A model generated the notes under the pieces. The model saw only the letters and a program-made list of their open reading frames with translations. It did no database searches and was not told the origin of the DNA. 46,313 nucleotides of DNA from an uncultured Candidatus Peribacteria bacterium (GTDB lineage Bacteria; Patescibacteriota; Gracilibacteria; Peribacterales; Peribacteraceae). Below are positions 1 to 46,313 of the stretch, piece by piece. The stretch is taken from contig CAZWBO010000002.1 in the NCBI GenBank assembly GCA_964632375.1, positions 1 through 46,313 on the forward strand. The letters are read 5' to 3'. Every line of letters begins with the position of its first letter. Positions within the stretch are counted from its first letter, which is position 1. The translations under genes and the position numbers were made by a program.

Positions 1-23
1 TTCAATTGCTCGATAATGAGAAT

Positions 24-88
24 GGGTGGACGGGGGAAGGTGCCCCGCGGAGCCCGCAGGCGGAGTGGGGCGGATGGGGCCCCTTACA
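24..88. repeat. GC-rich palindromic repeat element, copy A (just 3' of the pcrA stop)
   Basis: The 18-nt block CGGGGGAAGGTGCCCCGC (31-48) is identical to 15459-15476 inside dinB. Two further modules are shared: GCAGGCGG(AG)TGGGGC (56-71) and GGATGGGGCCCC (72-83). The arms GGAAGGTGCCCC (35-46) and GGGGCCCCTTAC (76-87) form an imperfect inverted repeat. Confidence 0.55.
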
Positions 89-137
89 ACATCGTGAGCG
101 GCGCTGCTTAGACAAACTCAGCACGAGACTCGCACAT

Positions 138-2612
138 TTAGAGCATGGTGAGCGGCGCGATGCTCAGCGCGAACGTCTTCGTCTGCCCGTCGTCGAAGCG
201 GATGGTGACGATGTCGCCGCGCTTGCCCGTCACGCTTCCTTTGCCGAAGGTGGGGTGCGACACGCGCGTGCCCTCGCCGAAGGCGTCTTGGTTCACGTCG
301 TCGTCGGTGGGGAAATCCTGGTTGAACTCCATGTCGATCTTCGGCGCTCCCGCTTGGCGGAACGGTTCCAATCTTCCTCCGCCGCTGCCAAACCGCACTT
401 GTCCGGCCTTCACGTGGCCGCTCTCCGACGCCCAGGCGAATGCGCTCAGCAGTTCGTCGCTGCGCCGTTCGGTGACGCCGTCGGGCAGATCGTCTAGAAA
501 CCTGCTCCGCGCATTGGCCTGCGTGTTTCCCCACAGCATGCGCGTGCGGGCGAAGAGCAACACGAGCTTCGTCTTCGCGCGGGTCATACCCACGTACATC
601 AGCCGGCGCTCCTCCTCCAGCTGCGCTTTGTCGAAGGCACTGTTGGCGTGCGGGAAGATTCCTTCCTCGCATCCGCCGATCATCACGTGCTCGAACTCCA
701 GGCCTTTGCAGAGGTGCAGCGTCATGAGCGTGACAGCATCGTCTTTGATGTCGTTCAGCTTATCCACTTCCGACACGAGCGCGGCTTCCTCCAGAAAACT
801 GGTGAGCGATACTTCCGGCTCCAGGTTGTCGTACTTGTGCATCACCGAGAGGAGTTCTTGGACGTTATGCCAGCGCTCCTCGCCGTCTTCCGTGTCGTCG
901 CGCAGCCACTTCTCTATGTCGACGGTGTGCAGCAGGTTCTCGGTGAGCTCCGAGACCACGACCGTCTTCGCGCGCAGCTGGGCGCGCTCGATCAGCTCCA
1001 CGAAATTGCGCAGCCGGTCTTTGGTCGGCTCGTTCACGGTATCGATATGGTCGATATCCTTCAACGTGTTCCAGAGTGTCAACTTGTGCTCGCTCGCGTA
1101 CGCCTGCAGGTTGCCGATGGTCGTCTGCCCGATCTTCCGCGCCGGCACGTTGATGATGCGCAGCAGCGAGAGCGTGTCGTTAGGGTTGAGGATGGCGTAG
1201 AGGTACGCGAGCACGTCTTTCACCTCGCGGCGGGCGTAGAACTTCACGCCGCCGATGATGCGGTACGGGACGCCGGCGCGCATGCAGGCTTCTTCGAACA
1301 GGCGGCTTTGAGCATTCGTGCGGTAGAGGATCACTTGGTCGTTGAACCGCACGCCATCGCTGCGCAACTGCACCGCGCGCTTCACAGCTTCCTCCGATTC
1401 CTTCTTCTCGTCGCTCACCTCCTGCACCGTGATCATCGGGCCGTCTTTGCGGCTGGTCCACATTTCTTTCTCGGGCCGGTTCGGGTTCGCGGCGATGACG
1501 GCGTTGCTGGCCGTGAGGATCGGCTGCGCCGAGCGGTAGTTCTGCTCCAGCTTGATGCGCCGGGCGTCCGGGTACTCGTTCTCGAACTCCATGATGTTGC
1601 GGATGTCTGCCCCGCGGAAGGCGTAGATCGACTGATCCGGATCGCCGATCACGCACAGGTTGCGGTACTTCTGCGCGAGCAGCGAGATGATGAGGTACTG
1701 GCTGTGGTTCGTGTCTTGGTACTCGTCGACGTGCAGGTACCGCCACGTCTCCTGGTAGCGGTCGAGCACCTCCGGCACTTCGCGGAACAGGCGCACCGTC
1801 TCGAGGATCAGATCGTCGAAATCGAGCGCGTTCGCTTCGAATAGCGCCTTCTGGTACCGCCCGTACGCGATGATGATCTGCTGCATGCGCGCGGTGGTGG
1901 CCTGCTTCATCGCCTCCTGCGGGTTGAGGGCCTCGCATTTGAATCGTCCGACGTTGCCGAGCGCCGCGCGCGGCTTGATGTCCTTCTCGTCGACGTGCAT
2001 CTCTCTCAGAATCTGCTTCATCAGTTTCTCCTGGTCGTCGGCGTCGTAGATGACGAAGTTGCGGTTGCGCCCCAGCCGCTCGATGTCGCGCCGCAGAATG
2101 CGCGCGCAGACGGAGTGGAACGTGCCCATCACGGGGAGACGGGCGGGATCGGATTCCGGACGCCGGATTCCGGACGCCGCTCCGTTGGCGCCAGGTCCGG
2201 ATCCATCGACGATGTGCAGCATGTTCTTGATGCGCTCCTTCATTTCGGTTGCCGCCTTGTTCGTGAAAGTGACGGCCAGAATCTGCCACGGCGGAACGCC
2301 CTGCTGCATCATGTACGCGATGCGGTGCGTGAGCGCTTTCGTCTTGCCGGATCCCGCGCCGGCGAGGATCAATGCCGGCCCATGGATGTTCTCCACCGCC
2401 TGCCGCTGCGGCTCGTTGAGGCTATCGAAAATAGGGTCGTGAGTCACCGGGGGAGTGTACCGGATGTGGACATTGCTGTGAGTGATTTTTGCGGATTTTA
2501 TGACACTTCCCACACCCCGGGAAGAGAGAGTAAGGCATGGCGCATCTCCTCCATTCTGTCTACAGCGATGTGATCTATGTGGACGTGTATCAGAGGTTGA
2601 GATTGATTCCAA
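138..2612 (-). CDS. pcrA: ATP-dependent DNA helicase, UvrD/PcrA family
   Basis: 824-aa ORF with SF1 helicase motifs: AGAGSGKTKALTHR (Walker A), VDEYQDTN (motif II), GDPDQSIYAFRGA, LEQNYRS, MTLHLCKGLEFEHV and YVGMTRAKTKL. It also has the PcrA-type C-terminal tail GTRVSHPTFGKGSV. The first ~48 aa look non-conserved and overlap ORF 2498-2812, so the true start is uncertain. Confidence 0.93.
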   Translation of the reverse strand: MESISTSDTRPHRSHRCRQNGGDAPCLTLSSRGVGSVIKSAKITHSNVHIRYTPPVTHDPIFDSLNEPQRQAVENIHGPALILAGAGSGKTKALTHRIAYMMQQGVPPWQILAVTFTNKAATEMKERIKNMLHIVDGSGPGANGAASGIRRPESDPARLPVMGTFHSVCARILRRDIERLGRNRNFVIYDADDQEKLMKQILREMHVDEKDIKPRAALGNVGRFKCEALNPQEAMKQATTARMQQIIIAYGRYQKALFEANALDFDDLILETVRLFREVPEVLDRYQETWRYLHVDEYQDTNHSQYLIISLLAQKYRNLCVIGDPDQSIYAFRGADIRNIMEFENEYPDARRIKLEQNYRSAQPILTASNAVIAANPNRPEKEMWTSRKDGPMITVQEVSDEKKESEEAVKRAVQLRSDGVRFNDQVILYRTNAQSRLFEEACMRAGVPYRIIGGVKFYARREVKDVLAYLYAILNPNDTLSLLRIINVPARKIGQTTIGNLQAYASEHKLTLWNTLKDIDHIDTVNEPTKDRLRNFVELIERAQLRAKTVVVSELTENLLHTVDIEKWLRDDTEDGEERWHNVQELLSVMHKYDNLEPEVSLTSFLEEAALVSEVDKLNDIKDDAVTLMTLHLCKGLEFEHVMIGGCEEGIFPHANSAFDKAQLEEERRLMYVGMTRAKTKLVLLFARTRMLWGNTQANARSRFLDDLPDGVTERRSDELLSAFAWASESGHVKAGQVRFGSGGGRLEPFRQAGAPKIDMEFNQDFPTDDDVNQDAFGEGTRVSHPTFGKGSVTGKRGDIVTIRFDDGQTKTFALSIAPLTML

Positions 2613-2812
2613 TCATGCGTTTCTTCTACCAGGGACCTACACTCGGCTGAGTACTGCAATGCAGTTACGATTACAGCTTCTGCTGCTCCCTGCATACCCT
2701 GAGCGATAACCGTGATCGATTGCTGAGTCTCCTGAGTGTTCGATGGACATTCGCATAGAGGAGTATCGAATCCTACATTGCCATGTCGCATGAGTATCTG
2801 GACGAGATTCAT
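2498..2812 (-). CDS. hypothetical protein (low-GC island)
   Basis: 104-aa ORF in a visibly lower-GC stretch. No motif recognised. It overlaps the doubtful N-terminal extension of pcrA. Confidence 0.3.
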   Translation of the reverse strand: MNLVQILMRHGNVGFDTPLCECPSNTQETQQSITVIAQGMQGAAEAVIVTALQYSAECRSLVEETHDWNQSQPLIHVHIDHIAVDRMEEMRHALLSLPGVWEVS

Positions 2813-2958
2813 CTTGCACTAAGAATGGTTGCCAAGAATACTTATCTTTTTCAGGTGATCAAATGTATGGGTTCCCGAAGAGGGAGAGCTCAAGGTTTTT
2901 GCTCAACGTAAGCACCGTAGTCTTGCGGAACGAAGCACTATCTTTCTCGTCTTCCTCT

Positions 2959-3270
2959 TCAAGCATCTTCCTGATTTTTCTTCATGTCCTGCCTCATCGA
3001 TCCGATAACATCGATCAAATCGGCTCGGCACACGTTGCCGGGAGGCAGCCCAGATACCGTTTTCCAGAGTTCCTCTAGCCGTTTTCGCACACCCACACTC
3101 AGTTCTTTAACAGCCCCAGGATAGCCGAGGGTTTCTCTCAGAATGGTAGCAGGGTTATTCTCGAAGGTTGCAGCGTCTACATTTCGACGTGCGAGATCAA
3201 CTGTCCCGAGAAGGATTGCATCCTTGTACGCAGCGGCCGTCTCAGCATTTTTTACATGTATGTTTTGCAT
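2959..3270 (-). CDS. hypothetical protein (low-GC island)
   Basis: 103-aa ORF with no recognisable motif. Its composition is lower in GC than the flanking genes. Confidence 0.35.
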   Translation of the reverse strand: MQNIHVKNAETAAAYKDAILLGTVDLARRNVDAATFENNPATILRETLGYPGAVKELSVGVRKRLEELWKTVSGLPPGNVCRADLIDVIGSMRQDMKKNQEDA

Positions 3271-3331
3271 ATGCTTTCATTGTACTCCTCCGGTGAGGGA
3301 TGTAAAGTATTTTTTACATTCATAACAGCAT

Positions 3332-4591
3332 TTATGCTTCATCAGAAGCCAAAATTTTATGCTTCGCCGCCTCCACCGCCGTCTCGATGAGCGATGCTCG
3401 CACGGCATCCAGATCCGCCGATGCCACCGGTGCGTGCGGCGAGACGAGCTGCTCGATCTCCTGTTCTTGGGTACTGAGCCGCGTGACCAGGCGTTTGATG
3501 TCGGAAACCGAGACCGACGCTTTCGCGTTCATTGGCTGCTTCTTCACCGCCACCTCGGCGGCGAGCGCAGGGTCGACGCGCTGGGTTTTCTGCAGCAGGT
3601 CGGTGCCCATCTTCGAGAGGATGATGTCGGCCGCGTTGCGCAGGTTGATGTGGAAGTCGAGCTCGGCGATGAGCTGCACGATGTTCTCGCGCTGCTGCGG
3701 GTCCATTTGCTCCGCGAACTCGTAGAGCGTGATGCGCTTGAGGCTAGTGAGGATGGCGGGCAGTGCCTCCTGGCTGATGATGAACACCGAGTACCCCTCC
3801 ACGGGGTAGTGGTGGTTCTTCAGTTCGCTCAACGCGTTAGCGGGAACAATGAGGAAGATGGTCTTGTAGATGCGGTCATCGTTCTTCACCTTCTCTACCG
3901 TGTCGGCCACTTGCTTGGTGATGTACGTCTGCAAGCTCTTGGCCTTCGAGACCTTGGCATCGAACACGACGTACTGACCCAGGAACTCCACCATGAAATC
4001 CGGCTTGAGGCTGCCGTCGAACCCTTCCGGCAGGTTCGTGTTGTTGTAGGCGGTGAAAGCGAATTCGGGCTTCTTGCAGAGGTCGGTGAGCGTGGCGATC
4101 ACGCTGTTCTCGTGGTCTGCCCACAGGCGATCGCGCGCTTCTTCCTGCTGCTTCAGGCGGTCTTCGTCCTCGCGGATCACGCGGATGCGCTCCTGCTTCA
4201 GGCTCAGCTCCGCCGCCTCCAGTTTGGCGATGCGGTCCTGGAATTCCGTATCGCGACGATCACGCTCGGCTTCGGTGCGTGTCACGCGGTTCTGCAATTC
4301 CTCGCGTTCTTTTCTGATGGATGCGAGTTCAGCTTCCAAGAGCATGTAGCGCTTGGAAAGTTCTTTCCCTTTCCCTTCCAACTGATTGCGCAGATCGCGT
4401 TCCATCTCGATTTCTTTTGCCATGTGCCCTCCTTCTTGCGTGCGCTGTTCCAAGTGCGCCTTGAGCGTCACGTTCTCTTCGATCAGCTGATTCTTTTCCT
4501 GATCCGTCTCGTTGGTTGGTTTCTGGAACTTGAGAAAATAGAGGACTGCGCCGAAGCCGATGATGACCAGAAGGGGAGTGAGGAGTTCCAT
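3332..4591 (-). CDS. rmuC: RmuC-like DNA recombination/nuclease protein
   Basis: 419 aa. It has an N-terminal TM helix (LLTPLLVIIGFGAVLYFL) and a long charged coiled coil. This is followed by a PD-(D/E)xK-like core (PDFMVEFLGQYVVFDAKVSK), which is the RmuC architecture. Confidence 0.6.
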   Translation of the reverse strand: MELLTPLLVIIGFGAVLYFLKFQKPTNETDQEKNQLIEENVTLKAHLEQRTQEGGHMAKEIEMERDLRNQLEGKGKELSKRYMLLEAELASIRKEREELQNRVTRTEAERDRRDTEFQDRIAKLEAAELSLKQERIRVIREDEDRLKQQEEARDRLWADHENSVIATLTDLCKKPEFAFTAYNNTNLPEGFDGSLKPDFMVEFLGQYVVFDAKVSKAKSLQTYITKQVADTVEKVKNDDRIYKTIFLIVPANALSELKNHHYPVEGYSVFIISQEALPAILTSLKRITLYEFAEQMDPQQRENIVQLIAELDFHINLRNAADIILSKMGTDLLQKTQRVDPALAAEVAVKKQPMNAKASVSVSDIKRLVTRLSTQEQEIEQLVSPHAPVASADLDAVRASLIETAVEAAKHKILASDEA

Positions 4592-4635
4592 AGCGTTCGG
4601 ATGCTAGCGGTTGGTGAACGGATGTTCACTTGCGA

Positions 4636-4719
4636 GTTTGTAGTTTGTAGTTTGTAGTCGGTAGTCGGCAGTCGGCAGTCGGCAGTCGGCAGTCGGCAGT
4701 CGGCAGTCGGCAGTCGGCG
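4636..4719. repeat. 12-unit heptamer tandem array (3x GTTTGTA, 1x GTCGGTA, 7x GTCGGCA, 1x GTCGGCG)
   Basis: Direct reading shows a perfect 7-nt period over 84 nt. The array is immediately followed by TATAAT at 4720-4725. Confidence 0.9.
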
Positions 4720-4740
4720 TATAATATTGCCCCTCTTCTA

Positions 4741-4770
4741 CAGACTAAAGACTACCAACTACCGACTAAT
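4741..4770. repeat. inverted partial copy of the 4636-4719 heptamer array
   Basis: CAGACTAAAGACTACCAACTACCGACTAAT is the reverse complement of GTCGGTA/GTTGGTA/GTCTTTA-type heptamers. CTACCGACTA can pair with TAGTCGGTAG in the array. Confidence 0.7.
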
Positions 4771-4784
4771 CCCCCGTCTTTTGC

Positions 4785-4812
4785 TTGCTTTTCTCTTGCC
4801 TATACGTACAAT
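4785..4812 (+). promoter_or_regulatory. candidate sigma70-type promoter for rpsO
   Basis: TTGCTT (4785-4790), a 16-nt spacer, then TACAAT (4807-4812), about 90 nt upstream of the rpsO ATG. Confidence 0.4.
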
Positions 4813-4900
4813 AACGCTCCGTCCGCGCTTCATTCGACGATATCGTCCCTGAGGCCCGGCGCAAATCTTTTTTGCCTGATTCCTTTTCCCGTCTCGCCGT

Positions 4901-5170
4901 ATGTCCATCAAGCGCACGCAGAAGAAGAAGATCATCAACAAGCACAAGAAGCACGAGAAAGACACCGGCTCACCGCAGGTGCAGATCGCCATCCTCACCA
5001 CCGAGATTTCGCTGCTTACAGACCACTTGAAGAACCACAAGAAGGATCATTCCGCGCGCAAAGGCTTGCTCGCGAAGGTCGCGGACAGGCGCAACCAGCT
5101 GAAGTACCTGGAAATGAACAAGCCCAACGAGTACCAGGAGGTGCTGCAGGCGCTGGGTCTCAAGAAGTAG
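4901..5170 (+). CDS. rpsO: 30S ribosomal protein S15
   Basis: 89 aa with the S15 signature TGSPQVQIAILTTEISLLTDHLKNHKKDHSARKGLLAKV. Confidence 0.95.
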   Translation: MSIKRTQKKKIINKHKKHEKDTGSPQVQIAILTTEISLLTDHLKNHKKDHSARKGLLAKVADRRNQLKYLEMNKPNEYQEVLQALGLKK

Positions 5171-5210
5171 AGAAGTTCCGATCCTGGATGTTCGTTTTCC
5201 ATTTCTCGGA

Positions 5211-5248
5211 GAAGCAGTGAGCGGACAGCGATAAGCGAGCTGCTTTTT
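5211..5248 (+). terminator. rpsO intrinsic terminator with heptamer-repeat loop
   Basis: Stem GAAGCAG (5211-5217) pairs with CTGCTT (5240-5245), followed by a T-run. The 22-nt loop is made of xxAGCGx heptamers (TGAGCGG ACAGCGA TAAGCGA). Confidence 0.55.
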
Positions 5249-5256
5249 CCTAGAAT

Positions 5257-5670
5257 TTGATTTGCATAGTCTTGCACTGTTTCTATGGAGATGTACCATT
5301 CCATCCTTTTTTTCATACTGTTCTTCCTAAGGGCTCACCATCATCTCCTACCGATGACGCATCACTGCCTTCTGCTGATGACCAGACTGTGGTCATCGAG
5401 TGCTCCATTGAAAGTCAGACAGGTCCGAGGAATAGACTTCGCATCACTTTTGACGACATTCCTGATTCAACATATTTCAGCAGATTACAGGGAGCTATGC
5501 GGTCAGCATTCGAAGGATCGAGCGTTCTGAACAATCTCGGTATCACAGATGCAGTGGCGGAAGGGGCTCGTGAGCGTCTGGGAACGAACGGCAGTTACTT
5601 CATCACAGCAAACGGGTATGAAATTCGGATGACTATCGGGCGCGTTTTGCGCGCTCCGCCTAAACGGTAA
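5257..5670 (+). CDS. hypothetical protein (low-GC insert between rpsO and pnp)
   Basis: 137-aa ORF with no recognisable motif. Composition is lower in GC than rpsO and pnp, and the start is uncertain. Confidence 0.35.
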   Translation: MICIVLHCFYGDVPFHPFFHTVLPKGSPSSPTDDASLPSADDQTVVIECSIESQTGPRNRLRITFDDIPDSTYFSRLQGAMRSAFEGSSVLNNLGITDAVAEGARERLGTNGSYFITANGYEIRMTIGRVLRAPPKR

Positions 5671-5913
5671 GAACTTTCTTTCTGTCATATGGAATCACTC
5701 TCCCCTCAACCCGGGCATGTGGTTGTCACAGTACCGAAAACGCGGGGCTGGCGATGCAAGTGAACATCCAGAAAGGAGCGTGAGGAATTGGGCGGAATTC
5801 CTTTCTCTTCAAGTAAATCAGAGTACACTTCCTCCGCTCTTTTCCTCGTCGCTCTCGTTTTGCTGGGTTTACGTCCGTGTTTCGAATAATGGTGCATATC
5901 CCTGGTTACCGTA

Positions 5914-5973
5914 GCCGCGATTCGTTATCGCGGCGGTTGATGGGATTGCACCCGCAGCGGTAACGAACCGCTG
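5914..5973 (+). promoter_or_regulatory. paired stem-loops in the pnp upstream region
   Basis: Perfect hairpins GCCGCGAT-tcgtt-ATCGCGGC (5914-5934) and CAGCGG-taacgaa-CCGCTG (5955-5973), about 110 nt upstream of pnp. In other bacteria the pnp leader carries RNase III-processed hairpins. Confidence 0.3.
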
Positions 5974-6082
5974 GTCCGGGGGGTATTATCAATCGGTATC
6001 ATCCATCGAGTCACGCATGTGAATCCAGAATTATCTCAATGAGACCTTGAGGAAATAGCAGCCATCTCTTTTTTCAGAGGAG

Positions 6083-8368
6083 ATGTCGTACCTATTTCCC
6101 ATCATTTTTATGTCCTCTCTCGCAGAGAAAGACCACGAGTACTTGCTCGAGCTCGGCAATCAGACGCTGATTGTGAAGACGGGCGCGCTGGCCACGCAGG
6201 CCAATGCCACCATCATCGCGCAGATCGGCGACACGGTCTGCATGGGCAACACCACCATCAGCGCCGAGCCGCGCGCGGGCATCGATTTCCTGCCGCTGCA
6301 GCTGGTGTACCAGGAGAAGTTCTACGCCGGCGGCAAGATCGGCGGGAGCCGCTTCCGCAAGCGCGAAGGCCGCCCGAGCGACGACGCCATCCTGCTCGGC
6401 CGCGTCATCGACCGCGGCATCCGCCCGATGGTCGACAAGAACGTGCGCAACGACATCCAGATCTTCTGCACCGTCCTCAGCTACGATTTCGAGAACGAGC
6501 ACGACATCGTCTCGGCCAATGCGGCGAACCTGTCCATCGCACTGTCGGATTGTCCGTTCGAAGGCGTACTCGGCACGGTGCGCGTCGGCCTCATCGGCGG
6601 CGAGCTGGTGCTGAATCCGTCGCGCGAGGCGCGCACGCGCTGCGATCTCGATATGCTGCTCACGGCGTCGCTCGACCGCGTGGTGATGATCGAAGCCGGC
6701 GCCAACCAGGTGTCCGAGGCAGAGATCGTCCGCGCCATCGACTTCGGCAAGAAGTGGGCGCAGAAAATCGCGCGCTTCTTCGCGGATATCCAGAAGGAGA
6801 TGGGCCGCCAGAAGTTCGTGGTCGAGAAGCCGTTCATGCACGAGGAGGGCTACAAGTTTCTCGAGGCGTTGGTGCTGCCCACCGTCAACAAGGCCGTCAA
6901 AGACAAGCTCCGCAAAGGCGAGCGCCGCGCCATCTTCAACGATCTGATGAAGCAGGCGAAGGAGAAGCTCAAAGAGAAATTCGAGGGATCCGTCACCGAC
7001 GGGAACCGTGAGGAGATGGAGAAATTATTCAGCTACGGATCGGCCTTCATCGACAAGATCATCAAAGCCGAAGTGCGCCGCCTGGTGCTGGAGGAAGGCC
7101 TCCGCATGAGCAGCCGCAAGGTTGACGAGATCCGCCCGCTGGCTGCCCTCATCGACGTGCTGCCCACGCGCGTGCACGGTTCGGCGCTGTTCGAGCGCGG
7201 CGAGACGCAGGGCCTCACCACCTGCACGTTGGGCGCGCCAGGCGACAAGCAGTTGGTCGAAGGCATGGAAGGCGAGCACAAGCTGCGCTACATGCACCAC
7301 TACAACTTCCCGCCGTTCTCGGTGGGCGAGACGACCAACCGCCTCATGGTGGGCAACCGCGAGATCGGCCACGGCGCCCTGGCGCAGCGCGCCCTCGAAC
7401 CCGTGCTGCCGAAAGAAGTCGACTTCCCGTACACCATTCGTACCGTCACGGAGATCCTCAGTTCCAACGGATCCTCCTCCATGGCCGCGACGTGCGGCTC
7501 CACGCTGGCGCTGATGGCGGCGGGCGTCCCCATTGCGGCACCCGTATCAGCCATTGCACTTGGGCTGATGTCCGACGAGGCGAAGGATCAGTACGTCATC
7601 CTCACCGATTTGCAGGATGAAGAGGATTTCGGCGGCGACATGGACTTCAAAGTCGGCGGCACCGAGAAGGGCGTCACGGCTATCCAGATGGATATCAAGA
7701 TCAAAGGCCTGCCGGACCACGTGTTCGCCGAGGCGCTGGAAAAGGCGCGCGTCGGCCGTCTGCACGTGCTGCAGGTGATGCTCGGCGCCATCGCCGAGCC
7801 GCGCAAAGAGCTAAGCCCGTACGCGCCGCGCATCGAGACCATGCAGATCAATCCGGAGGATATTCGTCTCGTCATCGGCAAGGGCGGCGAGACCATCCAG
7901 AAGATCACCGGCGAGTTGGGCGTGGAGATCGACATCGAGGACAGCGGCATCCTGTTCATCACCTCCGCCAACGGCGAGGCGATGGCCAAGGCGCGCGAGT
8001 GGATCGAGGGGATCGTGGCCAAGCCGGAGATCGGCAAGGTTTACAAGGCGAAAGTGACGCGCATCATCGACGGCGTGGGAGCCATCGTGGAATTCCTGCC
8101 CGGCAAAGACGGCATGGTCCACATCTCCGAGCTGGCCTGGGGCCGCACCGAGAACGTGGAAGACGTGCTCAAGATGGGCCAGGAAGTCGACGTGAAAGTC
8201 ATCGAGTACGATGCCCAGGAAGGCAAGACGCGCCTGTCGCTCAAGCAGATGACGACTCCGCCCGAAGGCTACGTACCGCCGGCGCGCGGGGGCTTCGGAG
8301 GCGGACGGCCAGGCGGGCATGGCGGACGGCCTGGTGGGGGCGGATTCCGGGGCGGGCCGCGACGGTAA
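6083..8368 (+). CDS. pnp: polyribonucleotide nucleotidyltransferase (PNPase)
   Basis: 761 aa with two RNase PH domains, a KH domain (IGKGGETIQKITGELGVEIDIED) and an S1 domain (GKVYKAKVTRIIDGVGAIVEFLPGKDGMVHISELA). It carries an extra Gly/Arg-rich C-terminal tail. An alternative start is the ATG at 6110. Confidence 0.95.
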   Translation: MSYLFPIIFMSSLAEKDHEYLLELGNQTLIVKTGALATQANATIIAQIGDTVCMGNTTISAEPRAGIDFLPLQLVYQEKFYAGGKIGGSRFRKREGRPSDDAILLGRVIDRGIRPMVDKNVRNDIQIFCTVLSYDFENEHDIVSANAANLSIALSDCPFEGVLGTVRVGLIGGELVLNPSREARTRCDLDMLLTASLDRVVMIEAGANQVSEAEIVRAIDFGKKWAQKIARFFADIQKEMGRQKFVVEKPFMHEEGYKFLEALVLPTVNKAVKDKLRKGERRAIFNDLMKQAKEKLKEKFEGSVTDGNREEMEKLFSYGSAFIDKIIKAEVRRLVLEEGLRMSSRKVDEIRPLAALIDVLPTRVHGSALFERGETQGLTTCTLGAPGDKQLVEGMEGEHKLRYMHHYNFPPFSVGETTNRLMVGNREIGHGALAQRALEPVLPKEVDFPYTIRTVTEILSSNGSSSMAATCGSTLALMAAGVPIAAPVSAIALGLMSDEAKDQYVILTDLQDEEDFGGDMDFKVGGTEKGVTAIQMDIKIKGLPDHVFAEALEKARVGRLHVLQVMLGAIAEPRKELSPYAPRIETMQINPEDIRLVIGKGGETIQKITGELGVEIDIEDSGILFITSANGEAMAKAREWIEGIVAKPEIGKVYKAKVTRIIDGVGAIVEFLPGKDGMVHISELAWGRTENVEDVLKMGQEVDVKVIEYDAQEGKTRLSLKQMTTPPEGYVPPARGGFGGGRPGGHGGRPGGGGFRGGPRR

Positions 8369-8388
8369 ACATAAGGAAGTACACCCGT

Positions 8389-8420
8389 CCGCAGGCGAGA
8401 ACCATGGTTCTCGCCTGCGG
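8389..8420. terminator. perfect 32-nt palindrome between the convergent pnp and K+ channel genes
   Basis: CCGCAGGCGAGAACCATGGTTCTCGCCTGCGG has 16-nt perfect arms and no T-run. Confidence 0.5.
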
Positions 8421-8504
8421 GATGAGGGGTTATCTTGTGTACATCACCTATCCGCGAGCGGCGTAGGGAATGCGTGCTCCTTCGCCGAAACGTCGGCTTC
8501 ATCA

Positions 8505-9374
8505 TCACCGCCCCATCGTCGCGTCCAGCGTCATCATCCCCGTCGCCAGCTCGGCGAAGAACTTCTGCTGATGGTCGTCATCCGCATACGGTGAAAGCGT
8601 ATGCCATGGGGCGATGTACTGCTTGATCACGTGGTGGAGGCCGGTGATCTCCTCGGCGGCGATGCGGTGCGTGCGCCAATCCAGCGCCTGTTGGTCGAAC
8701 GTAACGAGCAGGTGGTGCAGCCGCGCGACGGTGCGGCAGACGGCGTCGAGCAGGAGGTACTCGCGCTTGGCGTCGATGGTGTAGAGGTGGGGGTTCTGGC
8801 TGTAGAAGTCGGGAATTCCCTCCAGCAGTGTTTGCGCGTGGCGGCAGGCGATGGCGATATTCTCCCAGTCGTGGTCGGCGACGGTCTGGCCGCTCGTCAT
8901 GTGCTGGATGATCCGGTCGAAATCTTTACGGATGATGAAGAGCCCCTCGCGCGTGTTGTAGAACACGTCTTCGAAGGTCAGCCGGTACACGCGGTCGAGA
9001 GTGATCTCCTGGCGGTACGAGACGAGCTTCGCAACGAAGATGCCGGAGATGAAGAGCCCCGACAGACTCTGGACTGCCGCGACGAACTTCGCCAAACCGT
9101 GCGGCACGAGATCGCCGTAGCCGACGGTGGTGGACGTGATGGTACTGAAGTACAAGGCATTGCCGAGTTTGCGCAGTGCGGACATCCCTTCCAGTGCGAT
9201 GATGCCGTTGTTGCTTCCTCGGAAACTCAGCGAGAAGTACGTGAGCGCGAAGACGAGGACCATACCCATCCACACCAGGAGCAACTGCCGGTACGAGGTA
9301 TTCGTGAACGACTCGATCGCTCGAAGGGGATTTCGGTACCGCTGCCACGCGCTATTGTGCGGCGAATTATTCAT
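8505..9374 (-). CDS. 2-TM potassium channel family protein
   Basis: 289 aa with the selectivity filter TTVGYGD flanked by two TM helices, plus a cytoplasmic C-terminal domain of unknown type. Confidence 0.85.
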   Translation of the reverse strand: MNNSPHNSAWQRYRNPLRAIESFTNTSYRQLLLVWMGMVLVFALTYFSLSFRGSNNGIIALEGMSALRKLGNALYFSTITSTTVGYGDLVPHGLAKFVAAVQSLSGLFISGIFVAKLVSYRQEITLDRVYRLTFEDVFYNTREGLFIIRKDFDRIIQHMTSGQTVADHDWENIAIACRHAQTLLEGIPDFYSQNPHLYTIDAKREYLLLDAVCRTVARLHHLLVTFDQQALDWRTHRIAAEEITGLHHVIKQYIAPWHTLSPYADDDHQQKFFAELATGMMTLDATMGR

Positions 9375-9429
9375 CGGTCGTGCAGTGTGTGGATTCTTGC
9401 CGGCCTTGGAAAGGATTGTAACTTGATAT

Positions 9430-9741
9430 TTATTTCTCAGGTTTCGTCGTACTACTTTTTACGATGGTGTCGCTTGCTGCAGCCGGCGGTGCAGCGGATT
9501 TCTCCGCATCAGCCGCCCGCGCCGTTTCGGACGGTGGGGATTGCCTCGTTGATGCAACAGACGCACTCGCATCGGTCTTGTAAAACCCCGATCCCTTGAA
9601 CACGATGGATGGCGGGCTGATCAACTTCGTCACTTTTTTGCCCTTGCAGCTGGGGCACGGAGGCTTCGTTTTGCTGCCGAAGGGAAGCGACTCTTCGAAT
9701 GTATGGCCGCAGGGGTCGCACCGGAAATCGAAGGTGGGCAT
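9430..9741 (-). CDS. FmdB-family zinc-ribbon protein
   Basis: 103 aa. The N-terminus MPTFDFRCDPCGHTFE...CPSCKG carries the CxxC...CxxC signature, followed by a low-complexity Ala/Ser/Pro tail. Confidence 0.8.
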   Translation of the reverse strand: MPTFDFRCDPCGHTFEESLPFGSKTKPPCPSCKGKKVTKLISPPSIVFKGSGFYKTDASASVASTRQSPPSETARAADAEKSAAPPAAASDTIVKSSTTKPEK

Positions 9742-9763
9742 AGGGGGCGGAGTGTAGCAGAGC

Positions 9764-10132
9764 TTACGCGGCTTTTCTGTGTATGTGATCCACTCCGGCG
9801 GCTTCTTCGATCAGATCCTGACCGGCGGCGCCCATAATGCCAATTCCTGTCGTGATCCGCGTGACGATGCCGGCATCGCTCCAAAATACTGTTTCGAGCG
9901 AGCGTCGCGTGCGTGCCATGTGGCCGACCAGTGGCGGCACGTCCTCTGTCGTCCCGTCGATTGTGCGTGCGAGTTTGTCGAAGAGGAGATCAGGTCCCTC
10001 AAGAAGAACACTCGACACACCCGCAAGGTTCTTGAGCGGATCACCGCGATAATCGTCGCCCGCTCGATTGCGCCACTCATGGAGCGTCGATTTGTACGCC
10101 ATCAGCCGATGTTCGCGAGAGAAAAATTGCAT
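9764..10132 (-). CDS. hypothetical protein
   Basis: 122-aa ORF with GC-rich third positions. No motif recognised. Confidence 0.45.
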   Translation of the reverse strand: MQFFSREHRLMAYKSTLHEWRNRAGDDYRGDPLKNLAGVSSVLLEGPDLLFDKLARTIDGTTEDVPPLVGHMARTRRSLETVFWSDAGIVTRITTGIGIMGAAGQDLIEEAAGVDHIHRKAA

Positions 10133-10180
10133 AACGATAGATTCATCCTACTGTCCACCGACGGAAATGCACAGAAAAAC

Positions 10181-10290
10181 TTGCATTTTGTGTGACAACT
10201 AAGTATAACTCAGGCGCTTTGCGCGCAAGCGCAGCTCCGCTCTTTCTATTCTCTTGAAAAATGACCGCCTTCAACGGCGGTTATTTTTTT
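10181..10290 (+). promoter_or_regulatory. promoter plus ~75-nt transcript ending in an intrinsic terminator (candidate sRNA or attenuator leader)
   Basis: TTGCAT (10181-10186), a 17-nt spacer, then TATAAC (10204-10209). This is followed by hairpin GCGCTT-tgcgcgc-AAGCGC. The terminator is ACCGCC-ttcaac-GGCGGT (10264-10281) followed by TTATTTTTTT. Confidence 0.5.
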
Positions 10291-10361
10291 GTCTGCGCTC
10301 TTCTTCTTACATTCATGTTCTCTCCTCTCTCCTGCTACTATCACTTCGTTTCCCTCCTTCC

Positions 10362-10766
10362 ATGCGCAACCGACTCAAGACCGTCTTCCCGCACCCCTGG
10401 CTGCATTACGAGCTCAACGCGCGTCAGCGGCAGTGGGTGCTGATCCTCTTGAGCCTCGCGTTCAGCATCTTCGTCTTTCTGGTGCGGATGACGACCGGCA
10501 CGCCGTTCGATCTGTTCCTCTGGGGTGGGTCCATGATCTTCATGGCGATCTTCTGTCCGCCGTCGCTCAGCTCGACGCAGAAGGTCTGCGGCAACTGGCT
10601 CGACACGGTGGGGGATGGCACGTGGTTCTCTATTCACATCCTCAGCAACGCTCTCTTCTACTCCCTGATCCTGATCATCGCCATTTTCCTCGTGCGATTG
10701 GTAAACCAGAGCGAGAAAGACGTGGAGGCGAGCACGCTGCTGGAGGGGGCGGATAAGGATGAGTAA
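10362..10766 (+). CDS. hypothetical membrane protein
   Basis: The ORF track gives 10254-10766. The ATG at 10362 (MRNRLKTVF...) precedes 3-4 hydrophobic helices. Confidence 0.55.
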   Translation: MRNRLKTVFPHPWLHYELNARQRQWVLILLSLAFSIFVFLVRMTTGTPFDLFLWGGSMIFMAIFCPPSLSSTQKVCGNWLDTVGDGTWFSIHILSNALFYSLILIIAIFLVRLVNQSEKDVEASTLLEGADKDE

Positions 10767-10769
10767 CGA

Positions 10770-11288
10770 TCATCTGATGAGAGGTCTGATATTTTTAATC
10801 GCTGAATTGCAGATATCGAGAACTGGTGCGGCAACACTCATCGCAGCTTGAATGTGCACCGGGAAGCCGAATACAAGCAAACTCTCTCCTTCCTTTAAAA
10901 AAGGTGTCATTCTTGCGTCCGCATGGCTTGCGTCCTGTGACGCAAATTCATAGATGAAATCAACTTTGGTTATCTCTTTTTCGGCAACCTGCATTTTCTC
11001 ATTAAGAAATTCTTGAAGTGTACTTTGTTCTTGTCTGAGTGCTCCAGGAGTAGACACTACTAAGTACTTCTGCTGAGTGTATTTTTCTATGAAGTATAGG
11101 AGAAGGCCCCGATTTCTTTGTTTTTTGTCATCACAAATTAAGGATCGCAGATTTGAAAGAAGTCTCTTGTAAGCTGATAGATTTCCATTTTCAATTTCCA
11201 GATAGGCACTATGAGCTTCCTGGAAGTGTATCTCCAGGTCTTGGAATCTGCGGGTATCAGATCGTTTCTCATACATGGTTATTCTCAT
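10770..11288 (-). CDS. hypothetical protein (low-GC orphan)
   Basis: 172-aa ORF that is markedly more AT-rich than its neighbours. It is convergent with the previous gene, with stops 3 nt apart. No motif recognised. Confidence 0.5.
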   Translation of the reverse strand: MRITMYEKRSDTRRFQDLEIHFQEAHSAYLEIENGNLSAYKRLLSNLRSLICDDKKQRNRGLLLYFIEKYTQQKYLVVSTPGALRQEQSTLQEFLNEKMQVAEKEITKVDFIYEFASQDASHADARMTPFLKEGESLLVFGFPVHIQAAMSVAAPVLDICNSAIKNIRPLIR

Positions 11289-11318
11289 TCTACAGCTGCC
11301 GTGTTTACTGAAACAGGG

Positions 11319-11347
11319 TTGGAGTTACAAATAATGCTAGCTAATAT
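11319..11347 (+). promoter_or_regulatory. candidate valS promoter (would give a leaderless or near-leaderless mRNA)
   Basis: TTGGAG (11319-11324), a 17-nt spacer, then TAATAT (11342-11347). The valS ATG is at 11356, only 8 nt after the -10 box. Confidence 0.4.
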
Positions 11348-11355
11348 CCTTACAA

Positions 11356-14052
11356 ATGCTCCCCAAAGCCTACTCCGCTGGCGACGTCGAAGATCACATC
11401 TACCAGCTTTGGGAGGAATCCGGCGCTTTCACGCCCGATGCCACGAGTAGCAAGGAGCCGTTCACCATCAGCATGCCGCCGCCGAATGCGACGGGGCAGC
11501 TGCATTTGGGTCACGCGGCTCGGGCGACGACGGAAGATATTTTCATTCGGTCGGCCCGCATGCAGGGGAAGGAAGCCTTGTGGGTGCCGGGAACGGATCA
11601 TGCAGCGATCGCGACGGAGAGCGTGGTCATTCGCCTTTTGAAGGAACAAGGAATGAGCGACCCTCGCAAGGAACTTGGACGCGAGAAGCTCGTCGAGAAG
11701 ATCGCCGAATTCGTGGAGCAGAGCCGCGGGACTATTCGTAGTCAGATCCGCAAGATGGGTGCGAGCTGCGACTGGACGCGTGAGCGCTACACGTTGGAGC
11801 CGGCGCTCAACCGCGTCGTGAACGAGATTTTTGCGCGCATGTACGCCGATGGTTTGATCTATCGCGGCCATCGCATCGTGAACTGGGATCCCAAACTGCA
11901 GACGACTATTTCCGATGACGAGATCGCGTGGAAGGAGGAAACCGTGCCGTACTACACGTTCCAGTACGGCCCGTTCCAGATCTCTACGGCGCGGCCGGAG
12001 ACGAAGTTCGGCGACAAGTACGTGGTGATGCACCCGGACGACGAGCGCTACGCGCAGTACAAGAACGGCGACACGTTCGAGGCCGAGTGGATCAACGGCC
12101 CCGTGCGCGCGACGGTGATCAAAGACATAGCGGTCGATCCATCCTTTGGCACGGGCGTGATGACCATCACGCCGTGGCACGATACGGCGGACTTCGAGAT
12201 TGCCGAACGGCATGGGTTGGAGCGCGAGCAGGTCATCGATTTTCAGGGGAATTTACTGCCGATCGCCGAGGAATTCGCCGGTATGTCCATCGAGAAGGCG
12301 CGTCCGCTCGTGGTGGAGAAACTGAAAGCGAAAGGTCTGGTTGTGAAGGTGGATGAGCACTACGTGCACAACAAAGCGACCAGTAGCCGCGGCGGAGGCA
12401 CGGTGGAGCCGCAGATCAAACTGCAGTGGTTCATCGATGTGAATAAGGAATCCATCGCATGGAACGGCAGTGGTGAGCAGAGCCGAAATGGTGAGCGGAG
12501 TCGAACCATGAGCTTGAAGCAGATTATGCACAGCGTGATCCATCACGGCGATATCACCCTCGTCCCTGATCGATTCAATAAAATGTATTTCCATTGGATT
12601 GATAATTTGCGTGATTGGTGCATTTCACGTCAGATTTGGTGGGGGCATCGTGTCCCTGTTTGGTATCGCGGTGATGAGATCCATACAGGTGCGAAGCCGC
12701 CCGAAGGTGATGGCTGGGAACAGGACACCGATACGTTGGATACGTGGTTCAGTTCAGCGTTATGGACATGGAGTACATTGATTGATCCCACACTCGCATT
12801 GGATATGACTGTATCATTTGAGGATTTACTCAAGCGTAGTCCTGATTTTCAGAAATTCCATCCTACCCAGGTTATGGAGACGGCCTGGGATATTATCTTC
12901 TTCTGGGTGGCACGTATGATTCTCATGACCACCTATGCAACGGGTCAGATTCCGTTCAGAGTTGTGTATCTTTCGGGACTTATTCGCGCGAGAGATGGAC
13001 GGAAAATGAGCAAGTCGCACCCGGAAACAATGATCGACCCACTGGAGATGATTGATGACTATGGAACGGACGCCCTGCGTCTGTCGCTTATTCTGGGTCA
13101 GGCCGCAGGGAACGATTCCCGTCTCTACCGAGAGAAAATCGCCGGCTACCGCAACTTCATCAATAAACTCTGGAACGCGTCGCGGTTCATTCTGCTGCAG
13201 TGCGAATCGGCGGCCATCGATCCGCACGAGGTAGAACTGTTTGATCAACAGGGATTAAGCCTGGCGGATCAGGCGCTGCTCTCTGCTCTGCAGGACGTCG
13301 TGGCCGATGTCACGAAAGGGCTGCAAGAGTACAGACTCAGCGAAGTGGGCGAGCGGCTCTACGCGTTCGTGTGGGATTACTTCTGCGATTGGTATTTGGA
13401 ACTGAGCAAAGGCCAGGCCAACTACGCCGTGCTGCTGCATGCTCTGCGGACGATCCTCAAGCTGCTGCATCCGTACTGCCCGTTCGTCACGGAGGAAATC
13501 TGGAGCCACGTGAAGCCGAAGCACGCCGGATTGCTCATTAAAGAGGAATGGCCGTTGGCCGACGAGGCGTGTAAGAATCCATCGGCGTTCGATCAGCTGC
13601 AAGTAGTTATCGACGTGGTCACCGCCATCCGCAAGCTGCGGACGGATCATCAGGTGCCTCTCGAAGCTCGCCCGCTCGTGGTGATCATCACGAAGGATCA
13701 CGCCGATACTCTTCGGAGCCAGGCGGAACAGATCGTGCGTTTGGCGAGAATAGCGAAGCTGCATGTGGAAGATGTCGCTCCCGCAGGAGAAGTGATCAGC
13801 GCTTTCCTCTCGGGCATCGAGGTGCATCTTCAGATGGAGGGATTGATAGACAAAGAGAAAGAGCGCACGAATTTGCAAAAAGAGCAGGAGGGTTTGGAGA
13901 AGTACCGGCAGGGGATCGCGGCGAAGTTGGCGAACAAGCAGTTCATCGAGAAGGCGCCGCACGCGCTCGTCGCCGCCGAGCGGCAGAAATTGGCTGAAAC
14001 AGAAGAGAATCTGGCGAAGATCGCGGATCGCCTGGGAAAACTGGAATCGTAA
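11356..14052 (+). CDS. valS: valine--tRNA ligase
   Basis: 898 aa with HIGH motif PPPNATGQLHLGHA, KMSKS motif GRKMSKS, an editing domain and a C-terminal coiled coil. Confidence 0.97.
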   Translation: MLPKAYSAGDVEDHIYQLWEESGAFTPDATSSKEPFTISMPPPNATGQLHLGHAARATTEDIFIRSARMQGKEALWVPGTDHAAIATESVVIRLLKEQGMSDPRKELGREKLVEKIAEFVEQSRGTIRSQIRKMGASCDWTRERYTLEPALNRVVNEIFARMYADGLIYRGHRIVNWDPKLQTTISDDEIAWKEETVPYYTFQYGPFQISTARPETKFGDKYVVMHPDDERYAQYKNGDTFEAEWINGPVRATVIKDIAVDPSFGTGVMTITPWHDTADFEIAERHGLEREQVIDFQGNLLPIAEEFAGMSIEKARPLVVEKLKAKGLVVKVDEHYVHNKATSSRGGGTVEPQIKLQWFIDVNKESIAWNGSGEQSRNGERSRTMSLKQIMHSVIHHGDITLVPDRFNKMYFHWIDNLRDWCISRQIWWGHRVPVWYRGDEIHTGAKPPEGDGWEQDTDTLDTWFSSALWTWSTLIDPTLALDMTVSFEDLLKRSPDFQKFHPTQVMETAWDIIFFWVARMILMTTYATGQIPFRVVYLSGLIRARDGRKMSKSHPETMIDPLEMIDDYGTDALRLSLILGQAAGNDSRLYREKIAGYRNFINKLWNASRFILLQCESAAIDPHEVELFDQQGLSLADQALLSALQDVVADVTKGLQEYRLSEVGERLYAFVWDYFCDWYLELSKGQANYAVLLHALRTILKLLHPYCPFVTEEIWSHVKPKHAGLLIKEEWPLADEACKNPSAFDQLQVVIDVVTAIRKLRTDHQVPLEARPLVVIITKDHADTLRSQAEQIVRLARIAKLHVEDVAPAGEVISAFLSGIEVHLQMEGLIDKEKERTNLQKEQEGLEKYRQGIAAKLANKQFIEKAPHALVAAERQKLAETEENLAKIADRLGKLES

Positions 14053-14218
14053 TATTCTCAGAATCCGGATTCTTGCGTACCCTCAGCAATAGTTTTCACG
14101 TTTCCGGTGATAGTTGAGGATGAATCGTCGGTCCGCCTCTTCTCTCTGTCTTCTGGTTTCTCACTTCTGTCTTCTTCTCCCATCGAGGGCACGATTCTGC
14201 TGCGCAGACAAAAATCTT

Positions 14219-14253
14219 TTGACAGTGAACGACCGTCCACCTACACTGGTGTA
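14219..14253 (+). promoter_or_regulatory. candidate lexA promoter with overlapping palindrome (possible LexA operator)
   Basis: TTGACA (14219-14224), a 17-nt spacer, then TACACT (14242-14247). The palindrome TACAC-TG-GTGTA (14242-14253) overlaps the -10 box. Confidence 0.35.
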
Positions 14254-14275
14254 CGAACGTTTCCCCCCACGCCGC

Positions 14276-14887
14276 ATGTCTCTCACCCCCCACCAGCGCA
14301 CGGTTCTCAGTTACATCGGCGAGTTCCAGCACAAGCGGGGCTACTCGCCCTCGCTGGCGGATCTGGCCATTGCGTTCGGCGTGCGGAGCAAGAACGCCAT
14401 CGCGAAGGTGGTGAACGTCCTCACGCGCGACGGGCACCTGGAGAAAGATCCCAAAGGACGTATCAAGATTCTCGAGCGCGCGGAGGAAGCAGTACAGGCG
14501 GCCTTCCGGCCTCTTTCCCTTCCGCTTTTCGGTCCCATCTCGGCCGGTTTCGCGGCTCCGGTGGAGGAGCAAGCCGAAGAGACGGTGACGCTGGAGGATT
14601 ATCTCGTTCGCGATAAAGCCGCCACGTTCCTCCTGCGCGTGAAGGGCGACAGCATGATCAATGCTGGCATCCAGGAAGGGGATTTAGTCATCGTCGAGCG
14701 TGGCGCTCCGCCGAAGGTGCACGATATCGTCGTAGGTGTCCTCGATGGCGAATTCACGCTCAAACGCCTGCGCAAAGAGAAAGGCCGCTACTTCCTGCAG
14801 GCCGAGAACGACGCCTACCCGGATCTCTACGCCATGGATGAGCTCCAGGTGGCGGGGGTGGTGAGAGGCGTCATACGAAAGTACTAG
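14276..14887 (+). CDS. lexA: LexA repressor
   Basis: The ORF track starts at 14114. The conserved protein starts at the ATG at 14276 (MSLTPHQRTVLSYIGEF...). It has an N-terminal winged HTH and an S24 peptidase domain with GDSMINAGI and FTLKRL (Ser/Lys dyad). Confidence 0.9.
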   Translation: MSLTPHQRTVLSYIGEFQHKRGYSPSLADLAIAFGVRSKNAIAKVVNVLTRDGHLEKDPKGRIKILERAEEAVQAAFRPLSLPLFGPISAGFAAPVEEQAEETVTLEDYLVRDKAATFLLRVKGDSMINAGIQEGDLVIVERGAPPKVHDIVVGVLDGEFTLKRLRKEKGRYFLQAENDAYPDLYAMDELQVAGVVRGVIRKY

Positions 14888-14935
14888 AAGGGTAGTCGTA
14901 CACCATCGGCTGCTCGATCTTTTTCCTGATGAACC

Positions 14936-16196
14936 ATGATTGCTCATGTGGATGCGGATGCTTTTTTTGCATCAGTGCTGGTGCGGAAAGATCCCCGATT
15001 GCAAGGAAAGCCGCTGCTGGCTCTCGGTATGGGTGGAGGGTGTGTCATCGCCGCGAGCTACGAGGCGAAGGCCAAAGGAGTACGCACGGGCATGCGACTG
15101 ACTGACGCTTTGAGACTCTGTCCCGAGGCGCTGAAAGTGCATTCCGATTTCCGCGAAACAGGCCTCGCGTCGGATCAGATCGTTTCGATCATCGAGGAAC
15201 ACTGTCCGTTCATTGAGCAGTTCTCCATCGATGAGTGGTTTCTGGATCTCACGAGCCTGGTCGGCGGCGTGCCGGGGGATCTGACGGCATGGGCGACGCA
15301 TCTGCGACAGGAGATTCTAAAGCGCACTGGTCTCTCTGTGTCGGCGGGAATCGGCGCATCGAAGCTGTTGGCGAAGATGGCGTCGGAGTACCGCAAGCCT
15401 GGCGGTGTTACAGTTGTTTTGAATGATTCCTCCTTCCCCGGCAGGCAGGCGGTGGGGCCGGGGGAAGGTGCCCCGCAGGGCGGAAGGGGCCCTCCTCCGA
15501 GAAACCTTCCTCCGCGACCGCCCCGCCGCCGCCATCCCGGGCATCGGTCCGCGTCGGCTCGTGCACGTGGAGCGATTGGGATTAAAAACAGCGTGGGATA
15601 TCGCCATGGCGAATAGTGCCGTCCTCAAGCAGTACTTCGGGCAGAACGGCGTGGAGATGCAGCGTGAACTCTTGGGTGAACGCTTGTCGCCGGTGGCGCG
15701 CTCGTCGGCGTCGCCGAAGTCGGTCTCGCGGGCGCGGAGCTTTCCGCCATTGCGCGATCGTGCGGTGCTGTGGGCGCATGCGTTGCGACATATGGAGTAC
15801 ATCGTGCTCAAGATGCGCCGCCAGGATCTCGCGTGCCGAGGAGCGTCTCTCTGGCTGCGCGACGACCGCTACGGGTACGAGAGCTCGCACGTGTCGCTTC
15901 CGCAGCCGTTCGATACCGAAGATCACCTGCGCCCGTACGTGGAGCGCTGCTTCCGGCACCTGTACCGGCAGGGATACGCCTACACCCAAGTGGGTCTGTC
16001 GCTGTGGAACCTGTGCCCGCGAGGTGGACAACAGTTCTCGCTGTTCGAGCATCCTCGCGTGCTTCTGGAGCGCGAAGCGCTTCAGAAATCTCTGGATACT
16101 GTGCACGAGCGTTTCGGGCGCGATGCCGTTACCCGAGCGTCGGCACTAAGGGTGAAGAGTGGAACGAAGAAAGATGTGCCGTGGTGGGAGATGTAG
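14936..16196 (+). pseudogene. dinB: DNA polymerase IV (Y-family, DinB) with interrupted reading frame
   Basis: The N-terminal half is in ORF 14936-15616 (MIAHVDADAFFASV, SIDEWFLDL, SAGIGASKLLAKMASEYRKPGG). The C-terminal half is in ORF 15423-16196, in the +1 frame (ETFLRDRPAAAIPGIGPRRL...). The switch lies inside a ~70-nt GC-rich palindromic insert. This could be a true pseudogene, a 1-nt assembly error or recoding. Confidence 0.8.
15428..15497. repeat. GC-rich palindromic repeat element, copy B (inside dinB)
   Basis: CCTTCCCCGGC (15433-15443) pairs with GCCGGGGGAAGG (15458-15469). The 18-nt block 15459-15476 is identical to 31-48. The insert is flanked by TCCTCC at 15428-15433 and 15493-15498. 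Confidence 0.65.
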
Positions 16197-16369
16197 GGAA
16201 TCCGCGGCATTAGGCTTCAGTCAGCATTGATCAGTATCTGTGGTATTTTTCGTAAAGTGGGAGCAGGTTTACAACCTGCGGTCGTCTCTCTGCATTCACC
16301 CAAACTCAGCCTTTGATCGATAAGTCCTGTAGTTATATGTCTTAAGAATCCGTGATTCCTTATCCTCAC

Positions 16370-17284
16370 TCAAATCTCCTCCACATCAATCACCGTTAGA
16401 TCCTTCTGACGCGTCAGTTCCAGGAAGGCGAGTGTCCACACCGTGCGGCGGAACACGTGCAGGTAGCCGAAGAAGTAGCTCACCACGCCGATGAGGATGA
16501 TGCCGAGGAGTCCGGCGATGACGTAGCTCACGAGCGGCGAGAGCACATGGACGAGCACGAAGCCGGTGCCGAACACGATGCCGGGGATGAGCAGGATGAC
16601 AATGGCGTTGATGAACACGCGGATGGAAATGATGAACAGGAGCAGCATGAGGAAGACGATGTGGCCCAGGTGGCTGATGAGGAGTTTGAAGCTGTGTCCC
16701 ATCGACTGGAAGATATTCCACTGTTTGATGACGATGCCCTGCTCGGTGAAGCTCGCCATGAATTTGAGCACGCTCGAGAGGAGCCAGAAGGCGATGACGA
16801 CGGCGACCATGAAGAACTTCACATTGCCGTCGATGTACCGCAGCGCGATTGAGACGAGTGTGATGGTGGTGGACCAGCTGGCGAGTACGAAGAACTCATG
16901 CGCGCCGAAAATGGGGAGGAAATTGTACAAGGCCAGGATCAGTCCGCCTTTGACCGGCTCTTGGCGGTGCGACTTCGCCGCCAGCCCGATGATGGCGCCG
17001 GCAGCGATGTGGGGGAAAATCCACTCTACGGCCAGCAGAAGGCCAAAACCGATGAGAATGGAGAGGAACAACCCGAAGGGCACATGGTTGTAGAGCCACT
17101 CGAAATCGTCGAAGAAGCCGACACGCTTCTCGGCGAAGTACGCGTAGATGAAGTACACTTGGTAGGCGAGGAGTTTTGTGTCGAGAAATGTCTCGCAGAA
17201 CGATTCGGCGAATCCCCAGCGGCGCAGCGATTTCTCGCGCACGGTAATGGCCCAGGCCTCGGCGATGATCTCGCGGGGAGTCAT
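16370..17284 (-). CDS. hypothetical polytopic membrane protein
   Basis: The ORF track gives 16370-17350. The ATG at 17284 (MTPREIIAEAW...) is followed by at least 6 hydrophobic helices. Confidence 0.6.
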   Translation of the reverse strand: MTPREIIAEAWAITVREKSLRRWGFAESFCETFLDTKLLAYQVYFIYAYFAEKRVGFFDDFEWLYNHVPFGLFLSILIGFGLLLAVEWIFPHIAAGAIIGLAAKSHRQEPVKGGLILALYNFLPIFGAHEFFVLASWSTTITLVSIALRYIDGNVKFFMVAVVIAFWLLSSVLKFMASFTEQGIVIKQWNIFQSMGHSFKLLISHLGHIVFLMLLLFIISIRVFINAIVILLIPGIVFGTGFVLVHVLSPLVSYVIAGLLGIILIGVVSYFFGYLHVFRRTVWTLAFLELTRQKDLTVIDVEEI

Positions 17285-17339
17285 GGGGGGATGATACAGG
17301 GAGGTGGTGGGGCGTTCTAAGAAATTGGAGGTGCTACGC

Positions 17340-17472
17340 GAAGATTCCAAGACTGCAAGACTTCAAGATTGCAAATCCTCCTACACCGTCATGGTGAGGC
17401 GCGAGCCGCAGCGAGCCTCGAGCCATTGGCGTTTAGTTTGGCTTATTGCAGTCTTGCAGTCTTGGGATCTTC
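17340..17472. repeat. 133-nt TIR-bounded octamer-repeat element (CAAGACTG family)
   Basis: The left end GAAGATTCCAAGACTGCAAGAC (17340-17361) and right end GTCTTGCAGTCTTGGGATCTTC (17451-17472) are inverted repeats with one mismatch. The interior block TTTGGCTTATTGCAGTC is shared with 23790-23901. Confidence 0.8.
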
Positions 17473-18999
17473 CCTCAGGAGTCGCGGGATCGCCTGGTAC
17501 CGGTACTCTTTCCCCAGCAAAATTGTGATAGTGCCGAGGCCCGTTTGGTCGAGCTCAGGTGGCGGTGTGGGCGCAACCGGAATATGGAGGAGATTGCTGA
17601 AGAACGGCGCCAGAGTCTGGCCGGTGCCGGCGCGCGCGACGATCATCGAGCTTTCTTGGTCGGGAATATTGCCGTTGCGGATCTCGTTGAGGTCGAGGCC
17701 GAAGCGGATGAAGTCGCCGGCCAGTGCGCGGGCGTGGCCGCTGGGCGCGCCGGCGTTGAGCACGTCGATGGTCGGATGCTGCAGGAGCACGTCGCGCTGA
17801 GTGAGGAAGAACTGCGTGAAAATGCGTAGAGGTTCCCACGTTTCCATGCCGCTGTAGGGCAGGGGCAGCAAGACGAACGCGCCGCCGAAGTTCTCCATGG
17901 GTGGCGTGTAGAGGAAACCGCCGGCTTCCGACGCGCCGGTGCCCTGGCCGTTCACGTTGTTGATCTGCACGTTGAGGATCTTGTGGCGGTCGATCTCGGT
18001 GCCGAGCTTCGCGGCGCCGACCATCTCGCGCAGCGACATGGTGGTTTCGGTGTTCGTGTTGACGGTATCCCAGAGCGACATAAGGGTCGAAGGGCTCGAG
18101 AGGATGCCTTTCTCCTTTGCGCGCTGCGCGAGTGCGGCCACAATCTGCTGCTGACGCGCAGAGCGGCTGAAGTCGCTAGTGGAGTGGCGGCTTCGCGCGT
18201 ACTTCAGCGCTGTTTCGCCGTCCAGGTGCTGCGGGCCGGCGGCGATGCTGAACGTGACGTAGGAGTAGTTCGGGCCGGGGTATGTGGTGTCGACGATGGC
18301 CGTGGGTACGTCGATATCGATACCACCGAGCGCATCCACCGCGTTCACGAACCCAATGAAGTCGACCTTCACCACGTAGTGGATTTTCACGCCGAACGTG
18401 TCACCCATCTCGCGGGCCAATTCCTTCATGGCTTCCTGCGATGCGGCATTCTTGTCCATGCCTTGCTTGCGCAGGTAGCCCTTGTAGTCGCGATACAGAC
18501 TGTTGACGCGCCCTGCGCCCATTTTGCTCGTGCGGGTGAAATACAGATCGCGCGGAATCGAGATCATCGCCACACTCTTCGTCTTCGTCGCATCGACGCT
18601 CGCGATCATCATGGTATCGGTGAGATTCGCGCCCTGGTGCGATTCGTCGCCCTGGCCGAGCAGCAAAAAGTTCGTGTAGCCGTGCTCGTCGGTGGGCAGT
18701 GTGGAGCCGACGGTGTTGATGATGCCCTTGAGCGTGACGATCTTGAAGTCGAACAGGGCTTTTGCCACGCCGGCCATCAGTAGAAGGGCGAGCAGTATCG
18801 CGATCATCGCGATGCCGATGCGTCTGAGGATCGACTTGCGATGTTCTTTCACCTGCTCTTCCGCCCGTTCTTTGCGATGACGACGGAACCACGCGACGAG
18901 CGGGTAGCCGAATTGCAGTGCAAACAGGGTGTACTTTTGCCACGGGAATTTCTTGCGAGGAGCACGGTACTCACTCACACGTCGGGTCGTGAAGGACAT
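17443..18999 (-). CDS. LytR-CpsA-Psr (LCP) family protein
   Basis: The ORF track gives 17443-19119, and the ATG at 18999 (MSFTTRRV...) precedes a TM helix. The LCP core is LLLGQGDESHQGANLTDTMMIASVD...ISIPRDLY, with a C-terminal LytR_C-like domain. The last ~8 codons and the stop lie inside the repeat element. Confidence 0.85.
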   Translation of the reverse strand: MSFTTRRVSEYRAPRKKFPWQKYTLFALQFGYPLVAWFRRHRKERAEEQVKEHRKSILRRIGIAMIAILLALLLMAGVAKALFDFKIVTLKGIINTVGSTLPTDEHGYTNFLLLGQGDESHQGANLTDTMMIASVDATKTKSVAMISIPRDLYFTRTSKMGAGRVNSLYRDYKGYLRKQGMDKNAASQEAMKELAREMGDTFGVKIHYVVKVDFIGFVNAVDALGGIDIDVPTAIVDTTYPGPNYSYVTFSIAAGPQHLDGETALKYARSRHSTSDFSRSARQQQIVAALAQRAKEKGILSSPSTLMSLWDTVNTNTETTMSLREMVGAAKLGTEIDRHKILNVQINNVNGQGTGASEAGGFLYTPPMENFGGAFVLLPLPYSGMETWEPLRIFTQFFLTQRDVLLQHPTIDVLNAGAPSGHARALAGDFIRFGLDLNEIRNGNIPDQESSMIVARAGTGQTLAPFFSNLLHIPVAPTPPPELDQTGLGTITILLGKEYRYQAIPRLLREDPKTARLQ

Positions 19000-19090
19000 C
19001 GCGGACGAGTGTAGGGGAGGGAGGCGACTCTCGGAAGGGTCCCATGGAAATTCGGATTGATTTTTCGGCAGATGGATGCGGTATTTTTGT

Positions 19091-19135
19091 GAGTCTTCCT
19101 CTGGAAGAACGCTCCTCAAGACTCAAGATTCAACC
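19091..19135. repeat. CAAGACTC-family hairpin
   Basis: GAGTCTT (19091-19097) pairs with AAGACTC (19118-19124), with an inner hairpin CTTCC/GGAAG. It is followed by AAGATTCAA. Confidence 0.5.
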
Positions 19136-19142
19136 CTCATTG

Positions 19143-19856
19143 CTACCAATGGATCACCCACAGCACGCCGATAAGCACGGGTTGATGCAGGAGGTAGATC
19201 ATGAGTGAGTGGCGTCCTGGCCAGCTCAATTGTTCTACTGTCTGCTGTTTTATTTGCCATTGCCACTGCCATCGAACGTAGACGATACAGCCGAGCGCGT
19301 AGCCGATCAGTACCGTGCCGAACCAAGGAAAGAGCGGGAAATAATCGAGTGAGTCGAAGGCGGTGGGAAAGACGGGGAGAAAGAGGCGCGAGAAGCCCCA
19401 GTCGTGCGAGAGCCATCCTGTCAGGAAAAGGAAACTGATGATGAGATTCCAGCCGCCCAGTTGCGCGAACAGCGGCAGAAGCATCACGCTTATGCCGATG
19501 AGATGCAGCACGCCGAAGCGGATGAAGGTGTGCGGATCTATCGCGTACGTTGCGAGGCTGATGACGAGGCCCCAGCCGATCAGCCCCGCTCCACGCAGGA
19601 GGTTTTTTTTGTATATCTGTAGCCACTTTTGATTCTTGCGCTGCGCGCGATCCCACGACACGGCGAAGCTCGCGCCGACGAGGCCCAGGAAAAGGTGCGC
19701 TGCAATGCGCTGTACCCACCACCAGCCGCCGCCATAGAGGTTCATAGTCCATCCGTAGAATTCCTTCAGGTCGAACGCCAGGTGGAAAATGACCATCAAA
19801 ATGATGGCGAGAGTGCGCAGCAGATCGAGCTCGAGATGACGAGTGGCGGATGGCAT
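19143..19856 (-). CDS. DUF1624/heparan-alpha-glucosaminide N-acetyltransferase-like membrane protein
   Basis: 237 aa. The N-terminus LELDLLRTLAIILMVIFH and the multi-TM layout are typical of this acyltransferase-like family. Confidence 0.65.
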   Translation of the reverse strand: MPSATRHLELDLLRTLAIILMVIFHLAFDLKEFYGWTMNLYGGGWWWVQRIAAHLFLGLVGASFAVSWDRAQRKNQKWLQIYKKNLLRGAGLIGWGLVISLATYAIDPHTFIRFGVLHLIGISVMLLPLFAQLGGWNLIISFLFLTGWLSHDWGFSRLFLPVFPTAFDSLDYFPLFPWFGTVLIGYALGCIVYVRWQWQWQIKQQTVEQLSWPGRHSLMIYLLHQPVLIGVLWVIHW

Positions 19857-20044
19857 GGGTGATCGCGTGCAAAGCTACCTCGCTATCATGCGTCTGTCGA
19901 AGATCGTGATGGAGTGCGTAGCCGGATCGCCGTAACGTACAGGCAATACCTATGACCGATTATCACCGGGCCGTCGAGGCCCGGGTAGCGAGCGACGGCT
20001 CGCTACTGCGGTATTGTGAGGGAAATCGATTTCTTCAAGACTCA

Positions 20045-20076
20045 CAAAAAAATCCCCCTCGCGGGGGATTTTTTTC
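20045..20076. terminator. bidirectional intrinsic terminator
   Basis: AAAAAAAT-CCCCC-tcgc-GGGGG-ATTTTTTT, located directly 3' of the zinc-ribbon gene on the minus strand. Confidence 0.8.
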
Positions 20077-20099
20077 GATAGTCGTTGTAAGAGCTATCC

Positions 20100-20384
20100 T
20101 TATGCCGCGCCGCGCTCAGCCGAGAAGCACTCCTTGCAGAGGACCGGCTTGCCACCCTCCTCGACGGAGCGGGGCTTGAACGGAACCTGGCACTGGTTGC
20201 CACACTTGGCGCAGACCGCGTCGAACATCTGACGCTCGCCAAAGCGCTCAGACTTACGGGCATTGCGGCAATCCTTGCAGCGCTGGGGGGCGCTGAGGTT
20301 CTTGCTCGCGTAGAATTCCTGTTCACCCTCGGTGAACGTGAAGTTTTGACCGCAATCGCGGCACTGTAGCTGCTGATCAGCCAT
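20100..20384 (-). CDS. zinc-ribbon domain protein (zf-trcl-like)
   Basis: From the ATG at 20384: MADQQLQCRDCGQNFTFTEGEQEFYASKNLSAPQRCKDCR. A second pair of cysteine motifs follows, CAKCG...CKEC. Confidence 0.6.
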   Translation of the reverse strand: MADQQLQCRDCGQNFTFTEGEQEFYASKNLSAPQRCKDCRNARKSERFGERQMFDAVCAKCGNQCQVPFKPRSVEEGGKPVLCKECFSAERGAA

Positions 20385-20538
20385 AAAACAGAAAGAAGGA
20401 ATAAAATGTAGCCGATTTCCTTCTTCCATGTTTCTCGGGAACCGATATGACCTGTCTGAAGGATTAGCTTAGGTCTAGTGTACAGGAGGGGCGAATTCTG
20501 TCAATGAATTCGTCAGTATCCGCCCCTCTTTCACGTTT

Positions 20539-21780
20539 CTAGCGGGTAACCGAGATTGTGACGCCCCCCTCGGCGTCGGGCGCCGTGACGGTAATACGCC
20601 CGTTCTTGTCTTTCTTAATGCGGTAGTGCGTGCGGCCTTCAGGCGCTTGAGGGTCGCCTGGAACGGTAACGAGGTACATGCCGGTGAGGAGTTCGAGATC
20701 GACACAGCTGCCGTTCGTAACCGACGAGGATGTTCCGGTCTTCTCGTTGTAGGAGGTAGCGCAGACTTCTTGTGACGTGGTCGTAATGGTGCCCGGCATA
20801 TTGCCGTTGTTATCGATCATGTACTGGTACACGGCATTCAAGATCGTGTTCACATCCGATTGCCGCTGCGCGTTACGTGCGTCCTGCAGTTGCTTCGTGG
20901 GGGAGATTATCGGCAGGCCGAAAGATGGAAGCGAATCGCCGAAGCCGGAACCGAAGGTATTGCTAAATTCTTCGATCGATAAGGCGTTTGCGGGCGGTGC
21001 CAGTGTCGGCAGGGTCGCCTTTGTGGCCGTGACGCTCACTGAGCCGTACGACGTTCCTTCTTTTGTGAAGAAGTATACCTTCGCGCTCACAAACTCATTG
21101 CGGGCATTCATCTCCACTTTGATGGCCACATCGCTGTCTTTACTCTTGGCCAAGCGGCGTTCCAGACGTGCGGCGCGTCCGCCCATGGAATCCAAGTACG
21201 AGTTGGACGATGCAGAGAACCGTGTCTTTGCTTCGGGCGTGAGCGTAAGCTTGTACACGGTGCCGCCCTTCGCGCCCTTCGATGTCTGGACAGTGAAGTC
21301 GTCGTCCCACGTAGCCGTTCCCGTTCGCAGTTCCTGCAGGAATGACGACAGATCGGCGTCGGCTCCCGTGGACGGGAAGCGCACCCACCGCTTCTGCACG
21401 ACCGAGAGCTGGGCGAGGGCAGCAATGTTCTCGTAGTGTCCGTCGAGATTCGTAAGCCGGGCGAAGCCTTCTTGTCCGCTGAGGATCGATTCCGCTTTGG
21501 CGCGAAGGGTGAACGTTTCCTGTGCCTTCACATCGACGGTCGCATTCCAGGTACCCGCGCCGAGCGTATTTGCCGTCCAGTCGAATGCTTGGGTTCCTTT
21601 GACCCAGACCGAGGCGTACATGTTCTGCTTCGTGTCGCCGTAGTGGCCTTCGATGGAGATGGCGAGGACACTCGGGAGTTGCGTGAGCATCGCTCCCACC
21701 TCGTTCGGCATGGTTGCTGCCGATGCGATGGAAGGAAGCAGAAAACTCAGCAGGAGCGACAAACTGACAAGACGGCGCAT
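20539..21780 (-). CDS. secreted hypothetical protein with C-terminal pilin-like domain
   Basis: The ATG at 21780 gives the signal peptide MRRLVSLSLLLSFLLPSIASA. The C-terminal ~120 aa starts with DARNAQRQSDVNTILNAVYQYMIDNNG, which resembles the region just after the N-terminal helix of type IV pilins. Confidence 0.6.
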   Translation of the reverse strand: MRRLVSLSLLLSFLLPSIASAATMPNEVGAMLTQLPSVLAISIEGHYGDTKQNMYASVWVKGTQAFDWTANTLGAGTWNATVDVKAQETFTLRAKAESILSGQEGFARLTNLDGHYENIAALAQLSVVQKRWVRFPSTGADADLSSFLQELRTGTATWDDDFTVQTSKGAKGGTVYKLTLTPEAKTRFSASSNSYLDSMGGRAARLERRLAKSKDSDVAIKVEMNARNEFVSAKVYFFTKEGTSYGSVSVTATKATLPTLAPPANALSIEEFSNTFGSGFGDSLPSFGLPIISPTKQLQDARNAQRQSDVNTILNAVYQYMIDNNGNMPGTITTTSQEVCATSYNEKTGTSSSVTNGSCVDLELLTGMYLVTVPGDPQAPEGRTHYRIKKDKNGRITVTAPDAEGGVTISVTR

Positions 21781-21845
21781 GGGAAGGGGGAGGGGAAGGA
21801 CAGGAGCGTAGCAGTTCTGAGAGTCTTTGGAAAAAATCGGTAAGT

Positions 21846-22037
21846 GTGAACACGAAAATGCGTCAACACTCAGCACGCTACCCCCTCACTATGTACCAAT
21901 ACTTCTCGCAACTCGCCGCGCTCGGGTCCGTCCGCTACCGCCACATCGAACGCCTGCGCAAGCGCCGCCCCGCCATGGCGCGGAAGGCGGTGGAGGAAGA
22001 GATGATGGAGGAGACGGATGAAGAGGCGGTGATGTGA
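21846..22037 (+). CDS. small hypothetical protein
   Basis: 63-aa ORF with a strong G/C bias at third codon positions, a basic centre and an acidic tail. The start may instead be at 21891. Confidence 0.35.
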   Translation: MNTKMRQHSARYPLTMYQYFSQLAALGSVRYRHIERLRKRRPAMARKAVEEEMMEETDEEAVM

Positions 22038-22049
22038 GGGGTGAGGTTT

Positions 22050-22215
22050 GAGTCTTGAATTTTGAGTCTTCAAGAGCGATAAGCGGATAGCGGATAGCGG
22101 ATAGCGATAAGCATCTTGCTGAGGATTGCTTCAAGCCTGAGTGCCATCTCTCATTTGCAGTCTTGCATTCTTGCAGTCTTGCAATCTTTCGTTACCGGCC
22201 CTTCAAGATTCAAAA
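22050..22215. repeat. ~165-nt composite dispersed repeat, copy 1
   Basis: Layout: GAGTCTTG-type inverted end, GCGGATA heptamers, the ~45-nt core GCTGAGGATTGCTTCAAGCCTGAGTGCCATCTCTCATTTGCA, TTGCAGTC/TTGCAATC octamers, then a CAAGATTC end. It aligns by eye at roughly 90 percent with 26297-26460. Confidence 0.85.
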
Positions 22216-22241
22216 AGCCCTCCCGAAGGAGGGCTTTTTGC
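22211..22241 (-). terminator. rplL intrinsic terminator (bidirectional)
   Basis: AAAAAGCCCTCC-cgaa-GGAGGGCTTTTT, 17 nt beyond the rplL stop. Confidence 0.85.
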
Positions 22242-22257
22242 AAGGTCAGGAGAAGGA

Positions 22258-22662
22258 TCACTTGAGAGTGACCTTCGCGCCGGCCTCTTCGAGCTTCTTC
22301 TTCATTGTCTCGGCGTCGGCCTTGGGTACGCTTTCCTTCACCATCTTGGGAGCGCCGTCGACCATCGCCTTGGCATCGCCGAGGGCGAGGCCGGTGATCT
22401 CGCGGACCACCTTGATGACGGCGATCTTCTGCGCGCCGGAATCGGTGAGCTCCACGTTGTAGGCGCTCTTCTCTTCGGCTGCTGCTGCATCACCGCCAGC
22501 GGCGGGAGCTGCTGCGACGGCGACAGGAGCGGCGGCGGAGATGCCGTACTCCTGTTCCATGAACTTCACGACGTTGTTGAGCTGAATCACGTTCAGCTTC
22601 TCGAGGGAGGAGATCACTGCTTTCTCGTCGGCGGAAAGCTCGATCGTGGCGGTATCGGCCAT
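22258..22662 (-). CDS. rplL: 50S ribosomal protein L7/L12
   Basis: 134 aa with an Ala-rich hinge and the C-terminal domain [27 protein letters not shown]...[14 protein letters not shown]. Confidence 0.95.
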
Positions 22663-22678
22663 GGGAATGAGGGGGAAA

Positions 22679-22712
22679 GAATGGAGAATTGAAAATTGAT
22701 AATGGAAAATTA
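22679..22712. repeat. AT-rich heptamer array (GAGAATT/GGAAAAT family) filling the rplJ-rplL spacer
   Basis: GAATGGAGAATTGAAAATTGATAATGGAAAATTA. The mRNA-sense strand reads TTTTCCATTATCAATTTTCAATTCTCC upstream of the rplL ATG. Confidence 0.7.
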
Positions 22713-23462
22713 TGCAGGAGTGGAACCCTCAGGTGCTGCTTCTGCGTCGGTTTCCGTGAGGGTATGGCTTGCATCTTTCAGATCTTCGGCGAGCACCACT
22801 TCGGTGCGGCCGCCGGTGGCGGGATCAATGGGATCGCCGGTTGCATCTTTCTCTACGGCATTGGCATCGGCGGGGGTTTCATCGGCGGCTGGCATCGCTG
22901 GTGCTTCGGCAGGGGCCGGTGAGGCAACTTGCGGTTTGGCGCCGCCCTTCTTCTCGAGCTCGCTGAGCGCGCGGGCGAAACCGGTGAGCGGGCTGTTCAT
23001 CATCGAGGCGAACTTCACGAGCGGCGAACGGATCATGCTGGCGAAGATGGCGAGGAGCACCTGGCGCGACGGGATGGTTGCAAGGTCCATCGCTTCCTGC
23101 TTGCTCAACAGCTTTCCTTCGAACATGCCGCCGAGGAATGCCACCTGCGGGTGATCCTTGCTGAATTTAAAGGCGATCTGCGCGCCCGAGAGGGGATCTT
23201 GGTAGCTGAAAATGCAGGCGACCGGCCCGTCGAGTGTATCTTCCTGCAGCTCCGGCAAGTTCGATTCCTTCGCTGCGATGGCCATGAGGGTCTTCTTGGC
23301 CACCTTCATTTCGGCACCCTGCGTCTTGAGCTGCTTGCGCAGATCCGACACGTCGGTGACGTTCATGCCGATGTAGTGGGCGAAGATGACGGACGACGCA
23401 GTGGTGAATTTGTCCTTGAGTTCCTTCAGTTGCTCGGCTTTCTGTTCGCGTGTGACGGCCAT
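22710..23462 (-). CDS. rplJ: 50S ribosomal protein L10 with extended C-terminal tail
   Basis: The ORF track gives 22710-23627. The conserved protein starts at the ATG at 23462 ([19 protein letters not shown]...). After the L10 core there is a ~76-aa Pro/Ala/acidic tail. Confidence 0.9.
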
Positions 23463-23504
23463 GGAACGCGGGGGGAAAAGGATGGTTGAAGTCGGTGGAG
23501 CATT

Positions 23505-23577
23505 GTCATGCTGAGCAGCCTGCCCCTCCGTAGCGTTGCGAAGGAGGGGGCTTGTCGAAGGGGAGACGAAGCATGAC
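23505..23577 (-). promoter_or_regulatory. structured element in the long rplJ 5' region (possible L10 leader)
   Basis: The outer stem GTCATGCT (23505-23512)/AGCATGAC (23570-23577) encloses the hairpin CCCCTCC (23523-29)/GGAGGGG (23543-49). About 330 nt of ORF-free sequence lies upstream of rplJ. Confidence 0.3.
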
Positions 23578-23789
23578 ACAAAAACGCTGGCTCCGGTTGC
23601 CCGGGAGACCAGCGAGGAACACGGCACGAATCACCAAGCCGAAGCCGAGTGGCCGATGCTGTATTCCTCGGAGGGGCTTATGTCGGTCTGCGACCTTGTG
23701 CCCTCGGTCTTCGGACGTGCGAGAAGTGTAACCATAATTGGGAGGAGGTCAAGGGAGAATGGTAAGAAAGTACCGTAAAGGCGTCTTGG

Positions 23790-23901
23790 GAGAAAAGAAT
23801 TCAAGACTGCAAGAATGCAAGATTGCAAAGAAATCCCAAGATTCGATCTTTTGGTATGTGGTTTGGCTTATTGCAGTCCTGCAGTCTTGAATTCTTTTCT
23901 C
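23790..23901. repeat. 112-nt TIR-bounded octamer-repeat element (CAAGACTG family)
   Basis: Left end GAGAAAAGAATTCAAGACTGCAAG (23790-23813) and right end CTGCAGTCTTGAATTCTTTTCTC (23879-23901). About 22 nt are perfectly inverted. The interior TTTGGCTTATTGCAGTC is shared with 17340-17472. Confidence 0.85.
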
Positions 23902-23928
23902 CGACCGATAAGTGTCTATCATGCTCCC

Positions 23929-24384
23929 ATGCGTGTCCTACTCCAGAGGGTCCAATCTGCGTTCGTCACAGTAGATGGTCAGATGATTGGGCAGATTGAG
24001 CGTGGGTACGTGCTGTTCGTAGGAGTGATGCGCGGCGATACGGGCGCAGAGGCGGAGTGGCTCATGCGGAAGGTGGTGAATCTCCGTTTGTTCGAGGGTG
24101 AGGATCACAAAGTGAATGATCGGTCCCTGATTGATATCGGCGGCCATGCGCTGGTCATATCGCAGTTCACGCTGGCAGGGGCAGTGGAGAAGGGGAATCG
24201 CCCGGACTACACGATGGCCGAGGCGCCTACGGCCGCTGAGACATTGTACGAACAGTGTATACGGCAGTTGCGCGAGATGGGTGTGACGCGCGTGGAACAA
24301 GGCGTTTTCGGCGCACATATGCAGGTGTCGCTCATCAATGACGGTCCGGTGACTCTGCTCCTCGAACGCGTGCCGATGGTGTAA
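23929..24384 (+). CDS. dtd: D-aminoacyl-tRNA deacylase
   Basis: The ATG at 23929 (MRVLLQRV...) gives 151 aa. The DTD signatures SQFTLAG and NDGPVT are present. Confidence 0.93.
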   Translation: MRVLLQRVQSAFVTVDGQMIGQIERGYVLFVGVMRGDTGAEAEWLMRKVVNLRLFEGEDHKVNDRSLIDIGGHALVISQFTLAGAVEKGNRPDYTMAEAPTAAETLYEQCIRQLREMGVTRVEQGVFGAHMQVSLINDGPVTLLLERVPMV

Positions 24385-24400
24385 CATACGCGTTCTCCTG

Positions 24401-26305
24401 ATGAACGAGACGATCTCCTCTCCGCTGGCTGTCATCCTCCAAGAACTCCGCCTGCGGAAGGTGGCGACTCCGCGGGTGGAAGCGGCGTTTCGCCTGGCGA
24501 TGGATTTCTGCGTCGACACGATGCACTGGGTGGGGATCTCCACTGCAGATCACGTGGAGAGAGTGCTGCGAACGCTGCTCGCATTCGAGCCGGACGAAGA
24601 TGCGCTCATCGCCTGCGTGCTGCACCATACGCTGGACAGCAAGCGCGTGACGCTCATGGACATCGAGGAGCAGTATGGCCACACCGTGCGGTCGCTCGTG
24701 AGCGGGGTGCATCTCTTATCGCAGGTGCAGCTGCAGACGAGCCGCCATTCCGTGCAGCATCTGCGCATGATGCTCTTGAGCGTGACGGACGACGTGCGCG
24801 TGCTGCTCATCATCCTGTGCGATCGTGCTTCGCTCCTCGAGGAACTGCCGCGCGCGTCGGACGAGGATCGAAAATGGATCTGTCAGAATGTCTTGCACCT
24901 GTTCGCGCCCGTCGCTTCCCGGCTCGGCATCCACACACTCAAGCAGCGCATGGAGAATTCGGCATTCCCCATTCTGTATCCCAACGACAGCGCGCTCATT
25001 CAGACACAGCTGGAACACGTGCATACGCGGTACGCGAACTTCCTGCCAGAGGTGTCGGCGCAGCTGCGCAATGCCTTGGCGGATCAGGGGATTGCGGCTG
25101 CGGTTGATGGGCGCGAGAAAAACCCGTACAGCATCTTCGTGAAGATGCGGAACAAAAGCGTCTCCGACATCGAGCGGCTGCACGATCTGTTTGCGCTGCG
25201 GATCATCGTCGAGACGGAGGAAAACTGTTACCGGGCGCTCGGCGTGGTGCATCAGTTGGGAAGACCTGCTGCCAATCGGTTCAAAGATTACATCGCCTTC
25301 CCCAAGCCGAACGGTTACCGCAGCCTCCATACGACCATGGCGCGGTTCCCGGGCGTGCCGGAAGGGATTTTCACGGAAGTCCAGATCCGCACGGAAGCCA
25401 TGCACCGCGAGGCGGAATTCGGCATCGCCGCGCACTGGCACTACAAGGAACGCGGGTCGGCCGTGCGCGTGGTCGACAGCGTGCAGCTGCAGGAGGTTCT
25501 CTCTAAGCAGCACGATTTCGGGCAGGAGGAAGATACCGCCGGCATCATCAGCGATCACATTTACGTCCTCACCCCGTCGGGCGACATCGTCGAATTGCCG
25601 GAGGGGGCCACGCCGCTCGATTTTGCCTTCCAGATCCACACCGACCTTGGATTGTCGTTCAAGTCTGCGCGCGTGAACGGCAGCATTGTGCCGCTCACGT
25701 ACGAGCTCGAGAACGGCGATGTGGTCGAGATCGTGCGCAACCGCACGCCCCAGCCGTCGCCGGAATGGCTCAAGCTCGTGAAGATGGCCTCGTCGCGCAC
25801 GCGGCTCAAGCACTACCTGCACTCGCTCAATCGCGGGGAGTACGTCGCGCGCGGGCGCATGCTCCTCAACGAGGAATTCCAGAAGCTGCACCACGTACCT
25901 CTCGATACCGATCTCACGGCCCTGCGTCTGTACGAGGGCACCGTGCTCTCGGTGCACGAGCGTGAAGATCTCCTCATGAAAATCGGCCAGGGGTCGGAGC
26001 GTTCCTCTGCGGTGCTTCCGCATCTCGATGCGCTCCGTCCACTGCTTCAGCAGCGCGAGAAGCAGAAGAAAGTGAAGGCGCATCCCTCGGCGTTGGGTTT
26101 GGTGATCGACGGGGGACTGCCCATGCCCGTCCGCTTCGCCAAGTGCTGTAAGCCCGACGAGCTGCGCGAGGGCGGCATCGTCGGTATCGTCACGCGAAAC
26201 GGCCGCATCACCGTGCACCGGGAAGGATGCAGGATGATCCGCTTGGCGAACACGGAAAGGAAGGTGGGAATGCGGTGGGAGGAAAAGAGGGAGAATGAAT
26301 CTTGA
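24401..26305 (+). CDS. relA: RelA/SpoT-family (p)ppGpp synthetase, hydrolase motif degenerate
   Basis: 634 aa. The synthetase core is GREKNPYSIFVKM...FALRIIV...RFKDYIAFPKPNGYRSLHT...EVQIRTEAMH. The TGS domain (YVLTPSGDIVELPEGATPLDFAFQIH) and a C-terminal ACT-like domain are present. The HD-region motif reads LHH...DSK instead of LHD...EDT. Confidence 0.92.
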   Translation: MNETISSPLAVILQELRLRKVATPRVEAAFRLAMDFCVDTMHWVGISTADHVERVLRTLLAFEPDEDALIACVLHHTLDSKRVTLMDIEEQYGHTVRSLVSGVHLLSQVQLQTSRHSVQHLRMMLLSVTDDVRVLLIILCDRASLLEELPRASDEDRKWICQNVLHLFAPVASRLGIHTLKQRMENSAFPILYPNDSALIQTQLEHVHTRYANFLPEVSAQLRNALADQGIAAAVDGREKNPYSIFVKMRNKSVSDIERLHDLFALRIIVETEENCYRALGVVHQLGRPAANRFKDYIAFPKPNGYRSLHTTMARFPGVPEGIFTEVQIRTEAMHREAEFGIAAHWHYKERGSAVRVVDSVQLQEVLSKQHDFGQEEDTAGIISDHIYVLTPSGDIVELPEGATPLDFAFQIHTDLGLSFKSARVNGSIVPLTYELENGDVVEIVRNRTPQPSPEWLKLVKMASSRTRLKHYLHSLNRGEYVARGRMLLNEEFQKLHHVPLDTDLTALRLYEGTVLSVHEREDLLMKIGQGSERSSAVLPHLDALRPLLQQREKQKKVKAHPSALGLVIDGGLPMPVRFAKCCKPDELREGGIVGIVTRNGRITVHREGCRMIRLANTERKVGMRWEEKRENES

Positions 26306-26460
26306 GTTTTGAAGAGCGATAAGCGGATAGCGGATAGCGGTAAGCATATCGCTGAGGGTTGCTTCAAGCGTGAGTGCCATCTCTCATTTGCATTCTTGCA
26401 GTCTTGCAATCTTTCGTCACCGGCTATTCAAGACTCAAGATTCAAAACTCAAGACTCAGC
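26297..26460. repeat. ~165-nt composite dispersed repeat, copy 2
   Basis: Same modular layout and core (GCTGAGGGTTGCTTCAAGCGTGAGTGCCATCTCTCATTTGCA) as 22050-22215. The left end overlaps the last relA codons, and the right end abuts the tig stop. Confidence 0.85.
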
Positions 26461-26462
26461 CC

Positions 26463-27737
26463 TCATCCCAGCATTTCCACTACGAACTTCTCCACTTTCC
26501 TGCGCCAGCGCAGCTGCTCAAACTGCTCGGTGCCGGGGACGAAGCGGGGCATCTGCGCGCGCTCTTCGGGTGAGGCCGACGCTTGGGTGTCGGCGACGAG
26601 CTTCTCGATCTCCTCGTCCGTCACCTCGATGTTCTTCTGCTTGAGTGCTTCCTCGAGCCCGAACCGCAGCGTGAGGCGTTTGACGGCCTGTTCGCGCATC
26701 TCCTTCTGGAGCGATGCCTCGTCGCGTTGGGTCTGCTGTATCCAGTCTTCGATGGTCGCATTCTGCTGTTGCAAGCGGTCGCGCAGGTCGAGCAGGATGG
26801 CGCGCGCCTCCTGCTCCACGAGCTCGTCGGCGAGTTCCACCTTCGTGGCGTTCACGAGCGCGTCGAAGAGTTCCTCTTCGCGCTTCTGGCTCAACAATCC
26901 CTGCTCTTGCTCCTTCATCGAATCCTCTAACCTTTTGCGCACGTCGGCGGCGGAATCGGCCTGCAAGTTCTGCTTGGCGAACTCGTCCGTCAGTTCCGGC
27001 TTTCTCACTTCCTCCACTTTTACAACCTTCACGTTGAACGTGGCGGGCTTCCCGCGCAGGTGCTCGGCATGGTACTTCTCGGGGAAGGTGATCGAAAAAC
27101 TCTTCTCCTGCCCTTTGCTCAGTCCCTTCAGTTCATCCTCGAAGCCGGGGATCAGCGTCTTGCTGCCGATGACGGCCTGGTAGCCGCTCGAGCGCGTGCC
27201 GGGGATTTCGTTCTTCTGCTCGTCGACACCCACGAAATCCATCGTCACCTGATCGCCCTCGGCGGCGGCGCGATCCACTTCGGTGAGCGTCTTGTGTTGG
27301 TCGAGCACGTAGTCGACCATGCGCTGCACATCTTTCTCGTCCACTTTCGTGTCCTTCTTCTCAATCTTGATGCGATCCAAATTTTTGAGTGTCACCGCGG
27401 GTTTCTCGGCAAACGTCACCTTCACCGTGATCGGCTGCAGGCTCTCGATCTCCACGATCGGCGCGATGATGGGCTTCAGCTGATGCTCCTGCGCCAGCTT
27501 GCCGATCCATTCCGGCAGCAGCAGGCGGACGGTTTCGTCCATCACCGCTTCGTCCTTCAGACGCTCGCGGATCGTCGCAACGGGCGCTTTCCCGGGCCGA
27601 AAACCCGGTACGGACACGTTCTGGCCCATTCGTCGCACGGCGGCTTCCTCGGCTGCGGCGCTCTCCTCCGCGGTGAACGTCAGCCCGAACTGCGTTTTAC
27701 TCTGGGGAAGTTTCTTTGGGTCGGAGATCGTTGGCAT
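26463..27737 (-). CDS. tig: trigger factor
   Basis: 424 aa with the N-terminal ribosome-binding domain motif VPGFRPGKAP, an FKBP-like middle domain and a C-terminal domain. Confidence 0.93.
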   Translation of the reverse strand: MPTISDPKKLPQSKTQFGLTFTAEESAAAEEAAVRRMGQNVSVPGFRPGKAPVATIRERLKDEAVMDETVRLLLPEWIGKLAQEHQLKPIIAPIVEIESLQPITVKVTFAEKPAVTLKNLDRIKIEKKDTKVDEKDVQRMVDYVLDQHKTLTEVDRAAAEGDQVTMDFVGVDEQKNEIPGTRSSGYQAVIGSKTLIPGFEDELKGLSKGQEKSFSITFPEKYHAEHLRGKPATFNVKVVKVEEVRKPELTDEFAKQNLQADSAADVRKRLEDSMKEQEQGLLSQKREEELFDALVNATKVELADELVEQEARAILLDLRDRLQQQNATIEDWIQQTQRDEASLQKEMREQAVKRLTLRFGLEEALKQKNIEVTDEEIEKLVADTQASASPEERAQMPRFVPGTEQFEQLRWRRKVEKFVVEMLG

Positions 27738-27740
27738 GGG

Positions 27741-27775
27741 GAGAATTGAGAATGGAAAATTGAAAATGGAGAATT
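27741..27775. repeat. AT-rich heptamer array, left inverted repeat of the four-helix-bundle cassette
   Basis: GAGAATTGAGAATGGAAAATTGAAAATGGAGAATT. The 16-nt block ATTGAGAATGGAAAAT is identical to the reverse complement of part of 28155-28185. Confidence 0.8.
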
Positions 27776-28127
27776 ACAAGGTGGAACGGGACGTTTTGAT
27801 GATCGCGGTCAGTATGTTGATGATAGCATGGAGATCAGTGCGTAAAGCATCTGTGCTGGCTTCCGCAGTGATTTGCGCGTCCTTGAGGAGACGAAGCCAG
27901 TAATCAGTTTCATGAGATTCTTTGAGGGCGATCGAAAGTTTGGAGATGAAATCCTTCTTACTTTGCGCCTGAAGAGCCTCTTCGACATTCGCTCCGATGC
28001 TTGTTCCCGACTTCAGAATCTGCTGACTCATGACAAACTCCTTTTCCTGAGCAAGTTTTTTAGCAAATTTCACGATGCTCAGAGCAAACGCGTACGTTTT
28101 TTCCTGAATGACGTTCGGCTTCTTCAT
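27774..28127 (-). CDS. four-helix-bundle protein (23S rRNA intervening-sequence protein family, Avd-like)
   Basis: 117 aa with the family pattern ...YAFALSIVKFAKKL...ILKSGTSIGANVEEA...KDFISKLSIALKESHETDYWLRLL. The gene is lower in GC. Confidence 0.85.
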   Translation of the reverse strand: MKKPNVIQEKTYAFALSIVKFAKKLAQEKEFVMSQQILKSGTSIGANVEEALQAQSKKDFISKLSIALKESHETDYWLRLLKDAQITAEASTDALRTDLHAIINILTAIIKTSRSTL

Positions 28128-28154
28128 CTGCTTTACTTATAATGCAAAATAAAA

Positions 28155-28185
28155 TCTTCAATTCTCCATTTTCCATTCTCAATTT
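28155..28185. repeat. AT-rich heptamer array, right inverted repeat of the four-helix-bundle cassette
   Basis: TCTTCAATTCTCCATTTTCCATTCTCAATTT is the reverse complement of AAATTGAGAATGGAAAATGGAGAATTGAAGA. It abuts the secF stop. Confidence 0.8.
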
Positions 28186-29113
28186 ACTTCTTCTTCCTCC
28201 AGTACATCAGTATCGGCGTGGCCACGAAGAACGACGAGTACGTTCCGATGATGATGCCGAAGATGAGCGTGAGGATGAACCACTTCACGCTCTGGGGGCC
28301 GAAGAAGAGGAGCGAGAACAGCGTGAGGAGCGTGCAGAAAGTCGTGTTGAGCGTGCGGTTGAGCGTCTGGCGCAAGCTTGCCGCAGCGAGCGTCACGAAA
28401 TCTTGGTTGCTGCGTTCGACGGTGAGGTTGTGGCGGATACGGTCGAAGATGATGATCGTGTCGTTGACCGAGTAGCCGAGGATGGTGAGCAGCGCCGTCA
28501 TGAACAGCGTGTCGACTTGGAACGTGGTGTAGTGGCTGAGGATGGTGAAGATGCCCGACGTGATGAGCAGGTCGTGGAGCAAGGCCAGCACCGCGGCCAC
28601 GCCGAAGCGCATGGGGCTGTACTTGCGCGGTACGTTGCGGAACGCGAAAGCGATGTAGAGGATGATGGCGATGGAAGCGACGGCCAAGGCCATGAACGCG
28701 TGGTTCTTCAGCGTGGCGCCGACCGTGGGCCCGATGGTGGTGAACTGGCGCTCATCGAACTTGCCGAGTTGCTTCTGCAGATCCTGCGTGAACAGCACGT
28801 GCTGCTCGTTGGTGATGGGCGGCGTGCGGATGAAGTAGGTATCGGCCGTCGTCTTCGAGACTTGCGCGTGCGCAAGCGATTCCTTCAGTGCCTTCGCATC
28901 GGCTGTGTTGCCATGCGGCACAGGATCAAATCCCGTGATCGCTGTATCGAGGTCGGCTTTTACTTTGCCTTTTGGCAGCTGGATTTCCATCAGCGTTCCG
29001 CCTGTGAACTCCATGCTCATGCGGGGGCCGGGGTAGATCAGCAACACGGCGCTCGCGAGAAGGAGCACCGCAGAGACAAAGCCGAAGACACGCGTGAGGC
29101 GGATGTACGACAT
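28184..29113 (-). CDS. secF: protein translocase subunit SecF
   Basis: 309 aa with the SecF N-terminus (MEFTGGTLMEIQL) and a six-TM SecD/SecF C-terminal core (LTILGYSVNDTIIIFDRIR). Confidence 0.9.
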   Translation of the reverse strand: MSYIRLTRVFGFVSAVLLLASAVLLIYPGPRMSMEFTGGTLMEIQLPKGKVKADLDTAITGFDPVPHGNTADAKALKESLAHAQVSKTTADTYFIRTPPITNEQHVLFTQDLQKQLGKFDERQFTTIGPTVGATLKNHAFMALAVASIAIILYIAFAFRNVPRKYSPMRFGVAAVLALLHDLLITSGIFTILSHYTTFQVDTLFMTALLTILGYSVNDTIIIFDRIRHNLTVERSNQDFVTLAAASLRQTLNRTLNTTFCTLLTLFSLLFFGPQSVKWFILTLIFGIIIGTYSSFFVATPILMYWRKKK

Positions 29114-29145
29114 CGGGCCGAGAGCGTAGCGGGTTTTTTAGAGGA

Positions 29146-30645
29146 TCACAACCCGGTCTGCGCCCCTGTTCCTGCGGTGCGTTCGGCGGATGGGGCTTTC
29201 GCGATGGGCAGCGTTTCCGTGTGGAAGATGAGAACATTTCCTTCGCGCGCCACGGACCAACGCAGAGGGGCCGAGCCGTCGAACGCACGGGGCAGCAGTG
29301 TTTGCAGCAGGGTGGAGGAGAGCGGTGCGAGGGTTGATTGCAGCCACGTGGGGCTCGTCTGCCCCGCAGCGAACGTATTGCGGGGGAGTGTCCAATCAGA
29401 TTGCGGATCTCCATCGAGGAATCGTTCCAGGAACAATGCGTCATTCCCGAATAAAAAGTCGGCATCCCGCTGCGCGGTGATGAGTGAATGGCCCGTGGTG
29501 CCCCGTGTGACGAGAATCTCCCATGATCCGCGCTGCTCAGGTAACGGGTCTGATTCATTGGATCTGGCCGCGAGTCCGCGGAAGGAGAATCCCTGTTTAG
29601 CGTCAAAAGTCTTTTCGACCACTCGTGCTCCTCCCTGGCCTGCGCGCTCGCGATGCAAGCGTGTCATGATCGTTGTGAGTGACTCGGCGTTCGGTGCGGT
29701 GCCGCGAAGCACGAAGGCGCCGCCGGTAGCCGAACGCGGCCCGATGGCCAAGAGCATACCGTCTTCGAGGAGCGGCAGCAGGTCATAGGGAACGCTGATG
29801 TCGTTGCCGATGGATGCACGCACGAGGGTGGCGGCTCGCGCGTCGAGGATCATCTGCTCCTCCGGCGTCACACTTGCGCGCAGCGAACTCCAGAGCGGAC
29901 GCGGGCGGCCGACGTAGAGGATTTGCTCAGCGTTTGCTGGAATCGCGAGACTCGCATTCGGCGCGGAGAATATCGCTGCACGGGGGTTGTACGCCATCAG
30001 CGTCGGCGCGTCGGCGCGTACCGTGAGCCCCGCGTAGCGATCGATGCCGAGCAGTGCTGCGGATCGACGATCATTCGCCGAGAATGTCTGCGGCAGTCGC
30101 TGGGTGTCGATGAATGCCCATGGTTGCGTGGAGAGTTTCCCCTTGAGTGTCGCGTACGGTGCAAAGGCCGAAAGACGGTCCTTCGTGTCGGCGAGCAGAG
30201 CCGTGAGTTCCGGCTGCCCGGACGTGACGATGCCATCGCGCAGCGGCGTGCCGGCCTGGGGCGAGAGCGTGAGTGTCGCGTACTTCTGCAGGGGGAACAT
30301 CACCCAGCCGAGCGTGCCGGAGGGAAGCTGCACCAGTGCGACGTGAACCGGTTCCGTCGCGGCGGGCACCGTGTCGAGGACAGGGAAGAGGGAAGAGTAA
30401 CGATGCAGATCTGTACTCTCTCCTTGATGGAATACGGCCACGGTCGCTGCTTGCGGTAGGTACGTCGACGGAGCGAGCTGCCGGTCGGATAGTAGATAAA
30501 TACCAGTAAGCAGTGCGATGACGGCCAATGCACTGCCCGCGACGGCGAGCAGAATGGCACGGAAGCTGACGGGCAAGGTTTCGCTCATTTCGGCCATTGT
30601 AGCGAATGAATTCCATTTGTCCCGTCGACTCCAAAATGTATTCAT
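29146..30645 (-). CDS. hypothetical membrane-anchored protein
   Basis: 499 aa with a single N-terminal TM helix (ILLAVAGSALAVIALLTGIYLL) and a large extracytoplasmic domain. It is not SecD-like, because it has no C-terminal TM bundle. Confidence 0.6.
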   Translation of the reverse strand: MNTFWSRRDKWNSFATMAEMSETLPVSFRAILLAVAGSALAVIALLTGIYLLSDRQLAPSTYLPQAATVAVFHQGESTDLHRYSSLFPVLDTVPAATEPVHVALVQLPSGTLGWVMFPLQKYATLTLSPQAGTPLRDGIVTSGQPELTALLADTKDRLSAFAPYATLKGKLSTQPWAFIDTQRLPQTFSANDRRSAALLGIDRYAGLTVRADAPTLMAYNPRAAIFSAPNASLAIPANAEQILYVGRPRPLWSSLRASVTPEEQMILDARAATLVRASIGNDISVPYDLLPLLEDGMLLAIGPRSATGGAFVLRGTAPNAESLTTIMTRLHRERAGQGGARVVEKTFDAKQGFSFRGLAARSNESDPLPEQRGSWEILVTRGTTGHSLITAQRDADFLFGNDALFLERFLDGDPQSDWTLPRNTFAAGQTSPTWLQSTLAPLSSTLLQTLLPRAFDGSAPLRWSVAREGNVLIFHTETLPIAKAPSAERTAGTGAQTGL

Positions 30646-30699
30646 GACATAGTTTTATGCTTCGGCCATCGCTGTTAGTTGCGTGTTCGCTACACAGCG

Positions 30700-31290
30700 A
30701 TTACGATAACCTGATTTGTGAATGACACCCGCCACGGCCTACGGGCCCAGACAGTCTCACAAATGCACACCAACAGCCCACACAAACACAAACGCCCCGG
30801 GGCACATCCAACAACTCCTGATCCATCACATCACTGTCAGTAGAGAGAAGAGTGGCCGCATCGGTGGTTCGACACTATTCACCACCCGCGGCCCGTGCTC
30901 ACCTCTCGTTCCCTTTGGCCACCCCTCCTTGCATCCTTTGCAAACCCCTGAAGACGGAACGACACCGTGACTCCCTCAGGCGCCCTCTGTACACATCCGT
31001 GTACGTTGTGGCCACCCTCCTCTCTGCTCCGCAATACCGCACCGACGAATGCGAGCGAGCTCGATCGGTGTGTACCCCCTCCACTCCCCAGTGTCTCCCA
31101 AGAGAACTTTTCTCTTCGTGGCAGACCGGCCCGGGGACTTCGGTTGGTCCCGAGGAGAAACAAGAGACCAGAGCATTGCAGAGATCGAGGGCTCCTCCCC
31201 TCACTCGTTCTTCCGCCAACGATACAGCTCAGTGCCATTCCTCACGGAACGTCACCGATAGCCCCGGCGGGCAGACACCAAGACAAAAAA
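30700..31290. other. ~600-nt ORF-free, strand-asymmetric region (candidate large ncRNA, strand unresolved)
   Basis: There is no protein-like ORF in any frame. The plus strand is C/A-rich and G-poor (the minus strand is G/T-rich). Internal direct repeats are ACGGAACG(A/T)CACCG at 30954-30967 and 31244-31257, and TGGCCACCC(C)TCC at 30916-30928 and 31009-31020. Several local hairpins are present, for example GGGAC-ttcggttg-GTCCC near 31133-31150. Confidence 0.4.
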
Positions 31291-31315
31291 GGCCGCACTC
31301 GTTGTGGTCTTTTTT
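31285..31315. terminator. A-run/hairpin/T-run terminator
   Basis: AAAAAA-GGCCGCA-ctcgt-TGTGGTC-TTTTTT. The stem has two G-T wobbles on the plus strand, which become A-C mismatches on the minus strand, so it folds better as a plus-strand RNA. Confidence 0.5.
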
Positions 31316-31320
31316 GCTAT

Positions 31321-31365
31321 GAGTCTTGATGGGGAAGATTGCAATCTTGCAGTCTTGCATTCTTT
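31321..31365. repeat. CAAGACTG/TTGCAATC-family octamer array
   Basis: GAGTCTTGATGGGGAAGATTGCAATCTTGCAGTCTTGCATTC, abutting the stop of the TPR gene. Confidence 0.7.
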
Positions 31366-32678
31366 TATCTCATTGTCTCCACCTTCTCCCGCACCTTCTG
31401 CGCCGTCGGGTCCAACTGGAGCGCTTGCTGGTACGCGGCTGTTGCTTCGTCTTTGCGGTCGAGTGCTTCCAGGATCGTGCCGAGGAGTTCGAATGATTTT
31501 GCATCCTGCGGCCAGCGCTTGGTGGCTTTCTCGGCCGCGACGAGCGCGTCCTCCTTCCGTTGGAACCGGAGCGCCGCTGCCGTGAGCGCGGCTGTGTCGT
31601 TCAGCGTGGCGTCCTTCCGTTCGCTCAGCGCGACGTACTGGGACAGCGCGAGATCGATATTCTGCGCCTGCTCCGCCTGGTTCGCCAGAAAGGATCGTAC
31701 TTCCGTCTCGGGTTCGAATCCGTTACTGAGCGCGTACTGCGCGAAGGTGATGGCGTTCTGATGGTCGTTCGCGGCCGCGTAGGCGCGCGCGAGGTAGTAC
31801 TGCGTCTCGGGTTTTTCGGGGTCGAGCGTGTACGCTTTTTCCAGCGAGCGCAGCGCGAGGTCGTACCGCTCGGTAGTGAGCTCGCAAAACCCCTGCACGA
31901 TCCACGCGTCGCGGTAGTCGTCCTGCATGCGCGACACCTGCGCGAGCAGCGGGAGCGCGAGTTCGCACTGCTGCGTTTCGGCCAGCGCGCGCGCGAGGAG
32001 CGTGACGAGGTGAATGTCCGGGCTATCGGGGAACAGCGCGTACTCGTCGTACGCGCCCTGCAGCACTTTTGCGTACGATCGCAGGACAGGGTCCCAGCTG
32101 TTCATCACCTGCGTCAGCTCTTGCTTGGCGGCATCGTGGCTGCCCTGCACGATGCCGATGAGAGCGAGCGCGTAGTGCTTCTGGGGGGATTCCGGCGCGC
32201 CGCCGAGCAGCGTCTGAGCTTTCTGCAAGTCGCCTGCACGAATGTCGAGAATCGCTTCGAGGAGTAACACATCTTCCGGCTTCGCGCCGGCGTCTGTCAT
32301 ACGACGCATCGTGGTGCGCACGCCTTCTGCGTCGCGTCGCTGCAACTGCGCCTGCGCGAGTTTGCGGAGCGCGGGCAGGCCGCCGCCCCGCTTCACCGCT
32401 GTGCCGTACTGATCCTGCGCGGCTTTCCAATCGCCGTGCAGCGCGAGCAGATCGCCCTGCCGTAGCGCGACGAGTGCCTCGTCGCCCGCGTCGAGCGGCG
32501 TGTTGTCGAGCGGCGAGCTTACCGTAGGGGCTTGCGATCCGAACGCCTGCAGGCGTTTCTGCAACGCCAGTTCACTCTGCGTCATCTGCCACCACAAAAA
32601 TCCTACCAAACTGCCGGTGACGAGCAGGGCGGCAACGACCGGCAGCAGTATGCGGGCGGGAAGTTTCATCGGCGCCAA
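31365..32678 (-). CDS. TPR-repeat protein with N-terminal membrane anchor
   Basis: 437 aa with N-terminal TM helix ILLPVVAALLVTGSLVGFLWW, followed by repeated Ala/Leu/Tyr-rich 34-aa TPR-like units. Confidence 0.8.
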   Translation of the reverse strand: MAPMKLPARILLPVVAALLVTGSLVGFLWWQMTQSELALQKRLQAFGSQAPTVSSPLDNTPLDAGDEALVALRQGDLLALHGDWKAAQDQYGTAVKRGGGLPALRKLAQAQLQRRDAEGVRTTMRRMTDAGAKPEDVLLLEAILDIRAGDLQKAQTLLGGAPESPQKHYALALIGIVQGSHDAAKQELTQVMNSWDPVLRSYAKVLQGAYDEYALFPDSPDIHLVTLLARALAETQQCELALPLLAQVSRMQDDYRDAWIVQGFCELTTERYDLALRSLEKAYTLDPEKPETQYYLARAYAAANDHQNAITFAQYALSNGFEPETEVRSFLANQAEQAQNIDLALSQYVALSERKDATLNDTAALTAAALRFQRKEDALVAAEKATKRWPQDAKSFELLGTILEALDRKDEATAAYQQALQLDPTAQKVREKVETMR

Positions 32679-32819
32679 GAGTACAGGGTTGGGCGAAAGG
32701 GGGCTACTGGAGAAGTTGGGGGACAGGGGAGGATTCCATCATCAAGTAAGCGAAGAGCGAATAGCGGTTCGCTGCAAGCAAGAACGGAGATGCTCCCCGC
32801 TTACCGCTCGTTTTCTCCC

Positions 32820-33425
32820 TCAGTCTTCCACCGCCGGGCTCAATTCTCCATCGTTATGCATAGCGCTGGCTACTTTGCCTTTCGCAGCGGCTTCGGCGAG
32901 GTGCTTCGGCAGTACGGCCTCGATGGCGCCCCACTTCGCATCACCCTCTTGGGGCAAAAGAATCGTCACCTGGTCGCCGATCTCCGCGCGGTAGAATGTC
33001 ACGGAGGCGAGCAACACGCGGAACGCTTTGCCTTCGGCGAGCACCTTGTACTGGCCGTCTTCCTGGATCAGCACGCCCAGCGCCGTACGGCGGGGGACGG
33101 GCGCGATCTGCTTATAGATGAATTTTCCTTCGTCGGTGATAGTGAGTTTCATACCGTCGCCCTCCACGAGCTTGCTCTTGGAAGCGTAGTTGGCCGGCAC
33201 GGGGTACGTCTGGCCGGAGCCATCGACCATGTTCTGTCCGTCGAAGATGCCCTCGATCACCTTGCCGCTCACGGCCGTCGACATCGTCGACGCGCGCAGC
33301 ATGTGCTTCTCACGGCCGGTATCGCCGACACCCGTCACGTCGCGCAGGAGCGCATGTGCGGTCTTGAGCGAGGACATGGCACTGTCGATCAATTCCTGTA
33401 CCTGGATGAGTGTGTCGTCGGACAT
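32820..33425 (-). CDS. hypothetical protein
   Basis: 201-aa ORF with coding-like composition. No family confidently recognised. Confidence 0.55.
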   Translation of the reverse strand: MSDDTLIQVQELIDSAMSSLKTAHALLRDVTGVGDTGREKHMLRASTMSTAVSGKVIEGIFDGQNMVDGSGQTYPVPANYASKSKLVEGDGMKLTITDEGKFIYKQIAPVPRRTALGVLIQEDGQYKVLAEGKAFRVLLASVTFYRAEIGDQVTILLPQEGDAKWGAIEAVLPKHLAEAAAKGKVASAMHNDGELSPAVED

Positions 33426-33454
33426 GGGACGGAGAGGGTAGTGTATGAACCCCT

Positions 33455-34429
33455 TTACGCAAGGGAGGGAAGCACCTCAATGTCCAAGTGCACGGATGAG
33501 AGTCGGCGTTGCATCTCGGTGTCTGTGAGGAGGCCGCGTTCGGCGCCGATCTGGCTGAGGACGCTGGCAGCGTTTATCGTACCTGCACGGAGGCACTTTG
33601 GCAAGTCCCAACCGGCGATCAATCCGTAGGTCATGGCGGTGCCGAAGGCGTCGCCCGCGCCGGTCGTATCCACGATGCGCTGCTGCGAGAGGACGGGGCA
33701 GGCATAGTACGATGTGCCGTCGAAAGCCGTGGCGCCGTTCGCGCCGTCGGTGATGGCGATACTGCGTGGTCCGAGAGCATGCAGCTGCGCGAACGCATTC
33801 CCCACAGTCACTTGTCCGCTGAAGGCGAGGGCTTCCTCGCGGTTTAGCAGAAGGAGATCGGTATGCGCGAGCAGCGCACGATTCTCGGCTCGGTCGATGC
33901 CGTGCGCGATCTGGTTCCCGCCAGGGTTCCACGTGAGCCCCGGTCCGCTTGGCGCGCTGAGCACGGCGATGAGGTCGTCCTCGATCATGCAACTGGCATC
34001 GTTGAGGTGGTTGAGGTAGATCCAATCGACCGACGACGCGTACGTGCGGTCGAAGGTCGTGTCGTGCAGGTGCGTGTTCGTGCCGGGCGTGTAGAAGATG
34101 ATCCTCTCGCCGCCCTGGATGTTCACGATGATGGAGAAGCTCGTCGTCTCGCCCTCCACCTGCGTGAGCGTGCCGGTGTACACGCCTTCGCGTCGCAGGT
34201 TCTGGAGCAGCGCCTCGCCCCACTGGTCGGATCCCACGATGCCGCTAAAAGCGGCGTCGCAACCGAGCCGTCGCAATCCCACGGCCGTGTTCGAGGCCCC
34301 GCCGCCGCACGCTTCCGTCACATCGCGCACCGGCACTTTACAGCCCGGCGCGATGTCTGTGAGCAGATGCTCCGTGTGGACGAAGAGATCGAAGGTGGCG
34401 CCGCCGATGGAGAGAGTGCGAGGGGACAC
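33455..34429 (-). CDS. PfkB-family carbohydrate kinase
   Basis: It has the ribokinase-like signature DTTGAGDAFGTAMTYGL near the C-terminus and a GG motif near the N-terminus. The ORF-track start at 34528 is encoded by the AT-rich repeat, so I prefer the in-frame GTG at 34429. The start remains uncertain. Confidence 0.8.
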   Translation of the reverse strand: MSPRTLSIGGATFDLFVHTEHLLTDIAPGCKVPVRDVTEACGGGASNTAVGLRRLGCDAAFSGIVGSDQWGEALLQNLRREGVYTGTLTQVEGETTSFSIIVNIQGGERIIFYTPGTNTHLHDTTFDRTYASSVDWIYLNHLNDASCMIEDDLIAVLSAPSGPGLTWNPGGNQIAHGIDRAENRALLAHTDLLLLNREEALAFSGQVTVGNAFAQLHALGPRSIAITDGANGATAFDGTSYYACPVLSQQRIVDTTGAGDAFGTAMTYGLIAGWDLPKCLRAGTINAASVLSQIGAERGLLTDTEMQRRLSSVHLDIEVLPSLA

Positions 34430-34435
34430 GGGGAT

Positions 34436-34532
34436 GGGAATTGAGAATAGAGAATTGAGAATTGAGAATTGAGAATTGAGAGGTGTCTTGTTGCTGATCA
34501 TTTTCCATTTTCCTTTCTCAATTTTCAATTTC
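34436..34532. repeat. AT-rich heptamer hairpin element (GAGAATT family)
   Basis: The left arm GGGAATTGAGAATAGAGAATTGAGAATTGAGAATTGAGAATTGAGAGG has about 6 units of GAATTGA. The right arm CATTTTCCATTTTCCTTTCTCAATTTTCAATTTC is its imperfect inverted complement. Confidence 0.85.
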
Positions 34533-36897
34533 TATACCGCTCTTCCATTATCCGCGCGAACGCCCGCAGTTTTCTTTTCTCTCGCTTCTGTTTTCGATGG
34601 AAGCCGTAGGCGATCATCGTGAATGCCAGCGCAGCCCACCAGGCGACTGGCGGCAGGCCGGAGCCGGGGTTCTTGGCGCCGGGGTGCATGGTGATGAGCG
34701 GCGGGCGCTCCTGGTCGGGGATCTGCTCGACAGGTGCGGCCGAGAAGCCGTTGCCGGTGGGCGTGCCTTCGCCGATGGCGGCGATGTCCGTCAGTTGTTT
34801 TCCCTCGATGGTGACGGGTACGAGTTGCAGTGAGTATTGCACGCCGGGGAGGAGATCGGTGAGGCGGTACTGCTTGAGGGCGGGGTTGATGACGCGCTGT
34901 TCGCTGAGATCGTCCGGCGAGGCGCCGAACTTCACGATGAACGCGCCGAGGGTCGGGGCATTGGGGAAATCCCACGCCAGAGTGAGTGCGCTGTCGCCCG
35001 GTATCACTTGGAGCTTGATGCCATCCGGCACCGCCGAGACGGTCGTGCTCTTCTGCGTGCTCTCGCGGTTGCCGAGCAGGCCCGTGACGGCGAACAGGTA
35101 GCGCGTGCCGGGCATCAGCCCCTGTACGACGGCCGAGGTCGTGGCATCGGGCGTGTCGATACTCTTGGCGAACACGGGTTCCTGGTTCGTCTCGCTCGCA
35201 TCGGCGTCGCCGATGTAGATGCGGTAGCGTTCCACTTGGTCGCTCGAAGCGGTCCAGTGGAGTTTGACGGCGTTGATCTGCGGTTCGGCCTGCACGTTCT
35301 GCACCTGTGCGAGCCCTTTCGGCACCACCGTGAGCGACGACTCGAAGGTGCCGGCGTTGCCCGCTTCATCCGTCGCGGTGGTGATGACGGAATACGTGTC
35401 CTCGCGCGCCGGCGCCACAAAGAGCGCTTGGTACAGGCTTGGCGAGGAGGGGTTTTGCGTGAACAAAACGGTCTGTCCGTCGACGACGAGCGCGACGCTC
35501 TTGATGTCGGTGTCGCTCAGCTGCGTCATGGCCAGTACGTTGGCGCCGGCCTCGGGCGAGGGCGGCGAGAAGGTGACGCCGCGCACCGACGGGCCCGTGG
35601 CATCCACGGTGACGGTGACGGTCGCGGGCGTGAGGAAATTCTGCTGATCGGAAACTTTCATCGTCGCCTGCGTGCTGCCCGGCGCGAGCTGCACGTACGC
35701 GGCGAAGTTTCCTTCGGCGTCGCTCTGCGTCGTTACCGGCGAGGTGCCGCCTTCGACCGTGAGGTTCGTGAGCGGTGCGGCCTTGCCTGTCACCTGCACT
35801 TGCAACCCTGCCACCGCCGAGCGCGGCGAGAGGATCTCGATGCGGCCGCTGGTGCCGGCGTCCCCGGTGGAGTTGGCGATGATCTTCGCGCTGCCACTGA
35901 TGCTCGGATTGCTGGTGTCTTCCACGTGGATCTCGTGCAGGCCGGCCTGCGTGAAGGTGAGTGCGGCCGGGACGTTGAGATCGCCCTGCGACTGCACGAG
36001 GAACTTCAGTTTTCCGTACCCGTCGCGGTCGGTGTCGATGCCGGGGAGGATGGCGTTGGCGTCGTTGCTCACCGACACGTAGACGGAGCCCGTGTAGTCC
36101 GGCACCAGGTTGCCCTGCGCATCCACCGCGCGGATGCTGAAGGCGAAAGGTTCCTTGAGCGTGGCGATCTTCGGCAGTGTCAGTTCGAATCCTTTGATGA
36201 CGCTCTGCGCGTGTGCCGTCGGCACGATGCTCGCGATCAGCGCGTCGCCGCCCATGGCGGCCATGCCGCCGGTCCACAGCGTGGCGCGCGCGTCGACAAC
36301 GGTGTTGCTGAGCAGATCGAGCGCGGTGAGCGTGGTCTGTCCGGCTTCGCGCACCTGCACCGAGAAGCGCTGCATACCCGCGGCATCCGTCAGATCCGTC
36401 AGCTGTGTCACCGTGTCGCTCGGGCGGGTGGCCACCAGGTGCACCGGCCGGCCGGCGAGGGGATTCGCGTAGCGGTCGCGCAGCGTCACGCGCACTTCCG
36501 TCGTTTGGCCCGCGCTCACCTGCGTCTGCTGCGCCTCCACCGCGGAGTTCTGCGCGTCCACGGCGCCGGGCTTCACGGCGAAGTGCGCCGAGGCGGGGAG
36601 CGGTACGCTCTGCTGTTCCACGGTTACTTCGTACACGCCCGCTTCCTCCAATGCATTACCGGGGATGCTCACGCTCGCGTTGCCGTTCGCGTCGACCTGT
36701 GTAGAAAGAGGAACGTCGGCGCCGGATGGGGAACGCACGACAATGTCGGCATCACCGGCGGCCAAGCCCGACGCGTGAACAGTCGTGGCGAGACCGGCGA
36801 ACGTGTCGCTCGCCTGGATCGAGCCCACGGCCAAGGCCGGGAGCGGCGCCGCGCACAAGCTGACAGCGAGCGTGATGGCGAAGAGTTGTTTGTGCAT
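34525..36897 (-). CDS. large cell-surface protein with Ig-like/fibronectin-III-like repeats and C-terminal TM anchor
   Basis: The ATG at 36897 gives the signal peptide MHKQLFAITLAVSLCAAPLPALA. Beta-rich repeat domains follow, some FN3-like (VKLHWTASSDQVERYRIY...). The C-terminal TM helix PPVAWWAALAFTMIAYGF is followed by a basic tail. Confidence 0.75.
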   Translation of the reverse strand: MHKQLFAITLAVSLCAAPLPALAVGSIQASDTFAGLATTVHASGLAAGDADIVVRSPSGADVPLSTQVDANGNASVSIPGNALEEAGVYEVTVEQQSVPLPASAHFAVKPGAVDAQNSAVEAQQTQVSAGQTTEVRVTLRDRYANPLAGRPVHLVATRPSDTVTQLTDLTDAAGMQRFSVQVREAGQTTLTALDLLSNTVVDARATLWTGGMAAMGGDALIASIVPTAHAQSVIKGFELTLPKIATLKEPFAFSIRAVDAQGNLVPDYTGSVYVSVSNDANAILPGIDTDRDGYGKLKFLVQSQGDLNVPAALTFTQAGLHEIHVEDTSNPSISGSAKIIANSTGDAGTSGRIEILSPRSAVAGLQVQVTGKAAPLTNLTVEGGTSPVTTQSDAEGNFAAYVQLAPGSTQATMKVSDQQNFLTPATVTVTVDATGPSVRGVTFSPPSPEAGANVLAMTQLSDTDIKSVALVVDGQTVLFTQNPSSPSLYQALFVAPAREDTYSVITTATDEAGNAGTFESSLTVVPKGLAQVQNVQAEPQINAVKLHWTASSDQVERYRIYIGDADASETNQEPVFAKSIDTPDATTSAVVQGLMPGTRYLFAVTGLLGNRESTQKSTTVSAVPDGIKLQVIPGDSALTLAWDFPNAPTLGAFIVKFGASPDDLSEQRVINPALKQYRLTDLLPGVQYSLQLVPVTIEGKQLTDIAAIGEGTPTGNGFSAAPVEQIPDQERPPLITMHPGAKNPGSGLPPVAWWAALAFTMIAYGFHRKQKREKRKLRAFARIMEERYRN

Positions 36898-37025
36898 GTA
36901 TCGCACTATTATAGCAAAAAAAGGGGTTTCTCTCAATGTTCGGCATGTATGGATTACTTTACGAGCATTCCATCGTAAAATACCAACTTTTCCGCAATCA
37001 GTTGCGATCAGCTGTATTTCTGCAC

Positions 37026-37056
37026 TTCTCAATTGTCAATTGTCAATTCTCAATTG
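37026..37056. repeat. AT-rich heptamer array (TCTCAAT orientation)
   Basis: TTCTCAATTGTCAATTGTCAATTCTCAATTG, 36 nt upstream of the lipoprotein ATG in sense orientation. Confidence 0.7.
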
Positions 37057-37091
37057 CGCTCACGATCGTGCTCTCCGGTATCCTACGATCC

Positions 37092-37664
37092 ATGCGTCGC
37101 TTCTCCTTTGCTTTGCTGACATCCTCGCTTTTTCTCGTTGCTTGCGCGAGCGCCGGCTCGAAAGCGACGGTCACATGCAAGGAGCAGTTTTGGAATGGAT
37201 CGGTGGGGCTGTGTCTGCCGACGGGGTGGAAGGTGGTGCCGCGCGAGACGCTCACCGAGCGCGGCTTGCCGCAGGAAGTCGTGACCGCGTTCCAGCGCGA
37301 GCAGAGCCAGGCGGGTCAGTCGCCGGTGCTGCTCATCACCAAGCAGGCGCTCACGCAGGATGTCGACCCGGCCGCGTACAGCGACGCGAGTATCCGCTCC
37401 ATCACCGACATGCCCGGCTATAAAGAGATCGACACACGCAACGTGACCATCGACAATCAGAAGGTGAAGATCCACATCTTCAGCGCGCAGCCAAATGCCG
37501 ATGAACCGGCGCGGCGGTTCTACCAGATGAGCACGTCGACGAAGGGCGCGGGTTACACGTACACGGCCCTTACACCACTGTCGGTCGATAAGACATTGGA
37601 TGCGGAAGTGATACTGATGATGGAGAATGCGACATTGAAGGAGGCTGCGGCTGTTGCGAAGTAG
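37092..37664 (+). CDS. putative lipoprotein
   Basis: The ATG at 37092 gives MRRFSFALLTSSLFLVACASAGS, a signal peptide with lipobox LVAC. 190 aa. Confidence 0.7.
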   Translation: MRRFSFALLTSSLFLVACASAGSKATVTCKEQFWNGSVGLCLPTGWKVVPRETLTERGLPQEVVTAFQREQSQAGQSPVLLITKQALTQDVDPAAYSDASIRSITDMPGYKEIDTRNVTIDNQKVKIHIFSAQPNADEPARRFYQMSTSTKGAGYTYTALTPLSVDKTLDAEVILMMENATLKEAAAVAK

Positions 37665-37710
37665 CGAGAGAAGAGATACGAGTGCAAGACCGATTGAATA
37701 AAGAATCCTC

Positions 37711-37748
37711 GATTGCAATCTTGCAGCCTTGCAATCTTGCATTCTTCC
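37711..37748. repeat. TTGCAATC/TTGCAGCC octamer array
   Basis: GATTGCAATCTTGCAGCCTTGCAATCTTGCATTCTTCC (period 8), directly adjacent to the 3' end of tRNA-Cys. Confidence 0.75.
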
Positions 37749-37751
37749 ACT

Positions 37752-37826
37752 TGGAGGTGCTGGTGGGAATTGCACCCACGTATGGGGGTTTTGCAGACCC
37801 CTGCCTTACTACTTGGCTACAGCACC
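37752..37826 (-). tRNA. tRNA-Cys (GCA), CCA-encoded
   Basis: The minus strand reads GGTGCTG-TA-GCCAAGTAGTAAGGC-A-GGGGT-CTGCAAA-ACCCC-CATAC-GTGGG-TGCAATT-CCCAC-CAGCACC-T-CCA. It has a 7-bp acceptor stem, a 5-bp anticodon stem, anticodon GCA and discriminator U73 (a tRNA-Cys identity element). The 13:22 A-A mismatch matches E. coli tRNA-Cys. Confidence 0.9.
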
Positions 37827-37906
37827 AGATGAATGCCGCCGGAGTCTAGCGAATCGAGGCGGGGAATGCCACCGCGTCCGCGCCAACGCATGGCGCTCTC
37901 CTTCGG

Positions 37907-38305
37907 TTATTGTCTCTCCTCGCGGTACACGGCATCGATCGCGATCCCACCACGTACATTGAATTTTACCGTCACTTCCACCGAGAGCGGCTGGACGAAT
38001 TTCATCAGATCCTTACCGATGTCGATGGCCAGGTGCTCGTGGAACACGCCTTCGTTGCGGTAACTTTCTAAGTAGAGTTTCATCGATTTCGATTCCACTA
38101 CGTACTTGTCCGGCCGGTAGACGATCTCGATCTGCGCAAAATCGGGCTGCTTGGTGAGCGGGCAGAAGCACGTGAACTCCGTGCAGTGGAGGCGCACTTC
38201 CATCTGGCCCGGCGCGTGGTTGGGGAACACTTCCAGCGTGCGCGATGCCTCGGCTTTGGTGCCGAGTTTGGTGAGGGAGGCGAGATCTTGGGGGGTGGTG
38301 GACAT
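37907..38305 (-). CDS. queF: NADPH-dependent 7-cyano-7-deazaguanine (preQ0) reductase, type I
   Basis: The ATG at 38305 gives MSTTPQDL.... The QueF motif ESKSMKLYLESYRN and the catalytic-Cys region EFTCFCPLTKQPDFA are present. Confidence 0.92.
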   Translation of the reverse strand: MSTTPQDLASLTKLGTKAEASRTLEVFPNHAPGQMEVRLHCTEFTCFCPLTKQPDFAQIEIVYRPDKYVVESKSMKLYLESYRNEGVFHEHLAIDIGKDLMKFVQPLSVEVTVKFNVRGGIAIDAVYREERQ

Positions 38306-38344
38306 GGAAATTGAGGATGGAAAATTGAACATTGAGAATTATTC
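38305..38344. repeat. AT-rich heptamer array immediately upstream of queF
   Basis: GGAAATTGAGGATGGAAAATTGAACATTGAGAATTATTCC. In sense orientation it reads AATTCTCAATGTTCAATTTTCCATCCTCAATTTCC-ATG. Confidence 0.7.
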
Positions 38345-38418
38345 CCAGGAGAGCGCCATGCTTGGCGCGGTGCCATGGTGAGCGGGAATGCTTCGCTGAA
38401 GACAGGATAGCATCAACA

Positions 38419-39096
38419 TTATTGCGGTTGTTGTATCAGCGCGATGGGCGAGAAATTCGTGCCGATGTCATAGTGGTCGGTGTGATCTGTTCCCTTGAGG
38501 TAGCCGACAATGGCGTACGTGAGCGGCGTGGCGAGGGTTTCGAAGGCGACTTTGAAGAGCCATTGGGTGAGGATGAGCGTGGGCAACTGGCCTTTCGGGA
38601 ACACGCCCCAGAAGGCGAGCGAGATGAACAGGAGCGAATCGAGCCCTTCGCCGATAACGGTCGAGCCGATGGTGCGGAGCCACAGGTATTTTCCCTGCGT
38701 GCGGATCTTCAGCTTCGCCAGCACGTACGCGTTCGCGAATTCCCCGACGAGGTACGCGACGAACGAAGCGGCGAGGATGCGCGGCGTGGTGCCGAGCGTG
38801 GCGGCGAAGGCCGATTGTCCTTCGTAGAACGGCGCCGAGGGGAGTGCGACCGCAATCGACATGACTGCCACGGCGACCAGATTGCACGCGAAACCCAGCC
38901 AAATCACCCGCCGCATGGCGGCGTAGCCGTACACTTCGGTGAGGACATCCGAAAGAATGTAGCTGACGGGGAAGACGATGACGGCGGCCGGCAGGAAGAG
39001 CGAGCCGAATGCGGCGACTTTGCCGGCGATGATGTTCGAGACGATCAGAGTCGTGACGAACAAGGCGGAGAGGATGTGGAAGTGGCGGGTTGGCAT
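38419..39096 (-). CDS. yhhQ: queuosine precursor transporter (YhhQ/DUF165 family)
   Basis: The ATG at 39096 gives MPTRHFHILSALFVTTLIVSNIIAGK.... The family pattern VFPVSYILSDVLTEVYGY...GEFANAYVLAKLK...LWLRTIGSTVIGEGLDS is present. Confidence 0.88.
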   Translation of the reverse strand: MPTRHFHILSALFVTTLIVSNIIAGKVAAFGSLFLPAAVIVFPVSYILSDVLTEVYGYAAMRRVIWLGFACNLVAVAVMSIAVALPSAPFYEGQSAFAATLGTTPRILAASFVAYLVGEFANAYVLAKLKIRTQGKYLWLRTIGSTVIGEGLDSLLFISLAFWGVFPKGQLPTLILTQWLFKVAFETLATPLTYAIVGYLKGTDHTDHYDIGTNFSPIALIQQPQ

Positions 39097-39147
39097 CGGG
39101 AGGGGGAGAAGTGACGGTATGGTAGAGAAGGGATAGAGGGGAGAAAA

Positions 39148-39188
39148 GGCAGGAACGGCAGAATGCAGAAGGCAAGAAGGGCAGAACG
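39148..39188. repeat. GGCAGAA-family octamer array in the yhhQ/purP divergent spacer
   Basis: GGCAGGAACGGCAGAATGCAGAAGGCAAGAAGGGCAGAACG, with period ~8 (xxGCAGAA). Confidence 0.65.
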
Positions 39189-39298
39189 TTGGGATTGATC
39201 GAGCATGGATACATTTGCAGGGGATTTGCCGTGCACACCGAAAGATCGATGTGGACATTGTCTCTCGCCACTTCCTCTGGTACCGTTCCACAAATCCC

Positions 39299-40372
39299 AT
39301 GACGAACCTCGCGTCCATTCCGGCCTCCAAAAACCCGAAGGACTTCGTGATCGCGACGATGGGAAGCCACAGCGCGCTGCAGATTTTGAAAGGCGCGCGC
39401 GACGAGGGCATACGCAACGTGGTGATCTGCAAGAAGGGCAAGGAGAGGCCGTACCAGAGCTACGGCGTAGCCGACGAGATCATCCTCGTCGACGATTGGT
39501 CGGAGTGGAATGACGAGCTCGAAGCCAAGCTGGTCGAGCGCAACGCGATCATCATCCCGCACGGGTCGTTCGTGGCGTACTTGGGGCACGAGCGCATTAA
39601 GACACTCAAGACGATGTACTACGGTACGAAGGAGATTCTGGAGTGGGAATCGAACCGCACGATGGAGCGCGAGTGGCTGCTGAATGCCAAGCTCCAGCTG
39701 CCGCGCGTGTTCCAGAAACCGGAAGACATCGACCGTCCGGTGATCGTGAAGTTCCACGGCGCGGGCGGCGGTTTCGGCTACTTCGTGGCGAAATCGGCCG
39801 AGCAGTTCTACGAGGTGAAGAACCGCAAGTACCCCGACGAGCACGATTTCGTCATCCAGGAGTACATCGTGGGCGTGCCCGTGTACATCCACTACTTCTA
39901 CTCGCCCATCACTGGCGAGCTGGAAATCATGAGCCTCGACAAGCGTTACGAGTCGAATGCCGACAGCATCGGGCGCATCCGCGCCGAGGACCAGTTGGCC
40001 GCCAACATCCACACGAGCTACACCATCGTCGGGAACATCCCCATCGTCATCCGCGAATCGATGCTGCCGGAGCTGTTCGAGATGGGCGAGAACGTGGTGA
40101 GGGAGAGCCGCAAGCTGTGCGGCCCGTCGGACTCAGGACAAACCAATAAGGGTCTCTTCGGTTCCTTCTGCCTCGAGACGATCGTCACGCGCAAATTGCA
40201 GATAGTGGTGTTCGAGATCAGCGCGCGCATCGTCGCCGGCACCAACCCGTTCATCGAAGGGTCGCCCTACACGGCGCTCAAGTACGACGTGCCGATGAGC
40301 ACCGGTCGACGCATCGCCAGAGACATCAAGCAGGCGATTGAGGCGGGGAGGTTGGCGGAAATCTTGGGGTGA
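39299..40372 (+). CDS. purP: archaeal-type FAICAR synthetase (PurP family ATP-grasp)
   Basis: The ATG at 39299 gives 357 aa. It matches the Methanocaldococcus PurP pattern: IATMGSHSALQILKGARDEG...ICKKGKE...VADEIILVDDW...IIIPHGSFVAYLG...WESNR...PEDIDRPVIVKFHGAGGGFGYF...FYSPITGELEIMSLDKRYESN. Confidence 0.85.
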   Translation: MTNLASIPASKNPKDFVIATMGSHSALQILKGARDEGIRNVVICKKGKERPYQSYGVADEIILVDDWSEWNDELEAKLVERNAIIIPHGSFVAYLGHERIKTLKTMYYGTKEILEWESNRTMEREWLLNAKLQLPRVFQKPEDIDRPVIVKFHGAGGGFGYFVAKSAEQFYEVKNRKYPDEHDFVIQEYIVGVPVYIHYFYSPITGELEIMSLDKRYESNADSIGRIRAEDQLAANIHTSYTIVGNIPIVIRESMLPELFEMGENVVRESRKLCGPSDSGQTNKGLFGSFCLETIVTRKLQIVVFEISARIVAGTNPFIEGSPYTALKYDVPMSTGRRIARDIKQAIEAGRLAEILG

Positions 40373-40374
40373 GA

Positions 40375-40460
40375 AATCAGAACACAGAGGGCAGAAAACA
40401 GAGGGCAGAAGTCAGGGGGTTGTGTGTATTTGATTTCTGCCTTCTGACTTCTGCTTTTTT
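40375..40460 (+). terminator. GGCAGAA-family repeat hairpin acting as the purP terminator
   Basis: The direct repeat ACAGAGGGCAGAA occurs twice. The stem GCAGAAGTCAG (40405-40415)/CTGACTTCTGC (40444-40454) is followed by TTTTTT. Confidence 0.6.
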
Positions 40461-40477
40461 CGATTATCCTGTCTCCC

Positions 40478-41614
40478 ATGGACCCCACCTCCCTCCTTTC
40501 CGGTTACGATCAGAAGAATCTTACCGTCGGCGTGCTCGGCGGGCACAGCGCGCTGGATGTCTCGCGCGGGGCGAAGCAGCACGGGTTTCGTACGCTCACG
40601 GTGGCGCGGAAGGGAAGAGAGAAGACGTATACCGAGCACTACAAGACGCGCGGCGAGCGCGGGTGCATCGACGAGACGATCGTGGTCGACGATTTTCACG
40701 ACATCCTGCGGCCCGAGCATCAGGCATCACTGCGCAGCAAGAACACGCTCTTCGTGCACAACCGGTACTTCTGGGTGTACTTCGACGATTTCTCGAAGGT
40801 AGAGACGGGGTTTCAGGTTCCCATCTTCGGCTCGCGCACGCTGCTCAAGCTCGAGGAGCGCGATCAGCCGTACAATCAGTATCACCTCTTGCAGGATGCC
40901 GGCATCCGCACGCCGCAGGTCTTCAGCGATCCCGACCAGATCAACGGACGGCTGTGCATCGTGAAGGCGGCGGAGGCGGCGCGCAGTTACGAGCGCGCGT
41001 TCTTCCTCGTCACCAACAAAACAGAATGGCTCACCGAGGGATCGCGTCTCGAGATCGCGGGCAGGATCGCCAAAGGCTGGGAGAACGCGCTCATCGAGGA
41101 GTTCATCGTGGGGGCGCACGTGAATTTCAACTTCTTCTACTCGCCGCTCACGGGTGAGCTGGAGCTGCTGGGCACCGACATGCGGCGGCAGACGAACCTC
41201 GACGGCTTCCTACGCATGCCGGCGGATCAGCAGATGAAGGTGCTGCAGTACATCGACGTGAAGATGATCGAGACCGGCCACGTGGCGGTGACGGTGAAGG
41301 AATCGATTCTGGAAAAGGCGTACGAGATGGGCTGGAAGTTCGTGCGCGCCACGCAGAAATTGCCGAAGTCGCTGGATCCGACGGGCAAGGGGATCATCGG
41401 GCCGTTCGCGCTGCAGGGCGCGGTGGTGGCGGAGGAAGGGAAAGAAGACATCGTCATCTTCGACGTCAGTTTCCGCATCCCCGGCTCGCCGGGCTTGGCG
41501 GCCACGCCGTACATGCACTACCTGTACGGCAAACCCATGAGCGTGGGCGAGCGCGTGGGCATGGAAATACGGAACGCGGTGGAGAGCAATTGCCTCGAAA
41601 AAATTATTACGTGA
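40478..41614 (+). CDS. PurP-family ATP-grasp paralog
   Basis: 378 aa sharing the family blocks GGHSALDVSRGAKQHG, ARKGREK, IVVDDF and FYSPLTGELELLGTDMRRQTN with the upstream gene, but otherwise divergent. Confidence 0.75.
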   Translation: MDPTSLLSGYDQKNLTVGVLGGHSALDVSRGAKQHGFRTLTVARKGREKTYTEHYKTRGERGCIDETIVVDDFHDILRPEHQASLRSKNTLFVHNRYFWVYFDDFSKVETGFQVPIFGSRTLLKLEERDQPYNQYHLLQDAGIRTPQVFSDPDQINGRLCIVKAAEAARSYERAFFLVTNKTEWLTEGSRLEIAGRIAKGWENALIEEFIVGAHVNFNFFYSPLTGELELLGTDMRRQTNLDGFLRMPADQQMKVLQYIDVKMIETGHVAVTVKESILEKAYEMGWKFVRATQKLPKSLDPTGKGIIGPFALQGAVVAEEGKEDIVIFDVSFRIPGSPGLAATPYMHYLYGKPMSVGERVGMEIRNAVESNCLEKIIT

Positions 41615-41617
41615 TCT

Positions 41618-41645
41618 CCACCTGCCCCGTCTGTGGGGCAGGTGG
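41618..41645. terminator. perfect 11-bp hairpin between the convergent purP paralog and STAS gene
   Basis: CCACCTGCCCC-gtctgt-GGGGCAGGTGG, with no T-run. Confidence 0.55.
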
Positions 41646-41654
41646 GTAGCGGTT

Positions 41655-42005
41655 TCATGACGAGGAGACCTGATCGATGGCCTCCTTTTCGGTTGGGGTG
41701 ATCGAGAACAGCCGGTCGAGGTTTGACGTGTGAAAGACCGACTGTACGACGGCGGACATCTCGCAGAGCCGCAGCTTGCCGTGCGAGTCGTCGACGCGTC
41801 GCAGAAGCAGAATGAGCTTGGTGAGGGCGCTGGAGGAAATAATCCTCACGACACTCAAGTTCACCACGAGCTTGAGCTCGCCCTCTGGGAGTTGGGCAAG
41901 GAGCTCTTCGTACGCTTCTCGCACAGTTCTCTCATCGAAAAACTGGCGATAAGTGTACTTGAATACGATGGCCCCTTCCGGGGCCACGACCTTCGTCCAG
42001 TACAT
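41655..42005 (-). CDS. STAS-domain protein (anti-sigma-factor antagonist-like)
   Basis: The ATG at 42005 gives 116 aa. The SpoIIAA-like pattern is LKLVVNLSVVRIISSSALTKLILL...KLRLCEMSAVVQSVFHTSNLDRLF. No partner kinase or anti-sigma gene is in the window. Confidence 0.7.
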   Translation of the reverse strand: MYWTKVVAPEGAIVFKYTYRQFFDERTVREAYEELLAQLPEGELKLVVNLSVVRIISSSALTKLILLLRRVDDSHGKLRLCEMSAVVQSVFHTSNLDRLFSITPTEKEAIDQVSSS

Positions 42006-42087
42006 GGACTTTCTCCCTGCTGAAAGAACGGCCAGTTGAAACCACTGATATAACAGTAAATCAATGGCGATCGTTGTCAACTTTTCT

Positions 42088-42456
42088 TCACCTAGTCGAA
42101 TTCTTCACCGTACTCGCCAGTGTGCAGGTGGTGCCGCCATCTTCGCTCGTGTCGTTGCAGCCCAGATCATCCTGGCACTGCGTGGCCAATCCGTTGGTGT
42201 AGAGGATGTACATCTGCTGCTTGTCGTTGCACTGCTTGAGACATTCGTTCGGCCCGACTGGGTAGCCATCGTACGCGTAGTCGACTTTGATGGGCGCGCC
42301 CTTGCAGGGGATGCCGCTGGCGGTGTAGGCAGGGCGGCTGGGTTCGCTGGGGGCAGATGCCACGCCGCGGCCGCTGGTGAGCGATTCCAGCGCGACGATG
42401 AGCAGGATCGCGGTGAGGAAGACGTAGGGAATGCGGGTGTCTTGGAGGGTGGCCAT
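42088..42456 (-). CDS. small Cys-rich exported/membrane-anchored hypothetical protein
   Basis: The ATG at 42456 gives MATLQDTRIPYVFLTAILLIVALESL (signal or anchor), followed by a ~90-aa domain with 6 Cys. Confidence 0.45.
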   Translation of the reverse strand: MATLQDTRIPYVFLTAILLIVALESLTSGRGVASAPSEPSRPAYTASGIPCKGAPIKVDYAYDGYPVGPNECLKQCNDKQQMYILYTNGLATQCQDDLGCNDTSEDGGTTCTLASTVKNSTR

Positions 42457-42621
42457 GTCTCGATGATAGCCGTATCGAGCGAGTGTGAAAAAGGTGATTT
42501 GATGGGCGGCATCGTGCATGGTGCCGGTTTACTCTCTTGCGCCAGCGGGAGCCTTCGCCATTCTCCGTCGCGAGACCGGCGTGATTTGCCGCTGGCGCTG
42601 TGCTACGGTCATGCGCGCTCT

Positions 42622-43734
42622 ATGCGCATCCTCTTCACGCGTTTCCCGCTGGAATCCGCCATGGGCGGCGCCGAAATCCAGACACTGAGCCTGATGGAAG
42701 GATTGCGAACGCGCGGCCACGATGTGGCATTTTTGGGGAGTTGCCCCGTGCTGTTGGCCGAATGTCGCAAGAGGAATTTCACTGCGACGGAGCTGCAGAT
42801 CGGCCCGCCGCCGGTGACGGCGTGGCATGCCACTACTTTTCTCTGGCGGCAACGATCGATGAAAAATAAATTACTCACGGCGCTTACCGCTCGCCGCTCG
42901 CCGCTGAGTGCTCTTTGCATGCTCAGCTTGAGTGAGAAGCTCCTTGTAACTGAGTATCTGCATCGCCAGAAGAAGACCGTGCTGTGGATCGAGCACGACC
43001 GCGTGGGGAACTGGCTGCGCAGAAACCCCTGGCTGCCTCGGCTCCGCCGATTGAGCCGATGGGCGACGACGGTGACGGTGTCGGAGATGAGTAGGCGTCT
43101 CTATCGGGAGTTGCGATGGGAAGACAAAAGCACGGTGGCGATTCCGAATGGTATTGATCTGACGAGATTTCAGAAGGCAGAAGGGAGAAGGCAGAAGTCG
43201 GCAGTAGTGCTGAGTATTGGTTGTGTAGCGCGATTAACGCGTGATAAAGGCGTAGATGTGCTGATCAAAGCACTGCGCGATGTGCCGAAAATACAGTTGA
43301 CGATTGTGGGCCAGGGACGCGAGGAGGCTGTGTTGCAAGCGCTGATTGCCTCGCACGGGCTGGGCGATCGCGTTCGGATCCTCCCTGCCATGGACGATCT
43401 CGGTGCATTCTACCGTTCGCTCGATCTGCTCGTGCTGCCCGCGCGCGACCATGATCCCTTCGGCCTCGTGGCGGCGGAGGCGATGAGCGTGGGCGTGCCG
43501 GTGATCGTGACAGACCAGTGCGGCATCGCGAGTTACTTGCACGACGGCATCGACGCGCTCGTTGTCGAGGCCGGATCGCCCGACAAGCTGGCCCAAGCGA
43601 TCAAGCAGCTCGCTGATCCCCGGCGGCGTGAACGCATGGGAGCAGCGGGCCACCGTACCGCGCACGAGCAGTTTTCGCTGGCAGCGATGATTGATCGATA
43701 CGAGAAACTTATGCAAAGCGGTTACCAACGATGA
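42622..43734 (+). CDS. glycosyltransferase family 4
   Basis: The ATG at 42622 gives MRILFTRFPLESAMGGAEIQ.... The GT4 C-terminal domain has LTRDKGVDVLIKAL and FGLVAAEAMSVGVPVIVTD. It contains an in-frame GGCAGAA-type repeat at 43171-43209. Confidence 0.85.
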   Translation: MRILFTRFPLESAMGGAEIQTLSLMEGLRTRGHDVAFLGSCPVLLAECRKRNFTATELQIGPPPVTAWHATTFLWRQRSMKNKLLTALTARRSPLSALCMLSLSEKLLVTEYLHRQKKTVLWIEHDRVGNWLRRNPWLPRLRRLSRWATTVTVSEMSRRLYRELRWEDKSTVAIPNGIDLTRFQKAEGRRQKSAVVLSIGCVARLTRDKGVDVLIKALRDVPKIQLTIVGQGREEAVLQALIASHGLGDRVRILPAMDDLGAFYRSLDLLVLPARDHDPFGLVAAEAMSVGVPVIVTDQCGIASYLHDGIDALVVEAGSPDKLAQAIKQLADPRRRERMGAAGHRTAHEQFSLAAMIDRYEKLMQSGYQR

Positions 43735-46271
43735 GGCGGTTCGTATATTCTTTCGCCATGCGCACCACTGCTTTCGCCGTAGCCTTCACCTTGCTCTCGT
43801 CGTTCCTGCCGCCCGACACCCATGCCGCCGCCGTGCCGGTGAAGGATTTCGCTTTCAAAGATCCCATCGATGCCGTGAGCGTCGAGCTGCCATCGACGAC
43901 GACGCGCGGCACGCTGCAGGCGTACGCCCATGGCGCGTGGACAGACGCCGAGGTGATCGAACCGGATAACGAACAAGATCCGCGCTTGCGCGAGAGCAAC
44001 TTGATAATCTTCCCCACGGGCGTGACGGCGGTCCGCGTCAGCGGCATTGCGGGCCCGGTGACGCTGCATCCCATCCGCGTGCCGCGCATTCCGGTGCAGT
44101 ACGACGTGGTGGCGCGCGGGCGCGTGGAGGCGCCGTTCATCCTCTCGCGCAGCGAGTGGGGCGCGGACGAATCGCTGCGCTTGCGACATACGGCGGCATC
44201 GTCGAGCAGCTCTTCTCCGTCTCGCTCCAGTTCGAGCGCACCGCCACCCGCCACCGATAACGCCAACGATGCGGTGAGCGGCCGCGAACAAGATTGCCTC
44301 GATGCACAGCGCCACTACCCCGGCGATTTCCACACGAGCGGGAAGAAGATCGCGACGAATGCCGACGGTGCGGCATTGTTGTGGCCGCAGGAGTACTCGC
44401 CGTCCATCAAGCTCATCGCCGTGCACCACACGGCCGGCAAGGTCTCGGGCGACATGCGTTCCGGCGCCGAACGCATGCGCGCCATCTACCAGTACCACGC
44501 CGTCAGCCGCGGCTGGGGCGACATCGGGTACCACTACATGATCGACGACCAAGGACAAGTGTACGAAGGGCGCGCGGGCGGCGACTACGTCATCGCCGGG
44601 CATGCGTACTGCAACAACACGCGCACCGTCGGCATCGCGCTGATGGGGAACTTCGAAGTGGAGGAACCGACGCAGGCGCAAATGAAGAGCCTGCAGAAGC
44701 TCATCGCGTACTTGGGCAACAAGTACGACATCGATTTGAACGGTACGACGGTCTTCCACGGCAAGACGCTGCCGACTATCGTCGGACACCGCGATCTGCT
44801 CAGCACCACCTGTCCCGGCTACTACGCGTACGGCGTACTCGACCAGGTGCGCCGCAATGCGGCCAGCGGGAACGTCGATGCCTCCGTGCGCTTCCCGCCG
44901 CCCCGCTCCAGCGCGTCGTCTTCGTCATCACGGCCGCGCACGGCATCCGCGCCACCGCGCACGAGCGAGTTCCTCACGCCCCTCGGGTCGACCGAACTCG
45001 GCGGGCGTCCGGGCGGCGAGCTCACGTTTACCGTGCGGATCCAAGCGGGCAGCAAGCCGCTCGCCCAACGCTCGAGCATCGGCCCGCTTCTCAAATCCCA
45101 TCCCGCCATGGCCGTGTGGGAGGAGGGCGACACGCACATGCGCCTGCGCGACAAAGTCCTCGTGCCGTCGTTCATCCGCGCCGGCGAGTTCAAAACCGTC
45201 CGCTTCCGCGTGAAACTGCCGCCGCAGGACGGCACGTACACGCTCACGCTTGCGGGGATGACGTACCGCCTGACAGCCGGCGGCCGCCGCACGCGCGAAC
45301 CCACGAGCATCAACACGAACCGTCCCATCTCGCGCGCCACACCGGTGATCATGACCGACACGTCGGATGTCCTGGTGAGCCGATCGTCATCGAGCGCCGG
45401 CTCGAGCCGCTCCTCGCGCCCCGCGAACACGGCTGCGCGCACGCCGGCCAGTAATCCGCTCATCCGCATCCGCCTCGGCTACCAGACCGACACGCAGAAC
45501 GCATCGATTACGGTGCCCGACGGCACTACTGTCAACGGTGCGGCGGTATCGGGCGACGTATTCGTGCGCGCCAACGGCGACGCATGCGAGTTGTGGCTAG
45601 GCGGCAAACTGCAAGCGAGCGGCATCATCCGCATCGATCCCGGCACCGGTATTGCAACCGTCGCGAGCTGGGATCGCGCCATGAACAAATTCCGCGGCAT
45701 CCTCGAATGCCGCATCCTCGACAAGCAACTGGTGCTCATCAACGAACTCCCGCTGGAGGACTACATGGCGGGCCTGGGCGAGGAGCCGGACACCGAGCCG
45801 TACGAGAAACAGCGCGCCTTCGCGGTGGCCGCGCGTACGTACGCGGCATGGTACCTGTCGCCAGACAACCGCAAATTCCCCGGCATGCCGTACGACGGCT
45901 CCGATGCGCCGTCGCAGTTCCAGAAGTACAGCGGCTACGCATTCGAGACGGCTCACGTCGATTGGGTGAAGGCTGTGAAGAACACGGCAGGACTGGTGCT
46001 GAAGTACAATGGCAGTCATTGCCAAATGGCGGGCCGCGCAGGCAGCGACGACGGCCGCACGCGCAGCCCGGCAGAGGCGGGGCTCGGCGCAAACTTCCCG
46101 TTCGCCGCAATTTTCCAGAGCAAGCCCGACCCCTGGTGCGCAGGCATGAAACTCGCCGGCCACGGCGTAGGCATGTCCGGCTGCGGCGCGGAAGGCCAGG
46201 CGAATGAGGGAAAAACTGCGGAAGAGATTTTGCAGTACTACTATCCGGGGACAGTGTTGAAGGACAATTGA
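43731..46271 (+). CDS. secreted N-acetylmuramoyl-L-alanine amidase (amidase_2/PGRP) fused to a SpoIID/LytB-like domain
   Basis: 846 aa with a signal peptide. The amidase_2 block is VHHTAG...GWGDIGYHYMIDDQGQVYEGR...GHAYCNNTRTVGIALMGNF...VGHRDLLSTTCPG. Ser-rich linkers follow. The C-terminal SpoIID-like block is LPLEDYMAGLGEEP...AFAVAARTYA...GHGVGMSGCGA...ILQYYYPGT. The start ATG overlaps the GT4 stop (ATGA). Confidence 0.85.
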   Translation: MRRFVYSFAMRTTAFAVAFTLLSSFLPPDTHAAAVPVKDFAFKDPIDAVSVELPSTTTRGTLQAYAHGAWTDAEVIEPDNEQDPRLRESNLIIFPTGVTAVRVSGIAGPVTLHPIRVPRIPVQYDVVARGRVEAPFILSRSEWGADESLRLRHTAASSSSSSPSRSSSSAPPPATDNANDAVSGREQDCLDAQRHYPGDFHTSGKKIATNADGAALLWPQEYSPSIKLIAVHHTAGKVSGDMRSGAERMRAIYQYHAVSRGWGDIGYHYMIDDQGQVYEGRAGGDYVIAGHAYCNNTRTVGIALMGNFEVEEPTQAQMKSLQKLIAYLGNKYDIDLNGTTVFHGKTLPTIVGHRDLLSTTCPGYYAYGVLDQVRRNAASGNVDASVRFPPPRSSASSSSSRPRTASAPPRTSEFLTPLGSTELGGRPGGELTFTVRIQAGSKPLAQRSSIGPLLKSHPAMAVWEEGDTHMRLRDKVLVPSFIRAGEFKTVRFRVKLPPQDGTYTLTLAGMTYRLTAGGRRTREPTSINTNRPISRATPVIMTDTSDVLVSRSSSSAGSSRSSRPANTAARTPASNPLIRIRLGYQTDTQNASITVPDGTTVNGAAVSGDVFVRANGDACELWLGGKLQASGIIRIDPGTGIATVASWDRAMNKFRGILECRILDKQLVLINELPLEDYMAGLGEEPDTEPYEKQRAFAVAARTYAAWYLSPDNRKFPGMPYDGSDAPSQFQKYSGYAFETAHVDWVKAVKNTAGLVLKYNGSHCQMAGRAGSDDGRTRSPAEAGLGANFPFAAIFQSKPDPWCAGMKLAGHGVGMSGCGAEGQANEGKTAEEILQYYYPGTVLKDN

Positions 46272-46273
46272 TC

Positions 46274-46305
46274 GAGTGAGTAGTGCGTAGTGGGTAGTGG
46301 GTAGC
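46274..46305. repeat. heptamer array (TAGTGxG) at the window end
   Basis: GAGTGAG TAGTGCG TAGTGGG TAGTGGG TAGC, directly 3' of the amidase gene. It may be truncated by the window edge. Confidence 0.7.
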
Positions 46306-46313
46306 TTCAGCCC

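Follow-up and report, generated by a model that had tools for sequence, protein, structure and literature searches.

Results

Distribution of arrays in the window

The stretch of DNA analyzed in the present study (the window; 46,313 nt of contig CAZWBO010000002.1, assembly GCA_964632375.1) is a piece of the chromosome of a Peribacteria (CPR) bacterium. It carries rpsO, rplJ-rplL, relA, secD-secF-tig, pfkB, queF, tRNA-Cys, and the two purP genes, among others, with short tandem arrays between them (Table 1). Arrays were called with TRF and then read directly, and overlapping rows of period 7 or 8 were merged. TRF gave 22 rows of period 7 and nine of period 8, with 2-9 copies, and merging left 27 arrays. 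In 50 dinucleotide-preserving, segment-wise shuffles of the window, which served as the null, the mean was 1.4 and the maximum 4. Non-coding DNA, 19% of the window, held 22 of the 27 arrays (0.2 expected). Arrays take up about 1.0 kb of the 9.3 kb of spacer DNA, and 19 of the 32 spacers of at least 20 nt contain one or more; the statement of an earlier sequence-only account (the preliminary description) that most spacers are occupied is, therefore, just true. The period-7/8 arrays are genuine and almost confined to spacers.

Every array site listed in the preliminary description was recovered by TRF and confirmed by direct reading, and its claim of at least five unit families (numbered i-v) is supported. 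Two entries need qualification: the family iii sites were recovered, but those at 5218 and 32745 are very degenerate, and the array at 19091, listed under family i, is present, but its unit is the 7-mer AAGACTC and not an octamer. As also reported there, arrays overlap or abut the last codons of relA, the LCP gene, and the TPR gene, and one lies in frame inside the GT4 gene (43171-43197).

The bases preceding ATG in the window genes are C/U-rich, with no Shine-Dalgarno sequences. Family ii arrays end 0-17 nt ahead of the rplL, tig, queF, and pfkB starts, and the rplJ-rplL spacer is unstructured in four Peribacteria (G 0-2%, dG 0).

At the gathering score, tRNA-Cys was the sole Rfam match in the whole window, with no rRNA, and permissive scans of the window yielded hairpin-like hits only, far under the threshold. 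A CRISPR array was rejected because the window units are 7-8 nt long, head to tail, and spacerless, whereas CRISPR repeats are 24-48 nt long with unique spacers.

Table 1. Coordinates and composition of the arrays and hairpins in the window
Feature	Position	Strand	Context and composition
Family iv hairpin	4635..4768	.	Between divergent hyp419 and rpsO; dG -58/-52; 5' arm AGTTTGT x3.4 + AGTCGGC x9; 3' arm (4738-4768) CTACAGACTAAAGACTACCAACTACCGACTA
rpsO intrinsic terminator	5205..5250	+	dG -20.1 on + strand, T-run; loop of three degenerate family iii units, GAGCGGACAGCGATAAGCGAG
Pyrimidine-rich TCTGTCT array	14145..14175	+	Upstream of probable lexA start (~14276)
Octamer-armed hairpin (CAAGAyTG / CArTCTTG)	17340..17472	.	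LCP stop to hyp326 start; dG -65, z -5.9; nested ~45-nt module in loop, GGCTCGAGGCTCGCTGCGGCTCGCGCCTCACCATGACGG
AAGACTC-family array	19091..19133	-	HGSNAT stop to LCP start; sense strand T/pyrimidine-rich
Composite element copy 1	22040..22215	.	Directly downstream of rplL terminator (22218-22240); outer arms TTGAGTC/CAAGATTC; inside, AGCGGAT array, 60-nt conserved core, TTGCAGTC array
rplJ-rplL spacer leader	22663..22711	-	0% G, unstructured, quasi-heptamer CAATTTTC..., ends at rplL ATG
Octamer-armed hairpin, short type	23789..23902	.	rplJ promoter to dtd start; z -10; conserved center CCAAACC..CCAAAAGATCGAATCTTGG
Composite element copy 2	26290..26462	.	Fills convergent relA/tig spacer
IVP cassette	27738..28190	-	Two family ii arms round IVP ORF
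Solitary octamer array, TTGCAATC x3.2	31339..31364	.	Abuts TPR stop
Degenerate family iii hairpin, GAGCGGTAAGCGG.. / ..CCGCTATTCGCTCTTCGCTTAC	32735..32815	-	Between hyp201b and TPR gene
Family ii hairpin without ORF, GAATTGA x6.3 / CATTTTC x4.7	34438..34531	.	fn3/Big stop to pfkB start
TCAATTG x4 array	37029..37056	.	At fn3/Big gene start
Solitary octamer array	37713..37746	.	Adjoins 3' end of tRNA-Cys
Family ii array	38305..38335	-	Sense strand G-poor; ends at queF ATG
Family v array AAGGCAG	39146..39186	.	Divergent Vut1/purP1 region
Family v hairpin CAGAGGG/CAGAAAA ... TTCTGCC, then TTTTTT	40374..40457	+	Between purP1 and purP2
CAGAAGG x3.9 array	43171..43197	+	In frame, linker between two GT4 glycosyltransferase domains
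AGTGGGT x4.3 array	46275..46304	+	Directly after amidase/SpoIID stop, window end

Pairing, folding, and polarity

Inverted pairing was confirmed. Simple hairpins are located at 4655-4768, 17340-17472, 23789-23902, 34446-34530, and 40374-40457, nested composite hairpins at 22040-22215 and 26290-26462, and one pair of arrays (27744-28184) encloses a 377-nt loop. The paired arrays have fold energies of -20 to -65 kcal/mol and z-scores of -3 to -10. Pairing and fold energies support the preliminary description of arrays as mostly inverted pairs that fold into long hairpins, and the two composites bear out the modular, nested combinations it reported. The composite copies, 4 kb apart, are 86% identical overall and 92% in the core.

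Of the 33 paired arrays that the window and a sibling species have in families i, ii, iv, and v, about 30 carry the purine-rich arm on the 5' side, and the 3' arm of most hairpins is a G-poor pyrimidine array. Because of this constant polarity, the sense strand of any neighboring gene presents the purine arm after a stop and the G-poor arm before a start. The same orientation predominates in other phyla (15 versus 6). However, the polarity of the composite elements is reversed relative to the other hairpins. Constant polarity does not appear in the preliminary description. A strand signal sought in G.U versus A.C mismatches was not found (16 versus 11), and replication-strand G/T skew explains the better folding of one strand equally well.

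A U-tract terminator is present at only two of the approximately 20 sites (40374-40457, with its TTTTTT, and 5205-5250), in each case as a stem plus T-run directly after a stop codon, and these sites account for the terminator stems or loops noted previously. The fold at 40374..40457 is stronger on the + strand (dG -39.9) than on the - strand (-26.7), and this sequence is probably an intrinsic terminator or attenuator between purP1 and purP2. The other 18 or so sites lack a T-run, have mismatch-rich stems of 25-40 bp, or are positioned ahead of a gene or within a divergent region. A terminator scan of the window found 15 candidates, with no excess over the 16.9 expected from shuffles, and only one was inside an array. 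Since a G+C-rich stem followed by a U-tract after a stop occurs only at those two sites, the intrinsic-terminator class was rejected for the arrays as a whole, and the earlier view that they are not ordinary REP elements or terminators holds.

In the octamer family, the palindrome TTGCAA forms the basis of the 8-nt unit. An octamer-armed element of approximately 95-105 nt is present in at least 25 copies at unrelated loci in two genomes; its center is conserved and partly unpaired, and additional modules are nested in the loops. Among 13 octamer hairpins, unpaired positions were also conserved and covariation was almost nil, a pattern that points to recent copying or to a sequence-specific partner more than to selection acting on pairing by itself. 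This dispersed element with a conserved center was likewise absent from the preliminary description.

The IVP cassette between secF and tig

The ORF at 27774-28127 matched PF05635 (Pfam, 4.4e-25), TIGR02436 (2.6e-29), and PDB 2RLD (4e-29), and its product is an S23p, Avd-like four-helix-bundle protein (IVP). The 5' arm of the cassette (28153-28185) is purine-rich (GAGAATG/GAAAATG), and the G-free 3' arm (27741-27775) extends from the IVP stop codon to a point 4 nt short of the tig ATG. Arm length is 32 nt and complementarity 84%, with a duplex energy of -33 kcal/mol, and the MFE structure of the 465-nt cassette RNA contains 30 arm-arm pairs. Spacers in secD-secF-IVP-tig are 32-56 nt, which implies co-transcription. 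The cassette, therefore, has the two features by which intervening sequences (IVS) are recognized: an S23p/IVP ORF inside and terminal inverted repeats closing a long stem. Family ii (GAGAATT) probably forms the stem of an IVS-like cassette with an IVP/S23p gene, built on the stem-plus-ORF plan of the 23S IVS. The arrays at 27741 and 28155 had not been presented as two arms of one IVP-enclosing stem in the preliminary description. Insertion in a 23S or 16S rRNA helix was ruled out because the cassette sits between secF and tig and Rfam found no rRNA.

We surveyed 24 IVP loci in six phyla. Inverted heptamer arrays of about 33 nt flanked approximately 19 of them (in Patescibacteria, Cyanobacteriota, Bacteroidota, Chloroflexota, and Bacillota), and two further loci, including the one Spirochaetota locus, had direct arrays on both flanks. 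Arm scores were 12.5-32.5 versus a shuffled maximum of 10-16; in the Nostoc control, two IVP genes scored 32 and 47 other CDS scored 12 or less. The lengths of the IVP-flanking arrays are concentrated between 29 and 35 nt, most often 33 nt (4.7 units), and Peribacteria arrays overall vary broadly in length. In the window and in Nostoc, ORF-less hairpins use the same unit family as the IVP cassette of the same replicon. No IVP-gene remnants were found in the loops of the ORF-less family ii hairpins.

Turnover among relatives

The only same-species second assembly, L108 (NCBI GCA_020049755.1), aligns with the window along 1634 nt that contain both family ii arrays; the two differ by one SNP, and their unit numbers are identical. 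A sibling MAG with 91% identity has orthologous arrays and shares unit families with the window. The dtd hairpin (23789-23902) has a sibling orthologue with one compensatory change. At 31339..31364, the sibling array is in the opposite orientation, and at 37713..37746, the sibling has a full two-armed hairpin plus two nested modules; one-armed remnants are seen in the comparison of these two sites. The IVP gene is missing at the secF-tig site in four relatives, and the sibling spacer there contains an array of another family. The preliminary description proposed a comparison of orthologous spacers for unit-number variation; between species, these spacers differ by replacement rather than by clean unit steps.

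In L107, a distant GC-rich Peribacterium, unrelated units occupy the fn3-pfkB, hyp-TPR, rplJ-rplL, and rplL-downstream spacers. The lower-GC relatives L002 and L106 contain few arrays. We conclude that array sequence turns over rapidly and that several spacers have an array or hairpin in more than one species.

Discussion

Intergenic heptamer repeats have been known in cyanobacteria since 1990 and were later found in Bacteroidota, Beggiatoaceae, and Xanthomonas. To our knowledge, they have no established function or origin. IVP/S23p proteins, a common group of Avd-like pentamers known for the most part from rRNA intervening sequences, are equally unexplained.

The preliminary description assigned the arrays to no described class; however, intergenic tandem heptamers, with several families per genome, have been published for cyanobacteria (STRR), Bacteroidetes, Beggiatoaceae, and Xanthomonas, although they are unexplained (PMC4679880; PMC4692102). 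Examples are the TAACTGA repeats of Beggiatoaceae, Cyanobacteria, and Bacteroidetes (PMC4679880) and the GGGAATC/GGGGATT repeats of Xanthomonas and Nostoc (PMC4692102), and the published heptamers are often beside the starts of Shine-Dalgarno-less genes and sometimes inverted (PMC4679880; PMC4692102). The window arrays have the properties of this class: tandem repetition (two to three copies or more) of a unit of 5-11 nt, most often 7, over-representation with confinement to non-coding DNA, and several unit families mixed in one genome, patchy even among close relatives. They also resemble STRR/LSSR repeats in their occasional inverted pairs and in ending a few bases before Shine-Dalgarno-less starts, including those in ribosomal-protein operons. 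They differ in that most are arms of long hairpins of fixed polarity (purine arm first), in having one family with an 8-nt palindrome-based unit, in units unrelated to those published, and in their host, a small-genome CPR bacterium. Our literature search found no report of heptamer repeats in CPR bacteria. The class is now known from a reduced CPR genome that has little DNA to spare and in which more than half of the spacers are occupied.

The cassette resembles the 23S IVS of Coxiella and Leptospira (PMC4990558) in that the IVP ORF lies in the loop of a terminal-inverted-repeat stem of approximately 28-33 bp. The Coxiella stem is 28 bp and is cut by RNase III, and 2-3 GACAGAT heptamers, the number of which varies by strain, lie ahead of the S23p ORF (PMC4990558); tandem heptamers thus adjoin the IVP ORF in both systems. 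In contrast to the Coxiella IVS, for which RNase III excision has been shown, the window cassette is located between protein genes and not in an rRNA helix, both of its arms are heptamer arrays, and its 3' arm doubles as the leader of the next gene. IVP genes in six phyla lie in hairpins with arms of approximately five tandem heptamers, wedged between operon genes, which provides a testable link between heptamer repeats and IVP genes. Such cassettes would represent the rRNA-IVS plan transferred to mRNA.

The explanation that we favor, and for which we put the chances as a whole at about even, is that the arrays are lineage-specific members of the STRR/LSSR heptamer/octamer class that serve as RNA stems and leaders. 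Arrays inside tightly packed same-strand gene strings must be transcribed. More than half of the spacers in a CPR genome are occupied, in a polarity that is fixed with respect to the genes, and this speaks for use or constraint at the transcript level; the putative functions are transcribed stems (RNase III processing or transcript stability) and translation leaders. The two arms may pair in the polycistronic RNA to form stems of 25-40 bp, which would either be processed by RNase III or protect 3' ends; with a U-tract behind it, a stem would act as a terminator, and a 3' pyrimidine arm or solitary G-poor array would provide an unstructured leader for the next, Shine-Dalgarno-less gene. Replication slippage may lengthen and shorten arrays, selection and hairpin-templated correction would maintain arm complementarity, and decay would leave one-armed remnants. 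A role in polycistronic RNA is inapplicable to 4635-4768 and 23789-23902 because these hairpins lie in divergent promoter regions. Moreover, this explanation gives no reason for the 7-8-nt period.

REPs in 3' UTRs and intercistronic spacers stabilize mRNA. The window hairpins share these locations and, similar to REP/BIME, REPIN-RAYT, and MITE (Correia, ERIC, Nezha) elements, are dispersed, intergenic, approximately 100 nt long, multicopy, nested, and mosaic. It is possible, with a lower probability, that they are selfish non-autonomous DNA of the MITE/REPIN type, which an enzyme encoded at another place in the genome copies into new spacers and which persists only where harmless, with any function being incidental. 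The 25 or more copies of the octamer-armed element at unrelated loci, the modules nested within loops, the two-copy composite, and the presence, absence, or replacement at orthologous spacers of species at 91% amino-acid identity all point in this direction. So does the unit family shared by ORF-less hairpins and the IVP cassette, which resembles REPINs around a RAYT gene; the protein gene is flanked by cognate repeats, as RAYT genes are. However, the protein here is a small non-catalytic four-helix bundle, and instead of a unique palindrome the arms consist of short-period tandem arrays. The ORFs of the 46-kb window include no transposase, integrase, or RAYT (IS200/IS605-like Y1 transposase) domain; the window also has no IS, no flanking direct repeats or clear target-site duplications evident by eye, and no clean-bordered filled/empty site. 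Element ends are fuzzy and unit number is variable, several of the same spacers contain arrays with an unrelated sequence in the distant relative, and the constant polarity argues for selection at the transcript level. A mobile origin is partly compatible with the explanation that we favor, in that RNA-stem use may have followed.

A role as multi-site protein platforms, in which each unit is one putative binding site and binding tunes translation of the downstream gene, appears unlikely. One candidate binder is the homopentameric IVP, each ring of which would take up five units; the others are proteins that bind single-stranded RNA, for example ribosomal protein S1 and cold-shock-domain proteins. 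Heptamer arrays specifically bracket IVP genes with the length preference described above, and the S23p family is homopentameric (PMC4990558), with five chains in PDB 2RLD. G-poor arrays also abut starts without Shine-Dalgarno sequences, as proposed for the TAACTGA repeats (PMC4679880). On the other hand, units differ so widely across cassettes and families that any binder with sequence specificity would have to change along with them, the window has one IVP gene for five or more array families, and the length preference does not extend to Peribacteria arrays in general.

A joint reading of these data, which we regard as more doubtful still, makes IVP/S23p genes the protein partner of heptamer-repeat hairpins, in the manner of RAYT and REPIN. 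Cassettes of a five-unit arm, an IVP gene, and a complementary arm would colonize rRNA helices and intercistronic spacers in many phyla, and a homopentameric IVP ring would read five tandem heptamers; the 7-nt period and the arm length of approximately 33 nt would both follow from this. The ORF-less heptamer hairpins and arrays in cyanobacterial, Bacteroidota, and Peribacteria spacers would then be non-autonomous relatives of the cassettes.

Neutral replication slippage in GC-rich Peribacteria spacers, with neither function nor mobility, is improbable and already disfavored: degenerate units, variable copy number, rapid turnover, and the rarity of arrays in lower-GC relatives are in its favor, but slippage alone yields no complementary arrays flanking a loop, no constant purine-first polarity, and no identical elements of approximately 100 nt at many loci, and leaves the specific bracketing of IVP genes unexplained. 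An assembly or binning artefact is extremely improbable; although short repeats may mislead assemblers and sibling contigs often end in arrays, an independent assembly reproduced 1634 nt with two arrays and one SNP, a MAG of a different species has orthologous arrays, and the same architecture is present in finished Nostoc plasmids.

Occurrence and authenticity of the arrays

The window has a G+C content of 59%, and its genes are ordinary housekeeping ones: uvrD, rpsO-pnp, valS, lexA-dinB, an LCP gene, rplJL, dtd-relA, tig, secDF, queF, purP (two genes), one for a GT4 glycosyltransferase, an amidase/SpoIID gene, and tRNA-Cys. Its trigger factor assigns it to Candidatus Peribacteria, in the CPR group Peregrinibacteria, and was closest to that of the sibling metagenome-assembled genome (MAG) GCA_964618035.1 (91% amino acid identity), followed by relatives at 71 and 63% and many at approximately 50%.

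The preliminary description had placed tandem arrays of 7- to 8-nt units, in at least five families (i to v), in most intergenic spacers. Tandem Repeats Finder recovered every one of these sites, and reading of the sequence confirmed them. Arrays were in excess and largely restricted to spacers: 27 merged period-7/8 arrays were found, whereas 50 dinucleotide-preserving shuffles contained 1.4 on average and never more than 4; 22 of the 27 lay in the non-coding 19% of the window (0.2 expected), and 19 of the 32 spacers of >=20 nt were occupied. A second NCBI assembly of the same species (GCA_020049755.1) matches 1634 nt, including both arrays flanking the IVP gene described below, with a single SNP difference, and orthologous arrays are present in the sibling MAG. 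Therefore, an assembly artefact was ruled out. The promoter scan of the window gave no meaningful enrichment for the arrays, no Rfam family matched them, and metagenome scans with a tig-start pattern and with an octamer 27-mer each returned no match.

Hairpin anatomy and polarity

The proposal that arrays come as inverted pairs was borne out: the majority are paired arms of long imperfect hairpins, with fold energies of -20 to -65 kcal/mol and z-scores down to -10. The commonest element, present in approximately 25 copies in the window and 113 kb of the sibling, is a hairpin of approximately 95-105 nt, the arms of which comprise 2-4 octamers (CAAGAyTG versus CArTCTTG); the octamer unit includes the palindrome TTGCAA. 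The central part, which is conserved and in part unpaired, reads CCAAAC(C/A)AAAnCCCAAGAGTTCTyCCCTTGGGnTTTCyT. In 13 octamer hairpins, the base pairs hardly vary, with almost no covariation, and RNAalifold was therefore uninformative for them; unpaired positions were also conserved. The same design occurs in families ii (GAGAATT), iv (AGTCGGC/AGTGAGT), and v (CAGAAGG).

Longer octamer hairpins hold further repeated modules in the loop. A module of approximately 45 nt recurs in the window and at loci L102, L058, L060, and L091, with a tandem pair in L102; a second recurrent loop module reads GTCACCCTGAGGAGCG...CTCGAAGGG. Furthermore, a 160-nt composite is present in two copies, in which AAGACTC-type arms enclose an AGCGGAT array, a core of 60 nt that is conserved, and an array of octamers. 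The core is non-repetitive and 92% identical between the copies; it did not occur in the sibling loci that were sampled, and it could represent a small RNA.

Terminator function had been suggested for some hairpins. A T-run follows two of them, and this part of the suggestion stands for those two only; terminator-like sites were not in excess in the window.

Arm pairing has a polarity. In approximately 30 of 33 paired arrays of the window and sibling (families i, ii, iv, and v), the purine-rich arm is 5' and the pyrimidine-rich, G-poor arm is 3'. Since such a hairpin reads alike on either strand, any adjacent gene has, in its sense orientation, a purine arm past its stop codon and a G-poor arm before its start codon. 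The arrays are placed within strings of co-transcribed genes. A strand test using G.U versus A.C mismatches gave 16 versus 11, which was not significant and is confounded in the window by replication skew.

Gene starts and leaders

Gene starts in the window, such as the three listed in the table, have no Shine-Dalgarno motifs. The 10-15 bases upstream of ATG are rich in C/U and poor in G (..TCTCCCC ATG) and resemble the anti-Shine-Dalgarno strand. A -10-like TACACT recurs, sometimes just 7-20 nt from ATG, and this spacing suggests short-leader or leaderless mRNAs. Family ii arrays in the G-free orientation stop 0-17 nt short of the rplL, tig, queF, and pfkB starts. The rplJ-rplL spacer has a G content of 0-2% and is predicted to be unstructured in each of the four Peribacteria compared, also in those that lack clear periodicity.

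Upstream of rplJ, a leader of approximately 200 nt is conserved in sequence in four Peribacteria, with counterparts at loci L001, L106, and L107. This leader probably acts as an autoregulatory RNA of the L10-leader type; Rfam gave no match to it even with the cutoff relaxed to E<=1. It falls within the long rplJ ORF call.

Turnover among Peribacteria

The window and sibling have unit families in common; their orthologous spacers change quickly. The hairpin upstream of dtd is kept in the sibling with one compensatory change. The secF-tig spacer of the sibling has a hairpin of another family, the tig-relA spacer is entirely different, and the array by the TPR gene is in the opposite orientation. 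At the tRNA-Cys spacer, the window has a single arm, versus a complete hairpin containing two nested modules in the sibling. Because orthologous spacers differ in this manner, solitary arrays look like hairpin remnants.

The distant, GC-rich Peribacterium at locus L107 (trigger factor, 50% identity) has an equal array density, with 13 heptamer arrays in 21 kb, and its units are unrelated. Hairpins or arrays stand at the shared fn3-pfkB, hyp-TPR, and rplJ-rplL spacers and downstream of rplL; the secF-tig spacer is missing altogether, and spacer correspondence is thus not universal. Position and architecture are kept at several spacers, whereas sequence is not, since the units there are unrelated. 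Sequence turnover is quick, and arrays or hairpins recur at several of the same spacers. Relatives with a G+C content of 50-54% have few arrays.

The IVP cassette

Two family ii arrays in the secF-tig spacer form a single inverted pair around a gene for a 117-residue four-helix bundle. The protein matches PF05635 ('23S rRNA intervening sequence protein'), TIGR02436, and PDB 2RLD, and weakly Avd. This gene, hereafter IVP, is missing from the secF-tig spacer in four relatives. Structure prediction for the 465-nt sense RNA pairs the two arms with each other (30 pairs; duplex, -33 kcal/mol), which loops out the ORF and covers the tig leader to 4 nt before AUG.

Heptamer arrays bracket IVP genes well beyond the window. 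Inverted tandem-heptamer arms directly flank the ORF in approximately 19 of 24 IVP loci (window and 23 further) from six phyla: 17 are clear, including the window, one (L135) is marginal, and one (L019) was judged by eye and unscored. Direct-orientation arrays occupy both flanks in two of the 24, and arrays are absent or weak in three. The arm units are GACAATT in Peribacteraceae, GATAATT in Peregrinibacteria, CAATTCG, TAATTCG, and GAGGTCG in Nostoc, CAAAATT in Aulosira, and TTAGTGA in Bernardetia; Euhalothece, Planktothrix, Gloeocapsa, Chitinophagaceae, Chlorohelix, and Monoglobus are further hosts. Arms are typically 29-35 nt long, most often 33 nt (4.7 units), the 3' arm begins 0-4 nt past the stop codon in 10 of 15 scored cassettes, and the cassette usually lies between co-directional genes of one operon. 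As a control, a flank test on the 49 CDS in 40 kb of a Nostoc plasmid scored the two IVP genes at 32.0 and 31.5 and all others at <=12.

Cassettes were repeatedly found within defence-type operons (HsdS/HsdR, helicase/N6-methylase, or DUF1156/Swt1-HEPN), namely at L124 (Monoglobus), L126 and L135 (Chlorohelix), L129 (Gloeocapsa), and L128 (Planktothrix).

ORF-less hairpins of the IVP-arm unit family occur on the same replicon on the Nostoc plasmid and in the window. The loops of ORF-less family ii hairpins showed no similarity to the IVP gene, and there is thus no evidence that these hairpins are deletion derivatives. Only one IVP homologue was found in approximately 700 kb of array-rich loci of other phyla; therefore, arrays need no nearby IVP gene.

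The 23S rRNA intervening sequence of Coxiella follows the same plan as the cassette. It has a 28-bp terminal stem and is excised by RNase III, its S23p ORF follows 2-3 GACAGAT heptamers, the number of which varies among strains, and the S23p family is homopentameric (PMC4990558). Apart from that Coxiella report (PMC4990558), our literature search found nothing that connects IVP genes with heptamers, and no paper generalising such a link.

Arrays in other phyla and published heptamers

A scan for TTGCADTC x3, with one genome per species, gave more than 100 loci among the matches listed; approximately 20 were from the sibling, the rest were mostly from Bacteroidales and other Bacteroidota, and a few were from Acidobacteria, Planctomycetota, Chloroflexota, and others. 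These counts come from a single scan, and any 8-mer might score alike if 8-mer arrays are common. In the listed loci, short-period arrays number 9 per 10 kb and belong to many unit families. These arrays are mainly unpaired, with an inverted partner in 25 of 396; paired arrays were purine-first in 15 versus pyrimidine-first in 6.

In Bacteroidales MAGs (L017, L023, L024, L026, L098, L101, and others), different 7- to 8-nt arrays stand end to end in spacers, for example, GTCTTGCA units and then ACGCCTTT or CTATTGC units. The unit sequence changes gradually along the array, and inverted partners are almost absent.

Heptamer repeats are over-represented in some bacterial genomes, such as the STRR of Calothrix and Nostoc; GGGAATC and GGGGATT heptamers occur in Xanthomonas and Nostoc, some as inverted pairs (PMC4692102). 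The closest described system is the TAACTGA repeats of Beggiatoaceae, Cyanobacteria, and Bacteroidetes. These intergenic repeats lie mostly a few bases from start codons without ribosome-binding sites; other heptamers are interspersed with them, ribosomal-protein operons are among their locations, and their distribution in related genomes is patchy. No function has been established for them, and S1, Csp, or CsrA has been put forward as a binding partner (PMC4679880). The window arrays fit this TAACTGA/STRR type of heptamer-repeat class. Our literature search found no report of such repeats in Peribacteria and none with the octamer sequence.

Interpretation

The window arrays extend a known, unexplained repeat class to a new host lineage and are a structural variant of it. 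We infer that the hairpin stems form in RNA and would either be processed by RNase III or act as stabilisers or terminators, and that the G-poor arm may act as a translation leader. Slippage and hairpin-templated correction may create and keep up the arms, and we likewise infer the manner in which the elements spread.

A selfish-mobile-element origin is a strong rival and is compatible with stems acting in transcripts. The conservation of octamer hairpin copies at unpaired positions, with almost no covariation, would fit recent copying or a sequence-specific partner; however, no mobilising enzyme was identified in the window, and neither clean boundaries nor target duplications were apparent. 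It is also attractive to regard the arrays as a putative protein platform, in particular one in which a pentameric IVP would read five heptamers. The anatomy of the arrays ruled out CRISPR, riboswitch, and known sRNA readings. Among the present results, the IVP cassette with its IVS-like plan, which recurs in several phyla, most deserves follow-up.

Other features of the window

Coordinates of features in the window and at comparison loci
Feature	Position	Strand	Sequence
Terminator hairpin with T-run	5205-5250
Terminator hairpin with T-run	40374-40457
Gene starts, examples	4886-4900; 27738-27752; 40463-40477
Gene-poor stretches	9375-11355; 37033-37751
dinB, overlapping ORFs	14936-15616; 15423-16196	+
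Octamer-hairpin loop module, ~45 nt	17385-17430; L102, 470-590		GGCTCGAGGCTCGCTGCGGCTCGCGCCTCACCATGACGG
Composite core, 60 nt	22100-22160; 26333-26392		AGCATCTTGCTGAGGATTGCTTCAAGCCTGAGTGCCATCTCTCAT
rplJ true start	near 23462	-
rplJ leader	~23463-23725	-	GTCCGAAGACCGAGGGC...CTCGCTGGTCTCCCGG
rplJ leader counterparts	L106, 6354-6987; L107, 16047-16308
rplJ promoter	23752-23725	-	TTGACC-16-TACACT
IVP arms	27741-27775; 28153-28185
IVP gene	27774-28127	-
ORF-less hairpin, IVP-arm family	34438-34531
queF-flanking inverted repeat, 25 nt	~37876-37900; ~38350-38375		CCGCGCCAAGCATGGCGCTCTCCT; AGGAGAGCGCCATGCGTTGGCGCGG
purP paralogues	39215-40372; 40478-41614	+

The dinB gene (IMS family) has its N-terminal domain and IMS_C in different frames of two overlapping ORFs, which could reflect a frameshift, a pseudogene, or a sequencing error. 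Two long stretches lack a convincing gene, with ORFs without a Pfam match, and are out of keeping with a compact CPR genome; the stretch at 37033-37751 includes two arrays. The near-perfect inverted repeat around queF, each copy of which is a small palindrome in itself, is a second 'gene in a stem' layout, unrelated to the heptamer arrays. The two purP genes are tandem paralogues of the archaeal type (DUF1246/DUF1297, FAICAR synthetase) in a CPR bacterium, and a family v terminator hairpin stands between them.

Follow-up and report, generated by a model that had tools for sequence, protein, structure and literature searches.

Rickettsia palindromic elements (RPEs) are short repeats that lie between genes and also within open reading frames (ORFs), where they are read in frame if the fold tolerates a surface segment (PMC10969869). 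RPEs are about 100–150 bp in length and form defined families, each with a conserved peptide product, whose members are dispersed among many genes. REP/BIME repeats and MITE-type repeats such as ERIC and Correia are GC-rich dispersed hairpins, which are mostly intergenic and often found at the 3' ends of genes; the hallmarks of RAYT-associated REPs are a GTAG or CGTC tag next to the palindrome and a RAYT gene that goes with it. Ribosomes can read across a break in frame by bypass, as in phage T4 gene 60 and the mitochondrial 'byp' GC clusters, which involves matching take-off and landing codons, a stop after the take-off site and a take-off hairpin. They can also do so by programmed +1 frameshifting of the prfB/antizyme type, in which a stimulator acts on a shift site that has a stop or hungry codon in frame, and orthologues conserve the arrangement.

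The window analysed here, a complete NCBI contig of 46,313 nt, comes from an organism of the Candidatus Peregrinibacteria/Peribacteria, the group to which all the top homologues of its DinB and ValRS belong. Its dinB gene carries 67 additional nucleotides and is split between two frames. We propose, with a probability of about 75%, that these nucleotides are a copy of a two-hairpin repeat in a hotspot loop where inserts are normally in frame, and that the length of this copy, 3n+1 nt, leaves dinB frameshifted as assembled. The closest known phenomenon is the in-frame insertion of RPEs into protein surface positions, since the dinB insert is also a member of a repeat family and forms a disordered surface loop in a structural model. 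However, it differs from RPEs in phylum, in the types of element, in their concentration on one loop of one gene and in having a frame-breaking copy. The Peregrinibacteria inserts range from 20 to 370 nt and include many unrelated sequences and, whereas all of the 22–23 insert-bearing relatives are in frame in the manner of RPEs, the window copy (67 nt, 3n+1) is not.

REP and MITE-type repeats offer a second comparison, and their placement at 3' ends is paralleled by two other copies of the module, one at 26–85 of the window and one in another Peregrinibacteria contig (L129). Unlike these repeats, the dinB module has no GTAG/CGTC tag, and no terminal inverted repeats or target duplication were seen; GTAG, CTAC, CGTC and GACG are absent from 15420–15500, and no transposase or RAYT partner of the insert was seen within the window. 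Its occurrence in unrelated phyla, as a unit of about 45 nt, is also unusual for REPs. With gene 60, byp and prfB the locus shares a short GC-rich insert of non-3n length, two open frames and an essential-looking ORF, but the defining signals of bypass and of prfB-type shifting are absent and the shift is conserved in 0 of 43 relatives. The encoded enzyme has the same domain order and catalytic motifs as E. coli Pol IV (DinB) and Sulfolobus Dpo4 and Dbh. However, canonical Pol IV enzymes have a fixed 20-aa spacing at the site of the insert, whereas that of the Peregrinibacteria clade is variable.

The dinB gene consists of two overlapping ORFs, 14936–15616 (226 aa) and 15423–16196 (257 aa), which are one frame (+1) apart and which we refer to as frames A and B. 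Using Pfam, the palm/fingers domain IMS (PF00817, E=1.9e-41) was found at residues 5–151 of the first ORF and the little-finger domain IMS_C (PF11799, E=7e-17) in the second, which bears out the first-pass annotation in describing a Y-family polymerase divided between two frames. The Y-family Pol IV domain order is thus kept (IMS then IMS_C), with a single continuous frame absent across 15428–15494. The 5' part, 14936..15427 on the + strand, encodes the fingers and the palm as far as ...KPGGVTVVLND in frame A and is 84% identical to residues 1–163 of the nearest homologue (P0001). The 3' part, 15495..16196 on the + strand, encodes the thumb and little finger in frame B, beginning LRETFLRDRPAAAIPGIG..., and is 72% identical to residues 182–407 of the same protein. 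While the palm ends with KPGG-VTVV in frame A, the thumb resumes as FLRDRPAAAIPGIG in frame B, where LRETFL agrees with the homologue consensus (I/R)ETFL. It had also been proposed that both frames are open over the insert, and we confirm this: frame B is open from 15423, after a TGA at 15420–22, with its listed ORF starting at ATG 15423, and frame A has no stop before 15614–15616, remaining open for 190 nt.

The last codon of VTVV lies at 15416–18 in frame A and FL begins with TTC at 15507 in frame B, so that the two are separated by 88 nt, as compared with 21 nt (7 codons, e.g. EKHQIEA) in homologues that lack an insert, which we call the ground state. The excess is 67 nt (88 = 21 + 67). It is of the form 3n+1, as the first-pass annotation had said of the excess; its estimate of about 6 residues between the blocks in homologues is close to the 7 residues of the ground state. 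The 70-nt string that it quoted lies at 15428–15497. We set the bounds of the insert to 15428–15494 because the flanking residues L-N-D and L-R-E-T are still native-looking. Apart from the shift in the insert, dinB is without further lesion. The catalytic residues D6, D8, D99 and E100 are present and all correspond to invariant alignment columns, as do the motifs HVDADAFF and SIDEW. The predicted product of the gene as assembled is a palm fragment of 164 aa followed by 62 aa of nonsense sequence, the thumb and little finger being left untranslated. The gene for LexA, the SOS repressor, is located directly upstream at 14276..14887 on the + strand (ORF as listed 14114–14887), as had been reported. 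LexA has the Pfam domains LexA_DNA_bind and Peptidase_S24 and, from the start at 14276, is 91% identical in amino acid sequence over 200 aa to that of the nearest relative, L001.

The insert (15428..15494, + strand) lies in the palm-thumb loop and, on the basis of spacing and an nhmmer profile, is a GC-rich copy of a two-hairpin repeat module. Hairpin 1 (15432..15468, + strand) is an inverted repeat with 8/8 complementary arms, CCTTCCCC at 15432–39 and GGGGAAGG at 15461–68, around a 21-nt loop; it includes a C4 run (15436–39), a G4 run (15454–57) and a G5 run (15460–64), and its loop contains a tandem (GGCA)x2 unit, read directly from the sequence at 15440..15447 on the + strand. Hairpin 2, GCCCCGCAGGGC, and a G-rich tail, GGAAGGGG, occupy 15470..15489 on the + strand and match the module part GCCCCGCAGGGGC-GGA(T/A)G(A/G)GGG, with GGG in the window where the module consensus has GGGG. 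When set against the cross-phylum consensus, the window copy lacks one C of arm 1 and one G of hairpin 2, and regaining both missing bases would give an in-frame length. By simple arithmetic, dropping one GGCA unit (-4 nt) would also restore the frame (88 - 4 = 84 = 21 + 63). Read in frame B, the insert translates as PPSPAGRRWGRGKVPRRAEGALLRETFL, including PPSPAGRRWGRGK.

The description of the insert as strongly self-complementary is not confirmed. Although one perfect 8-bp stem, 15432–39/15461–68, is present, dinucleotide-shuffled versions fold at least as well as the insert, whichever strand is taken and whether the flanks are included or not (z = +0.9 to +2.2). The apparent strong self-complementarity therefore reflects G+C content. 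As to the hairpin-forming character expected of an RPE-like element, the 8-bp stem points one way and a fold z-score of 0 or above the other, while inserts of relatives are strong hairpins. As to the TCCTCC repeats said to flank the insert, these are real (15428–33 and 15493–98), but they lie 65 nt apart (3n+2) and excision between them gives the wrong frame; the TTCCTCC repeats are 80 nt apart (3n+2). A target-site duplication was rejected, as excision between either pair leaves the wrong frame, and so was a MITE, as no terminal inverted repeats were reported and removal between the direct repeats does not restore the host frame. Rfam gave no match near the gathering score at 15300–15650 or in the module loci scanned, and an intron, intein or known structured RNA was also rejected, there being no Rfam match and 67 nt being less than either an intein or a group I/II intron requires.

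That the insert belongs to a repeat family is evident from its other copies, at 26–85 of the window, in a Peribacteria MAG contig (L034) and in L129, with copy number appearing low in the 46 kb of genome seen. The copy at 26..85 (+ strand) is intergenic, at the contig start and 3' of a UvrD/PcrA-like gene (138–2612, - strand). It shares with the dinB insert an exact match of 18/18 nt (CGGGGGAAGGTGCCCCGC; BLAST E=6e-5 for this seed alone) and a colinear 14/15 block, has an nhmmer E of 0.007, and corresponds to the 3' two-thirds of the insert. The same copy is about 75% identical over about 87 nt to the non-syntenic site in L034. We note that the contig starts within a module copy (window 1–90), which suggests that the repeat family broke the assembly at this point and that the genome has more copies than the window shows.

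GTDB genomes were then scanned with a 23-base pattern taken from the insert, and more than 117 stretches matched among the matches listed. These include, again among those listed, MAGs of Oscillospiraceae and other Clostridia with many copies per genome, and Xanthomonas and other Lysobacteraceae, Alphaproteobacteria, Planctomycetes, Geomonas, Selenomonas and Peribacteria. Outside the pattern itself the matches share a 5' arm CCTTCCCCC, a short loop, a 3' arm GGGGGAAGG, a T, the hairpin GCCCC-GCA-GGGGC and the tail GGA(T/A)G(A/G)GGG, with the match to hairpin 2 and tail being seen in more than 100 loci among those listed. The window insert carries all four module parts, with the loop enlarged to 21 nt. 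We also observed that the module of about 45 nt, CCTTCCCCC-loop-GGGGGAAGG-T-GCCCCGCAGGGGC-GGATGAGGG, has nearly the same sequence in all of these groups, and that some Oscillospiraceae MAGs contain it as the 5' portion of a dispersed repeat of about 330 nt with dozens of copies. An nhmmer profile built from the cross-phylum module matches and run on 333 kb of Peregrinibacteria DNA identified only four copies, namely the dinB insert (15439–15494, E=3.6e-5), window 27–83, L034 and L129. The L129 copy is part of a cloverleaf-like element (4195–4280) directly after the dinB stop codon of that contig, in which an outer stem GCCCTCACCC/GGGTGAGGGC surrounds three hairpins, one of them being the repeat module. 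The proposal that a small element had been inserted into dinB thus gains weight from the second copy at 26–85, the copies in other Peribacteria contigs and the distribution of the module across phyla, and from this pattern of sequence matches the module may be mobile, although the finding of only four copies in the 333 kb counts against this.

To place the insert in context, 119 Peregrinibacteria DinB clusters were aligned to a ground-state member and internal insertions of at least 6 aa were counted. Fifty of the 53 insertions fall at one site, between TVVEKH and TIETFL, with three elsewhere, and comparable in-frame inserts in the same DinB loop are present in about 40% of related bacteria. 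Across the clade the palm-thumb loop varies from 5 to 129 aa, and the KPxG-to-PGIG segment from 19 to more than 140 aa. By comparison, all 36 distant metagenomic DinB loci have the fixed 20-aa spacing and no insert, and from this uniformity the insertion hotspot appears to be specific to the Peregrinibacteria clade. The ground-state homologues with 21 nt also supply the empty site that a comparison of dinB in related genomes had been expected to reveal.

The inserted sequences differ between lineages and have no mutual relationship. Near-perfect hairpins (z = -3 to -6) are found in the closest relative, L001 (10 bp), and in L121 (14 bp), L149 (24 bp) and L155 (13 bp), while L147, L158, L160 and L123 have one-armed arrays of 7-nt units. 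The insert of L122 is identical over 27/27 nt to an intergenic site of L001 and over 23/23 nt to an 11-aa insertion in the window ValRS, and that of L158 is of the AATTGAGAAT heptamer type, a family abundant in the intergenic regions of the window. Thus, of the idea that orthologues might carry the same segment in frame, the in-frame inserts at the same loop are borne out, but the segments themselves are different and unrelated. Second copies of the homologues' inserts were essentially absent from their own 3–10 kb flanks, and the empty sites of 15 ground-state loci, when examined for a shared target sequence in the DNA, showed nothing beyond coding constraint. Microhomology between the FL codons (TTCCTC) and a module arm was considered as the cause of the hotspot and rejected, as the FL codons vary (TTCTTA, TTTTTG and others). 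A CHPE..EG...HHDTF-type insert, apparently a different widespread hairpin module, occurs at the same loop in P0005, P0016, P0049, P0058 and L122, with two CHPE..HHDTF copies forming the 129-aa loop of P0058.

We compared the reading frame at the DNA level in 43 related loci, using a list that reached weak distant matches, so that split genes would not have been filtered out. In all 43 the gap from VTVV to FL is a multiple of three, and 22–23 of them carry inserts; if insert lengths were random modulo 3, the chance of all being in frame would be about (1/3)^22. This in-frame spacing argues that selection keeps insert-bearing dinB genes open and that the inserts are probably translated. Moreover, the frame B reading of the window insert is in the same style as that of in-frame relatives, e.g. 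P0087 (SPVPSPAGGRGVAEGRGEG). An in-frame insertion that is off by 1 nt had been one of the first-pass suggestions, and with 43 of 43 relatives in frame it finds support as the typical and presumably ancestral state, although for the window dinB itself the in-frame ancestry is inferred.

We also modelled the repaired protein, in which frame A is followed to ...LND and then frame B, using AlphaFold2. The model has a mean pLDDT of 88.7 and places the insert between a strand (158–162) and a helix (188–194), where residues ~163–184 are coil with a block pLDDT of 52–74, the rest of the model being at 90 or above. In the model the repaired protein is thus an ordinary Pol IV to which a disordered loop has been added, and the predicted structure is consistent with an insert at a surface position compatible with the fold. 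Between a ground-state Peregrinibacteria DinB and E. coli Pol IV (4IRC) the alignment is free of gaps over KPxG...FL...IPG(I/V)G. From the domain boundaries of Pol IV and Dpo4, we take the segment that holds the insert to be the palm-thumb junction.

In our proposal, a copy (67 nt) of the dispersed GC-rich module lies in the solvent-exposed loop between the palm strand (VTVV) and the first thumb helix (IExFL). Short hairpin or 7-mer repeats would have landed in this loop of Peregrinibacteria DinB repeatedly and independently, normally staying in frame and being translated as a floppy extra loop, so that the polymerase would remain functional. The window insert is off by one base (3n+1), and dinB as assembled is frameshifted. 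Since the gene shows no damage elsewhere, it can only have been inactivated recently, if at all, and the shift either arose a very short time ago or is not real. The candidates for its cause are a tandem duplication of GGCA (4 nt) at 15440–47, a 1-nt indel in the C4 (15436–39) or G5 (15460–64) run, and an assembly or consensus error in the repeat.

Within this proposal, one possibility, to which we give nearly an even chance, is that the frameshift is real and that dinB was lately inactivated in the lineage or the dominant strain by a small indel within the insert. In that case the organism would have no Pol IV translesion or mutagenic capacity unless a second copy exists. This is the sequence as given, and the (GGCA)2 duplication whose removal restores the frame, together with the mononucleotide runs, is a plausible mutational signature. 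No such fault is seen in the rest of the assembly: for each of 17 other genes in common with the locus of the nearest relative, the alignment keeps to one frame, which indicates that the assembly is not generally indel-prone. However, the frame is so strongly conserved in other dinB loci as to imply selection for function, which would make a loss unusual, and dinB shows no secondary decay.

A further possibility, substantial though short of even odds, is that the frameshift is an artefact of sequencing, assembly or consensus, and that the genome has 3n extra bases and an intact dinB with a 21–23-aa Gly/Pro/Arg loop. The same 43 in-frame loci are consistent with this, as is a gene otherwise unlesioned and 84% and 72% identical to its nearest homologue over its two halves. 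Moreover, the insert is a GC-rich, repeat-derived region with C4, G4 and G5 runs, and another copy of the module lies at the contig end, where the assembly broke. Against this, the 17 other window genes without a frameshift point to an assembly that is generally accurate, the homopolymer runs are short (at most 5 nt) and the shared 18-nt repeat is shorter than typical assembler k-mers. The exact sequences of ORF A and of the window ValRS had no matching locus that might represent an independent assembly, the nearest relative in ValRS being 80% identical.

In-situ expansion or low-complexity drift, in place of the insertion of pre-existing repeat elements, is an improbable origin for the variable loop; its resemblance to other repeats would then be compositional. 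Such an origin may be consistent with the lack of second copies of most homologue inserts in their 3–10 kb flanks, with the window insert forming no significant hairpin and with the in-situ tandem duplication in ValRS, but it does not account for the exact 18–27-nt matches between inserts and unlinked intergenic repeats, nor for a four-part module architecture common to more than 100 loci in other genomes, and the perfect 10–24-bp stems in relatives are not made by drift.

A more speculative reading, which we regard as very doubtful, is that the palm-thumb loop does more than tolerate inserts and may have been selected, or be actively targeted, as a landing pad for repeat modules that are prone to slippage. 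The homopolymer runs, GGCA tetramers and 7-nt tandem arrays of such modules may alter the frame with each unit, dinB may be a contingency (phase-variable ON/OFF) gene that this contig has caught in the OFF state and, as a related suggestion, the module of about 45 nt may be an undescribed pan-bacterial mobile or structured element.

Recoding, also raised in the first-pass annotation, in which the ribosome would shift +1 or hop over part of the insert to make full-length DinB, is scarcely credible. In its favour, both frames are open over the insert, which contains CCC-G (15437–40) and the G5 run as candidate +1 slippery sites, such CCC-G and G-run sites being classical low-level ones (tRNA-Pro slippage), and there is a matched codon pair (TTC 15434 in frame A, TTC 15507 in frame B). 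Against it, the shift is needed in 0 of 43 related loci with nothing conserved, no stop or hungry codon follows a candidate shift site and frame A stays open for 190 nt, there is no significant RNA structure, the TTC 15434-to-TTC 15507 hop, the sole frame-restoring pair, deletes the conserved LRET and has CCC rather than a stop as the next codon, and a TCC-to-TCC landing gives the wrong frame. Spontaneous low-level +1 slippage at CCC-G or the G5 run, which is not a programmed mechanism, is possible.

If a normally in-frame repeat copy has indeed shifted the frame of this dinB, then the SOS-linked translesion polymerase would be non-functional as assembled, with one base deciding, and we infer that dinB is currently inactive. 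Taken alone, this is a fairly ordinary 1-nt problem. The wider significance lies in one DinB surface loop having absorbed dozens of independent, unrelated hairpin and repeat insertions, all kept in frame elsewhere. The clade hotspot can be viewed as a natural experiment in how selfish or structural DNA repeats turn into protein sequence, an idea reportedly first raised for the Rickettsia RPEs, and it also bears on the limits to where such insertions survive. For annotation, there is a warning that Gly/Pro/Arg-rich 'PSPxGRG' segments are translated repeats and that frameshifts inside them may be repeat-associated errors. A full-text literature search for the module sequence found no paper, and the literature on Peregrinibacteria and palindromic or hairpin repeats yielded nothing relevant; in the literature searched we thus found no description of a clade-specific hotspot in a mutagenic polymerase or of the cross-phylum 45-nt module.

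The window contains several other kinds of repeat. Nearly all local perfect hairpins lie between genes and resemble terminators. Long hairpins built of 7-nt units fill the intergenic regions and fall into two families, TTGCAAG/TCTTGCA and AATTGAGAAT; they lie at 17333–17485, 22153–22213, 23787–23902, 26388–26465, 31328–31389 and 37701–37763, with further sites at 22680–22712, 27730–27776, 28153–28184, 34439–34530, 37023–37055 and 38309–38341. These heptamer families also serve as in-frame dinB inserts in other Peregrinibacteria, e.g. L158. Inside valS (11356–14052), an 11-aa insertion relative to the nearest orthologue, SGEQSRNGERS, is encoded at 12469–12510 by two tandem 18-nt units. It is the second in-frame repeat-derived insertion in the window, having 23 nt identical to part of the L122 dinB insert, and the L122 segment in common with it also matches the L001 intergenic site. 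About 14 tandem 7-nt units, grading from AGTTTGT to AGTCGGC, are present at 4621–4718, with the S15 gene (4901–5167) on one side and, on the other, two ORFs that end near 4657. Finally, a tRNA at 37755–37826 (- strand), which is the only Rfam match at gathering score in the window, abuts the heptamer hairpin at 37701–37763.

Follow-up and report, generated by a model that had tools for sequence, protein, structure and literature searches.

Elements 1 and 2, two long imperfect palindromes in the intergenic DNA of a Candidatus Peribacteria (CPR) bacterium, are, with what we judge to be about even confidence, gene-less members of an IVS-like or REP-like class of intergenic hairpins whose arms are arrays of degenerate 7-8-nt units. 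Such hairpins probably spread by slippage and recombination and, by analogy with the known systems discussed below, are probably processed as double-stranded RNA. In the window (the whole 46,313-nt stretch of DNA that was analysed), the arrays occupy about half of the intergenic spacers: some stand alone, some form inverted pairs, one inverted pair makes up a terminator stem and another brackets a PF05635 gene, which encodes a 23S rRNA intervening-sequence protein (IVP/S23p). This last arrangement, a cassette of array bracket and PF05635 gene, recurs across phyla. Furthermore, the hairpins abut or overlap stop and start codons, turn over between relatives and are without the hallmarks of cut-and-paste transposition.

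Two palindromes built from tandem octamers

The arms of both elements are period-8 tandem arrays (Table 1), and their octamer is the CAAGACT heptamer with one base inserted. The 22-nt inverted ends reported in the preliminary description are present as claimed. In element 1, positions 17340-17361 (GAAGATTCCAAGACTGCAAGAC) agree with the reverse complement of 17451-17472 (GAAGATCCCAAGACTGCAAGAC) at 21/22 positions, and in element 2 positions 23790-23811 agree with the reverse complement of 23880-23901 at 22/22. A repeat finder placed the arms at 36 nt each in element 1 (83% complementary, separated by 61 nt) and at 41 nt each in element 2 (85% complementary, separated by 32 nt). The interior block TTTGGCTTATTGCAGTCyTGCAGTCTTG was also found in both elements, as had been noticed earlier (17437-17464 and 23862-23889), and overall the two are similar across 59 nt (78%). 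Element 2 begins AAGAATTCAAGACTGCAAG, without the 'TCC' of the common start proposed for the two. The outermost arm segments are matched within each element and unlike between the two. Across the window, CAAGACTGCAAG with at most two mismatches occurs at 24 sites, against 3.8 +/- 1.9 in shuffled sequences, where the maximum was 8 and 24 was reached in 0/100 shuffles.

Table 1. Coordinates of the palindromic elements, tandem arrays and associated genes in the window.
Feature	Position	Strand	Description
Element 1	17340-17472		Long imperfect palindrome, arms of tandem CAAGAnTG octamers
Element 1, left arm	17340-17375		GAAGATTC CAAGACTG CAAGACTT CAAGATTG CAAA; degenerate octamer array
Element 1, loop	17376-17436		61 nt; inner G+C-rich hairpin GAGGC..GCCTC
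Element 1, right arm	17437-17472		Inverted octamer array
Element 2	23789-23902		Long imperfect palindrome, arms of tandem CAAGAnTG octamers
Element 2, left arm	23789-23829		GGAGAAAAGAATT + CAAGACTG CAAGAATG CAAGATTG CAAA
Element 2, loop	23830-23861		32 nt; decayed small terminator-like hairpin (AAAACCCAAGAG..CTCTTGGGTTTT)
Element 2, right arm	23862-23902		Inverted array
LCP (LytR-CpsA-Psr) gene	17443-18999	-	PF03816
Membrane-protein gene (MTPREII..)	16370-17284	-	Downstream of LCP
IVP cassette	27740-28185	-	secF stop, array, PF05635 gene, inverted array, tig ATG
IVP cassette, heptamer array	28150-28185		
IVP cassette, PF05635 gene	27774-28127		
IVP cassette, inverted heptamer array	27740-27775		
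Single octamer array	22154-22189	-	Downstream of rplL and a canonical terminator; part of a composite repeat of ~118-150 nt
Single octamer array	26387-26414	-	Between convergent relA and tig; second copy of the composite repeat
Single octamer array	31338-31365	-	Right after the stop codon of a TPR gene, before a canonical terminator
Single octamer array	37712-37747	-	Directly 3' of tRNA-Cys (37752-37826)
Inverted GAGAATT-family heptamer arrays	34438-34531		Gene-less; between an fn3-protein gene and pfkB
Inverted CAGAAGK heptamer arrays	40378-40465	+	Between two purP-like genes
(AGTTTGT)3(AGTCGGC)9-10 array and inverted degenerate array	4635-4772		Divergent spacer upstream of rpsO

The predicted fold of element 1 has an energy of -62/-65 kcal/mol (z -5.7/-7.3 against shuffles) and that of element 2 an energy of -54 kcal/mol (z -7.6/-8.4). 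In the window, Rfam at gathering thresholds returned tRNA-Cys alone and no rRNA, and Rfam in E-value mode gave no L10-leader match. The same mode matched element 2 to plant miRNA precursors, an identification that we rejected, as these matches are sub-threshold and reflect merely a long hairpin.

Element 1 sits in the 158-nt spacer between the LCP gene and the membrane-protein gene. It does supply the LCP tail and stop codon, as the preliminary description had it: the stop codon (17443-17445) lies inside the right arm, the minus strand of which encodes the final LCP codons (..EDPKTARLQ), and the protein ends ...LLREDPKTARLQ at this stop. Homology of LCP to its relatives stops at ..LLRE, and the tail beyond is array-encoded. 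An exact-sequence protein look-up with the window LCP gave no match. Arrays spill into coding ends elsewhere too, and in L003 one lies in-frame within valS. Element 2 is located in a promoter region between divergent genes. Its right arm ends 30 nt ahead of the dtd start codon, and the element as a whole is 37 nt upstream of a conserved rplJ promoter-like site (-35 from 23752).

Arrays in the intergenic spacers of the window

Tandem arrays of period 7 or 8 are concentrated between genes. Intergenic DNA makes up 12.9% of the window and holds 23/31 arrays (binomial p ~1e-14), and 17 of the 37 spacers contain at least one. This density test compares intergenic with coding DNA; loci selected by the octamer were dropped as a control because they are biased. 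Many unit families form arrays and inverted arrays in the window. The single octamer arrays in Table 1 are absent from the preliminary description, and the one at 26387-26414 adjoins a CAAGACT heptamer array (26423-26465). The arms of the gene-less hairpin at 34438-34531 align in register with those of the IVP cassette.

We give very little credence, and the least among the alternatives, to the view that elements 1 and 2 are Rho-independent (bidirectional) terminators with unusually long stems. One hairpin in the window is precisely such a structure: the arrays at 40378-40465 form a long, nearly unbroken stem followed by U6, an intrinsic terminator. In addition, homologous copies of element 2 (L037:1565-1660 and L077:5690-5795) contain the inner terminator-like hairpin AAAACCCAAGAG..CTCTTGGGTTTT, the edges of element 2 are A-rich on the 5' side and U-rich on the 3' side, and arrays of the Bacteroidota type prefer gene 3' ends. 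However, no U-tract follows element 1 or element 2 on either strand, and a terminator scan of the window called neither. Element 2 has divergent genes on its two sides, IVP cassettes occur within operons, where termination would be polar, and ordinary terminators are found directly beside arrays. We also rejected a related view, in which the arrays are attached to canonical terminators as appendages: it is true at a few window sites, but elsewhere such a terminator precedes only 4/117 arrays.

It is also highly improbable, in our view, that the arrays act at the DNA level as protein-binding sites, either as iteron-like targets of a nucleoid protein or regulator or as promoter- or UP-like modules. 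Identical units in tandem are a common mark of multimeric binding, some window arrays score as promoter-like, and element 2 is placed within a divergent promoter region. In both the window and L001, the conserved rplJ promoter has a TTGnnTC-type array ~40-60 nt upstream of it. However, arrays appear in every intergenic context, including right after stop codons and a tRNA, and the order and orientation of the arms relative to genes are not fixed. A hairpin explains the symmetry of the inverted pairs better than binding sites do.

The elements in related genomes

In L080, a relative at ~85% nucleotide identity (83-94%), element 1 is present at the orthologous LCP site. The loop block is identical at 27/27 positions, whereas the flanks aligned between both genomes are 83-88% identical, and the outer 8-10 bp of the stem are not kept. 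The sole support for selection on stem pairing in this comparison is one wobble-compatible change; because repeated units can be aligned in several alternative registers, counting covarying pairs in such arms would not be informative. In more distant relatives, whose LCP is 74% and 64% identical, the spacer is unalignable and has other tandem units in place of an empty site. In the window and the L080 genome, nearby arrays have unlike copy numbers and orientations. Element 2 is 79-82% identical across 94 nt to L037:1565-1657 and L077:5696-5789. The octamer unit is found at at least six loci in 46 kb, plus other contigs of the sister genome. The further copies that the preliminary description had anticipated do exist, as a dispersed family of gene-less palindromic elements.

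That description called the elements MITE-like. The terminal inverted repeats and the dispersed family bear this out in part, but there are no target-site duplications and the termini differ among copies. In eight hairpin elements examined, the flanking direct repeats are 0-1 nt. The outer termini are unlike among copies (GCGAAGATTCC.., TGGGAGAAAAGAATTC.., TGAAGATTGC.., GAAAGATTGC..), with the outermost 8-13 nt differing among El.1, El.2, L037a, L037b and L077b; the feature common to the copies is the degenerate 8-nt unit, and no element end is shared. An orthologous spacer that already held the sequence had been named in advance as the outcome that speaks against mobility, and the L080 LCP spacer holds element 1. 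We consider it very unlikely that the elements are classical MITEs, non-autonomous transposons of the cut-and-paste kind that have terminal inverted repeats (TIRs) and depend for movement on a transposase supplied in trans from another part of the genome. Such an origin would agree with the size (112-137 nt), the long inverted termini, the several dispersed copies with similar interiors and the intergenic location with no transposase nearby (Pfam scans confirmed that the window has none). However, in addition to the missing duplications (0/8), the unconserved termini and the filled site in the closest relative, the 'TIR' sequence also occurs in stand-alone direct arrays and in unrelated phyla, and many other unit families show like behaviour. 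The elements may still be non-autonomous derivatives in a different sense: a gene-carrying counterpart with the same architecture exists, the IVP cassette, although its gene is no known transposase.

A further possibility is that the elements are functionless by-products of slippage and quasi-palindrome template switching in the weakly constrained spacers of a small genome, where they persist neutrally. We think this unlikely, while neutral slippage could be the source of much of the pattern. The unit, copy number and orientation change fast between relatives, the units are degenerate, their families are many and unrelated, and arrays enter coding ends, as with the in-frame array in L003 valS. 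Against this, one unit recurs at so many loci of the window and in the sister genome, the loop of element 1 is fully identical between genomes with diverged flanks, arrays stand tight against stop and start codons, and there is a specific tie to one gene family across phyla.

A PF05635 gene bracketed by inverted arrays

The IVP cassette of the window is missing at the secF/tig site in L001 and L003, and L003 holds an IVP cassette between lexA and dinB. A bracket score of at least 14 was found for 7/10 IVP genes, compared with 10/1111 control ORFs. Among 16 homologues sampled regardless of repeats, which cover at least seven phyla and range from Peribacteria to Nostoc, Treponema and Monoglobus, 13 lie above the control 99th percentile and 15 score at least 12.5. 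In these 15, the gene with its inverted tandem arrays is fitted exactly between a stop codon and the next start codon. Cassettes were found inside operons, and the same genomes contain dispersed hairpins of like build that have no gene. Classical cyanobacterial STRR heptamers form the arms in some homologues; in Planktothrix the arms include (CCCCAAT)4, which we take to be STRR1.

The families of arm units partly track the clusters of IVP proteins. A strict rule leading from IVP clade to unit sequence was rejected: L003-type IVPs have CAAGACT, GAAGAAT or CATGAAT arms, and the link between unit and cluster is therefore suggestive alone. In the Peribacteria lineage, none of the IVP cassettes found had CAAGACTG arms. 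Judging from sequence, elements 1 and 2 would be tied to the IVP cassettes by their architecture and by the CAAGACT heptamers, a related unit, that surround the IVP gene of L003.

A gene between inverted copies recalls the REPtron of Proteobacteria, a RAYT gene flanked by inverted REPs, and roles in mRNA stability have been proposed for REPs. Spread of the elements as REP- or BIME-like extragenic palindromes, by a RAYT transposase (Y1, IS200/IS605-like) that recognises and acts on hairpins of single-stranded DNA, nevertheless appears to us quite unlikely. The likeness lies in abundant intergenic palindromes, often at gene 3' ends, without target-site duplications and in single and inverted-pair forms, and in a small gene between inverted copies with many gene-less copies elsewhere. 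Furthermore, one IVP cassette in Chryseobacterium has a Y1_Tnp gene (PF01797) two genes away. However, the window has no RAYT or Y1_Tnp gene, and the bracketed gene encodes a four-helix bundle protein and no Y1 transposase. In place of the fixed palindrome of 20-40 nt with its conserved tetranucleotide head, the arms here consist of variable, degenerate units in tandem, and several unit families occur together in one genome.

Comparison with other repeat systems

Two other families of short palindromes invite comparison. Correia elements of Neisseria have conserved 26-bp TIRs and a TA duplication, and their hairpin RNA is processed by RNase III. The elements described here are similar in length (~100-150 nt), in their long inverted ends and in their intergenic position, to which co-transcription with neighbours, a known Correia feature, may be added, but they have no conserved ends and no target-site duplications were found. 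Rickettsia palindromic elements (RPE) are fixed-sequence families of ~100-150 nt, without tandem-unit arrays, and are known only from Rickettsia. They are palindromic repeats that can add a peptide in-frame, as do the LCP tail and the L003 valS insert; in contrast, the repeats here are tandem-unit arrays outside Rickettsia.

The intervening sequences (IVSs) of 23S rRNA that carry an S23p/IVP (PF05635) ORF, such as those of Coxiella burnetii and Leptospira, share with our elements a length of ~100-450 nt, terminal inverted repeats, a long stem, an optional small four-helix-bundle ORF in the loop and variable-copy tandem heptamers beside that ORF. In Coxiella, the 23S IVS has an S23p ORF, a 28-bp terminal inverted-repeat stem that is cut by RNase III, and variable tandem heptamers, and IVSs bearing S23p/IVP are regarded as selfish (PMC4990558). 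A PF05635 protein is reported to be a pentameric toroid in work cited there (PMC4990558). The cassette at 27740-28185 has IVS architecture, and elements 1 and 2 fit the ORF-less form in size and shape. However, the elements here are in protein-gene spacers and operons and not in rRNA helices (the window has no rRNA), their arms are overt tandem arrays, and elements 1 and 2 have no ORF.

Direct repeats of the TAACTGA heptamer are intergenic and have been described in Beggiatoaceae, Cyanobacteria and Bacteroidetes, with 1 inverted set among 170 and no mention of a link to PF05635 (MacGregor, 2015; PMC4679880). The window as a whole fits these STRR/TAACTGA repeats, with short tandem 7-nt units that are largely intergenic, many sets per genome, a patchy spread across phyla, no known mechanism and an occasional overlap with ORF ends; elements 1 and 2 use the 8-nt CAAGAnTG unit alongside the 7-nt families. 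The differences are that inverted pairs are prominent here, that the arrays show no concentration immediately before start codons, and that the host, Candidatus Peribacteria, is outside Cyanobacteria, Beggiatoaceae and Bacteroidetes, although octamer arrays are also found in Bacteroidota contigs.

Possible mechanism and significance

If elements 1 and 2 are gene-less hairpins of the IVS-like or REP-like class, replication slippage would lengthen and shorten their arrays, and template switching within the palindrome, or gene conversion, would keep the arms symmetrical. Copies, with or without a cargo gene, would move from spacer to spacer by recombination in arrays of the same unit family, with no need for a transposase. 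When transcribed, each element would form a double-stranded stem of at least 23 bp, element 1 as part of the LCP-to-membrane-protein message and element 2 probably within the leader of dtd-relA. Ribosomal IVSs and Correia elements suggest, by analogy, that RNase III might cut this stem or that the stem might otherwise set mRNA ends and stability, and such processing would uncouple the neighbouring cistrons and would not terminate transcription.

We also put forward, tentatively and as a possibility of lesser probability, that inverted 7-8-nt tandem arrays are the cis part of a cross-phylum system of selfish cassettes with the PF05635 protein (S23p/IVP) as cargo. The arrays of such a system would include the STRR heptamers, and a ribosomal IVS would be the particular case in which a cassette has inserted into rRNA. 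The PF05635 protein would bind, in RNA or single-stranded DNA form, ~5 of the tandem units that flank its own gene, and the many hairpins without a gene, elements 1 and 2 among them, would be the non-autonomous derivatives of the system. The partial agreement of arm-unit families with IVP protein clusters lends this suggestive support.

Three separate puzzles meet here, namely the intergenic heptamer arrays (STRR, TAACTGA), the ribosomal IVSs and the widespread four-helix bundle/S23p proteins, and our results suggest that they are facets of one system. A search of the literature on Peribacteria repeats, the octamer sequence and PF05635/TIGR02436/S23p found no description of these elements; in the Peribacteria genome paper, origin-proximal short repeats are the sole repeats mentioned. 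In practical terms, the arrays account for contig breaks at IVP-type genes, extend annotated proteins, for example the window LCP, by array-encoded tails, and are open to confusion with MITEs or terminators.

Octamer arrays in other phyla

Besides the Peribacteria window, octamer arrays occur in contigs of Bacteroidota, Bacillota and Gemmatimonadota, and at least 120 metagenome contigs carry them (mean G+C 43%). Going by record titles, arrays of up to 18 units are at loci of Bacteroidales, Rikenella, Chitinophagaceae and Longimicrobiales MAGs, and CAAGAnTG octamer hairpins are at loci titled Ruminococcus and Butyrivibrio. The array starts 2-12 nt past a stop codon in 33/53 cases. Arrays face gene 3' ends 114 times vs 44, a preference seen in arrays of the Bacteroidota type. 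Octamer hairpins of this type have the form (TTGCAGTC)n-loop-(GACTGCAA)n, an arm order opposite to that of elements 1 and 2 (15 vs 0).

Structure and setting of elements 1 and 2

Elements 1 and 2 are genuine palindromes made of tandem octamers, their arms being period-8 arrays of CAAGACTG, CAAGAATG and CAAGATTG units (see Table). Over 59 nt of their right halves, which take in the block TTTGGCTTATTGCAGTC, the two are 78% identical, and the motif CAAGACTGCAAG, with two mismatches at most, occurs 24 times in the window against 3.8 expected. As single strands, RNA or DNA, both form long hairpins (z -5.7 to -8.4 against shuffles), and the LCP (LytR-CpsA-Psr) reading frame stops within the right arm of element 1 (..LLREDPKTARLQ*). 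Arms, motif excess, folding and LCP end together confirm the preliminary description of two inverted-repeat palindromes with a common interior block, the first of which supplies the end of the LCP gene.

By its LCP homologues, the contig, all 46,313 bp of which make up the window, belongs to Candidatus Peribacteria/Peregrinibacteria (CPR). Element 1 lies between LCP and a membrane-protein gene (start 17284), both of them read from the minus strand. The spacer that separates the divergent rplJ and dtd-relA genes contains element 2, which stops 30 nt short of the dtd start and begins 37 nt upstream of a promoter-like site (TTGACC-16-TACACT); this site and the rplJ leader behind it are kept in two relatives. 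The conserved leader, which has no Rfam match, is likely to be an L10 autoregulatory leader specific to this lineage.

Features of the window and of fetched loci (L-numbers)
Feature	Position	Details
Element 1	17340-17472	Ends 21/22; arms 36 nt, 83% complementary, spacing 61 nt (repeat finder)
Element 2	23789-23902	Ends 22/22; arms 41 nt, 85% complementary, spacing 32 nt (repeat finder)
Stand-alone arrays of the same octamer	22154, 26387, 31338, 37712	Absent from the preliminary description
Hairpin copy	L037:1007-1160	Directly 3' of stop codon
Element 2-like copies	L037:1565-1657, L077:5696-5789	79-82% identity over 94 nt
Inverted-pair hairpin, non-octamer	4635-4772	Upstream of rpsO
Inverted-pair hairpin, non-octamer	34438-34531	Gene-less
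Inverted-pair hairpin, non-octamer	40378-40465	Long near-unbroken stem, then U6; between two purP-like genes
Duplicated composite repeat, ~120-150 nt	22038-22215, 26296-26469	83% identity (22063-22180 vs 26296-26413)
rplJ 5' leader, ~130 nt, with TTGACC/TTGACT-N16-17-TACACT	23590-23752 (-); L001:5480-5640; L003:5520-5690	Strongly conserved in three Peribacteria
Window IVP cassette	27740-28185	secF stop, AATTGAGAATGGAAAATGGAGAATTGAAG.., gene, TTCTCCATTTTCAATTTTCCATTCTCAATTCTCC, tig ATG
L003 IVP cassette	L003:13587-14035	Between lexA and dinB; TGAGTCT.. and ..CAAGACT arrays
Protein-search IVPs (n=6)		Peregrinibacteria, Peribacteraceae, Polaribacter, Chryseobacterium, Thermohalobacter, Ignavibacteria; 5/6 score 17.5-22
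L003-type IVPs (n=2)		Uhrbacteria, Levybacteria; scores 15.5, 12.5
Plasmid IVPs (n=8)		Treponema, Bernardetia, Aulosira, Euhalothece, Monoglobus, Nostoc punctiforme, Chlorohelix, Planktothrix; scores 12.5-36
Bracketed IVP loci besides those of window and L003	L032:7481-7967, L191, L204, L237-L241, L243, L244, L247-L254
Small PDDEXK_3, DUF559, HEPN genes	L022:3002-3373, L103:2968-3354, L162:2721-3113	Bracket scores 20, 15.5, 11.5

Arrays across the window

The two elements are not special among the arrays of the window. Tandem Repeats Finder located 31 period-7/8 arrays, 23 of them intergenic, where intergenic DNA makes up 12.9% of the window (p about 1e-14); 17 of the 37 spacers hold at least one. 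Unit families comprise CAAGAnTG, CAAGACT/CAAGATT, GAGAATT/GAAAATG, AGCGGAT, AGTCGGC, CAGAAGG and AGTGGGT, and the octamer array at 37712 sits directly 3' of tRNA-Cys. The arms of the 34438-34531 hairpin align in register with those of the window IVP cassette, and the 40378-40465 hairpin, by its stem and U6 tract, is a bona fide intrinsic terminator; ordinary terminators also adjoin arrays. The composite repeat has five parts (AGCGGAT array, AAGCA..TGCTT hairpin, conserved block CAAGCSTGAGTGCCATCTCTCA, octamer array, CAAGAnT array) and may represent a small RNA gene or a larger repeat family. Upstream of rpsO, the (AGTCGGC)n hairpin has a perfect -10-like hexamer, GTATAAT, in its loop (4718-4738).

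Comparison with relatives

The preliminary description had taken the palindromes for MITE-like elements. In its favour, a genome scan found further copies in the sister MAG CAZTYD01 (contigs L037, L077 and L080); the flanking target-site duplications expected of a MITE were absent from all eight hairpins examined, and the outer ends of the eight are unlike one another. As the preliminary description had noted, the window is without a transposase: Pfam scans of essentially all its sizeable ORFs revealed no transposase, integrase or Y1 transposase. The loops of the element 2-like copies hold a small terminator-like hairpin, which is decayed in element 2.

The L080 contig, the orthologue of window 14387-20524 (nucleotide identity 83-94%), already carries element 1 at the orthologous site (loop block 27/27 identical; LCP tail PKTAGLQ*), which argues against mobility; the outermost stem pairs are lost there. 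The TTGAGTC units that follow the zf-gene terminator number 4.7 in L080 and about 1.5 in the window; the arrays before LCP run in opposite directions in the two genomes. In the more distant Peribacteria L001 and L003 (LCP 74% and 64% identical), synteny is retained, the LCP spacer at the element 1 site contains tandem arrays of different units, and from ..LLRE onwards the LCP tails differ from that of the window. Together, the occupied L080 site, the array differences, the other units and the missing duplications point to in-place evolution with within-genome homogenisation, a pattern unlike that of a cut-and-paste element. Elements 1 and 2 lack the hallmarks of transposons; they are not MITEs in the strict sense, nor are they ordinary, and we regard a MITE origin as very unlikely.

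In L080, a 100-N scaffold gap (3079-3178) falls exactly within element 1, with ~55 nt duplicated on either side, and contigs with IVP homologues are mostly very short; these repeats appear to break assemblies.

Inverted arrays bracket IVP genes

The window has a single PF05635 gene, for a four-helix-bundle 23S rRNA intervening-sequence protein (IVP). In L001 and L003, secF and tig are adjacent without a cassette; in L001, lexA and dinB are adjacent with no IVP gene between them. The CAAGACT array of the L003 cassette encodes the IVP C-terminus. The inverted-array architecture carries IVP genes, at sites that vary among related genomes and with boundaries at neighbouring stop and start codons.

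For each gene we took as bracket score the highest local complementarity obtained on comparing the stop-codon region with the 150 nt that precede the start codon. Control ORFs from all fetched loci (n=1111) had a median of 7.5 and a 99th percentile of 13, and 7/10 IVP genes in these loci scored 14-30.5. The few high-scoring controls included two true IS transposases, which serve as positive controls, and small PDDEXK_3 and DUF559 genes; PDDEXK_3, DUF559 and HEPN genes may be alternative cargo of like cassettes.

Sixteen IVP homologues were then sampled blind to repeats (six from protein search, two L003-type and eight plasmid-borne). Thirteen exceeded the control 99th percentile, 15 scored at least 12.5, and inverted arrays of 7-8-nt units bracketed 15 of the 16, across seven or more phyla. 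All six protein-search IVPs are wedged co-directionally between neighbouring genes, and the Monoglobus plasmid order is hsdS-IVP-hsdR. The arms are plain tandem heptamers, such as (TTCAAAA)n/(TTTTGAA)n, (CAATTCG)4/(TTGCGAA)4, (TAGTGAT)8 and (CTGGTCA)13; those of Planktothrix include (CCCCAAT)4, which we take to be the classical STRR1 unit. Arm units partly follow IVP protein clusters: AATT-core units go with window-type IVPs and AAGAnT-core units with the L003 type, and all four octamer-bracketed IVPs fall in one cluster. An IVP is a putative partner of the CAAGACTG elements in the window genome.

The Coxiella 23S intervening sequence (IVS) combines the same ingredients, namely an S23p ORF, terminal inverted repeats that form a 28-bp stem cleaved by RNase III, and tandem heptamers whose number varies among strains (PMC4990558). 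Our literature search found no paper stating a general association of PF05635 with inverted short-tandem-repeat arrays, which has apparently gone undescribed so far. In Chryseobacterium sp. StRB126, a PF01797 Y1 transposase gene (L240:1-185) lies two genes upstream of the IVP cassette. This may be coincidence; it bears on the analogy with REP/RAYT-like elements, a reading that we hold to be distinctly unlikely for elements 1 and 2.

Octamer arrays beyond the lineage and their possible role

Elements 1 and 2 belong to a genome-wide, cross-phylum class, as judged, like the IVP association, from small samples (tens of loci) drawn entirely from MAGs or public assemblies. A metagenome query for the octamer-array pattern (22 specified bases) hit at least 120 contigs, with a mean G+C of 43% among the matches listed. 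A genome scan found arrays, the longest of 18 units, in loci with record titles naming MAGs of Bacteroidales, Rikenella, Chitinophagaceae and Longimicrobiales; loci with the titles Ruminococcus and Butyrivibrio had CAAGAnTG hairpins. A literature search found no published occurrence of the octamer array; the nearest description found is MacGregor's, of intergenic TAACTGA heptamer repeats in Beggiatoaceae, Cyanobacteria and Bacteroidetes, with unknown function and mechanism of spread (PMC4679880).

Among the metagenome matches listed, (TTGCAGTC)n began 2-12 nt past a stop codon in 33 of 53 cases, faced gene 3' ends by 114 to 44, and was followed by a 15-33-nt loop and an inverted array in 15 cases; an inverted array upstream was seen in none. 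A canonical terminator preceded it in only 4/117, and that the elements themselves are terminators seems to us highly improbable.

We give about even chances to a composite reading. Arrays would grow by slippage and spread through recombination between arrays, and arm symmetry would be upheld by template switching within the palindrome, as suggested by outer arm segments that match within a copy and differ between copies. At the RNA level, by analogy with IVSs and Correia elements, the hairpins may be RNase III substrates that set transcript ends. Neutral slippage as the whole explanation is unlikely, and a role as DNA-binding arrays has little probability. Elements 1 and 2 are a variant, in a CPR bacterium, of the IVS, REP/BIME and STRR kinds of repeat.

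Other observations

With respect to valS and LCP, the lexA-dinB module of the window (14114-16196) has the opposite orientation to that of the syntenic relatives L001 (12761-14643) and L003 (12971-15255). L080 is collinear with the window, with ~1.8 kb more DNA between the membrane-protein gene and dinB. In the window, dinB (14936-16196) appears to be split by a frameshift, with the IMS domain at 14936-15616 and IMS_C in another frame at 15423-16196; the gene may be a pseudogene, or the assembly may be in error here. The long ORF of a GT4 glycosyltransferase contains heptamer arrays at 43171-43197 (CAGAAGG) and 42887-42905 (CCGCTCG), the former of which, between the protein's two Pfam domains, may be an in-frame linker insertion. 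Finally, valS of L003 (15242-18058, minus strand) contains an in-frame inverted TGAGTTT/TCAAGAC array pair (16637-16695) encoding part of a ~31-aa insert (..ENSKLKTQNSEF..) that is missing from the window ValS, an arrangement that recalls Rickettsia palindromic elements.

Follow-up and report, generated by a model that had tools for sequence, protein, structure and literature searches.

The BIMEs of E. coli, in which REP (PU) sequences are combined with linker motifs, and the BOX elements of pneumococci, arranged as boxA-(boxB)n-boxC, are mosaic intergenic repeats, and the Correia elements of Neisseria are an example of miniature transposable elements (MITEs). Intergenic arrays of heptamers are known in cyanobacteria as STRR, and the intervening sequences (IVS) of 23S rRNA contain a long stem, cut by RNase III, within which an ORF for a PF05635 four-helix bundle is located. 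REPINs are REP doublets that form hairpins (Bertels & Rainey 2011, PMC3116915), and intergenic arrays of the heptamer TAACTGA have been described in Beggiatoaceae, Cyanobacteria and Bacteroidetes (MacGregor 2015, PMC4679880). The window analysed here, a complete NCBI contig of 46,313 nt that is ~83% coding and that homologs of trigger factor assign to Candidatus Peribacteria/Peregrinibacteria (CPR), contains a non-coding repeat of ~150-165 nt that we have compared with each of these systems. In our opinion, it is probably a young, lineage-specific and low-copy mosaic that arose within a larger system of array-armed hairpins occupying most spacers of this Peribacteria genome.

The repeat occurs twice, at 22047-22215 (copy A) and 26296-26458 (copy B), with 4.2 kb between the copies and the same orientation in both. 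An alignment of 22030-22230 with 26280-26480 by MAFFT indicates that the copies are paralogous and display the same order of modules: a GAGTCTT/GAATCTT-type left arm, GCGATAA/GCGGATA heptamers, a unique segment (hereafter, the core), octamers, TTTCGTyACCGGC and a right arm of TCAAGAy units. Over the homologous span (22056-22215 in A and 26296-26440 in B), 133 of the 145 aligned bases are identical (91.7%), the remainder being 12 substitutions; the copies further differ by single indels of 7 nt among the GCGGATA heptamers and of 8 nt among the TTGCAGTC octamers, their end arrays are of unequal length, and their flanks are unrelated (38-55% identity). The first-pass annotation of this DNA had described two homologous modular copies with inverted-complement ends and slippage-like differences in unit number, each lying between convergent genes, and all of this is confirmed by the alignment and the gene calls. 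Its term "dispersed" is unproven, only two copies being known at a short distance from each other; any claim of a family therefore rests on n=2. That the two copies arose independently by slippage can be rejected, since 42 nt of unique sequence are common to both.

On the plus strand of copy A, the left arm of GAGTCTT/GAATTTT-type heptamers (22047-22077), which is complementary to the right arm, is followed by the GCGATAA/GCGGATA heptamer array (22077-22113), one 7-nt unit longer than in B, the core GCTGAGGATTGCTTCAAGCCTGAGTGCCATCTCTCATTTGCA (22118-22159), an octamer array composed of TTGCAGTC, TTGCATTC and TTGCAATC with 4.2 units (22155-22188), the segment TTTCGTTACCGGC (22187-22199) and the right arm TTCAAGATTCAAAA (22198-22215). 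Likewise, copy B consists, on the plus strand, of a left arm (26296-26317) that holds the last three codons of relA and its TGA stop (26303-26305), a GCGATAA/GCGGATA array (26317-26346), the core (26351-26392), an octamer array of 3.2 units (26388-26413), the segment TTTCGTCACCGGC (26412-26424) and a right arm of TCAAGAC/TCAAGAT/TCAAAAC heptamers (26423-26458), which stops 4 nt short of the tig stop codon (26463-26465). The consensus of the core over both copies reads GCTGAGGrTTGCTTCAAGCsTGAGTGCCATCTCTCATTTGCA. According to TRF, the AGCGGAT unit is repeated 3.6 times in A and 2.7 times in B, TTGCAGTC 4.2 and 3.2 times, and the TCAAGAC-type unit 3.3 and 4.4 times. The ends are inverted complements over 18 nt in copy A (22060-22077/22198-22215, 83%) and over 22 nt (26296-26317/26423-26444, 91%) or 18 nt (26296-26313/26441-26458, 94%) in copy B.

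Such an organization recalls the BIME and BOX elements, which also consist of ordered short modules with variable internal units, often lie at gene 3' ends, can fold into stem-loops within mRNA and encode no protein; the shared module order, the unit indels of 7 and 8 nt and the unequal end arrays are precisely of this kind. The two differ nevertheless in scale and in distribution: the units are 7-8-nt tandem repeats here and ~35-45 nt there, and two copies in a CPR host stand against tens to hundreds. Read by eye, the sequences bear no likeness to each other, and the hosts belong to unrelated phyla.

Copy A lies between a small ORF of 63 codons (21846-22037, plus strand), whose ortholog is called at 8042-8191 in a distant relative (L002, see below), and rplL (22258-22662, minus strand). 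Copy B lies between relA/spoT (24401-26305, plus strand) and tig, which encodes trigger factor (26463-27737, minus strand). Around the copies, Pfam recognizes rplL, rplJ, relA/spoT, tig, secF and a gene for a PF05635 four-helix bundle. Directly beyond the rplL stop and outside the repeat, a perfect 13-bp stem, CAAAAAGCCCTCC/GGAGGGCTTTTTG, closed by a loop of 4 nt (22211-22240, either strand), is flanked by A5 and T5 and thus resembles a bidirectional intrinsic terminator. Accordingly, the rplL transcript should end before copy A, and the plus strand of copy A, placed between the small-ORF stop and this hairpin, should form the 3' UTR of the small-ORF transcript. On this layout, the transcripts of relA and of the small ORF would both carry the plus strand of the element in their 3' UTRs. 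A sigma-70 and terminator scan detected no terminator-like site inside either copy, and the outer stems are AT-rich and devoid of a U-run, unlike the GC-rich stem and U-run of an intrinsic terminator. As a terminator follows copy A only, the two copies do not define a consistent transcription unit. It is plausible that the outer stem would provide the converging transcripts with a stem-loop at their ends; against such a role stand the modest scores of the folds and the relA-tig spacer of the nearest relative, which does not fold significantly.

The modules listed by the first-pass annotation are not proper to this element; the array types belong to a system that extends over the whole contig. 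Of 29 arrays that TRF identified with a period of 7 or 8, 24 are intergenic, and the units include TTGCAGTC, GAGAATT, AGTCGGC, CAGAAGG, TCAAGAC, AGCGGAT and AGTGGGT. This tandem repetition of 7-nt units confined to spacers, often directly upstream of start codons and with a scattered phylogeny, is reminiscent of the TAACTGA and STRR arrays. In contrast to those, the named units are absent from the present set, the arrays of this lineage are mostly paired with their own reverse complement as hairpin arms, and several types have been copied together with a unique core as one block. When we scanned the GTDB species representatives for three units of TTGCANTC, at least 109 loci were obtained from Bacteroidales, Longimicrobiales, Chitinophagaceae, Acidobacteria, cyanobacteria and others; the dozen that we read were seemingly non-coding and often located beside other arrays of 7-8 nt. 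Among the matches listed, an inverted partner array within 500 nt was present at 7 of the 10 loci from the MAG of the nearest relative and at 5 of the 99 loci outside Peribacteria, so the use of arrays as paired hairpin arms looks characteristic of this lineage. The idea that octamer arrays travel with PF05635 genes was discarded, as tblastn placed such a gene at one of the 109 listed loci, 1.5 kb away.

Many arrays of the window thus form long hairpins with their own reverse complement, which fold far better than shuffled sequences at 4630-4772 (z -5.5), 17336-17476 (z -6.8), 23785-23906 (z -7.6) and 40372-40460 (z -6.7), and to a lesser extent at 34432-34535 (z -3.5). Array hairpins are found in divergent, co-directional and convergent spacers alike, so a role as terminator is not general. 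Among them, an octamer-armed hairpin upstream of dtd (23789-23902), with arms TTGCAGTC/GACTGCAA and a small, conserved inner stem CCAAGrG/CyCTTGG, is REPIN-like; its stem reaches 37 bp with four compensatory pairs, the orthologous site is occupied in the nearest relative (L001 7142-7251), and at least six further copies reside there on other contigs (L020, L038, L079, L081, L093 and L094). We also noticed a second octamer-armed family, with three copies over two species (17336-17476 in the window, L094 835-985 and L097 5880-6035) and a conserved GC-rich loop of ~60 nt.

Compared with these neighbours, of which those at 4630-4772, 17336-17476, 23785-23906 and 40372-40460 fall between z -5.5 and -7.6, the repeat folds much less well, which weakens a role as an RNA hairpin: copy A is no better than shuffled sequences (z -1.37), and copy B is better than them (z -3.83). 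The complementarity is restricted to the outer arms (18-22 bp), which enclose ~105-120 nt. In the interior, the GCGGATA array has no complementary partner and the TTGCAGTC octamer array no full partner, and the segment TTTCGTYACCGGC is present. The consensus fold of the two plus strands contains 43 pairs with one compensatory change, in the outer stem only, and that of the minus strands contains no compensatory change.

The nearest available relative is the MAG GCA_964618035.1 (hereafter the sister; L001 and other contigs), with a tig product 91% identical in amino acids and syntenic DNA ~82-86% identical; the distant relative L002 is GCA_041691135.1 (tig 71%). The order secF-tig-relA-rplJ-rplL-small ORF is kept in L002, and its secF-tig-relA part in L001. 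Both relatives lack the element and its core in the relA-tig spacer, which cannot be aligned with copy B. As the sister spacer is unalignable and not simply shorter, i.e., there is no clean empty site, insertion, replacement and loss in the sister would leave the same picture. The folding of this spacer is not significant in the sister (z +0.42) and marginal in L002 (z -1.9), so that we rejected the idea of a conserved hairpin at the relA-tig site; given the sister value, a hairpin is not obviously required there. The spacer orthologous to that of copy A was compared in L002 only, where a different strong hairpin (z -6.8) lies between the small ORF and rplL and is followed by a terminator-like rplL hairpin, read by eye. 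Similarly, the tig-secF spacer consists of GAGAATT arms around a PF05635 gene in the window and of a GTGGGTA-type array hairpin without gene in the sister. The modules of the repeat reappear in the sister in other combinations: GAGTCTT-type arms enclose, together with heptamers of the TATCCGC type, a core of another sequence (L097 2795-2925); one array of the GCGGATA type, at L053 1970-1997, resembles by eye a single hairpin arm; and an octamer array followed by TTCCGTC..ACCGG lies between convergent genes at L105 4199-4256. A candidate paralog contig (P0124/L115) was set aside, as it stems from another genome, in which the GC content is 66% and arrays are missing.

Taken together with the fact that the same array types are the paired arms of strong hairpins elsewhere in the contig and in the sister species, these combinations lead us to favour a mosaic origin. 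In this scenario, the interior of the repeat would be a recombinant of half-hairpins with a unique "cargo" segment, and the composite would have been copied from one convergent-gene spacer to the other at about the time when the lineage separated from its nearest sequenced relative, or later. Most likely, this copying would have proceeded through homologous recombination or gene conversion primed by the array arms common to the spacers, and mobilization in trans of the MITE/REPIN kind could be envisaged as an alternative route. The copies would then have diverged through slippage of units and the 12 point substitutions. Located in the relA and small-ORF 3' UTRs, the outer stem could make the polymerase pause or terminate, or could stop 3' exonucleases.

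One may also consider the repeat as a MITE- or REPIN-like miniature element in its own right, moved in trans by a transposase or a RAYT encoded elsewhere, with the heptamer-array ends acting as terminal inverted repeats. We hold this to be rather unlikely, despite several features that it accommodates well: non-coding elements of 100-170 nt with inverted ends able to form a long hairpin are typical of MITEs and REPINs, and the repeat is of this size, carries terminal inverted repeats of 18-22 nt (albeit as heptamer arrays of variable length) and sits in two intergenic, non-homologous sites. An insertion apparently rewrote the C-terminus of relA and supplied its stop codon; downstream of the motif RWE, the relA C-terminus differs from those of both relatives, all three genomes being different. 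Furthermore, the related hairpin family 23789-23902 is multi-copy in the sister genome, and it is this neighbouring family, with its hairpin and copy number, that is strongly REPIN-like; in the repeat itself, the complementarity is that of the outer 18-22 bp, the interior is not self-complementary, and two copies are known. A target-site duplication, for which the first-pass annotation had advised looking at the copy boundaries, is not visible by eye at either copy (GTGAGGT/AAGCCCT flank copy A and GGGAGAA/GCCCTCA copy B, without direct repeat); since the ends are arrays of variable length, the termini are not sharply definable and the boundaries are blurred. No transposase or RAYT (IS200/IS605-like TnpA) was found by Pfam among the ORFs of the 46-kb contig, and the interior resembles recombined halves of hairpins and not a deleted insertion sequence.

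It is tempting, although we regard it as unlikely, to go further and to see in these spacers an undescribed class of hairpins that would draw the tandem units of their arms from a library of 7-8-nt units common to different species, would be swapped faster than the flanking genes diverge and would carry cargo in their loops, such as the 42-nt segment or a PF05635 gene; these hairpins may act as IVS-like RNA stems for processing or insulation (e.g., as substrates of RNase III) or may be bound by a repeat-binding protein. In this respect, inverted arrays of the GAGAATT type (27741-27775/28153-28184) enclose in their loop the PF05635 gene of the window (27774-28127, minus strand), which has secF and tig as its neighbours on the same strand. 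This gene is 1.3 kb from copy B, and its layout of arms plus cargo is that of the repeat. In contrast to an IVS, the cassette stands between protein genes and not in rRNA, and the cargo of the repeat is a non-coding segment of 42 nt, the comparison being one of layout only.

The first-pass annotation had taken the conservation of the core to suggest a functional RNA or a protein-binding site. Under such a reading, the 42-nt core would be the functional part, as a small or 3'-UTR-derived RNA or as a binding site, and the arrays would merely flank it. This we deem improbable. A unique sequence common to both copies, in the same orientation and in the same kind of genomic context, would speak in its favour, as would the fold of copy B and a pairing of 7-9 bp between GGATTGC of the core and GCAATCT of the last octamer in the plus-strand consensus, which is kept through an A-to-G substitution in the core (A-U to G-U). 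The folding evidence is mixed in that copy A yields no significant structure and the sole compensatory pair belongs to the outer stem. Moreover, two of the four core substitutions create in copy B an inner hairpin of 10 bp that is missing in copy A. The core is also less conserved than its surroundings, with 90% identity between the copies (37/41, i.e., 4 of the 12 substitutions, two within the 42 nt and two just upstream), whereas the arrays differ in unit number and are otherwise 100% identical.

Searches for the core were equally unfavourable to such a function. The 22-mer TGAGTGCCATCTCTCATTTGCA from its centre occurs only at 22138 and 26371 when up to three mismatches are allowed (shuffles expect 0), and the core was encountered nowhere else in the 46-kb contig, in 61 kb of sequence from the sister, including the orthologous relA-tig spacer, or in ~0.75 Mb of loci from relatives and other genomes (nhmmer, blastn-short). 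The exact 20-mer TGAGTGCCATCTCTCATTTG gave no match in the GTDB species representatives, and its two matches in JGI metagenomes, both in AT-rich unrelated sequence, are due to chance; a 25-mer of the core gave no match in viral contigs, and blastn retrieved nothing from phages and plasmids. At the Rfam gathering threshold, the sole match on the whole contig is a tRNA, and at E<=10 neither the core nor copy B receives a credible match; the sub-threshold matches concern the right half of copy A, where they span the adjacent terminator, and, in one weak case, the left arm of copy B. The core contains no sigma-54-like motif, and the sigma-70 scan places no promoter-like site in the element. The repeat contains no conserved ORF, a small peptide of 25 codons on the minus strand of copy A being rejected because it is not kept in copy B. 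We conclude that the core is under no detectable constraint, the functional evidence being negative or neutral and nothing positive, although tests of constraint and covariation have little power with n=2.

Finally, it is hardly credible that one copy is an artefact of assembly or binning in which reads of a single repeat were mis-joined, even though the contig is assembled from a metagenome with short repeats and sister contigs often end at such arrays (L001 near arrays), because the copies differ at the 12 positions and by indels of units, both are embedded in unique flanks, and the order of the surrounding genes is the same in the relatives.

The two-copy repeat alone is minor and probably neutral; its interest is rather that of a marker of intergenic evolution in a reduced CPR genome. 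The spacers of syntenic essential genes (secF, tig, relA, rplJL) have been rebuilt from modules of 7-8 nt within a species-level divergence, usually into long hairpins, and occasionally with the transfer of an entire composite or of a gene. Should these hairpins be signals of RNA processing or termination, they would represent a lineage-specific punctuation of operons in hosts with poorly known transcription signals; should they be selfish, even genomes of the ~1-Mb class would tolerate a prolific turnover of repeats. Array hairpins also plausibly explain why related MAGs are fragmented at such sites.

Other features of the window are worth mentioning. On the minus strand upstream of rplJ, a non-coding stretch (~23580-23760) is 91-100% identical to L002 and L001, the flanking genes being 72-85% identical; it comprises a promoter-like site TTGACC-16-TACACT, a conserved leader of ~110 nt and a GC-rich hairpin to which TTTTT is appended (~23585-23614). 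This stretch looks like an attenuator leader of rplJ (L10), and no match to the Rfam L10_leader was obtained for it at E<=10. On the minus strand, an ORF of 172 codons (10770-11288) with 41% GC, in a contig of 59% GC, and with no Pfam match is possibly foreign. Several arrays lie directly upstream of the start codons of tig, rplL and a queF-like gene, with no Shine-Dalgarno sequence visible by eye. At 4635-4768, between rpsO and a divergently oriented 419-aa gene of unknown function, 3.4 units of AGTTTGT and 9 units of AGTCGGC are accompanied by an imperfect inverted partner (z -5.5). An octamer array of TTGCAATC (37713-37746) ends 8 nt from the only tRNA gene of the contig (37755-37826, minus strand). 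At 39215-41614, two tandem DUF1246/DUF1297 paralogs are split by the heptamer-armed hairpin 40372-40460, which is followed by a T-run.

Follow-up and report, generated by a model that had tools for sequence, protein, structure and literature searches.

What lies between gene X and the TPR gene, two minus-strand neighbours in the genome of an uncultured, ultra-small bacterium of the Peribacteria (Candidate Phyla Radiation, CPR)? The stretch of DNA analysed here, 46,313 nt long and called the window below, was described in a first-pass annotation as holding at this place a gap with no protein-like open reading frame, and a large structured non-coding RNA (ncRNA) was proposed. We compared the gap with homologous regions in other Peribacteria, and the results strongly support such an RNA over a gene, a pseudogene or a plain spacer, as seen from seven homologous copies, their conservation and their compensatory base changes. 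Its features are listed in Table 1.

The coding signal is nil from 30646 to 31364, three-base GC periodicity is missing from about 30600 to about 31320 in a scan of the gap, and a six-frame translation searched against 5.8 billion proteins gave zero matches. Open reading frames of 82–156 amino acids do occur on both strands and would suit a decayed protein gene or an unusual Pro/Arg/Ser-rich protein; however, single-base indels shift the reading frames between the window and its closest relative, L001, although the DNA of the two is nearly identical. Substitutions follow base pairing rather than codons, part of the region is unalignable between lineages, and the relatives carry no intact protein gene at this place, the outcome that had been named as the mark of a pseudogene. 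A coding origin, whether live or decayed, is thus barely credible.

Other early observations on the gap need qualification. It was called the longest non-coding stretch in the window, which is uncertain, as the rpsO–pnp spacer (5171–6082) is about as long provided that its 137-amino-acid open reading frame is spurious. The extreme strand asymmetry is real in the window, where the GC skew of the plus strand ranges from −0.10 to −0.37 between positive flanks and the minus strand of the RNA body has a G content of 0.36 and a C content of 0.24, but it is a lineage trait and not a property of the family: G exceeds C on the minus strand in five of eight homologues and roughly equals it in the other three (L010, L013 and L020). 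Both copies of the direct repeat ACGGAACGwCACCG are present, at 30954 and 31244, but they are kept only in the window and L001, and two matches at ≤2 mismatches are not above chance (0.87 expected). A second pair, TGGCCACCC(C)TCC, was noticed by eye; its copies at 30916 and 31009, like the first repeat at 30954, fall in the region of the hypervariable domain enclosed by stem P9.

Seven homologous copies of the RNA were recovered from Peribacteria contigs, which with the window makes a set of eight (window, L001, L002, L010, L013, L015, L016 and L020) from six or seven lineages. Across these loci the neighbouring proteins are 27–73% identical, versus a nearly invariant RNA core. Most of the RNA does not differ between the window and L001, and such differences as exist are grouped in a few hairpins, against 73% identity for the adjacent protein X; in L002 the core is still nearly invariant at protein identities of 54% (SecF), 47% (TPR) and 27% (X). 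Both conservation and covariation, whose absence from relatives had been named as evidence against an RNA, are therefore present. The RNA forms a module with sharp borders that occurs in both orientations between gene X and TPR, with one copy per locus as counted by a conserved 24-nt motif. So far the family has been found only in some Peribacteria.

Table 1. Features of the gap between gene X and the TPR gene, in window coordinates; promoter, transcript and helix assignments are predictions.
Feature	Position	Strand	Remark
Gene X	29146–30645	minus	One flank of the ncRNA region
−35 box TTGCGT	30679–30684	+	TTGCNN at the homologous place, 8/8
−10 box TACGAT	30702–30707	+	TA(C/T)(G/A)AT in 8/8
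5′ stem-loop Hd	30713–30765	+	Outer stem AUUUGUGA/UCACAAAU
Hd inner hairpin GGCCUACGGGCC	30736–30747	+	Inside the outer stem
CA-rich linker (UG-rich on minus)	30766–30793	+	Similar (CA)n/(UG)n tract flanks the body in all homologues
Loop-less GC palindrome T1, GCCCCGGGGC	30794–30803		G/C palindrome here in all homologues
Conserved box GAUCCAUCACAUCAC	30820–30834	+	8/8 homologues, adjoins variable domain; consensus GAUCCUUCACACCAU
Stem P9	30842–30857 with 31010–31025	+	Closing stem in every homologue, distal sequence differs
Hypervariable domain within P9	30858–31009	+	Unalignable between lineages
Conserved core	31021–31273	+	~250–270 nt, nearly invariant across 8 homologues
P4	31021–31038 with 31172–31184	+	Two registers possible
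P8	31040–31070	+	Conserved-core helix
P6	31085–31089 with 31133–31137	+	Conserved-core helix
P6b	31093–31096 with 31123–31126	+	Conserved-core helix
P7	31100–31116	+	Conserved-core helix
H-type pseudoknot	31140–31171	+	Compensatory changes in both stems
Pseudoknot stem S2	31140–31143 with 31150–31153	+	G-C to U-A in 2 sequences
Pseudoknot stem S1	31144–31149 with 31166–31171	+	C-G to U-A in 3 sequences
Invariant purine-rich 12-nt loop GGAGAAACAAGA	31154–31165	+	Between the pseudoknot stems
P3	31187–31202	+	Conserved-core helix
Ha	31213–31217 with 31266–31270	+	Conserved-core helix
P1 hairpin	31229–31258	+	Conserved-core helix
Intrinsic terminator T0	31285–31315	+	AAAAAA-GGCCGCA CUCGU UGUGGUC-UUUUUU, RNA 3′ end
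TPR gene	31365–32678	minus	Other flank of the ncRNA region

Comparison with the syntenic regions of relatives, as the first-pass annotation had proposed, shows that the core consists of at least nine helices that keep their pairing through compensatory changes. Across the eight homologues 97.6% of cells are paired, against 39–52% for slid partners, a count in which part of the structure was picked on the same eight sequences; an independent count with an earlier structure, on the opposite strand, gave 93.7%. Changes on both sides of a pair affect nine pairs and 19 cells, and the covariation score was reached by none of 500 shuffles, which ignore the relatedness of these eight sequences from six or seven lineages. 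Because registers differ among lineages and the MAFFT columns could not be used, Ha, P7, P8, P9 and T0 were counted by hand. In P7, P8 and Ha, 131 Watson–Crick and three G·U pairs were found among 134 cells, with turnover that is complete or compensated (CCUCC/GGAGG versus CCGCC/GGCGG, for example); the sequences of P7 and P8 are wholly replaced while pairing is retained. Compensatory base pairs thus exceed the controls, as expected of a structured ncRNA.

Within the core lies an H-type pseudoknot, in which another position of S1 also switches between U-A and G-C. The 24-nt motif that spans its loop, GGTYTCTTGTTTCTCCTCGNNACC when read on the minus strand, occurs once in each RNA-bearing locus and in none of nine other loci. 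The model was pruned as sequences were added. The window's P2 (UCGUU/AACGA) was given up for Ha, a helix GGGAC/GUCCC ('Option B') was discarded, and P4c clashes with pseudoknot stem S1. In L020, UUUU replaces a GGGG run and there are a few additional mismatches, so that some predicted helices are probably wrong: P5a (UCUCC/GGGGG), which was discarded as the change there is uncompensated, and the end of P6, whose last two pairs were removed.

Outside the core, the GAUUUG...CAAAUC stem of Hd is present in all eight homologues, around interiors that differ and range from 25 to 65 nt, and the hypervariable domain varies from ~45 nt (L010) to ~190 nt (L002). The T1 palindrome reads GCCCCGGGGC, CCGGGGCCCCGG, GGGGGCCCCC or GGCUCCGGAGCC among homologues; in the window its minus strand was flagged as resembling a terminator, and on that strand a clean U-run (UUUUUU) follows it only in L013. 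The conserved box was also considered as a −35 element, a candidate that was dropped because hand reading of the sequences found no conserved −10 after it.

Which strand is transcribed? All eight copies carry a sigma70-like promoter pattern, TTGCNN-N16/17-TAYRAT, at the plus-strand start of the module, with a spacing of 16–17 nt and a spacer of unconserved sequence. The −10 box always stands 6 nt before ATTTG, so that the 5′ stem-loop (GAUUUG) begins 5 nt after it. The −35 box agrees with the Escherichia coli consensus at three of six positions, and a general promoter scan of the window did not report the site; the pattern itself occurs three times in the window against 0.28 expected (about tenfold), one of the other occurrences being just upstream of rpsO. 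At the other end, the A-run/hairpin/T-run that the first-pass annotation had described exists and, as it stated, folds better on the plus strand (−7.8 versus −1.5 kcal/mol in the window). This hairpin, T0, is more stable on the C-rich plus strand in all eight homologues, in seven of which its basal pairs are G·U on that strand and A·C mismatches on the other; Infernal aligns it with the terminator of the Thr leader model. It accompanies the module in all arrangements, including the inverted one of L002 and the rearranged ones of L015 and L020. Bracketed in this way by a promoter and a strand-specific terminator, the RNA is most likely encoded on the plus strand of the window, from about 30713 to about 31316, and with its predicted transcription signals and its independence of the orientation of its neighbours the module has the marks of a stand-alone RNA gene.

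The same RNA family could instead function as the G-rich minus strand, running from ~31285 down to ~30790, made by read-through from TPR or from an unrecognised promoter and ending at the GC palindrome and U/G-rich tract, with the plus-strand transcript as an antisense partner or noise. The first-pass annotation leaned this way, taking G/U richness as typical of a sense strand, while correctly flagging that the strand was unsettled and that the terminator favoured plus. The minus strand has the lower fold energy in the window (−198.4 versus −157.8 kcal/mol) and, over the whole body, in seven of eight homologues, by 20–40 kcal/mol where it is G-rich (window, L001, L002 and L015); folding energies and z-scores were nonetheless rejected as evidence on strand because they are confounded by composition and mixed across homologues; the Hd stem-loop energies of the two strands are mixed as well. 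The G excess of the minus strand in five of eight homologues is matched by its absence from L010, L013 and L020, so that the skew is lineage-specific. A first hand count of 19 G·U against four A·C pairs, favouring minus, stems mostly from P9 and from helices without compensatory support; the helices with such support pair equally well on either strand, and on these the ratio is 9:5 in favour of plus, which is not decisive. Also on the minus side are a GNRA loop (GUGA) that caps the P1 hairpin of the window and the terminator-like look, in some copies, of T1 with its U-rich tract, which is UUUUUU in L013. Against it, the homologues share no promoter-like site that reads in that direction, and the hairpin at the would-be 5′ end is built for the opposite strand. 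In L010, L013 and L016 the module begins 8–20 nt past the TPR stop codon, too close for a minus-strand promoter to fit in between, and in L002, L015 and L020 it is not downstream of TPR, so that read-through cannot be a general source. As both the single conserved promoter and the strand-specific terminator indicate plus, a minus-strand sense is probably wrong; we regard it as possible but doubtful.

In seven of the eight loci the module is found immediately upstream of X, and it begins within ~50 nt of the TPR stop codon in L010, L013, L016 and the window, positions that would suit a long 5′ leader or riboswitch of X and the downstream secF–tig genes, or a 3′ untranslated region of TPR. However, the module of L002 is flipped with respect to both genes, the TPR gene of L015 is itself inverted and divergent from the module, and four other Peribacteria lineages have the site without the module, with TPR and X 0–92 nt apart. 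Inversion in one lineage and absence from four imply that the module is not a leader or untranslated region of a neighbouring gene; X moreover has a −10 box of its own, positioned past the module and only a few bases ahead of the X start codon, with a terminator and a palindrome between module and gene, and the module has a predicted promoter and terminator of its own. A cis-regulatory role is therefore very unlikely. These inversions and absences, together with additional genes inserted next to the RNA in L020, show that the TPR/X intergenic site is a rearrangement hotspot. Patchy distribution, sharp borders and two orientations at a hotspot where small genes come and go, as well as assemblies that break or contain gaps at the module, could also be explained by cargo or a remnant of a mobile element, with an RNA that serves the element (as HEARO/omega, bridge and retron RNAs do) and not the cell. 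Yet the Pfam-annotated neighbours in the eight loci are only TPR, X, SecF, trigger factor and PfkB, with an NYN-domain protein in one lineage; no transposase, recombinase, reverse transcriptase or nuclease gene adjoins the module in any of them, TnpB/IscB and IS110 recombinases included. The module always occupies the same chromosomal site, in a single copy, and blastn against phages and plasmids found no match to it, nor did a scan of viral contigs for the invariant 24-mer, the double repeat and patterns of pseudo-proteins. The peripheral helices diverge loosely in step with the host proteins, a pattern that fits vertical inheritance punctuated by losses. We consider a mobile element improbable.

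A known housekeeping RNA (RNase P RNA, tmRNA, SRP RNA or 6S RNA) in divergent form would fit the size of 400–600 nt, and the first-pass annotation had pointed to RNase P-like strings in canonical order on the minus strand. GAAGUCCCCGG, GGUGCGGUA and GCAAGG..GGCCAAAGGG do resemble conserved regions in the right order, and the RNA is similar to RNase P RNA in length, in having a conserved string that looks like GAAGUCC and in carrying a variable peripheral domain within a conserved core. The resemblance did not hold up. The models RF00010, RF00011 and archaeal RF00373 found no match in the window, L001, L002 or L010, and GAAGTCCCCGG is the only one of the four strings that falls in sequence conserved across the family, the other three being in non-conserved or terminator sequence: GGTGCGGTA and GCAAGG..GGCCAAAGGG are in non-conserved or lineage-specific parts, and CCCCGGGGCGTTT is itself the GC palindrome outside the core. 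The universal P4 strands (GGAAAGUCC ... ACAGAA..GGCUUA) form no long-range helix here. Only CGAAGUCCCCG among them is conserved, pairing locally in P5′/S2 and P6, as does GAAGUCCCCG (P5′/P6), whereas ACAGACCGGGUAGCG occurs only in an L001-specific insertion and there is no conserved ACAGAA..GGCUUA partner. ARAGORN detected tRNA-Cys as the only hit in the window and no tmRNA, in agreement with the Rfam tmRNA model; models of RNase P, tmRNA, SRP and 6S RNA gave nothing at E ≤ 10 on either strand of four homologues. Absence and inversion at a conserved site would be unexpected for a housekeeping RNA, although it could lie elsewhere in those genomes. This identification is remote, more so than a cis-regulatory role.

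The search was extended to all 4,227 models of Rfam 15, which include OLE, GOLLD, ROOL, raiA, HEARO, 6S and SRP. At gathering scores, cmscan of the whole window gave no match to the gap RNA. The search of both strands that the first-pass annotation had suggested, over 30500–31450 and in L001, L002 and L010, returned at E ≤ 10 only chance-level matches, to the Thr leader, to DnaX and to a miRNA model, each of which fell on the terminator or elsewhere outside the core. As an RNA family the molecule is therefore new, showing no detectable relation to the 4,227 curated families. A lineage-specific large ncRNA of Peribacteria was found neither in Rfam nor in our literature searches, and these returned nothing relevant on an RNA of such kind from Peribacteria or CPR. 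Stand-alone structured ncRNA genes as such are of course already known, and large 'orphan' structured ncRNAs of bacteria have their own literature (for example PMC12286853, PMC9723947 and PMC11706538).

The closest parallels in character are OLE, GOLLD, ROOL, the raiA motif and HEARO: several hundred nucleotides, many covariation-supported helices, conservation strongest in loops and junctions, and a stand-alone gene of narrow and patchy range whose function is not evident from sequence. These classes typically occur with oap genes (OLE), in prophages or plasmids (GOLLD, ROOL) or with IS605-type genes (HEARO). Unlike them, the Peribacteria RNA matches none of their Rfam models at E ≤ 10, its hosts are Peribacteria of the CPR, and the typical partner genes are not adjacent. 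Another comparison is with C/U-rich regulatory RNAs by which Shine–Dalgarno sequences are masked, for example the Rsa RNAs of Staphylococcus with their UCCC motif. The plus strand would likewise expose CUCCUC or CACCUC in the P3 loop, with other C-rich stretches, a likeness that serves as a lead only, and a promoter and intrinsic terminator of its own are predicted here as in Rsa RNAs. However, it is 5–10 times larger and has a pseudoknotted, highly conserved core, which base-pairing small RNAs do not need.

A database homologue search with protein X returned two members in total, which makes X useless as a synteny query. In the sister group of the window's clade, contigs L003 and L004 stop 220 nt past TPR, and only a box-like GUGAAGGGGAUC is visible there, on the opposite strand.

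Taken together, we favour, with moderate confidence, a self-contained plus-strand gene for a large structured ncRNA of an undescribed family, known so far from some Peribacteria only, about 600 nt long in the window and an estimated 0.45–0.75 kb in relatives. Transcription would start from the RNA's own sigma70-type promoter (−35 at 30679, −10 at 30702), and the transcript would open with a protective 5′ stem-loop at ~30713 and end at the intrinsic terminator of 31285–31315. As conservation concentrates in loops, junctions and the pseudoknot, the folded RNA may act in trans, speculatively as a ribonucleoprotein scaffold or as a catalytic or ligand-binding RNA, rather than as a simple antisense regulator. 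Several exposed C/U-rich stretches of the plus strand resemble an anti-Shine–Dalgarno sequence (CACCUCC or CUCCUCC in the P3 loop), so that binding of purine-rich ribosome-binding sites is one concrete, if speculative, activity.

Few bacterial RNAs are both large and folded in a complex, conserved way and, to our knowledge, every such RNA that has been characterized (RNase P, group I and II introns, OLE, ROOL and GOLLD) proved biochemically unusual. The analysis yields eight sequences, a testable secondary structure and a 24-nt signature for this family and, as a by-product, suggests a Peribacteria promoter consensus, TTGCNN-N17-TAYRAT. CPR bacteria are poorly understood, cannot be grown alone and have tiny genomes, of ~1 Mb in Peribacteria; in such genomes a conserved 600-nt pseudoknotted RNA gene with promoter and terminator is unlikely to be idle. 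It is likely that this RNA founds a new, Peribacteria-specific class of large structured RNAs with a pseudoknot and a biochemical role; if so, its complex conserved tertiary core would point to a role such as that of a ribozyme, of a scaffold for a ligand or protein, or of a molecule that binds ribosomes or mRNA.

In the gap between the TPR protein gene and X, a gene for a domainless protein, lies a conserved gene whose RNA belongs to no family described so far. The window, at 59% G+C, has Candidatus Peribacteria MAGs as its nearest relatives, and X is followed by secF and then tig, the trigger factor gene (see the table). The GC signal of period three that marks coding DNA is lost across about 30600–31320, where the plus strand is G-poor, with a GC skew of down to -0.37 between positive flanks. 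The first-pass annotation had described this ORF-free, skewed gap accurately and had correctly placed both flanking genes on the minus strand. It had also called the gap the longest non-coding stretch; its non-coding character stands, and its rank is uncertain, as the rpsO–pnp spacer (5171–6082), which has a doubtful 137-aa ORF (5257–5670) and no Rfam match reaching the gathering score, is comparable in length and may match it.

Features of the window discussed in the text, with coordinates and strand
Feature	Coordinates	Strand	Remarks
TPR protein gene	31365–32678	-	N-terminal membrane helix
X	29146–30645	-	499 aa, without Pfam domain, one N-terminal membrane helix
secF	28184–29113	-	immediately after X
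-10 box of X, TACAAT	30601–30596	-	few bases before in-frame ATGs at 30597 and 30588 (region 30588–30623)
Palindrome AAGATTGCAATCTT	31335–31348	+	14 nt, perfect; between TPR stop codon and RNA terminator
Other promoter match	4785–4812	+	about 90 nt upstream of ribosomal protein S15 gene rpsO (4901–5170)
Other promoter match	33576–33604	-	within 3' part of pfkB, upstream of 201-aa and TPR genes
tRNA-Cys (GCA)	37752–37826	-	sole RNA gene recognised in the window by Rfam and ARAGORN

Homologues were reached by two routes. A copy from a microbial mat (L002) was recovered in one metagenome scan, for which a stop-free frame of the RNA was back-translated, variable positions were masked and six conserved stretches were tried; others came from contigs of selected orthologues of the TPR protein (L010, L013/L014, L015, L016/L017 and L020/L021), of which more than 450 exist in Peribacteria and Peregrinibacteria. 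X could not be used for synteny, because a similarity search with it detects just two members in the database. The order fn3/Big protein, PfkB, ~200-aa protein, TPR, X, SecF, trigger factor and RelA is common to the examined loci. The window's clade, L002 and the P0062/P0089/P0078/P0080/P0094 clade carry the RNA module between TPR and X; it is missing from four other lineages, where the TPR–X gap is 0–92 nt. An invariant 24-nt motif occurs once in every locus with the RNA and in none of nine other loci.

Read on the plus strand, the module consists of a promoter, the 5' stem-loop Hd (GAUUUG...CAAAUC), a CA-rich linker, a GC palindrome without a loop, a conserved box (GAUCCUUCACACCAU) 5' of stem P9, P9 itself, a core, a second CA-rich stretch and the intrinsic terminator T0. 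The domain enclosed by P9 is wholly different between lineages (~45 nt in L010, ~190 nt in L002) and forms long AU-rich hairpins in L013, L015, L016 and L020. The core, of about 270 nt, comprises helices P4, P8 and P6/P6b/P7, an H-type pseudoknot (S1/S2) surrounding the invariant loop GGAGAAACAAGA, P3, and Ha around the P1 hairpin. P8 has a conserved internal loop, AUGUGAGG, and a tertiary pairing of this loop (UGUGAGG) with the conserved box (CUUCACA) is possible; counted by hand, it fits six of the eight sequences, and L016 keeps it via G·U, on the plus strand only.

The fold was scored in an eight-sequence alignment, in plus orientation, for the helices with columns in register. Standard pairs fill 97.6% of cells, against 39–52% when partners are slid by 1–3 columns; both sides change in nine pairs (19 cells), and none of 500 shuffles reached the observed covariation score, although the eight sequences represent 6–7 lineages and the slide and shuffle controls ignore phylogeny. 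An earlier structure in the opposite orientation gave 93.7% against 45–51%; some of the helices proposed earlier have been withdrawn. Compensatory changes occur in S1 (C-G to U-A and, at a second position, U-A to G-C), S2 (G-C to U-A), P3 (GAGGG/CCCUC to GAGGA/UCCUC) and P6b (GUCU/AGAC, GUUU/AAAC and GUUC/GAAC). Ha, P7, P8 and P9 were not scored by column, because junction lengths vary between lineages; by hand count their 184 cells hold 179 Watson–Crick and 5 G·U pairs, with strands almost fully replaced, for example CCUCC/GGAGG versus CCGCC/GGCGG in Ha. The fold is conserved, covarying and pseudoknotted, and the module has sharp borders and is independent of its neighbour genes. The initial idea of a large structured non-coding RNA thus holds on homologues, conservation, compensatory changes and the lack of an intact ORF.

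The minus strand, preferred at first, does fold more stably in the window (-198 versus -158 kcal/mol), and a first hand count of 19 G·U versus 4 A·C pairs also favoured it. The strand asymmetry is real in the window and is not a family trait: in L010, L013 and L020, G about equals C and the two strands fold about equally well. The 19:4 excess stemmed from unproven helices and P9, and helices supported by compensation have nine G·U and five A·C cells on the plus strand, so that they favour neither strand. The flanking signals are strand-specific. A promoter pattern (TTGCNN, a non-conserved 16–17-nt spacer and TA(C/T)(G/A)AT) is present in all eight copies, with ATTTG, at the start of Hd (GAUUUG), 6 nt past the -10 box in each, and it moved along with the module in the inverted L002 locus. 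No promoter-like site was found for the opposite direction, for which there is no room in three loci, where the module starts 8–20 nt past the TPR stop codon. The T0 hairpin is more stable on the plus strand in 8/8 copies; its basal pairs are G·U there and A·C mismatches on the other strand in seven, and three copies have GNRA loops on the plus strand. Given these signals, a lineage-specific skew and proven helices that are neutral, the strand assignment is reversed, and we consider it fairly likely that the RNA is encoded on the plus strand at about 30713–31316. TTGCNN-N16/17-TAYRAT occurs three times in the window versus 0.28 expected, which suggests a Peribacteria promoter consensus. The GC palindrome and its U-rich tail may also serve to halt minus-strand transcription running on from TPR.

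Could the region instead encode a protein, or belong to a neighbouring transcript? In the nearest relative, L001 (CAZTYD010000041), the X protein shares only 73% identity with the window's, but the DNA from 31275 to 30840 is mostly identical, with differences concentrated in a few hairpins, several of them compensatory (GUACAC..GUGUAC versus GCACAC..GUGUGC). Two single-base indels shift all reading frames within otherwise identical DNA, and the six-frame translation has no match among 5.8 billion proteins, which rules out a protein gene. The arrangement of the loci excludes a neighbour's 3' UTR, leader or riboswitch: in L002 the entire module is flipped with respect to TPR and X and has an additional 114-aa ORF beside it; the TPR gene is inverted instead in L015; L020/L021 have an NYN-domain gene and a 227-aa gene between TPR and the module; and X is preceded by a -10 box of its own (TACAAT, TAGAAT or TAGCAT), 7–11 nt 5' of its start codon and downstream of the module. 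The TPR/X site (L002 2367–2711, L015 1639–2500, L020 5947–7564, L021 1545–3306) is a rearrangement hotspot, and in L020/L021 the genes inserted there encode NYN-domain and 227/234-aa proteins. No transposase, recombinase or reverse transcriptase lies beside the module in any locus, and phage, plasmid and viral collections gave no match to the RNA. Assemblies tend to break at the RNA: L017 has an N run inside it (3578–3677), the L001 contig begins just upstream, and the L003/L004 contigs stop 220 nt past TPR (5303–5524), where a box-like GUGAAGGGGAUC on the opposite strand is all that is visible. Such breaks could stem from an inversion polymorphism or from variation of the hypervariable domain between strains.

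Membership of a known RNA family fares no better. The first-pass annotation had pointed to RNase P-like strings and proposed an Rfam comparison; with both strands of four homologues, no Rfam 15 model matches even at E ≤ 10. Among the four strings, conservation across the family is limited to GAAGUCCCCG, which pairs locally; GGUGCGGUA is how the 3' side of P8 reads in the window, GCAAGG..GGCCAAAGGG lies within the lineage-specific domain and CCCCGGGGCGUUU is the GC palindrome. RNase P RNA is rejected, and ARAGORN found no tmRNA. Among known RNAs, the closest counterparts are large orphans (OLE, GOLLD, ROOL and raiA), which are alike in size and conservation pattern but differ in sequence, structure, host group and gene neighbourhood. 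A literature search found no such RNA described for Peribacteria or CPR.

The neighbouring genes have features of their own. In L010, L013 and L015 a -10 box (TAGCAT, TAGAAT or TACAAT) likewise closely precedes the ATG of X, by 9–11 nt; from this spacing X appears to be leaderless or nearly so, and the start annotated at 30645 probably lies upstream of the true one. X evolves rapidly (27–73% identity between lineages) and occupies the position expected for secD, directly 5' of secF; the examined loci show no SecD-like gene. The AAGATTGCAATCTT palindrome may be a protein-binding site; more TTGCAAT/TTGCATT repeats lie near it, shared with L001 (40–90) and absent from other lineages.

Transcription would be driven by the module's own promoter, place a stem-loop at +1 of the transcript and terminate at T0; the resulting RNA would measure about 600 nt. 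Because loops and junctions are invariant, we speculate that it may act in trans as a scaffold or in a catalytic or ligand-binding role. On the plus strand the sequence of the P3 loop is CUCCUC or CACCUC(C), which resembles the 3' end of 16S rRNA; on the basis of this resemblance, one idea is that it would bind Shine–Dalgarno-like sequences.
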